A DNA stretch of 30,619 bases from positions 1 to 30,619 of the forward strand of contig JBJXGI010000045.1 in the NCBI GenBank assembly GCA_046153645.1, read 5' to 3'. This document shows positions 1-30,619 of this stretch, piece after piece. This stretch comes from Elusimicrobiota bacterium. GTDB lineage: Bacteria; Elusimicrobiota; Elusimicrobia; F11. Positions within the stretch are counted from its first letter, which is position 1, and the number at the start of each line of letters is the position of its first letter. The position numbers were made by a program, and so were the translations under genes. A model generated the notes under the pieces. The model made no database searches, had not been told where the DNA came from, and saw only the letters and a program-made list of their open reading frames with translations.

Positions 1-3000
1 CCGCAAGATCTAAAGTTCTCGCATTTAAAATATACTCCGTATCATCGGCCCAAGCTGGGGCGGTTATTGACCACGACGTTGTTCCTGTGGTAACCAACCA
101 TGTTGATGAATTAACCACCCAAGCCGATCCATTCCAGAATTCATTTCCGGGAGGATCACGACGAATACGAACTTCATCTCTCAATACACCTGAGAAGGCA
201 TGAACTGGCGCGTCAACGGCAGTACCAGAAATTGTAGGAAGGGGATTGGCTGGAGAATGATAAACACCCACTCCTTGTGGTGTTGTAATGACCGCTGTTC
301 CATAAGCAATATCAAACAAGAAAGTATTTGTGGAACCCGTAGCTTCAAAATTACTCGAACGATCTCCCGCTCGAGCGAATATGGAATACTGCGTTCCATT
401 CACTAATAAAGGCAAAATAGATGCCGTGTTGTAACTCCATGAAACAGATGTGGCATTTTGCGGCACAACAGAAGACGGGACTGTAACATAAGTAGATGAA
501 CTAAAAGCAGCACCATTCCAATAATAAGTATTTCCAGATGAAATATAACTAATCGTTAAATTAACTTGGTTAACACCAGAAAAATCATCTGTCGCTGTTC
601 CATTAAATGAAGTGAAAGTATTATAAGGTTTTTGGTGTTGAGGTATGGAAATGGCCGCAACAGCTGGAACGTTATCATAGAAAAACACGTTGGATGAAAT
701 TCCAACTGTAAATACAGATTGCGTATTTCCCGCGGAGTCAACGCCCCAAGCTAGAACCAAATACTGATTACCTGAAACAAACTGAGAATTAATACTCGCA
801 TCTTCATAAACCCACGTACCAGATGACACCCCTGTAAAGACTGCTGTTCTGGTTGATACAGAAGTCGTAAAGAGAGATCCATTCCAATATTTAACAGGAG
901 AAGTACTAATATTAATAACTTGCAAGTAAACCGCTTGAATAGTGCTGAAATCTAAATTTGGTGCAACTTCAGTTCCTTCGGCTGTTCCGCTAATAGTCGA
1001 CAAAGAATTAAAACCACTATTATGCGCTGGTTGAATAATTCCAGCAATGGGAGGCGTGTTATCAATTTTAAAAGTACTCGTACTAAAAACGTTTTGAATA
1101 TTTTCAGCTGAGTCTCTCGCCTGAGGAATCAGATTAAAAATCCTTCCAGAAGGCCATGAACCGGGGAGTTTATTCCCAGCCGTCGTTAGATTCCATGTCG
1201 CGGAAGTTGTATAAACATCAATAAGATTAGCTGTAATTTGCGTAGACGTATTAATCCATCCTGATAAAGAGCTCCAATACAAATCATCGCCTCCACCCAC
1301 TACAAGATTAGGCCCGAGATCGCGGAGTGTAACATTGACGCCGGCAATTGAACTTGTAATATCAGAGGCGGTTCCTGAAACAGTGGCGAGTGATTGTAAT
1401 GAAGCATTATCGGTGGGCACTGTCACAGCTGAGGTAGGAGGAAGATTATCAACTGTAAACCGGCGCGTTGTTCGAGATTCGGCGTTTCCTAAATTATCTT
1501 CTGCCCAAATCTCCATGAAATATCGATAACCAGAAACCCAGGTTGGGGCGGCGGTAGAAAAAATATTTCCTCCATCAAAATTCAATACTTTAATGACTTC
1601 CCCCACTTCATCAAATGCGCCCGGATATTCCCCATCCCAATACAAATCACCAACATCGGAAACATTATTATTATTATCATCTCGTCGTACTGTAATTTTT
1701 ACTTTTGTGGGATCAACACCAACACTGGCCAATGGAGATGAAGGTAAATCATCAGAAGTAGCAGAAATAGTTAAAAGAGTATTGGTTGTTCCGTTATAAC
1801 CAATTCCTTCTTGAGGCCTTGTTACATTGGACACAGGAGCAGAAGAATCAAACACAAACTGAGAAACAGATTGCTGAGAAGTATTATTCAGCGCATCTAG
1901 CGCAGTGGCCACCATGCGATAGGTGTGACCACTTTGCAACATATCATCAGGATTATCATAACTCCAAGTCACAGCCCCTTGACCTGAAATAGAAATCGAA
2001 ACCGTTGATGATGTCGTTGTAAATGTAGAAACACCGTCCCAATATGTATCTTGATTGGCGCCACTTCCACCAATGGCATGATTATTCCCAAGGTCAATAA
2101 TTTGAAGTTGAATAGAAGACATTCCCACTCGTTTAAGCACGATTGGATAATCTCTGGCTGTTCCTGTAATTTGTGTAAGAGAATTACGAGAAACACTATG
2201 AGCAGGAAGCACCAAAGAAACAATGGGAGCTGAAGAGTCAAAAACAAACACTTGGGATGAAATAACAACTTGCACATTTGAAATAAGATCTGTCGCAGAA
2301 GATCGAACAACATAGGTATGCCCATGGGTTAAAGCAGCATTAAACCCTGTCCCCGCATAAGACCAGGTTCCAGAAGAAGTTCCAGTGAAAGTTGCGTTGA
2401 CAAATGAACTACTGATATCTGCTTCTGAAAAATTCGCGGCCCCTTGAGCCCAATAAAATCCTGTATCTTGATTGTAGATGGATACCTTAACCCCCGTTGA
2501 ACCGATGCCAGCATTTAAATTGTGAGCCAATGGCAATGTGGAAATATCATCTGCGGTTCCTGATAAAGTAGCCAATGAAGAGTAGTAAGGTTCTGCAGAA
2601 TAGATGACCCCACCCGACAGAGGGCGAGTCACACCTGTCACAGGAGAGGTATTATCAAAAGTAAAAGTAGAAGCTCCCGTTGCAAAATCATTTTCCACAT
2701 TTCCAGCTGAATCTGTCGCCTCACTTGTAATGTAATAAGAAGTTCCGGAAACCAAATCATCATTTCCCAAACTCGCTGTTGGATAATTCCAATCAGGTGC
2801 AACAAAAGTAACGCCTGATCGGAAAAGAGGAGAACCACTGGCACTGGTGAAATCGTCATCAATGGCATTCCACCAAAGACCATCATCTAACTTTTTAATG
2901 GCAACACGCATACTAACAACCGGTGAACCCGTATCAGCCGCCGTCCCTAAAATCCCTGACACATTTAAAGAATTAACCACCGAACCAGGAGAGGGATTGG

Positions 3001-6000
3001 TAACGACAGATTGTGGAAGATTGGTATCAAATGTAAAGGTTGAATAAGAAACCGTTGAATAATTCCCAGCCGAATCTTGCACTCGTAATGAAACACCATA
3101 GGATTGCCCTGATACCCATGTAGGAGTAGACCCCGTAAAATACCAGTTCGTAAAACTATTGGTTGATGAAGCAGCAATCCATGCCGTGTTATCATTTAAC
3201 GAAGCATCAGAATCCCAGTTGGGCCCTCCTGGTTCGGCAAGATCCCACCACACATTTCCACCAATATGACGAAGGCGAATTTGAACTTGGGATATAACAC
3301 CAGAACGAGGCCCCCCCGTTGTATCAGCAGCCGTTCCTGAAATGGTATTTAATGAACTTTCATAATCAGCCCCAGGATCGTCAAAAGGTTTTGTTATAAC
3401 ACCTGTTGGAATAGTTGGATCATATACAAAAGTTGAAACAACAACTGCGCTCATATTTTGCGAAACATCACGAGCCCTGGCATGCAACTCATATTGATGC
3501 CCATTTTCCCATGAAGGAATTTGATCCGCGCCAAAAGGATAACTCCATGGAGCTGAAGAAGAAGCCAACGTAATTGTGCTACTCGTTGTACGCCAAGATG
3601 CCACTGTTTGATTAAAACCCGCGGCATTGGTTCCTGAATACCATTTATCTGAATCGCCATCGTCTGCATCAAAAATAGCAACTGAGATTATTTGCAAACC
3701 AGACCGCGGGTTTGCCAACCCATCATTGGCAGTCCCCGACAATACAGTTAAAGTCCCCCCTGCTTGGTAAAGCTGGGAAGGATTTAAAATAGAGCTAACA
3801 ATAGGAGAAGTGGAATCATAAATAAAACTGACAACTGAAGAAGTTGATACATTCCCTGCCAAATCAATAGCCCTGACGCGTAATTGATAATTTTTATTAA
3901 CAAGCCAAGTCGGTGCTGAATAACTCCAACTGGCAAAAGGCGTTGAGATACTAACCCAAGTTGATGAAACCTGATTAAATGAAGTCCCACCCCAATAAAA
4001 ACTATCAGTGACGTTATATAACTCTAATTCTAAACGATTCATACCGGAGTGATTATCAACAGATGTTCCAGTAAAACTGGTTAATGTTTGAGCAGGACCA
4101 TAAGAACCGTTATTGACTGGGACTGAAATGGTTAAGGTTTCGGGTACTGTATTATCAAACAAGAAACTATAACTACCAGGAGTTCCACCCACTTGTGTAT
4201 TTGCAGTCGGGAGAGCGGCATCGGTTCCAAAAATACGAATCGTATAAGTAGATCCACTAATCAGGTTCCCTGATGTGACGAAAGTCGAGGTATAAACAAC
4301 ATTGCCGGTTTGGCCTGTGAATGTTTTTGTATCAATATAAACCTCTGAAACAGAAACAAATGAGCTCCCATTAAAATAATTGTTGTCATGATCACGAATA
4401 GAAAATTTGATATTTCCAAATCCACCCAAATCAGCATTGGCGGTTGCCGAGATTGTGGCCAGTGAGGCAATGGGAGAAGAATTTGGGCGCGTCACTCCCG
4501 AAACGGGAGGAGTTGTATCAATAACAACATTAAATGAAACAGTCTCAGATCCGAGATTGGGCGTTGGCAAAGCGTTATCCCGTGCACGCGCTTTAACAGT
4601 ATAAGCTCGATCAGTGATCCATCCATTCATAACCGTGGGAGGATCCATTTTTAAATTATCAAGCGCATTATATGTCCAAGTTCCTGATGAAGCGCCTAAC
4701 CCAGTGTAACTATCAACTGTTTTCCAAGAAGCGCCTTCAGTGGTGGCACTTGAAAACACTGTTCCATTCCAATAATAAGTTGTGGCCGATATAACGGTGT
4801 AAACCACCACGTCGACATTTGAAGTAGCATTAATACCAGCATTATAGGGATAGTCTGTAGATGTATTATCATCAACTGAGCCTGCAATATTTAACAATTG
4901 ACGCCGAATTGCATTCGAAGTGGGAAGGGATATTGAGATACTGGGAGGCTGATTATCAACTGTAAAAGTGACACTCGAAGTTCCAGACACATAAAGATTA
5001 TTTAAATTTTGAGCCCGATCTTTGGCTGAAACCATGAGCGTAAATGTTTCTTTATTATAAATAGCCTGAGAAAAATCGGGCAAACTAGAATAACTCCAAG
5101 AACTAATATGGAGAGTGGCATTTAAATCAATGGGAGTAGGCCCTGCCTGCCAATCAGCGCCACTCCAGAAAGAGCCGTTTGAATTTCTTTTTAATCTCAA
5201 ATAGACATCGGACACTTGCCCAAGCCCCTGTGCACTTAAATTCTGACCTGCTCCCAATAAATCCGTTACTGGCCCTGAGGCTATTGAAACTGACGAGCGA
5301 ACACTTCCATTGGTGACAGCAGTAATGGTCGCAGTGGGAATTGTAATATCGTATACAACCGTTAATGTTTGTTCTCCGGATTGGTTGCCATCGATCGTAT
5401 TTGTCCCAGAATGGTAAGCGTCATCTTGAGCAAGGTAATAAATTTTATATTTATATCCATTTTGAATCATCGTTGAATAAGCAATCGTATAATTCCAATT
5501 CCATAAATTAGGTGATGCCAAGGAAATATTTGAACTCAAATTAGGGCGCGTCAAAGTAAATGTTGATCCATCCCAATAATAGTCATCTGCGGCCGTGGTA
5601 TCGGCTTTATTGGTTCTTTGAATATCGATTTCCACATTATTAATCCCCGCCAAATTAACTTGATCATTGGCTGTTCCCAAAATTTGGGCAAAGTAGCTGG
5701 TAAAAGCTGTAAGTGGTTGTGAAATAAAAACATCTGGCGCCTGGGTATCAAATCCGAATGTTTGAGAAACTTGAGCTCCTGTTAAAGTGGCTGTATTAAC
5801 TCCACGGGCTCGAACAGTAAAACTGGCTGCATGTATGTACCAATCACCAGAAGCAGGAACCGAAGAATTCCAAGTCCAATTAGGGACAGCTAACGCATTG
5901 GCCCTCGTGTAAGTGGAAGCCGCCACCCATGTTTGAGAAACAGAACTCCAATATTTATTAACAGGAGCACTCAAGCTTTCAATTTGAACTTCGACCACTG

Positions 6001-9000
6001 TTGTTGCCGCATTGGCCGTTCCTGTAATTTCGGATAAATTTAAACGGTAAAATTTATTGGCGATGGGTTTATTAATCGCTACGACTGACGCTGGGGGTTG
6101 GAACACAAAACTAAATGTACTGGGGTAAACCTGAGAAGATTGGTAATTCCCTGCTTTATCCAAAGCCCTGACATAAATACCATATCCAACAAGATTCTCC
6201 CAAATTCCAGGTGCACTCGTATCAATATTCCAATTTCCATTTCCACCATTATAAGAATCCACTGAATTCCAAATATTGGATCCGGAGGGGTTCCAGGTAT
6301 CGTCTGAAAATCGGAACCACCTGTTATCAGAATCTCTTTGAATAGAAATTTCTACATTTGCAAGAGAGTTTGTACCAAAAACACTATCGGTGGCAGTCCC
6401 GGAAATGGTCGGCAAAGCAGAAACAATCGCCGTATTGGGTGTTAAAATAACAGCTGTTCCTGGTCGGACGTCGTAGGTTGAAGTAATAATGGCATACGAT
6501 TGGGTGTTTCCAGCATAATCGACAGCCCTTACATGAAACTGGTACCACCGACTATCAACACCTGTTCCATGGCTCCAATCACCAGGCACATTGTTATAAA
6601 CCCACGTAGAAGAATAGACAACAGCCCGAGTGGAAATGGTACCCGCCACCCAAGAGGTTCCATCCCACCAGGGATTACCCATTTCTGAACCATCAAAAAT
6701 CTTGAGATCAATATATTGAACGCTTGAAGCAATATTACCCGGAGCGGTCCCCGCATCGGCTAATGTTCCAGATAATGTTGTCAGGCTATTATTAAAATAC
6801 CCTCCTTGGGCTGATACAACAGCAGAAGTGGGACTTGATTGATCAACAACAAAATAGGCAGAAGTGAACGTTTGTTCGGTATTCGTTGGACTAGAAAGAT
6901 CTGTCGCTCTTGATTGAATTGTATAAGCATATCCATCTTCAAATATCGCAGAAGGGGGATCACTAAAGGTCTTTGACCAGCTGGTTCCATTGGTGGTTGT
7001 TAAAGGAAAGTTACTGGATGCTCCATTAAATCCATTTTCTGCCGCATTTAAATAATTTCCATCCGATCTTAAAACTCGAATGTTCACAGTATTAATACCA
7101 GCGCCTCCCGCTAAATCAGACGCTGTTCCTGACACGCTAGAAATAGGGCCATTTACATAATTTGTTGTCACGGTAGATAACGAAGAAACCTTTGAAACAG
7201 GTGAAGAATAATCAATTCTAAATTGCCGCCCTGTGTTGGCGAAATCAGGATTTGCAACTGAATTATTGGCTAAGTCAATGGCACGAACAAATAATTTATA
7301 GATGGTTCGATCATCCCAAGAAGAAGGTAAATTGGTAAATGTCCAAGATGAACCAAACACACTAGCCGCAGAAAGCCAAACAGGATTTAAATCATCTCCA
7401 ATAAATGTGGCCCCATCCCAAAATGTCGCGTTAGGATGACGCAAAGCAATCTCAACAGTTTGAGGCGCAGGATTGGGTGAATCTGACATTGTGCCGGTAA
7501 CCAATGCGAGCGCTCTGTAAGCAGATAAATTGCTTGGAACCACAACGGCTGAAACAGCAGGAGTATTATCATAAGTAAAAGTAGAAACAACAACAGTTGT
7601 GTTATTGCCCGCGGAATCCACAGGACGCACATGAACTTTATAAATTTTATTATTTACCCAAGTGGGCGTAGATCCAGTGAAATACCAATCTTCACTTGTC
7701 GAATTAAATGATCCATCTGTCGCACTGGCACTTAACCATGTAATACTCGGCCCTGCAACCCAACTGGATCCATTCCAAAATTGATCTGTATAAGGAGCAG
7801 AAGTGCCTGTTGAAATGGCAACTTGAACTTGGGTAATAGCTGTATTGGAATCTTGTGAAGTACCCGAAATCGTTGGCAAAGATTTTTCATAAGCCTGATT
7901 GGGATCTTGAATAAAAGCAGTAGGATCGTTTTCATCATATATCAATGTAACGGATTCACCAATTGTTTGAGTTCTTACATTTCCGGCGGTATCGGTGGTA
8001 ATTAACCTCACCAAATATGTTTTTCCCTGCTCTAGTGTGGGGCGTGAAAAAGTCCATAAATCAATCCCGGCACCAGCGCCATTTTGAGTGAGAATTGTCG
8101 ATCGATAAGTTCCCCCATCGCCAAAATTAGCTGTAAAACCTGTCCCGTTATACCATGTCCCATTAGAACCAGAAGCCGACGAGGAAATGGCCAATTGAAC
8201 AGTCGCCACTCGGGCAGGATTATCAATGGCCGTTCCAGAGATAACAGTTTGCGAAGCATTAATATAGTTTACAGGTGAAGTTACAGTCGATGTTGGTGAA
8301 CCGACATCATAAACAATTGTTTTAACAGCAGTAAAAGCGGAGGTTGTGCCTGCAATATCCCAAGCTCTAGCTTGAACATAATATGTTGTGTTATGAACAA
8401 AATCTTCGTTTAGCTGGGCAATGGGAATGGTGAATATCCAATTTGGATTTCCTGAAAAATCCGCCGTTACATAATTGACGCTGCCAGTAAAGTTTCCAGC
8501 TGCATTATGTGTTCCCGACCAATATTGGCTTCCATTATTAATATTCACTTGGACCGTTTGAACCCCAGATGTCGCATCAATGGCAGTTCCACTACTAATT
8601 AAAGCGGTTGAATTGTTAAAGAAAATACCATCGGATGGAGAATTTAACACCACCACAGGCGCTGTATTATCAAAAGTAAACGTTGCTGAGCGAACAGAAT
8701 AAAAAGTTTCATTATTGACGGGCGCGGCATTATCATAAGCCCGTGAGGTCATGTAATAAGAAACACCAGAAGTTAAATCCCCTTGAACAATTCCGGTAAA
8801 AGCCCACGAGGAAGAATAAAGGGTCACATTGTCTGTGGTAGGCGGCCCCGCCAATGAAAAAGTTCCGGCCAAATCGTCCCACCAAAGGCCAGAAGTGTTT
8901 TCTTTGATCGCTAACTTCACGGGAGAAACCGTGCCCAAATATCGAACACCCGTTTCAGACATGGTTCCTTCAATTTGGGTGAAAGATTTAATAATGCTTC

Positions 9001-12000
9001 CATTCACAGGAAGCGTGATTCCTGATTGAGGAATATTCTGATCAAAAATAAAACTGGCTGTGGCAAAGGTAGTCGAATAGTTTCCTGCTTGATCTCGCGC
9101 TCTGACTTCTAAATGATATTTATAATCCGTTAAAAAAGTAAACGTGGTATACCAATTGGCAAAACTGTTGGTCGTCGTTGCCGTAAACCAAGCTGTATCG
9201 GCAAGCGAAGTATCAATCGTATAGGCTGAAACAGAATAATCTATTCCAAAAGTCCAGTATCGAGCGGGATCTGATTTATAAATTCTAACCTGAACCAAAT
9301 TCACTCCCGTCCCTGTACCATCAGCGGTACTCCCACCAAAATAAGGATTCCCAGAAAGAATAGACATTGTTGAGAGTCTTGGAGAATTATCGTCCGCTGG
9401 TGTTGCGTCATTGGGTGTCACAATAGAAACTGCTGGAGCATTGGGATCATAAATAACATTGATTCCTATACCTGCCGGCGCTGTTGAAGAAGCAAATTCT
9501 GCATTAGCAGCTAAATCAACAGCTCGCGGAACAATACGATAGGTTCTTCCATCAATTAGCGCTGATTGCAAAGCACCGGGAACTGAATAACTCCATGTAT
9601 TAGGAAAAGCTGTTGTGGTATTAACAACTTCAAAATAAGTTGGCCCTGCCCCATCAAAAGAAGAACCATCCCACCACTTAATAGCAACACTGTCGTAAAA
9701 TGCAACGCCAATCGTGTACGTGCCTAATTTAGCTTCATAATTTCTGGCACCAAAACGTTCGTCGCTGGCTGTTCCGGCAATTGATGTCAAAGACGTTACA
9801 TATCCGGCTACTGGAGAAGTGATACTTGATGTTGGAATTTCAACGTCATACTGGAAAGTAACATTCGAAGTGGTAACGGAATTTCCCGCATTATCGACAG
9901 CTCTGGCTGTGAGACGATATTGATGATCGTTTTCTAAAACCAAATTTCCAGAATTATATTGCCAACTCGTAATCACTCCTCCGTTGGCCCCTAAATTAAA
10001 AGGCCCACCGCCTGCAAATGCAGTTCCATTAAAATCGTCTACATCTGTTAAATCTCTGAGAGAAATAGTCACTGTTGATAGTTGTGAAGCAAAACTTCCA
10101 GCATCACTGGCCGTTCCAGCAATCGGTGTTGAGACTTGGACTGCAGAATAAACATTGCCATTCACAGGATAAGTAATCGCCGCAGTCGGAGTTGTTAAAT
10201 CAACGGTAAAAATTCTGGTTGAAAAAACAGTTGAATAATTCCCTGCATTATCAAGTGCGCGGGCCGAGACGGTATAAGTGGTATCGGCGACCATAAAACT
10301 AGATACGTCGTAATGCCAAACAGTTTGACTATCTAAAATTGTATTTAACCAGGTAACTGTGGTTGTCCATGACGATCCTGTCCAATAATAAGGGCTTCCC
10401 ACTCCGGTCGAAATGCGAATTTGTAAATTATTTAAACCAGATAGTGTGGCATTAGCGGTTCCCGAAATAAGTGTTAAGTTTTGTAAAAACGCGCTAGAAG
10501 GCGTCACAATTCCTACTGTCGGGGGCGTATCATCAATAATAAAATCAACGATATCCGATCCAACACCGGAAGGAACACTGGTATTTCCCGTGGCCGCTCC
10601 ATCCGCTAGGAATGAAGCATCTTCAGATCGAGCCTCTAAACGATATTGTGTATCAGAAGCGTTCCAAGTAAAACTTCCAAAATATTCCCAATCTGTATTG
10701 GCTGCATTAAACCACCCACTAGCACTCACAGCTGCACCTGATGAAAATTTAATATCTGCTGGTTGCCAGTACCACGTATCATTGGCTAATAAATAAGAAA
10801 CACGTGTTTGAACACGCCGAATACCGGAATTCCATGGAGAATTGGGATCACTTACTGTTCCTGTGAGCGGAGATCCTCCCCCTCCGACTTGAGTGCCTTT
10901 ATAGTTTCCATTGTGCGCAGGAAATGTAACTCCGACAATGGGAACCTGAGTGTCGGCAATGAAAGCCACAGAAGATACGCCAGCAGAAAAACCGCTTTGT
11001 TCATTGGTGGCAACGTCTTTGACTTTAGACAACATGACATACCACGTATTTGACTCTCCCAAACGAACATTGATATTGGCATTTGAATATTGCCAATTGG
11101 CAGACCCATCTGTACTGGTATCAATCCAATAGGGACAATTGGCCGTAAAAAAGTTTGTTCCAGGATCAAAACATTTATCATTTTTCAAAGATTGTAACGA
11201 AACACTGGCGGCTAAAACTTGGAAGTTATCACTCGCGGTTCCTGATAATGTAGGAAGAGAATTAACCGGACTACTTCCAGAAGGACGAGTAATCCCTGAA
11301 GTGGGGCTTGTGGTATCCCAAGTAAAGGTTTTATTCACAGTTGTCCCATTGGTGGCTCTATCTCGAACAACAATGGAAACGGTATAAGCTTTGCCAGCTT
11401 CGAACGCCTGTAAATCCGTAAAACTGCTGTGGGTTATTGAATAATTATTTCCACCGCCCGAAGTGGCGGTTAAACACGAATCATCTATTGCTGATAAACA
11501 ATTCACTCCTCCATCGGCAACCCACGAAGAAGAAATGGAAACCCAATATTGTGTGCTCGGCACAGTTCTTCTTAAACGAAAATAAACTGTTTTTTGAGCC
11601 CCGGTAAGACCATCAGCATTATCTGCCGCCGTTCCAGAAAGCGTCGGCAAAGTTTTCTTATAGTCGACATCCGGCATCAAAACGGCCGCAGTGGGATTGG
11701 TATCATCAATATAAAATTCATTTGGACCTTGGAACGGGCTTTCATTGGGAGATCCCAACGCTTGAGACTCAATTTGATATTTCCCTAAATTAGTGAATGA
11801 ACTAGCGGGAACCGTGTAACTCCAAGTGGGGAACGTATAGGTTGAACCAACAAATCCATTAAATGTCACTGTTGAAACAAAAGCAGTCCCATTCCATGTC
11901 AGATGACTTGCGCTAATCGTTATATCTTTCATCCGGAAACTGACTCCAGTTGCAACGGAATTAGCGGTTCCGGATACTGCCGCAAGACTGGCTCTAAAAT

Positions 12001-15000
12001 GAGGGGTCGTATTATCAGGTCTTTGAATTCGTGATTCTGGAATAGGTGGTGTATAACTAAATGAAATGCGATTGGTATTGGCTCCTGCTGACGTTGGTCT
12101 TGCCTCAATATTTGAGGCGATATCAATAGCTGAAGATAAAATATCGTAAGTTCCAGCGGCAGGAAAAGTGGGGGTTGAGGTTCCTATTGTATACCAAGTC
12201 ACAGGACTACCAGGAATGGTTGAAGCACTCACCCAATAACTGGACCCTCCACTGGGAGAATCAGGGGGAATAGTCCCCCCCGCATTTAAGTCAAAATCTC
12301 CCGTTATTTTATTCCACCAACGATCTGTTGATTGTCGATAATATGCGACATAAACAGATGAAATGCCTGCACCATCGCTAGCCGTTCCTGAAATGGTATT
12401 AATCGACGAAGGGGATCCACCATGAGAAGGAGAAACAACTTTGGAAATAGGCGCAACAAAATCAGCGGAGAAGACAACCGTTGAATATGATAAATCATAT
12501 TTCAGAGATTTATCCCGAGCGCGAGAACTCGCTTCATAGGTTTCACCCGTCGTCCATGCCGCTGTTGATAAACTCCAAGTCCACGGTCCTGTTCCAGAAG
12601 GAACTTCGTAGTTCCAAGTATTTGAAGTGATATCAGTGACCCAGGAACCAGGGAGACCTCCTGTGATATCTAAATATTTATTATCAGAATAGCGCCTGAC
12701 ACGAGTTTCAATCCGATCAACAACACCAGCGCCTGTATCAGAAGCGGTTCCAGAAATATTTCCTATTTGAGAAATATACCCGCTATTCACAGGAAAGGTA
12801 ATTCGTGTATCAGGGCGGATGACATCATAGGTAAAAGTTTTTGTGGAGAATTGTACGAGAGTTTGGTTTCCACCCGCATCAAAAGCCCGAGCGCGAACAT
12901 CATAACGCGTATCATCAGTCCAATCAGCAAGCGGTGGCATGGCAAAAGTAAAAGCTTCACTGTTAGAATTAAAACTCCCGTCATCCGCTGTCGAAGCGGG
13001 CCAAGAACCTGGTTCAGCCCCTGCCCAACTAAAACCATTCCAATAATTGGTCGAGCCATCATTGTTAAATCGCCGAATCATCACACCAATAGAAGTTAAT
13101 TGTCCACCAACATTGTCTTCTCCATTTCCTGTTGTATAAGGAAAAGTAGAAATAGTATGTAAATCATCTGTGGGATAAGTAATAACACCTCGAGGTCTTT
13201 CCGGAGGCCCGACTTGATACTCGTCCAATGTAAATGTAATCGTTGAAGGAACCACTTCAATATTTGTGGCCCAATCTTTAGCCCGAACAACCAACCTAAA
13301 AGAATTACCTGATAATCCGATTAAAGATGGCATGGCTCTTGTCCATGTTCCACTGGCACCCAAGGCAACATAAGGTGAATAGGCGGCAGTGGTCCAATAA
13401 ACAGAAAGTGCCGGGTCAGAAACCGCCGCGCCATTATCACCTGAAACCCAAGAAGAAGTATTCCAATTATATGTGAGGTCCGATGGTGCTGGTCGGTAAA
13501 CGTGAACATAAACATTCTCTGCTCTTCCAGGATTGGGCCCTGTTCCAACATCGGAAGAAGTTCCACTTAAGGTGGTGAGTCCGTTAATAAAGCTTGCATT
13601 CGTTACATTTGTAATGCGTGAAACAGGTCTTTCTGTATCGTAATTGACTTTGATAATACTACCGCCAGTTCCTGATCCTTCTTGGTTACTGGCAAAATCT
13701 TGAGAACGTGATCTAAACCAATACACTTGACCATTCGTCCAAGGGATGGACGGTGTCGCCGTAGAAAAGTTGGGCGTTGCAAAAAGAGAAGAAAACCAAG
13801 TAGGAGATCCAACAGCATTAAAACTTGATCCATCCCAGTAAAGTCCGCTTCCATCTCCAACAACATCCCCTTGTTTTATATACATATCAACCAATTGAAC
13901 AAGACCTGGGCTCGTATCAGCAGCCGTTCCACCGAGAGAGGTAATCGAATTATAAGCCGAATTATTAGCCAGACTTGAAGCGGCGCCTCCATTTCTTTTG
14001 TCCAACAAGGTGGTAGGCGTTGTAACGTCCCAAGTAAATGTTTTGGTTTGATCTGCCCCAGGCGCTGTATTCCCTGTGTTTCCCGATCCATCAGTCGCTC
14101 TTACTTTTACTGTGTAATCACGAGCATCCACAAAACCAATCGATGTTGAAACAGTGTGTTGCCAATTAGACCCTCCGGCCGGAGAAGCAGGAACCCAAGA
14201 TTCCACACTACTCCAAGCCGTTCCCGTCCAATACCGACAGCTGGCGTCCCCAGGGCAAGACCCTGCCGATTTACTGGAAATCTGAACTTCAACCAATGAA
14301 ACAGATTGCACATTATCGGAGGCCGTTGCAGAAATCGTGGGAAGCGAGTTTCGATACGATTGAAGAGGGACCGTGATTCTGGCATCAGGCGCTTGTACGT
14401 CCACAGTAAATGAATTAGATGCCACCCCGACAGTAAAAGAATTTTGAACATTCGTAGCCCGATCTTGCGCTCGAGTGACAAGCAAGAAATAATTCCCATT
14501 AAAACTACTCATATCAGGAGTGGGGACACTCCAACTTGAAGCAAACACACACACATCAGGCCAATCTGTTGGAATCGTTGTAACCCAAGCCCCCGTCCAA
14601 AGTGGATTTTGACTGGCATCATAATCTGGCTTCCAATATTGAGCAGGGTTAACAGATTGGTTTGATAATAAATATTCAATACGACTCGTTGTTAATGTAT
14701 TGTCATTCCGGTTTAAACACGTAGGGTTGGTCACAACACCGGAAGCACCATCATAATATCCCCCATAAAAAGTTGCCGAACCGGTCAAATAACTAGAAGG
14801 AGGAAAACCGCCTGTTCCTGGAACCGTAATAGACGTCGTTGGACGAACCACGTCCCACATAAATGTATTAGTTGTAAAGGTAACTTCATAGTTCCCTGGA
14901 TCAGGGGTTACTTTATCGTTGGCTCTTGAATAAATAGCATAATCTCGCCCCGTCACTAATTGTGAATCGTCACTTAATGTGGTTGTCCAGGTTATTGATG

Positions 15001-16290
15001 GGTTGCCGGCGATGGTTTCAGTTGTATTATTCCAATGCTCCGACATGCTATTGAATAAACCAGCGCTATTATTCCACCATTGGTTTGATGTCAAATCTTT
15101 AAGGGCATATTCCACAACATCAATCCCACCTTGGTTATTATCCTGAGCAGTTCCTGTAATATTGCTCAAGCTATTAATATATCCACCATCGATAGGACCA
15201 GTTACCACTGAATTCGGACGTTCCGGAGAAGCTTGATAAACATCGTAAGTAAATGTGGCTGTTGAATAAGCTGTCGACACATTACTCGCCCTGTCATATG
15301 CTCTGGCTTCAATACGATATCGAATATTATTCGTCCACGTGGGAGAAGTAAAACTCCAAGAAGTGCTTCCATTTAATGGCGTCCAATTATTGGTTCCCGT
15401 ACTAATATAAGTTGCGCCAATTTCATCATAAATCCGAATTTCGATTCCCGTCGAAGTTCGAAGGCCAAAATTGTCACTGGCAGTCCCACTGATCGTTGTT
15501 AATGAAGAAAGCCAGGACGGTGCAGCAGTATCAGGAGCAATAATTCCAATTGTGGGAATAGCGTTGTCATAAATAAAAGTAAATGTCGTCGGATTGGTTT
15601 GGTAGGACCCTGTTCCATCTTTTCCACGAACCCGAACATAATAACTGGTATTTGAAAAAGTGAGGCCCGCACTTAATGTGTTATAGGCCCACGTATCCCA
15701 GGGAGTGGGGTTACTGGCTGTTGACGATGCTGTAATCCAATACTCGCTGACCGTTGTCCATCCCGGGAGTGTCGGGTCCCACCAGGCATTGGGTATTGTG
15801 TCACGTCGAATACTGATTTCAACAGAAGTCACTCCAACATAATTATCAACGGACGTTCCCGAAATGGTGGGGGCTGAATTCACATATTGACCTTCACTGT
15901 GAGATGTCACCGTCGCCGTAGGAGCACTGATATCATAACTAAAAGTAAAAGTTGAAAAAGTTGTGGCTAAATTTCCTTGAATATCTTGCGCTCTGACATT
16001 AATCGTATAGTCTCTCGCATCTGTCCAGGTTGCGGTAGGATAACTCACTGTATAAGTCCAAGAGGATGTATGAAGAGATGCACTAAACCAAGTATCAGAA
16101 CCACTCCATGCAGCTCCGGTCCAATAATTATTATCTGTAGCTCTTTTTAGTCTTAGTTGGACAATACTTGTTCCGCTATTATTGGTGCTTCCATCCGAAT
16201 GGATTCCTGATAAAATTATAAGCGAATTATACTGACCTAAATGGGCAGGAACTTGAATAGCGCTGGTTGGCGCAGTAACATCTCGAGACC
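1..16290 (-). repeat. Array of ~43 degenerate Ig-like (bacterial Ig/Big-type) domains, ~108-151 aa each
   Basis: Counted by hand from domain-start motifs, e.g. DVTAPT ~16283, YDISAPT ~15935, FDNTAPV ~8671, FDTQAPD ~5749, FDSSAPV ~1848, IDNTPPI ~1063. Mean spacing ~380 nt. The repeats are visible at protein level only, not as DNA tandem repeats. Confidence 0.8.
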
Positions 16291-19045
16291 AGGCAAAAGA
16301 AACAGGTTCAAAACCGTACAAGATATTAAAAGTGCGTCTGAGCATCGAACTTCCTAAATAATTTGCCGCAGGTGAAACCGACCAGGGATCTCCGTCCCAT
16401 GTAAATCCCAACATGTTTCCATAATAAGTATCGACGTAAATATTGATGTTATCTGAATAGGGATCAGCATAGGCTTTGATATTTTCAGGAATTCCTTGTG
16501 TATCAGGAACAGTGCCCGGAACTGTCCAGGTAGAAGCTCCGACTCTCCACCAAGCGTTTCTGAGATTTGTTGCGCTATTATCTGCAGCAAAGGCGACGAC
16601 TTGATCCCCATTCCCTTCCCAGGCAATATCAAAGGATCCTTTATTGGTCACATCTCTTAGTGATGCCCATAACCGAGAAACTTGTCCGCCACTAGAAGTG
16701 GTACCCCATGTCGTAGAAGTGCTCCACCACACATTAACGTAAAGATCTGAAAGATTAGTGGCAGCGGCCATAGCAATATTATTTGAGTTTGGTTGAGCTG
16801 TTAATTTAATTTGATAAATACGAGTTGTTGCCAGAGAATCTACGTCTCTCCCCGCATAACCGGGACCAGCAGGGACATCCCATGTAGTGGCAGATGAAAC
16901 CCAAAACGCATAGCGGAAAGTATCATTATTATCTTCTGCCCAAACCACCATCGCACGGGAATTAGTAGATTCATAAACAACATCAAAAGGTTGATATCGT
17001 GGCACATTGGCCCCACCAGCCCTTTCAGCACTACTCGTAATTTGTTGAATATTTCCAAAAGCAGAACCATCCCACACATAACCAAAAATATCAGGAGAGG
17101 CTTGGTTATCAAGCGTCAAAACAACAATCTCATTTGAAGAAAAACCAGGGTTTGACTCTGTTGTAATCCACCATGGCGTTCCGACCTGCCCCCCAGTTCC
17201 AGGAGCATCTTGTTCAGCACTCCAACTTCCGGATCCTGATGGATCCCATATTCGATATTTAGGCGGTGAAGACCCAACTTTTGTATATACAAGTAAGGCC
17301 TCTCCAGAGGCATTCTCATAAGAAATGTCAAACGATCTCGAAAAATTAAAATCAGAAGCGCCACCAGCCCCTAAACCCGTCGCTATTTGAGAACCGCTGC
17401 TCCATCCGGAACCACTTCGCCAAGAATAAGCCGTTAAAGTTCCACTGGAGTCTAACACCGCCATTAATTTTTCGTCGCGACGAGGAGAAGCTTTAATAAC
17501 TGAATATCGAATCGCCCCCGGCACCTCTGAGCCCGGGTTGGTTTCAGTGGAATATCCCGAAAAACCATATTGTTTGATATTGGGTCGCCCCGTGTATTCC
17601 GCATAAACAAGTAAGTTTCTGTCGAAAGCAAAAGGACGATAATAATCGAAGGTGATTTGGTTACTTTGTTTACTAAAGGTTCCAAGGGTTCGAGCACTGG
17701 CATTGTAGCTTCCTATATATAAAGCAGGTTCACGGCGAACACCGGCTGCTGTAGCCGCATAACTTTCTCTGGCCACAACAGCCATTTGAATTTCATTTGT
17801 AGAGGTACCGGTAGATGTGATAATAATTCCATCATAGTTAGAGATATTAGAGTCAACTGCCGGAATAACTACTGGTTCACCCGACCAACCTGAACCGGTC
17901 CATTGATTACAACGAACTGAATTCGTTAAAGCCGCTTCCACATAACAAACGACAAATGAACTGAGCTGCGTGGTCCAAGCTCCATCAAACATTGCTCCCT
18001 GATGCAAAACTGCGGTTAAATTTGTTTCTAAATTATCTGTCCAATTAACAAAGGCAGCCCCGTCCCAAACTGCCCCTGATATATCATAGCTAGCGCCTGT
18101 TTCTTGAATAATAAGACCAATTCTATCTGTACCTGCCTGCGGAACAGCGCGAAACCAACTGGAATCAACTCCCATATTGCTACCATCCGCGGCAGCCGGT
18201 GTGCTCCAAGCCGAACCATTCCAGAGATCTCCTTGCGGAGTAGTGTTTCCATCAATACCATACCAAACATACAAATCACCACTTAATTGCTCATACGCAA
18301 TGTCGAAGTTTCTTAACGTTGAATACTCTGCAGTGCTAGTAAATGTTCTGGTATTAGCAAAAGCAGACCCATTAAATGTGGCGCCGGAAATATCATTGTT
18401 GGCATCAATCGTTACAACTGCCACTTCTGTTGACCGACTTACCAAAGGACATTTCTCCGCTCTCACCCAATAAATTCTGCCGGCATCATTTGTCCCCCAT
18501 GTAGTGGCCCCACTCCAACTGGCTCCATCCCAAGTCACAAATTGCATATGATTAGTTCCCAGCGTATTTGTAGGATGAGGGAAAAATATAGTCGCGGCAT
18601 TAGAAGAATATGCGACATCAAAAAATCGATAAATACCAAAACCAAAATTGGATTTATCTGTGTCGGTAAAATCATCGGTGAGCGATTGAACGTTCCCCCA
18701 CTGAGTTCCATCCCACACCTGAGCCACCAACCGGCATTGAGAATCTAACGTCACCATGATTTTTTCATTAGGCCGATCACCACCACTCGGAGCAGATTTT
18801 ACGACGACATGTGTAATAACGCCCTTGTTGGGTTCAGACCCTGGTGCTGTTTCAGCACCTTTATAACCGGTATCCCACGTGGTTCCAGTAAAACTACTAA
18901 TAGTGACTCTTACATCACCGCCAGCCGAAATTAAATGCCCCTCTGTTGTAGCAAAAGAGTTTTTATTCAATAACGAAATCAAAGAAATAAAAACCAAAAA
19001 GGTTTTTAGAAAAAAAGAAACGAAGTTTCGTTTCATTTTTCTCAT
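1..19045 (-). CDS. Giant secreted/surface repeat protein (>=6,348 aa, 3'-truncated by window edge): signal peptide + tandem beta-propeller-like domains + ~43 Ig-like repeats
   Basis: ATG at 19045 (in-frame alternative 19036) gives MRKMKRNFVSFFLKTFLVFISLISLLNKNSFA|TTEGH..., a Sec-type signal peptide. The same frame reads ...PAWADDTEYILNARTLDLA at the window's first bases. The ORF track lists no stop-terminated ORF in this frame, and spot translations throughout are open and repeat-like. Recurrent motif: (F/Y)DxxxP...ISGTAxD...YWxGxxW/F...WxY...YxxxxRAxDxAGN...TFTFD. Confidence 0.93.
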   Translation of the reverse strand, partial: MRKMKRNFVSFFLKTFLVFISLISLLNKNSFATTEGHLISAGGDVRVTISSFTGTTWDTGYKGAETAPGSEPNKGVITHVVVKSAPSGGDRPNEKIMVTLDSQCRLVAQVWDGTQWGNVQSLTDDFTDTDKSNFGFGIYRFFDVAYSSNAATIFFPHPTNTLGTNHMQFVTWDGASWSGATTWGTNDAGRIYWVRAEKCPLVSRSTEVAVVTIDANNDISGATFNGSAFANTRTFTSTAEYSTLRNFDIAYEQLSGDLYVWYGIDGNTTPQGDLWNGSAWSTPAAADGSNMGVDSSWFRAVPQAGTDRIGLIIQETGASYDISGAVWDGAAFVNWTDNLETNLTAVLHQGAMFDGAWTTQLSSFVVCYVEAALTNSVRCNQWTGSGWSGEPVVIPAVDSNISNYDGIIITSTGTSTNEIQMAVVARESYAATAAGVRREPALYIGSYNASARTLGTFSKQSNQITFDYYRPFAFDRNLLVYAEYTGRPNIKQYGFSGYSTETNPGSEVPGAIRYSVIKASPRRDEKLMAVLDSSGTLTAYSWRSGSGWSSGSQIATGLGAGGASDFNFSRSFDISYENASGEALLVYTKVGSSPPKYRIWDPSGSGSWSAEQDAPGTGGQVGTPWWITTESNPGFSSNEIVVLTLDNQASPDIFGYVWDGSAFGNIQQITSSAERAGGANVPRYQPFDVVYESTNSRAMVVWAEDNNDTFRYAFWVSSATTWDVPAGPGYAGRDVDSLATTRIYQIKLTAQPNSNNIAMAAATNLSDLYVNVWWSTSTTWGTTSSGGQVSRLWASLRDVTNKGSFDIAWEGNGDQVVAFAADNSATNLRNAWWRVGASTWTVPGTVPDTQGIPENIKAYADPYSDNINIYVDTYYGNMLGFTWDGDPWSVSPAANYLGSSMLRRTFNILYGFEPVSFAWSRDVTAPTSAIQVPAHLGQYNSLIILSGIHSDGSTNNSGTSIVQLRLKRATDNNYWTGAAWSGSDTWFSASLHTSSWTYTVSYPTATWTDARDYTINVRAQDIQGNLATTFSTFTFSYDISAPTATVTSHSEGQYVNSAPTISGTSVDNYVGVTSVEISIRRDTIPNAWWDPTLPGWTTVSEYWITASSTASNPTPWDTWAYNTLSAGLTFSNTSYYVRVRGKDGTGSYQTNPTTFTFIYDNAIPTIGIIAPDTAAPSWLSSLTTISGTASDNFGLRTSTGIEIRIYDEIGATYISTGTNNWTPLNGSTSWSFTSPTWTNNIRYRIEARAYDRASNVSTAYSTATFTYDVYQASPERPNSVVTGPIDGGYINSLSNITGTAQDNNQGGIDVVEYALKDLTSNQWWNNSAGLFNSMSEHWNNTTETIAGNPSITWTTTLSDDSQLVTGRDYAIYSRANDKVTPDPGNYEVTFTTNTFMWDVVRPTTSITVPGTGGFPPSSYLTGSATFYGGYYDGASGVVTNPTCLNRNDNTLTTSRIEYLLSNQSVNPAQYWKPDYDASQNPLWTGAWVTTIPTDWPDVCVFASSWSVPTPDMSSFNGNYFLLVTRAQDRATNVQNSFTVGVASNSFTVDVQAPDARITVPLQSYRNSLPTISATASDNVQSVSLVEVQISSKSAGSCPGDASCRYWTGTAWSSVESWVPASPAGGSNWQHTVSTSIGFVDARDYTVKVRATDGSGNTGNTAPGADQTKTFTWDVTTPTTLLDKRNGGAASSLANNSAYNSITSLGGTAADTSPGLVQLVDMYIKQGDVVGDGSGLYWDGSSFNAVGSPTWFSSLFATPNFSTATPSIPWTNGQVYWFRSRSQDFASNQEGSGTGGSIIKVNYDTERPVSRITNVTNASFINGLTTLSGTSSDVGTGPNPGRAENVYVHVYRPAPSDLTYNWNTSSWVSGDNGAAVSDPALSVYWTTAAYSPYVALGASGTWTRAMPSLIGLSGNSFRLVVRAKDWATNIEVVPSTITFTLDEYQVGPPERPRGVITYPTDDLHTISTFPYTTGNGEDNVGGQLTSIGVMIRRFNNDGSTNYWNGFSWAGAEPGSWPASTADDGSFNSNSEAFTFAMPPLADWTDDTRYDVRARAFDAGGNQTLVQFSTKTFTYDVIRPDTRITFPVNSGYISQIGNISGTASDTGAGVVDRIETRVRRYSDNKYLDITGGLPGSWVTDITSNTWNYEVPSGTGPWTWSLSTAAWTTGETYEASSRARDKSLKYDLSYSTVVFSADFVAPISKVVSPSHGGSPSSINTISGTASDGAGISSVYVAYYRQSTDRWWNKITGDFDLNAGGTIPPDSPSGGSSYWVSASTIPGSPVTWYTIGTSTPTFPAAGTYDILSSAIDIASNIEARPTSAGANTNRISFSYTPPIPESRIQRPDNTTPHFRASLAAVSGTANSVATGVSFRMKDITISASHLTWNGTAFVSTVTFNGFVGSTYTFPTWSYTVPASSFTNLGKYQIESQALGSPNESPFQGPNEFYIDDTNPTAAVLMPDVDYKKTLPTLSGTAADNADGLTGAQKTVYFRLRRTVPSTQYWVSISSSWVADGGVNCLSAIDDSCLTATSGGGNNYSITHSSFTDLQAFEAGKAYTVSIVVRDRATNGTTVNKTFTWDTTSPTSGITRPSGSSPVNSLPTLSGTASDNFQVLAASVSLQSLKNDKCFDPGTNFFTANCPYWIDTSTDGSANWQYSNANINVRLGESNTWYVMLSKVKDVATNEQSGFSAGVSSVAFIADTQVPIVGVTFPAHNGNYKGTQVGGGGSPLTGTVSDPNSPWNSGIRRVQTRVSYLLANDTWYWQPADIKFSSGAAVSASGWFNAANTDWEYFGSFTWNASDTQYRLEARSEDASFLADGAATGNTSVPSGVGSDIVDFIIDDTPPTVGIVTPSSAFLQNLTLISGTANATLSGLNNLQIRISTGVGSPYYWTGSSWTTTVTWLNTILDSQTVWHYDVSSFMVADTTYTVSARALDNAGNYSTVFSTRIFTVDLTTPTAAITYPVNGNVYSAVQVSTPIAGTASDAGSFASQLSTVTISLRDLTDVDDFNGTAFAGGGPFNLGANGGVITSWQYNSGNLVLENDHQYRLTARAVDNAGNSVTTSNVTFQYDVEIPTSSITSPVAGYVTSLTSIAGTASDERFGARNYEAKLGTYTIGVAFYDSVAIKWWDGSSFDGAGPTYFEVVNTTTAFPNTWSYSVPGALQSALIDGRTYRIVPRAVDLAANAEFASSTAPAGIGINVIYDPNAPAVSIVTPNDATPADDNSPRLSTMSILSGNPYFGGSTADGTGTGVNLVQVRIYKSDPARYWTFGIDYSVSAYTIDTSLADTAWFTATTTNSFANWYTTFTFLTDYKYHLEVRARDQAGNYSTTFATASFIFDQNIPQSGITLPVNGSIIKSFTQIEGTMSETGVRYLGTVSPVKLAIKENTSGLWWDDLAGTFSLAGPPTTDNVTLYSSSWAFTGIVQGDLTSGVSYYMTSRAYDNAAPVNNETFYSVRSATFTFDNTAPVVVLNSPSDGIFFNNSTALISSGTAIDATSGVQTVQVNINNGSQYWSGTHNAAGNFTGSVNYVTADFSGNPNWIFTIPIAQLNEDFVHNTTYYVQARAWDIAGTTSAFTAVKTIVYDVGSPTSTVTSPVNYINASQTVISGTAIDNPARVATVQLAISSSASGSNGTWYNGTGFTANFGDGGTYRSTILTQNGAGAGIDLWTFSRPTLEQGKTYLVRLITTDTAGNVRTQTIGESVTLIYDENDPTAFIQDPNQAYEKSLPTISGTSQDSNTAITQVQVAISTGTSAPYTDQFWNGSSWVAGPSITWLSASATDGSFNSTSEDWYFTGSTPTWVNNKIYKVHVRPVDSAGNNTTVVVSTFTYDNTPAVSAVVVPSNLSAYRALALVTGTMSDSPNPAPQTVEIALRHPNATFWDGATFIGDDLNPVWLSAASVFGSSWTFTNLPSSWDDRTIYKLFVRAIDLANNSVANPDFANTGRQFRIDYSSPVSKVSSLSTVTTNYVNGPISSVSGTASDLAGGAGINTVNIRVLRSDGNYLNAAENGFNGASSNFPLTTTNGTSWSKTFSDPPSAIFEDGYAYTIQSRATDLSSPTNTEQTFTSAYFVVDQSSPTSAVVSAQGGYFNNSLTTLSGTLADAGTAPGNIASSVQYIDLKIFDGSEMGNPWWDGTSWVAGTISTRAVVYSSTWVYNNVPGDWSHGTGVDSRWYQFHVRAVDYAGNTQSYAIITSTYDVRPGTAVILTPNTAIVSALPTISGTATDSVFGTNSLANVEISIQRDSDNRWFRFSDDTWNPSGSNIWNSVDSYNGGNGNWNIDTSAPGIWENLVGYGIYVRALDKAGNYQSSQVYPSTFSFVFQPPASVVAINKPIANKFYRLNLSEITGTANAATTVVEVQIESLSAPVNKYWSSVSQTWVAASTYTRANALAVPNWTWNSSVPASGDWYIHAASFTVRARGVNTATLTGAQVSQTFGFDTQAPDVFISQPLTAFTSYFAQILGTANDQVNLAGINNVEIDIQRTNKADTTAADDYYWDGSTFTLTRPNLSSNISLASPNLWNWNYTIAYSTMIQNGYKYKIYYLAQDDAYHSGTNTIDGNQSGEQTLTVVYDITIPTATITAVTNGSVRSSVSIASGPVTDLLGAGQNLSAQGLGQVSDVYLRLKRNSNGSFWSGADWQAGPTPIDLNATLHISSWSYSSLPDFSQAIYNKETFTLMVSAKDRAQNLNNLYVSGTSSVTFTVDNQPPSISISLPTSNAIRRQLLNIAGSVDDNTSTDYPYNAGINATSNVDVVVYTVISATTYYWNGTVFSSATTEGASWKTVDSYTGLGASSGTWTYNALDNLKMDPPTVMNGWITDRAYTVKARARDNALPTPNLGSETVSFNVVIDTTPPVSGVTRPNSSPIASLATISATANADLGGFGNIKFSIRDHDNNYFNGSSFVSVSEVYIDTKTFTGQTGNVVYTSTFVTSGNLISGSTYTIRIFGTDAALPTANTQVGGTPGSYSFLFDNTVPETLTISVPVNNGSYGPAQTLTSFTGTSVDNHSGMNRLELELYNVTDSFYWGGTSFNQVSSTWVSISTPFASWSYSAPTWLVNKNYQLRVRAIDLAGNVSTSSVVSFIYDSTSPIVSSILNPSQLYQAGGTLTVLSGTANDGLANPRSGLQIISVAIFDADDGDSDKWYSGTNAAGFNQTVASWRTTSSTITLASSSAPWSYPFGADQIPSWENGHQYELHARARDVSQNMSAVVVSTFVYDPTIPTGVITKPFDDPGADYESSLNTISGTAADTTGGPRSGVISQVQIRLRHIGGNVWWDLAEPGGPNWDSDASLNDNTAWIAASSTNSFTNWYFTGSTPTWVSGQSYGVSLRVQDSAGNYSTVSYSTFTFDTNLPQSVVTNPSPGSVVNSLNVSGILGTAADTGSPVVSMRVAIKKLDDGLWWNAIDDDFTSASGSPLFRSGVTFVAPDWNYPTASLGNDDLVSGTSYYITSEATDSAGNVENDFATGASTFTFDNTSPVTGVTRPLSGGVIYSAEPYYSSLATLSGTADDISTLPLAHNLNAGIGSTGVKVSIYNQDTGFYWAQGAANFSEADISSSFVNATFTGTSSGTWSYAGTGFNAALTHGHTYVVRSSATDLISNVQVVISSQVFVFDSSAPIVSLVLPAHSVSRNSLTQITGTARDYPIVLKRVGMSSIQLQIIDLGNNHAIGGSGANQDTYWDGVSTFTTTSSTVSISISGQGAVTWSYDNPDDMLQSGHTYRMVATALDALNNTSQQSVSQFVFDSSAPVSNVTRPQEGIGYNGTTNTLLTISATSDDLPSSPLASVGVDPTKVKITVRRDDNNNNVSDVGDLYWDGEYPGAFDEVGEVIKVLNFDGGNIFSTAAPTWVSGYRYFMEIWAEDNLGNAESRTTRRFTVDNLPPTSAVTVPTDNASLQSLATVSGTASDITSSIAGVNVTLRDLGPNLVVGGGDDLYWSSLSGWINTSTQITANLIDVYTTSATWNLTTAGNKLPGSWPSGRIFNLIPQARDSAENIQNVFSTSTFKIDNTPPIAGIIQPAHNSGFNSLSTISGTAEGTEVAPNLDFSTIQAVYLQVINISTSPVKYWNGSLFTTSVSTRTAVFTGVSSGTWVYEDASINSQFVSGNQYLVLAWGVDSAGNTQSVFTVGISSNVFFYDNVPAVAAISIPQHQKPYNTFTSFNGTATDDFSGVNQVNLTISYISSGNTYYWNGAAFSSSTYVTVPSSVVPQNATSVSWSYNTASILPLLVNGTQYSIFARAGDRSSNFEATGSTNTFLFDIAYGTAVITTPQGVGVYHSPANPLPTISGTAVDAPVHAFSGVLRDEVRIRRDPPGNEFWNGSAWVVNSSTWLVTTGTTSWSITAPAWADDTEYILNARTLDLA
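16290..18950 (-). repeat. Two tandem ~430-aa Trp-rich beta-propeller-like units in the giant protein N-terminus
   Basis: Internal duplication: VVKSAPSGGDRPNEKIMVTLDSQCRLVAQVWDGTQW (~18800-18700) vs VIKASPRRDEKLMAVLDSSGTLTAYSWRSGSGW (~17500-17400). Recurrent blade-like motifs FDVAYS/FDIAYE/FDISYE/FDVVYE/FDIAWE and WDGxxW/F. Confidence 0.65.
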
Positions 19046-19764
19046 TTTTCTTCACCTGCCATTTTTCGAACACTGAGATCAGAATCTTTTCGAAGTTGTT
19101 TGAGTAACTTTTTGGCTTCTGGTGTATGGAATTGTTTGACAGAAAAAGAAATTTGCCGTCTTAAATCGGCATTGGAATCTTGGGAAAATTTTTCTAAAGA
19201 TAAAAAGGCTTCTTTCGAATGGCGCGCCACACCCAACGAAAGCGCTGCTGCTAAACGAACAGACATATCCTGATCTTTTTCTAAAGCAAAACCAAGAGCA
19301 GAAATAACATCAGGATTTGACACATAATTTCCTAAATCTTGAGCAGCTCCTTGACGCACAACCGCTGAAGCGTCATTTCTTAAATTTGTGATCAAAACAT
19401 CTTTCGCGGCCCCTAAATCGTTTTTAACCAAGGCTTGCTGAAGTTTTAATTTTTGAAGGGGTTTTTTCTCACTTAAAATCATTTGACTTATTTTTCTTTC
19501 AGAAACAGGCGCTAAACCGGAGCGGGCAGCTTCCATGGCGCCTAAACGTTCACCTGGATTTTTACTTTCTAAGGCTTGCTCGGCAGTGAGAGGTCGAAAA
19601 TTATTTTGGGCGAAAAGAATGGAGCCACAGGAAACGAATACAAACGAGAAGAGCATTAAACCGGTTGAACAAACTTCGAGAGAGGAAAAAATAAATTTCA
19701 CGTACGCCTGCGCGCGCGCGAAAATATTATTTTTATATATATACAAGTTTGAAAAATTTCTCAC
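19042..19764 (-). CDS. HEAT/PBS-lyase-like repeat protein with N-terminal hydrophobic (signal/anchor) segment
   Basis: Repeats LRNDASAVVRQGAAQDLG, LEKDQDMSVRLAAALSLG, SQDSNADLRRQISFSV, RKDSDLSVRKMA. Hydrophobic segment GLMLFSFVFVSCGSILFA. GTG start with GAGGAG 7 nt upstream. The stop overlaps the giant gene start (ATGA). Confidence 0.85.
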   Translation of the reverse strand: MRNFSNLYIYKNNIFARAQAYVKFIFSSLEVCSTGLMLFSFVFVSCGSILFAQNNFRPLTAEQALESKNPGERLGAMEAARSGLAPVSERKISQMILSEKKPLQKLKLQQALVKNDLGAAKDVLITNLRNDASAVVRQGAAQDLGNYVSNPDVISALGFALEKDQDMSVRLAAALSLGVARHSKEAFLSLEKFSQDSNADLRRQISFSVKQFHTPEAKKLLKQLRKDSDLSVRKMAGEEK

Positions 19765-19769
19765 TAATA

Positions 19770-19868
19770 AACTCCTCTTCGCTTAAAACCAAGAACTGCA
19801 GGAAACATAACTCATCCCCAAAAAATGGGATAACGTAATACAACGGCTGCACGAAGCGAAGAGGAATC
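19770..19868 (-). promoter_or_regulatory. Structured intergenic RNA sequestering the Shine-Dalgarno of the HEAT gene
   Basis: Perfect 12-bp inverted repeat tcctcttcgctt (19773-19784) / aagcgaagagga (19854-19865), extendable to 15 bp on the mRNA with G-U pairs. Inner stems UGCAG/CUGCA (19847-19851/19797-19801) and UUAUCCC/GGGAUGA. The 3' arm contains GAGGAG (19772-19777). Confidence 0.75.
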
Positions 19869-20379
19869 AGAGAAGAAGGCGAGTCGAAGCAATAATAAAT
19901 CGGTGATAACTTCTAAAACTGTTTACATCAAACATAAAATGGGATTTTAACTGAGCCGAAGCGTGAAAGGACTGACTAACAATAAAAATATTTTTTAATA
20001 ACTGAGATGAAAAGAAAAAATAAATATTTTGATAAAGTTTTTTAACAAGAGATTGAAAACGTTCGAAATTCTGAGACAAACCTTCATGAAAAAGAACAAT
20101 CCATTTTTGTTTTAGTGGAGACAAGTTTTCTAAAAAAATATTTTTAATTTTGCTAGAAAAATAATCCTCGAAGTTTTGTTTTAACGTTTTATTTTCGACA
20201 GGACGATTGAATTCATCACGGATATCTAAATCACTCCAATCCATAAATTCAGTCGGGAGAGATAAAAAATACGACCCAGAAATAAATAATTTTTCAGACG
20301 CTTTCACTGGAGAAAAGCCCGTCATGAATAATGCGAAAAATAGCATTGTTTTTATAATTGATTTAATTTCCATACCCAT
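19867..20379 (-). CDS. Hypothetical secreted leader protein (~170 aa), candidate regulatory upstream ORF
   Basis: MGMEIKSIIKTMLFFALFMTGFSPVKA|SE looks like a signal peptide. No recognisable domain; ends ...HRFIIASTRLLL*. The track's TTG start at 20415 coincides with a -35-like box, so ATG 20379 (or 20373) is preferred. Confidence 0.7.
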   Translation of the reverse strand: MGMEIKSIIKTMLFFALFMTGFSPVKASEKLFISGSYFLSLPTEFMDWSDLDIRDEFNRPVENKTLKQNFEDYFSSKIKNIFLENLSPLKQKWIVLFHEGLSQNFERFQSLVKKLYQNIYFFFSSQLLKNIFIVSQSFHASAQLKSHFMFDVNSFRSYHRFIIASTRLLL

Positions 20380-20387
20380 ATAGGTCA

Positions 20388-20415
20388 AATGTAACGGAGT
20401 TGGGTAAAAAGTCAA
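20388..20415 (-). promoter_or_regulatory. Putative sigma70 promoter for the leader-HEAT-giant gene operon
   Basis: TTGACT (20415-20410), 16 nt, TACATT (20393-20388), ending 8 nt before ATG 20379. A second TTGACA at 20444-20439 has only a weak -10 (AATCAT). Confidence 0.5.
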
Positions 20416-20536
20416 ATGATTTTATTATGAAATTTTTATGTCAACTTAGAGATGAGAAATACTTATGCGTCTTATTTGAGAGGTGTTTTTTGTTTAGTTG
20501 TTTTTTTATCTAAAAATTAAAGATTAAAAATAAAAT

Positions 20537-21406
20537 TCATATTGATTTCTCGGCGAGTTTTACTGTGTTTTGCAACAGTAATGCCACTGTCATCGGCCCA
20601 ACCCCACCAGGAACAGGCGTAATTGCGGAAGCTGTTTTTTGAATTTCGTCAAAATCAACATCACCTTTTAAGCCCTGAGGTGTACGATTGATTCCAACGT
20701 CAATAACGACAGCGCCTAATTTCACTGCGCTCGATTTAATGAACTGTGCCCTACCAATAGCGGCAATTAAAATGTCTGCCGATTTACAAATCACCTCAAA
20801 GTTTTCAGTTTTAGAATGAACCATGGTCACAGTGGCATCTAGGCTTAAAAGTAATTGAGCCACAGGCTTTCCCACAAGCGTTGACCGTCCAACAACCACA
20901 GCATGTTTTCCGGAAACTGGAATTTTTTCTCTTAAAAGTAACTCTATAACTCCCGCAGGAGTACAAGGAACAGGAATTTCTGAAGTAGAAATATCTTTCC
21001 ATGATTTCATTTGAATGAGCGCCCCTTGATTAAAAGGGTGTAGTCCATCGGCATCTTTTTGAGGTGCAATGGTTTTAATGGCCGCATCAGAATCAAGGTG
21101 CTGAGGTAAGGGAAGTTGCACCAAAATACCATGAACAGCAGAGTCTTTATTTAGATTTTCAATTGTTTTGATAAGTTCTTGTTGAGAAACGTTTGAAGGC
21201 AAAGGACAGTGAAATGAAACCAGCCCATTTTCTTCACTTTTTTTAATTTTTTGACCTACATAAACATGTGATGCGGGGTCATCTCCCACGAGTACTGTTG
21301 CAAGGCCAGGTTTTTTACCAGTTTTTTTTAGAAAAACACTGGCACGATCTTTAACCTCTAAAAGAATTTGCTGAGAAATTTTTTTTCCATCAATAATATG
21401 TGCCAT
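20537..21406 (-). CDS. folD: Bifunctional methylenetetrahydrofolate dehydrogenase/cyclohydrolase
   Basis: IIDGK, PGLATVLVGDDPASHVYV, VHGILVQLPLP, KDADGLHP, PCTPAG, VVGRSTLVGKP, TPVPGGVGPMT; GGAG RBS. Confidence 0.98.
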   Translation of the reverse strand: MAHIIDGKKISQQILLEVKDRASVFLKKTGKKPGLATVLVGDDPASHVYVGQKIKKSEENGLVSFHCPLPSNVSQQELIKTIENLNKDSAVHGILVQLPLPQHLDSDAAIKTIAPQKDADGLHPFNQGALIQMKSWKDISTSEIPVPCTPAGVIELLLREKIPVSGKHAVVVGRSTLVGKPVAQLLLSLDATVTMVHSKTENFEVICKSADILIAAIGRAQFIKSSAVKLGAVVIDVGINRTPQGLKGDVDFDEIQKTASAITPVPGGVGPMTVALLLQNTVKLAEKSI

Positions 21407-21421
21407 ACAGACTCCCTAATC

Positions 21422-22303
21422 TTAAGACTTCGTTTCCGGCAAAAAAGCTGAAACCACCTGAGGCAAAACAGAAAATAAAATTTCATGCATAGGCTCAAAT
21501 GACCATACTTCTCCATCGGCCTGAAAATATAAATCGTTTTCGCTTACAAGTTCCATCTTCTCAAAAGAAAAATTCATCATATGTGGTGTCGTAAGATAAC
21601 CATCTCCATACCGCGCTTTAATAAAACTTTTTAATAGTTGAAATTTAGATTGAGCCTGTATGAAATAACCATTCAATATTCCATCGGTAGGCTCAATAAT
21701 AGGAGAAAAATGTAACCCTCCGCTAAAATAAGGCGCATTAAAAACAATCCCCATCAAAAATGCCATTTGACACTGAATCTTTTTTTTGTTTTCAAAACAT
21801 TCCAGGCGAATAAATTTCTCTGCTAAGGAAAAAATGTCTTTTAATGCATTTGTTTTTTTATTTTGAATGGCTTCTTTGGAGCGACCAAAACCCGCGTTAT
21901 TTATAAAAACTCTCTTTTGAGCTCCAGATTCCATCAATCCAAGGTCAAATGCCGTTTTAGAGATTTTACCGTGTTCAATCGAATCAGCAACTTCTTGCCA
22001 ATCTAAACCTTGAACTTTTCGAGATAAATCATTACATGTCCCAACGGGAACGAGCGAGAAAGAAAATTTTGACAATGTGTCTTGAGAGTAACTTGCCTGC
22101 AATACCCGACTGAAAGTTCCATCTCCGCCCCAAACAACAATATGTTCGATATTTTCAACATCACACCATTGAACAAGAGTTTCCAAATGTGTGGGATGCA
22201 TTGTTCTTTCAACCCAAGAAAAATTTTTACGACGTCCTTTCCAATATTTCTCAACAATTGATTTATTTTTTTTATTGGGATTTAATATGTGATACGTTTT
22301 CAT
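21422..22303 (-). CDS. Diacylglycerol/lipid kinase family protein (YegS/DgkB-like)
   Basis: ILNP, WGGDGT, PVGTCND, FINNAGFG, NAPYFSGG, QADGE motifs. ATG 22303 (TTG 22306 also in frame). Confidence 0.9.
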   Translation of the reverse strand: MKTYHILNPNKKNKSIVEKYWKGRRKNFSWVERTMHPTHLETLVQWCDVENIEHIVVWGGDGTFSRVLQASYSQDTLSKFSFSLVPVGTCNDLSRKVQGLDWQEVADSIEHGKISKTAFDLGLMESGAQKRVFINNAGFGRSKEAIQNKKTNALKDIFSLAEKFIRLECFENKKKIQCQMAFLMGIVFNAPYFSGGLHFSPIIEPTDGILNGYFIQAQSKFQLLKSFIKARYGDGYLTTPHMMNFSFEKMELVSENDLYFQADGEVWSFEPMHEILFSVLPQVVSAFLPETKS

Positions 22304-22307
22304 CAAC

Positions 22308-23303
22308 TCACACTTTATATTTCAAATAAACCTGTTTTAATACTTTCCAAACTTCCTTGGGGTTTTCAGACAAAATAGGATCTAATAACTCTCCCCCATC
22401 AAAACTCCATGCAGCCACATGAGATATTCCTGCTTGAACAGCTGCATCAACAGCGATGGCCAATTCATTTTCTTTTTGAGCAGGAAGCCTCATGGCTTGT
22501 ACCCACACCTGGGAACCCTTATTATTTTTATTGGCATGCTCAACAACATATTTGGAAAATTCAGAAACATGGGTAAAAGGGTTTTTATCTCCATGCCATC
22601 TCCAATAAGGGTCACAACCAAAAATATCTAATTCTGGAAGCGCTGCGGCTTCTTTCCAAATACGATCATATTCAGGAATTCCCTTAAATGCGTAAAGGCA
22701 TAACGCATTTTGTAATCCTTTGGCGTGGGAAAATTCCATCATTTCATTTAGAAACTCACGCAATGTGTCTCGACGAAATTGACGAGTTTCATCGGTTAAT
22801 TTAAGGGGCATTTTTTCCCCCATTTTTTTCCGATATAAATCTTTACAACAATCGCAAGTACAAGAAAAAACCCCTTTCATCTCTGATTCAAAATCAACCG
22901 CCACATGTGGTTCATCCCAAAAAATAACTTGCCCGCCCATATCTCGCACAGAAAGAACCCACTCTTTCATGTAAGAACGCCATTCAAATCGATTCAAACA
23001 GGCCAAAGGAACAATTTTTCCATCCGACATTTTTTGCCAAGAGTCTCGATGGTCCAATAAAAACCGAGAAAAAGCTTCTCCACCAAATACGCCCCCCAAA
23101 CCCCAGGGATCCACCCAAACTTCTAAGTTTAATTTTCGACTCGCATTACAGATTTTCTGAAGAGCTAATTTATGATAGGTAAGATCGGCTTCATTAACGG
23201 TGTGAACCACATAATCGCAACATTCAGCGATTTCCTTCAAATCGTGTTCCGCATGATTAAGAAAACGATTTCCATAATATGATACGCCGAATTTTGTTTT
23301 CAT
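22308..23303 (-). CDS. Putative TIM-barrel glycoside hydrolase (GH42-like/clan A-like catalytic domain)
   Basis: GVSYY first strand, 'DLKEIAE', FWDEPH acidic motif, CTCDCC Cys cluster like the CxCxxC of GH42 enzymes, DIFGCDPYW, terminal AAWSF strand. The exact family is not certain. Confidence 0.65.
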   Translation of the reverse strand: MKTKFGVSYYGNRFLNHAEHDLKEIAECCDYVVHTVNEADLTYHKLALQKICNASRKLNLEVWVDPWGLGGVFGGEAFSRFLLDHRDSWQKMSDGKIVPLACLNRFEWRSYMKEWVLSVRDMGGQVIFWDEPHVAVDFESEMKGVFSCTCDCCKDLYRKKMGEKMPLKLTDETRQFRRDTLREFLNEMMEFSHAKGLQNALCLYAFKGIPEYDRIWKEAAALPELDIFGCDPYWRWHGDKNPFTHVSEFSKYVVEHANKNNKGSQVWVQAMRLPAQKENELAIAVDAAVQAGISHVAAWSFDGGELLDPILSENPKEVWKVLKQVYLKYKV

Positions 23304-23307
23304 TAAT

Positions 23308-23805
23308 TTATCTATAGTTAGAAAATTGAAGCGGAATTTTATAATCGTTTGATTTTAAAAGAGCCATAGCTTCTTGAAGAGCATCTTTAGACTTAGAAGT
23401 CACTCGCACTTGTTCAGATTGAATGGAAGCAGTTACTTTTAATTTAGCGCTTTTAATATCAGCGACCATTAACTTGGCTTTATCAGTTGGTATTCCCTGC
23501 GCGACTTTTACGACCTGCCGAACATTATTACCCAAAGCTGTTTCAATTTTTTGAAAATCTAAGGCTTTTAAATCAATTCCTCTCTTGGCCAGACGAGAAT
23601 GTAAAATTTCGATAACCATTTTTAATTTCCCTTCATCATCTGAAGTAATGGTAATTTTGGATTCTTTCTTATCCAACTCAAATTTCGAAATGCTCCCTCT
23701 AAAATCAAAACGAACTCCAATCTCTTTATTGGCCGCGTTAATGGCATCGTCCATCGTTTGCATATCTACTTTTGAAACAACATCAAATGAAAAATCATCC
23801 GCCAC
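23308..23805 (-). CDS. yajQ: YajQ family nucleotide/c-di-GMP-binding protein
   Basis: SFDVVSKVD, RFDFRGS, QGIPTDKAK, KLKVTASIQSEQVRV, KDALQEAM, PLQFSNYR; GTG start with GGGGGA RBS. Confidence 0.96.
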   Translation of the reverse strand: MADDFSFDVVSKVDMQTMDDAINAANKEIGVRFDFRGSISKFELDKKESKITITSDDEGKLKMVIEILHSRLAKRGIDLKALDFQKIETALGNNVRQVVKVAQGIPTDKAKLMVADIKSAKLKVTASIQSEQVRVTSKSKDALQEAMALLKSNDYKIPLQFSNYR

Positions 23806-23815
23806 TTTATCCCCC

Positions 23816-24226
23816 TTATCTATCTAAAAGAGTAACAATCCAGTCTCTATATCGAACTAATTTCTTCCACATCATTTCGATATCTTTTTTTGCATAAATT
23901 TCACCACTATAGGAAACCAAATTTTTCTGGTTGATCAGATCAGAAAAATGCCTGAGAGAATTTAAAGAGTTTTCACTGAGATTTACGACTTCTCGGACCA
24001 AATCAATCGCCGCCATATGATCTTCGCCTTTTGACTTAACACCACCCACTTTAATTGTGAGAGCATCTGTATAAGCAATTGCCGCATGAACGATCAAAAC
24101 CCCCGCAGCATTCCAGTACTCAAACTCTTTAGCAGCTTCTGCCCCTTGAAAAAAATTTTCTGCCACTTGTTTAAAATCTTTATATTTTGATCGGTCCTGT
24201 GATTGACGCAACGTTCGTTTTACCAT
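23816..24226 (-). CDS. HEPN-domain protein (putative toxin of an MNT-HEPN pair)
   Basis: Helical ~136-aa protein with NAAGVLIVHAAIAYTDAL, GEDH and KNLVSY, overlapping the stop of the upstream nucleotidyltransferase. ATG 24226 (TTG 24238 also in frame). Confidence 0.75.
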   Translation of the reverse strand: MVKRTLRQSQDRSKYKDFKQVAENFFQGAEAAKEFEYWNAAGVLIVHAAIAYTDALTIKVGGVKSKGEDHMAAIDLVREVVNLSENSLNSLRHFSDLINQKNLVSYSGEIYAKKDIEMMWKKLVRYRDWIVTLLDR

Positions 24227-24849
24227 TGAGCGACCCAATCCTTCAATTTAAGCGTAAGTAAATCTTTCCCTTCATTAATAATATTCACCAAAAGAGGATC
24301 TTTTTTAAGAATTCTCCTTTTAGTTTCCCCGCTTGTCATCAGAATAGGAGCAAGTCGAATTCCAAACTTAATTCTAAAATCGGTAACAATATCCAGAAGA
24401 TTTATTTCCTGATCAACAACAGATTTTTTTAAAACAACCAACACGTCTAAGTCGCTTCCAGGTTTATTTTTATTTTTTACAAAACTCCCGAATACCGTTA
24501 TGGTCAAACTTCTATTTTTGAAATATTTCCGTATAGAAAGAAAAATTTTCTGAAGTAAAACCTGCTCTTTCTCAAAAAGCGGCAATAACAATTCACGGAC
24601 AAATTTATTATCCATATTTATACGAACCAGTTGTGTTTGAGCAGACCCCTGTCTTTTAATAATCCCTTGAGATTCCAAATTTTTTAGCACAACCGCCACC
24701 GTTTGATGATTTACATTTGCTACACGACTGACACTGCGACCACTCATTCCTTCTCGACTATCTTTGAGCGAACGCAGAACAATTAAGTGATTTCGAGTTC
24801 CCAAAATACCATCTAATGGATAATTCATATGAAGAGGGGATCTAACCAT
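24220..24849 (-). CDS. Winged-HTH + minimal nucleotidyltransferase (MNT) protein, putative antitoxin/autorepressor
   Basis: N-terminal HTH (MSGRSVSRVANVNHQTVAVVLKNLESQGII) and GSx10DxD motif (FGSFVKNKNKPGSDLDVLVV). Confidence 0.88.
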   Translation of the reverse strand: MVRSPLHMNYPLDGILGTRNHLIVLRSLKDSREGMSGRSVSRVANVNHQTVAVVLKNLESQGIIKRQGSAQTQLVRINMDNKFVRELLLPLFEKEQVLLQKIFLSIRKYFKNRSLTITVFGSFVKNKNKPGSDLDVLVVLKKSVVDQEINLLDIVTDFRIKFGIRLAPILMTSGETKRRILKKDPLLVNIINEGKDLLTLKLKDWVAQW

Positions 24850-24850
24850 C

Positions 24851-24888
24851 TGTCTATTATATTAGACAATTGTCTATTTTAATAGACA
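24851..24888. promoter_or_regulatory. Tandem palindromic operators TGTCTA-N6-TAGACA overlapping a TATAAT box
   Basis: tgtcta-ttatat-tagaca (24851-24868) and tgtctatt-tt-aatagaca (24871-24888), 20-bp period. Minus-strand TATAAT at 24861-24856, 6 nt before ATG 24849. Confidence 0.8.
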
Positions 24889-24894
24889 TGTATT

Positions 24895-25422
24895 TTATTT
24901 TATTTTGGGTTTTGCCTCATCAATGGCTTTATTGGCGAGCGCGTCAGCCAAACGAAGTTTGGGATGCTCTCTGGGCACATGATGAAAAGTTACTTGTTTA
25001 AATTTGGCAATCCGCTGTTTTACCTCATCATAAAATTTGAGCAATTTTTCTGATTTAATCGCGTACTGCCCATTCATTTGACGAACAAGCAATTCACTAT
25101 CAGCAAAACATTCAACAACTCCGTGAGTTATTTCAGCGACACGGTCCAATGCCAATAATAGAGCCCTATACTCTGCCTCATTATTTGTACATTGACCAAT
25201 ATATTGGTAATCCTGAAAAAGTTTATCATCATGCTCGTTAAAAAGGAGAACACCCACTCCTGCATGCCCCGGGTTTCCTCTCGATGCCCCATCAGTAAAT
25301 GTGATAACTTTTTCAAATTTAGAGGACTGCTGGCCACGAGTGAGAATTTCATCTTTTATGGTTTTTTGCATTATTTTTAACTGCTCAACAGAAGCGGATT
25401 TAATGAATTCGTTAATATCCAT
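24895..25422 (-). CDS. rnhA: Ribonuclease HI family protein
   Basis: FTDGASRGNPG, TNNEAEYRAL, DSELLVRQMNGQY, HVPRE, ADALANKAID catalytic motifs; ~38-aa N-terminal extension. Confidence 0.93.
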   Translation of the reverse strand: MDINEFIKSASVEQLKIMQKTIKDEILTRGQQSSKFEKVITFTDGASRGNPGHAGVGVLLFNEHDDKLFQDYQYIGQCTNNEAEYRALLLALDRVAEITHGVVECFADSELLVRQMNGQYAIKSEKLLKFYDEVKQRIAKFKQVTFHHVPREHPKLRLADALANKAIDEAKPKIK

Positions 25423-25769
25423 TAATGAGTCGCTCCTATATCATTAACCACCTGCTGCAGTGTTTTGGCCAACTTCTGACATTCCTCATAAGAAATAATA
25501 ACTCTCGAGACCACTTGAGGAGTCGTGTGAGTAGGCGACGTAAATCCAAAGTCGAACATTACTTCCTCGGGTGTTAAATGAATCGCTGTCGCATTGGCAT
25601 AGACCCCTTGCGCAACAACAGGAGTCGTTGTCCATGTTTCAACTGGCGGTTCTTGAGGAATATTGGTCTTTTTATTTTCAACTCCATTTGAAACATGAAC
25701 CTCTTTAAACCGCGGCCCCCATTTTGTGTATGTTCTTCGGCCTTTTTGGAATTTTTTAGGTTGTGTCAC
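25422..25769 (-). CDS. DUF3467 domain protein
   Basis: GVYAN..IHLTPEEVMFDFG...VVSRVII..KLAKTL pattern typical of DUF3467. Confidence 0.8.
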   Translation of the reverse strand: MTQPKKFQKGRRTYTKWGPRFKEVHVSNGVENKKTNIPQEPPVETWTTTPVVAQGVYANATAIHLTPEEVMFDFGFTSPTHTTPQVVSRVIISYEECQKLAKTLQQVVNDIGATH

Positions 25770-26927
25770 TTAAGCCCCCTTAAAAGAACCGAATTTTTTA
25801 TTACTCAAATTAAAATATGTTTTTAAAACGGAAATGATTCGCGTGGAAGCTAAACCATCTCCATAAGGGTTTACGGCTTGCGACATCTTTTTATAAAAAA
25901 CAGGATTTTTAATAAGCTTAGAAACCTCGCGAATAATTTTATTCCTATTGGTCCCCACCAATTTAACTGTCCCGGCCTTAACCGCTTCGGGCCGCTCTGT
26001 TACATTTCTTAAAACCAAAACCGGCTTCCCTAAAGAAGGCGCCTCTTCCTGAAGACCACCAGAATCTGTTAATACAAAAAAACTTTTCTTCATCATGCTT
26101 ACCAAATCATCATACTCCAAAGGTTCCAATAAATGAAATCGTGATAAACCTCCAAGAATATTCTGAGCCATTCCTGAGACATTTGGGTTGGGATGAACAG
26201 GATAAACCCAATGAAAATGAGGAAATTTTTCAGTTAGAGTTTTTAAAGCAGAAAATGCTTCTTTAAAAGGTTCTCCAAAATTTTCTCTTCGATGTGCTGT
26301 CACTAAAATAAAAGGTGAAGATCCTATTTTTTTCATTACTCTTATCGCATTGAGATTGCGTAAGGGCTTATTCATTTTACTTACGATCAAAAGAGCATCA
26401 ATAACAGTATTACCAGTAACAAAAATTTTTTTATCTGAAATTTTTTCTACTAAAAGATTCCGACGTGACATCGGCGTTGGAGAAAAATAAAGATCGGCTA
26501 ACAAATCGGTGACTCTTCTATTCATCTCTTCAGGAAAAGGCCTTTTCAAATCATTGGTTCTAAGGCCCGCTTCAACGTGTCCAACAGGGATATTTTTGTA
26601 AAAACACGCCATGGTCCCAACCATCGTTGTGGTTGTATCACCATGAACCAACACCATGTCTGGTTTTGATTTTTCCAAAACAGTTTCCATCTTCTCTAAT
26701 ACTTTGGAGGTGACATGAAATAAACTTTGCCCTTTTTTCATGATATTAAGATCATAATCTACTTTTATAGAAAATAACTCCAAAACCTGATCCAACATAT
26801 CTCGATGTTGCGCGCTGAGGGCAACTTCAACATCAAAACAGTTTTCTTCCCTCAATTTTTTTACAACCGGCGCCATTTTTATGGCTTCGGGCCTGGTACC
26901 AAAAAAACACAATATTTTTTTCTTCAT
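25770..26927 (-). CDS. wecB: UDP-N-acetylglucosamine 2-epimerase (non-hydrolysing)
   Basis: FGTRPEAIKMAP, VHGDTTT, GHVEAGLRT, PFPEEMNR, TGNTVIDAL, TAHRRENFG, TDSGGLQEEAP, NPYGDG. Confidence 0.98.
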   Translation of the reverse strand: MKKKILCFFGTRPEAIKMAPVVKKLREENCFDVEVALSAQHRDMLDQVLELFSIKVDYDLNIMKKGQSLFHVTSKVLEKMETVLEKSKPDMVLVHGDTTTTMVGTMACFYKNIPVGHVEAGLRTNDLKRPFPEEMNRRVTDLLADLYFSPTPMSRRNLLVEKISDKKIFVTGNTVIDALLIVSKMNKPLRNLNAIRVMKKIGSSPFILVTAHRRENFGEPFKEAFSALKTLTEKFPHFHWVYPVHPNPNVSGMAQNILGGLSRFHLLEPLEYDDLVSMMKKSFFVLTDSGGLQEEAPSLGKPVLVLRNVTERPEAVKAGTVKLVGTNRNKIIREVSKLIKNPVFYKKMSQAVNPYGDGLASTRIISVLKTYFNLSNKKFGSFKGA

Positions 26928-27976
26928 TAGATTTTTTTAATCCCAACCATCGTTACACAAATAAAAGCAAGAACCAACGTGACAATATATACGAGAAAAA
27001 CAATTTCTCTTTGAGTCCAACCACGATCCAATAGTCGGTGATGAAAATGCCCTCTATCAGCGGCAAACGGATTTTTTCCACCTAACAAACGTCTTCCAAA
27101 GGCAACTGTCATATCTAAAACAGGAATGGCAACTAATAAAAAAGGAATCACTAAAACAGCCAACAAGGTGGTTTTAAAAGCACCAACAACGGCTAAACAA
27201 GAAATAATAAATCCAACCGTTAAGGCTCCGCTATCGCCCATAAAAAGTTGCGCTGGATAAAAATTATAAACCAAAAATCCAATCGTTGCGCCTAATAAAC
27301 ATGCAGCCAAAAGACCGGCCAGCTTCATTTCTAATCCAAAAATATTTGTATACATACCATCTTGAATGAGCGTCACAGCGACAAAAGCGCCACTGATAAT
27401 AGCCGCTGTGCCGCCAGCCAAACCATCAAGACCATCAATTAAGTTCATGGCATTCGAAAGTCCAACAATCCATAAAACAGTCAAAATCTGCATGATCCAT
27501 AAGGGAAACTGGGAAATCTCAGATAAATAAGGAATAGAAATCCCTTGAATGCGAACGCCATAAGTCATTGCCACATAAGCTGCAATAATTTGAAGTAAAA
27601 ATTTCATCCCAGGGTTTATTGGTTTTCGGTCATCAACCAAACCAACCACGAATAGAATAAAAGAACCCAAAAGAATCCCGATCAATTGATCGGCCATATC
27701 AAGGGTATAAAGTATTTTCCCTTTTCTTACAAAAGGTTGACTGACCATGAGCATTTTTCGGAAATCCTCAAAAAAAAGATACACGATGAGTAGACTTGAT
27801 AAGAATCCACCCATAATGCCAATACCGCCCCAACGAGGAAGAGCGTCATGATGAACTTTTCTTGGATCTGGAAGGTCAATAGCGCCAAATCGCCGGGCTA
27901 ATTTCGCACTAAACGGAGTGAGAATCAGCGAAACAACGAGTGCCGAAACAATAGCGACAAAATAAACTGCTGTCAC
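26927..27976 (-). CDS. wecA: Undecaprenyl-phosphate alpha-GlcNAc-1-phosphate transferase (WecA/TagO, MraY family)
   Basis: Multi-pass membrane protein with DLPDPRKVH, PRWGG, GLVDD, NAMNLIDGLDGLA, NFYPAQLFMGDSG, ADRGHFHHRLL. Confidence 0.93.
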   Translation of the reverse strand: MTAVYFVAIVSALVVSLILTPFSAKLARRFGAIDLPDPRKVHHDALPRWGGIGIMGGFLSSLLIVYLFFEDFRKMLMVSQPFVRKGKILYTLDMADQLIGILLGSFILFVVGLVDDRKPINPGMKFLLQIIAAYVAMTYGVRIQGISIPYLSEISQFPLWIMQILTVLWIVGLSNAMNLIDGLDGLAGGTAAIISGAFVAVTLIQDGMYTNIFGLEMKLAGLLAACLLGATIGFLVYNFYPAQLFMGDSGALTVGFIISCLAVVGAFKTTLLAVLVIPFLLVAIPVLDMTVAFGRRLLGGKNPFAADRGHFHHRLLDRGWTQREIVFLVYIVTLVLAFICVTMVGIKKI

Positions 27977-27986
27977 AAAACAATAG

Positions 27987-28021
27987 CCGTCATCCCTGCC
28001 CGACAGCTGGCAGGCGGGTCC
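27987..28021. repeat. REP-like GC-rich palindrome in the glyA-wecA intergenic region
   Basis: ccgtcatc-cctgcc-cgacagct-ggcagg-cgggtcc; CCTGCC/GGCAGG stem at 27995-28014. Only one copy in the window. Confidence 0.45.
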
Positions 28022-28051
28022 GAATATCGTTGCAGGAGACCTAGATTATTT

Positions 28052-29302
28052 TTATTTTGCATGCGTTGGATAAAGAGGAAATTTACGGCAAAGTTTTGAA
28101 ATCTCACCATGAATCAATTTTAAACCTTTATCATCATTTCTATGATCAAGAGCTTTATTAATCCAACTGGCAATGAGTACCATCTCTTTTTTCTTCATAC
28201 CACGCGTTGTTACTGCTGGAGTTCCTAAACGAATACCAGAAGCGATGAATGGTTTTTGCGGATCAAATGGAATTGTGTTTTTATTGGTGGTGATACCGGC
28301 TTTTCCAAGAGCTAATTCTGCTTCTTTTCCTGTAATATTTTTAGATCTCAAATCAACTAAAAACATATGACAATCTGTACCACCAGTTACAATACGCAAA
28401 CCACTCTTGGATAATTCTGCAGCCAAAACCTTAGCATTCTCCATAACTTGTGTCTGATACTTTTTAAAAGCTGGTTTTAATGCTTCACCAAAGGCCACTG
28501 CCTTAGCAGCAATCACATGCATAAGAGGACCGCCTTGATCCCCGGGGAAAAGCGCTCGATCAATGTCAGCTGCATATTTTTGTTTACACAGGATAAGACC
28601 GCCTCGAGGACCTCTCAATGTTTTGTGCGTGGTCGTAGTAACAATGTCTGCGTAGGGAACAGGAGAAGGGTAAAGACCCGCAACAATAAGCCCCGCATAA
28701 TGAGCAACATCAGCCATCAAAATAGCGCCCACTTCATCAGCCACTTTTCGGAAATAAGCCCAATCAAATACTCTCGAGTAGGCCGATGCGCCAATGCACA
28801 TAAGTTTAGGTTTTTTTTCTAAAGCTAAACTACGAACAGAATCGTAATCAATTAATTCGGTTTTATCTAAAACACCAAAACCAACAATATTAAAATACTT
28901 TCCTGAAAAATTGAGCGGGTGCCCGTGAGACAAATGACCGCCGTGCGCCAATTGGAGCCCCATCATTGTGTCACCTGGATTTAAAAAAGTCATAAGAACA
29001 GCAATATTAGCTTGTGTTCCTGAATGAGGTTGAACGTTGGCATGTTCTGCTTTGAATAATTTTTTGGCTCTTTCAATAGCCAAGCTTTCAACAACGTCCA
29101 CATTTTCACAACCACCGTAATATCGTTTACCAGGATAACCTTCGGCATACTTGTTGGTCATCACACAACCCTGCGCTTCCATGACAGCTTCAGAGGTGAA
29201 GTTTTCTGAAGCAATAAGCTCTAAACCTTCTTGCTGCCGATGAACTTCTTTTAAAATAGCCTTATAAACAACATTGTCTTGTTTTTTAATTTTTCCGTAC
29301 AT
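28052..29302 (-). CDS. glyA: Serine hydroxymethyltransferase
   Basis: [75 protein letters not shown]. Confidence 0.99.
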
Positions 29303-29340
29303 AAATGACTCCTGTTATCATTATCTCCAAATGTTGATGA

Positions 29341-30009
29341 CTACTTTAATCCCAAACCATCCATGAGTTCTTTTTTTGAAATAGCACCCTCACGTATTAA
29401 AGAAAACGGATATCGGCGGACATCAACAACAGAGGACTCTCTTAATTTTGGACAAGTGCCCCCATCAATAATGACGTCTACCCGACCCCGAAATAAATCA
29501 ATCGCCGCTTGTGACTGAACAATCGATTCTTCGCCCGAACGATTCGCGCTGGTCGCGGCCAATGGCAACTCAAAAGCAGAAATCAAATCAAGATTGAATT
29601 TGTAATCTGGAAATCGAACCGCAATACTATCTCTACCCGCGGTAGCAAACAAAGCTTGTTTTGCTGTTTCAAAAACCAAAGTCATTCCTCCGGGCCAAAA
29701 TTTTTTCATTAACTGATAAGCCTCAGGCAAAACCTGTTCAGCAACCAACGGCAAATGATTTAAGTTTCCCAACAAAATAGGAAGAGGTTTTTTATAATCT
29801 CTTCCTTTGAGCTCATAAATTTTCTTAATGGCTTCAGGGTTAAAAGGGTGACAAACAATTCCGTACACCGTATCTGTGGGCATCACAATAATCCCACCTC
29901 TATTTAAAACCTGAACGCAATATTCAAACTCCGCTCGGGTAAGCCTTTCATCTTTTAAAGAAAAGATAACACTTTGGTGCAACTGATTTAACTCACAAGC
30001 AACTGACAT
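29341..30009 (-). CDS. tsaC: L-threonylcarbamoyladenylate synthase (TsaC/YrdC/Sua5 family, single domain)
   Basis: PTDTVYG, IYELKGR...KPL, FWPGGMT, IAVRFP, PLAATSANRSG, IREGAI. Confidence 0.95.
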   Translation of the reverse strand: MSVACELNQLHQSVIFSLKDERLTRAEFEYCVQVLNRGGIIVMPTDTVYGIVCHPFNPEAIKKIYELKGRDYKKPLPILLGNLNHLPLVAEQVLPEAYQLMKKFWPGGMTLVFETAKQALFATAGRDSIAVRFPDYKFNLDLISAFELPLAATSANRSGEESIVQSQAAIDLFRGRVDVIIDGGTCPKLRESSVVDVRRYPFSLIREGAISKKELMDGLGLK

Positions 30010-30023
30010 AAAAACATGAACTG

Positions 30024-30619
30024 TTAAGTTCTATATCCAGCATTGATTCCAACGTATTGGCCGGTGAAATCACAGGTTTTATAATGGGACCATTTATTTC
30101 CTAAGCCTAAGTGAACTCGAATAACAATTTTTTTATTTTTCATGTAACGAATTCCTTGTTGTTCATCAAAAGGTTTCTCCATTCCATGTTCACACACCAA
30201 CAAATCACCAAGCCAAATTTTTACTTTAGACGGTTCAAATTTAACGCCAGATCGACCCATCGCTGCCAATATCCGACCCCAATTTGGATCGGCACCATGA
30301 CAAGCAGTCTTAACCAATGGCGAAGAAGCAATAACAGCTGCCATCTGACGAGCCGATTGCTCACTTCGAGCGCCTTCAACAAAAATTTGAACCAGGCGAG
30401 AAGCCCCCTCTCCATCCAAAGCGATTTGTGTGGTTAATTTTTCACAAATCTCATGAAGAGCAGAACGGAAAGTGTTGTAATGTTTTCCCTGAAAAGATGA
30501 GATTTCAGGGGCCTTCGAGGCTCCATTTGAAATCACACAAATAAAATCATTTGTTGAGGTATCTCCGTCAACACTAACGCAATTAAAAGTTTTGTCGGCC
30601 ACCCACTCTAAGGCTCTTT
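30024..30619 (-). CDS. argJ: Bifunctional ornithine acetyltransferase/N-acetylglutamate synthase, C-terminal part (5'-truncated by window edge)
   Basis: TFNCVSVDGDTSTND, DGEGA, SSPLVKTA.HGADPNWGRI, TCD...YV.INA.YRT. The frame stays open to the window end (..RALEWVADK). Confidence 0.97.
   Translation of the reverse strand, partial: RALEWVADKTFNCVSVDGDTSTNDFICVISNGASKAPEISSFQGKHYNTFRSALHEICEKLTTQIALDGEGASRLVQIFVEGARSEQSARQMAAVIASSPLVKTACHGADPNWGRILAAMGRSGVKFEPSKVKIWLGDLLVCEHGMEKPFDEQQGIRYMKNKKIVIRVHLGLGNKWSHYKTCDFTGQYVGINAGYRT

Follow-up and report, generated by a model that had tools for sequence, protein, structure and literature searches.

Layout of the locus

All parts of the proposed system lie on the minus strand of the window, that is, of the whole stretch of 30,619 nt that was analysed, which is an entire contig of an Elusimicrobiota genome. 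At the head of the operon stands an ORF of 168-170 aa (19867..20379, with its start at ATG 20379 or ATG 20373), here called the leader, which belongs to an unnamed Elusimicrobiota family. The initial annotation had described a leader of about 170 aa, and this size stands, but a start at TTG 20415 is abandoned because positions 20415-20388 hold the conserved promoter. This probable sigma70-type promoter (TTGACT-16-TACATT, 20388..20415) would leave a very short 5' UTR, and its pattern directly precedes the leader in six of the eight loci from the same family, the remaining two showing near matches on visual inspection. The promoter claim made initially is thus kept for this element and dropped for the second promoter-like site (TTGACA-17-AATCAT, 20416..20444), which was not seen to be conserved; promoter-like sites as such are not enriched in the region (5 found, 4.7 expected).

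The leader begins with a signal-peptide-like stretch (20299..20373), recognized from its sequence by a hydrophobicity rule, and continues with a conserved core, DLDxRDxxNRP (20200..20232), placed 121 residues from the C-terminus. It ends in a conserved C-terminal octapeptide (19870..19893), which reads IASTRLLL in the window and is a candidate arrest motif. The ORF ends at 19867, and a spacer of 102 nt leads to the GTG start of the next gene. The stem that had been proposed to run from the leader stop to the GAGGAG of this gene is borne out: its 5' (anti-SD) arm (19854..19868) begins inside the stop TGA, and its 3' arm (19770..19784) holds the Shine-Dalgarno (SD) sequence GAGGAG (19772-19777), 7 nt before the GTG. 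The arms enclose nested inner helices (19797..19851), of which the innermost, a hairpin at 19833-19812, gave a weak terminator-like match. The predicted folding energy is -39.6 kcal/mol, with z scores of -2.9 and -3.1, and one of 200 shuffled sequences was equally stable.

The gene behind the stem (19042..19764) encodes a HEAT-repeat protein (Pfam HEAT_2, E 1.4e-14) with an extended N-region and a signal-like hydrophobic stretch, and the product is probably exported. Near its 5' end, at about codons 14-19 of this first downstream gene, lies a T-tract with an alternating (CG)n element (19709..19724) that resembles a pause site. Purine-pyrimidine runs with at least four CG were found in 35 of 50 loci, compared with 4% of 1,897 background windows, and CGCGCGCGCG is found three times in the window's genome. 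A role of the T-tract/(CG)n element in -1 frameshifting was rejected by inspection, the slippery heptamer being inconsistent.

As had been noted, the HEAT gene overlaps, by an ATGA, an ORF of 6,348 codons (2..19045) that is still open at the contig end. This is the 5' part of a giant secreted protein with Ig-like repeats (Big_13, E 4.9e-6), and since it aligns colinearly, for the most part, with residues 1 to ~6,270 of a relative of 14,811 aa, at 54-62% identity (40% in the first aligned stretch), the full protein probably has about 15,000 aa; complete relatives have about 14,800-17,300 aa. No second half was located in the assembly that holds the window. In one relative (G010) the giant ends in an FlgD_ig match (27.1 bits, cut-off 27), and the gene after it is of the PorV family (NF033709, 118.9 bits, cut-off 90); these T9SS-like (PorV-associated) cargo features were scored on that relative, the C-terminus of the window's giant being unassembled. 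A hairpin over the giant start (z -3.2 in the window) was rejected as a part of the system, as z values of -2 or lower occur in only 3 of 28 loci.

The leader family and its neighbourhood

The leader occurs as a single copy in 66 of the 401 genomes sampled, and the family spans 196 protein clusters. Its tree tracks host families, the window's leader forming a long, compositionally biased branch. No family was assigned to it in Pfam or NCBIfam, an ESM Atlas search gave a best value of 0.81 and no family, and a Foldseek search of the leader model against the PDB returned no match; the predicted structure is helical (pLDDT 80, pTM 0.40) and has no compact fold. Scans with an alignment of close leaders confirmed none of 182 candidates in metagenomes and one of 116 in genomes. 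A literature search that was confined to main texts and thin on subscription journals found no paper on the family. No paralogous leader was found elsewhere in the window's own genome, which means that the other giant genes there are not under its guard.

Among homologs both ends of the leader are conserved, the linker is variable and the length is fixed. The R-D of the core is invariant in a 79-row alignment, in 127 of 150 representatives the core lies 118-126 aa from the end, and a hydrophobic 11-mer (KD at least 2) is present at the N-terminus in 94 of 105 full-length homologs, by the hydrophobicity rule only.

That the layout of a leader and an RNA hairpin before a giant gene is conserved across the Elusimicrobiota, well beyond the window, is well supported. 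Of 51 loci, 39 have a HEAT gene downstream of the leader, and in 25 of 28 no more than 20 nt separate the HEAT gene from the giant. Where at least 12 kb of DNA had been fetched (29 loci), the leader is followed on the same strand by an ORF of 2,900 aa or more in 27 cases, the giant being fragmented or farther away in the remaining two. The synteny of leader, HEAT gene and giant, for which a check had been proposed initially, thus holds across the phylum, although in this and all other counts the related loci are kin and not independent. The leader always heads the operon, even where other genes intervene downstream.

Outside the window's host family a c-di-GMP-I riboswitch (Rfam CL00126) lies upstream in 30 of 37 genomes. 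None was found in the window or in any of eight same-family loci, and an Rfam search of the window's control region gave no match at gathering level. One family, f14, has the giant, the HEAT gene and the riboswitch, but no leader was detected in any of the 13 genomes examined, as would be expected if the leader is a swappable control module. The riboswitch, the (CG)n element and a possible Rho route are layers that were absent from the initial annotation.

The end of the leader and the ribosome

The C-terminal consensus is [LI]SSTxLLR-stop in the window's host family and [LIM]RC-stop elsewhere, so that the register of the motif differs among lineages (LLR versus LRC), and the motif reads LLL in the window, where it has drifted. 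Position -3 is Leu, Ile or Met in all 50 loci, with all six Leu codons in use, and the Arg at -2 is encoded by both CGN and AGR, which argues for selection at the protein level on the last residues. In two groups dN/dS over the last eight codons is 0.17 and 0.07, compared with 0.41 and 0.40 in the linker; in a third (g25, two sequences) these codons are not conserved (pN 0.40), the rates having been computed for three of seven planned groups. Constraint on these codons is seen at the nucleotide level too: of 25 Cys-ending loci 24 use TGT, where 6.6 were expected, and the motif may therefore partly be RNA and not peptide. The string CGYTGTTRA, present in 28 of 50 leaders, was considered as a boxA; this reading found no confirmation in review passages, does not fit the LLR family and was rejected.

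In silico, opening the HEAT SD in the window costs 17.9 kcal/mol, or 6.8 kcal/mol with a ribosome at the leader stop, a relief of 11.1 kcal/mol that exceeds that of all 93 own-genome gene pairs used for comparison. Relief was scored in 36 of 50 loci, the other 14 having no start that meets the fixed rule. The opening cost drops by at least 2 kcal/mol under the ribosome mask in 18 of the 36 loci (6 of 93 own-genome gene pairs), and in 15 the relief is greater than in any of the 11 shuffles, where 3 such loci would be expected; in 20 of the 36 there is pairing between RBS zone and stop region, via differing sequences. Relief is nevertheless not universal: roughly half of the loci scored, among them most of the seven close relatives in family f13, show none that is clear. 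The expectation of a conserved stem has accordingly to be narrowed: SD-hiding pairing recurs with unrelated sequences, but only around half of the loci have a detectable stem. Around the leader stop, C minus G is at least 0.15 in 32 of 50 loci, an excess that about 5% of the control stops show in either of two sets (335 and 1,489 stops).

The reading that we favour, at slightly better than even odds, is that the leader represents a new family of cis-acting leader-peptide attenuators, which would gate the operon of a conserved giant surface protein by stop-proximal arrest. That the leader is cis-regulatory is very probable; that it causes sequence-specific arrest appears fairly likely, and that the arrest is tuned by the export or envelope state has about an even chance. 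The leader would be exported through its signal peptide, and with the ribosome at the last codons the conserved core would be ~120 residues out, presumably far enough for the periplasm, while the C-terminal motif would hold the ribosome at the stop or just before it. The held ribosome would cover the anti-SD arm and, as the in silico estimates suggest, free the HEAT SD, and it may also mask a C-rich Rho-loading tract. Translation of the HEAT gene would then pass to the giant via the observed stop-start overlap. The dwell time would be set by the fate of the exported core, whose pulling or folding may release the ribosome or whose periplasmic partner may prolong the stall, and in most lineages the c-di-GMP riboswitch would form an additional layer above the leader. 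Control may have either sign, because plain SecM logic, with a longer stall on jammed export, would raise the synthesis of unexportable cargo; such logic is paradoxical for a cargo gene. A more specific version, which we offer tentatively, is that LRC/LLR-stop marks a phylum-wide arrest peptide sensitive to force or to a partner, that the nascent chain of fixed length probes the outer-membrane export or display site through the translocon, and that it licenses a surface protein of 14,000-17,000 residues at that place and moment only, as a second gate between the c-di-GMP riboswitch and a conserved transcription pause.

Plain translational coupling without arrest, in which each ribosome finishing the leader briefly melts the stem, would account for the strong TGT bias, for an anti-SD arm that in several loci is formed by the last codons themselves, for the absence of TAG among 50 leader stops (13% in own-genome genes) and for the lower synonymous divergence of the last eight codons in family f1 (pS 0.40 versus 0.73-0.79). 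The giant would then be made only from mRNAs with a translated leader, perhaps membrane-docked by the signal peptide, and the C-terminal motif would for the most part be a side effect of the RNA arm, or would serve as a degradation tag. This is unlikely, as Arg is kept via both CGN and AGR and Leu via both CTN and TTR, the motif is retained in loci without a predicted stem, and the fixed distance of 118-126 residues is left unexplained.

It is also conceivable, if quite unlikely, that arrest acts mainly via Rho, as in tnaC and cruR, the stop-held ribosome hiding a C-rich rut site and the stem being secondary; without a held ribosome, transcription would terminate at a pause such as the T-tract/(CG)n element, and the copying of 45-50 kb would be avoided. 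Rho is encoded in the genome, the C excess around the stop and the C-run that stem-less f13 loci carry after the stop fit such a route, and the (CG)n run agrees with the pause consensus G-10/Y-1/G+1 and is preceded by a T-tract that resembles the NusG pause motif, as both are given in passages of PMC12288461. The anti-SD arm needs C-richness too, however, and in the window C minus G is only 0.17 with the C-rich tract predicted to be paired, whereas rut sites are unstructured; moreover, the Rho route is compatible with stop-proximal arrest and not exclusive of it. A dedicated NusG paralog for antitermination was sought, and only one NusG was found in the genome. That the leader is an ordinary small exported accessory protein of the giant (a chaperone or anchor), with the stem setting stoichiometry only, is very unlikely, for although its core is well conserved, its model helical (pLDDT 80, but pTM 0.40) and its single copy tied to the giant, it is undetected in 13 of 13 f14 loci with a giant, has neither a compact fold in the model nor a PDB match, and stays at the operon head even where genes are inserted, and the stop-anchored motif and the stem would be unaccounted for.

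Relation to known leaders and significance

The proposed arrest leader is not a homolog of SecM, MifM, VemP or CutF. It was compared with the monitoring substrates SecM-secA, VemP-secDF2, MifM-yidC2, ApcA/ApdA/ApdP, RQH, uA_NSP-stop and uDF_DGMK-stop, as covered by the passages available (PMC7897499, PMC10987492, LudP preprint 10.64898/2026.10.26.761930). Shared with these are an 80-200-aa uORF, an N-terminal export signal, a conserved C-terminus and a long spacer, to which about half of the scored loci add a predicted SD-hiding stem, and stop-adjacent motifs have precedent there; the leader differs in its lack of a sequence family match, in its motif, in its core domain at a fixed distance from the end, in the riboswitch on top, and in the HEAT gene and giant cargo that take the place of sec/yidC. 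The homolog search suggested initially yielded proteins with the sequence anatomy of a monitoring substrate. In the terms of the relevant passages of PMC7897499, the leader agrees with three of four published sequence criteria and with the size part of the fourth: it has 168-170 aa, within 80-200 aa, and no Pfam or NCBIfam family; an N-terminal signal or TM segment is present in the 94 of 105 homologs by the hydrophobicity rule only; and the conserved C-terminus lies about 140 residues from the signal, well over 40 aa. An SD-hiding stem that a ribosome at the leader end would open is a clear prediction in the window and is predicted in 15-20 of 36 scored loci. The downstream genes scanned code for HEAT, giant, HicB-like, glycosyl-transferase or radical-SAM proteins and not for Sec or YidC. 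No RAGP/RAPP-like motif (as in SecM/ApcA/ApdA/ApdP/RQH) was found at the C-termini of 150 representatives and 50 loci, and the motif is unlike the published tested arrest motifs in the passages compared (RAPP-like, LPPP, NSP/NAP-stop, DGMK-stop, KYxIW).

The closest logic is that of CutF-cutO of Rhodobacter, where, according to passages of PMC9973294, the periplasmic part of the exported leader is proposed to tune stalling and to open a stem in which the RBS of a gene outside the translocon is hidden. CutF-like proteins are described there as having fewer than 150 aa, a PP motif among the final 15 residues and Cys/His metal sites, whereas the present leader has ~170 aa, lacks a conserved PP, carries an acidic DLDxRD core and falls outside the CutF/CruR-like description. 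With CruR-bfrG and TnaC-tnaA, as far as passages of PMC9426467 and PMC12360218 describe them, it would share a ribosome held near the leader stop that controls long downstream genes; Rho is present, though its role here is putative, and a C-rich tract lies near the stop, predicted to be paired in the window. CruR, however, uses CXXC/RAPP and has a dispensable signal peptide, and TnaC is a 24-aa cytoplasmic sensor. The statement in the initial annotation that the known cases regulate export machinery is wrong, since the known targets include the multicopper oxidase CutO (under CutF) and the receptor BfrG (under CruR).

Very large secreted proteins have been reported to be enriched in Elusimicrobiota (10.1101/2023.11.21.568195, PMC11573180). 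The passages of these sources on Omnitrophota and Elusimicrobiota giant genes mention no leader, riboswitch or translational control, and they place Omnitrophota giants downstream of T2SS-like loci, whereas relatives of the window's giant have an FlgD-Ig end followed by a PorV-family gene.

The wider question is how bacteria commit to a gene of 45-50 kb and a protein of ~1.5 MDa. Leader and hairpin are probably a switch that times the synthesis of a costly surface protein in many Elusimicrobiota, and the locus is a compact element that can be tested without culturing the organism. Control appears to be stacked, with riboswitch and leader in most lineages, the leader only in the window's host family and the riboswitch only in f14, and the leader with its end motif marks the orthologous giant-gene locus across fragmented genomes. 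If stop-proximal arrest by the leader is true, a new arrest motif would join those known, and leader control would reach beyond translocon and metal genes to giant surface proteins; in the more specific version offered above, the cargo, rather than the export machinery, would be under the control of the envelope state.

The leader family and its giant gene

The leader is a protein family and the arrangement around it is real. The window makes up one contig of a 2.6-Mb genome, and on its minus strand we recovered everything the initial annotation had placed there, namely the leader ORF, the HEAT gene (19042-19764), the ATGA overlap and the 5' part of the giant, 6,348 codons long and open at the contig end. 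The 5' neighbour of the leader is folD (minus strand, by Pfam); the leader ends at 19867, 102 nt before the HEAT gene, and begins at ATG 20379 or 20373, because the promoter common to relatives (6/8 same-family loci) lies at 20415-20388. The order folD-leader-HEAT-giant recurs in all five same-family genomes with HEAT homologs. A terminator-like hairpin that has a U-run and covers the opening codons of the giant (19006-19043, minus; z -3.2) was rejected as part of the system, being conserved in only 3/28. Further along, at 23816-24849 (minus), an HTH and nucleotidyltransferase gene (Pfam NTP_transf_2) overlaps a 140-aa gene with no Pfam match, a pair that presumably resembles MNT-HEPN toxin-antitoxins.

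A 6-row leader profile matched 32 of 401 phylum genomes and a 79-row profile 66, the latter in single copy each time, with no match in the large families f7 (0/118), f18 (0/89) and f14 (0/47). Pfam, NCBIfam, Atlas and PDB gave no family or fold assignment. A search of 1.84 billion representatives returned 196 clusters; the top 150 end most often in LLR (42), LRC (35), ILR (24) or LLL (10), and the distance from DLDxRD to the leader end is 118-126 residues in 127, with 11 outside that range and 12 lacking a core match. The 24 loci outside the window's family end in [LIM]RC (21), RL (2) or RV (1). In a tree that omits the final 10 residues, leaders cluster according to host family, and the window's copy sits on a long branch.

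The leader is tied to one giant gene. Long flanks were retrieved for 40 of the 66 matches, one locus with an assembly gap (its LRC-stop readable past the gap) being left out of the counts, and of the 29 loci having at least 12 kb downstream, 27 continue on the same strand into an ORF of 2,900 aa or longer; the exceptions are G271, where the giant homolog is fragmented, and G105, which has an open ORF of 7,103 aa farther downstream. Complete relatives reach 14,811, 14,935, 17,295 and 17,343 aa, and the giant is 13,707+1,113 aa in G032 and 8,031+8,005 aa in G008. Splits into 2 to about 20 ORFs, in these two genomes as well as G271 (L091, L134) and G201 (L094, L124, L125), are either sequencing frameshifts or real decay. 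The repeat region matches 85/401 genomes. The relatives share a C-terminus, which in G010 scores as FlgD_ig at cut-off, with a PorV-family gene next. The HEAT gene, detected with a profile made from 26 of the counted genes and with Pfam support, lies downstream of the leader in 39/51 loci (4 of the 12 misses have less than 1.3 kb of DNA), within 20 nt of the giant in 25/28.

Four loci (L085, L086, L088, L093) carry radical-SAM/B12 and glycosyl-transferase genes between leader and giant, which suggests that the giant is modified. In six (L083, L084, L086, L088, L091, L042) the first post-leader gene encodes 75-95 aa beginning MKY(K/R/I)I, one being a weak HicB-like match (E 0.004). The genes found 3' of the giant in relatives (PorV-family plus TPR, FliG-like plus TPR, then MotA/MotB-like by eye) lie in the window's own genome at C81:1840-10691 (see also L137:8884-12635), near a sub-threshold c-di-GMP-I-like match (C81:1667-1746, 32.8 bits), and may form a motor-linked export module. 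At C43:4966-11869 this genome also has an ORF of 1,842 aa whose C-terminal domain is similar and whose next gene is again PorV-like. It contains about 15 weaker PorV-TPR homologs as well, and many other very long ORFs (e.g. 10,189, 8,738, 7,736, 6,624 and 5,710 aa; C86, C79, C38, C87, C6, C29 and others); 13 of these long ORFs were checked, and none is preceded by a leader-like ORF or the CG element.

The leader end and the predicted SD-hiding stem

Selection on the leader end appears to act on both peptide and RNA. In 50/50 leaders position -3 carries Leu, Ile or Met, and the Arg at -2 is encoded by CGC, CGT, CGG, AGG and AGA. In the three of seven groups computed, the last 8 codons give a dN/dS of 0.17 in g45 and 0.07 in f1 g4, where the linker has about 0.4; a two-sequence group did not have the low value. 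On the RNA side, Cys is TGT in 24 of 25 testable Cys-ending leaders (6.6 expected), and TAG stops 0/50 leaders as against 132/1,000 own genes.

Folding of the spacer predicts the long stem proposed initially, its 5' arm beginning in the leader stop codon and pairing with GAGGAG (z about -3). With the downstream start assigned by a fixed rule in 36/50 loci, the median SD opening cost is 8.6 kcal/mol, against 4.8 for 93 own-genome gene pairs; a ribosome mask from the leader end to stop+12 gives relief of at least 2 kcal/mol in 18/36 loci and 6/93 pairs. In the window the cost drops from 17.9 to 6.8 kcal/mol, and 1/93 controls is equally closed and 0/93 equally relieved. Compared with 11 composition-matched shuffles of each locus, relief ranks top in 15/36 and opening cost in 8/36, where 3 are expected. 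The idea that homologous loci carry the stem held in part: in 20/36 loci (the start in L002 altered by hand) the region stop-15..+12 is predicted to pair with the RBS zone, through arms that differ in sequence and position, and most close f13 relatives have no predicted SD-hiding stem. The stem's function thus seems conserved, its structure not alignable.

At 60-330 nt past the leader stop, 35/50 loci (4% of background) have a T-tract and then a CG-rich run in which purines and pyrimidines alternate strictly. This element mostly lies early in the first gene, HEAT or giant, and is retained in some leader-less f14 loci. Its features fit the pause consensus of PMC12288461, as a resemblance only.

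Riboswitch, proposed mechanism and rivals

Outside the window's family, a same-strand c-di-GMP-I riboswitch lies upstream in 30/37 genomes, its 3' end mostly 130-290 nt from the leader core where measured (outliers 428 nt and 1.26 kb). Within the family it precedes the leader in 0/8 genomes, so the window represents a leader-only version. The own genome employs the riboswitch elsewhere, since one (L139, C30:20191-20282, minus; 50.9 bits) lies 5' of a secreted protein with what we take to be a FecR-like stretch.

We lean slightly towards a full arrest-attenuator model, in which the leader would be exported, a ribosome would dwell at its last codons, opening the SD and perhaps also masking the RNA from Rho, and translation would be handed over to the giant. 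The fixed 120-residue reach matches what a nascent-chain sensor requires. The leader would work like the monitoring substrates of PMC10987492, PMC7897499 and 10.64898/2026.10.26.761930; in the searched text of these three, the string 'Elusimicrob' occurs 0 times. By the features tested, it is not a SecM, MifM, VemP or RQH member (PMC10987492, PMC7897499), nor CutF (PMC9973294) or CruR (PMC9426467); further comparison sources were PMC12360218 for TnaC-type attenuation and PMC11573180 and 10.1101/2023.11.21.568195 for giant genes. The weak point of the model is the sign of control, as SecM-type logic would make more cargo as export fails; CutF-type control, in which an outside partner lengthens the stall, would therefore be more sensible, as would an operon product that feeds back negatively.

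Coupling without arrest is unlikely. Dominant control by Rho is improbable; the stop region is C-rich in 32/50 loci (5% of controls), which suits a rut site as well as an anti-SD arm, and Rho is encoded. That the leader is an accessory protein is very improbable: among 20 giant-positive genomes outside the listed leader matches, 4 have divergent LRC-stop leaders, 3 are uninformative and 13, all f14, show none, the 7/7 f14 loci scanned having a c-di-GMP-I riboswitch in its place (with a terminator-like hairpin by eye in several), and a giant kept in this lineage argues for a regulator rather than a structural part.

Order, conservation, linkage and predicted pairing are established for a leader-giant system on which the literature searches listed no publication, and which is directly testable.
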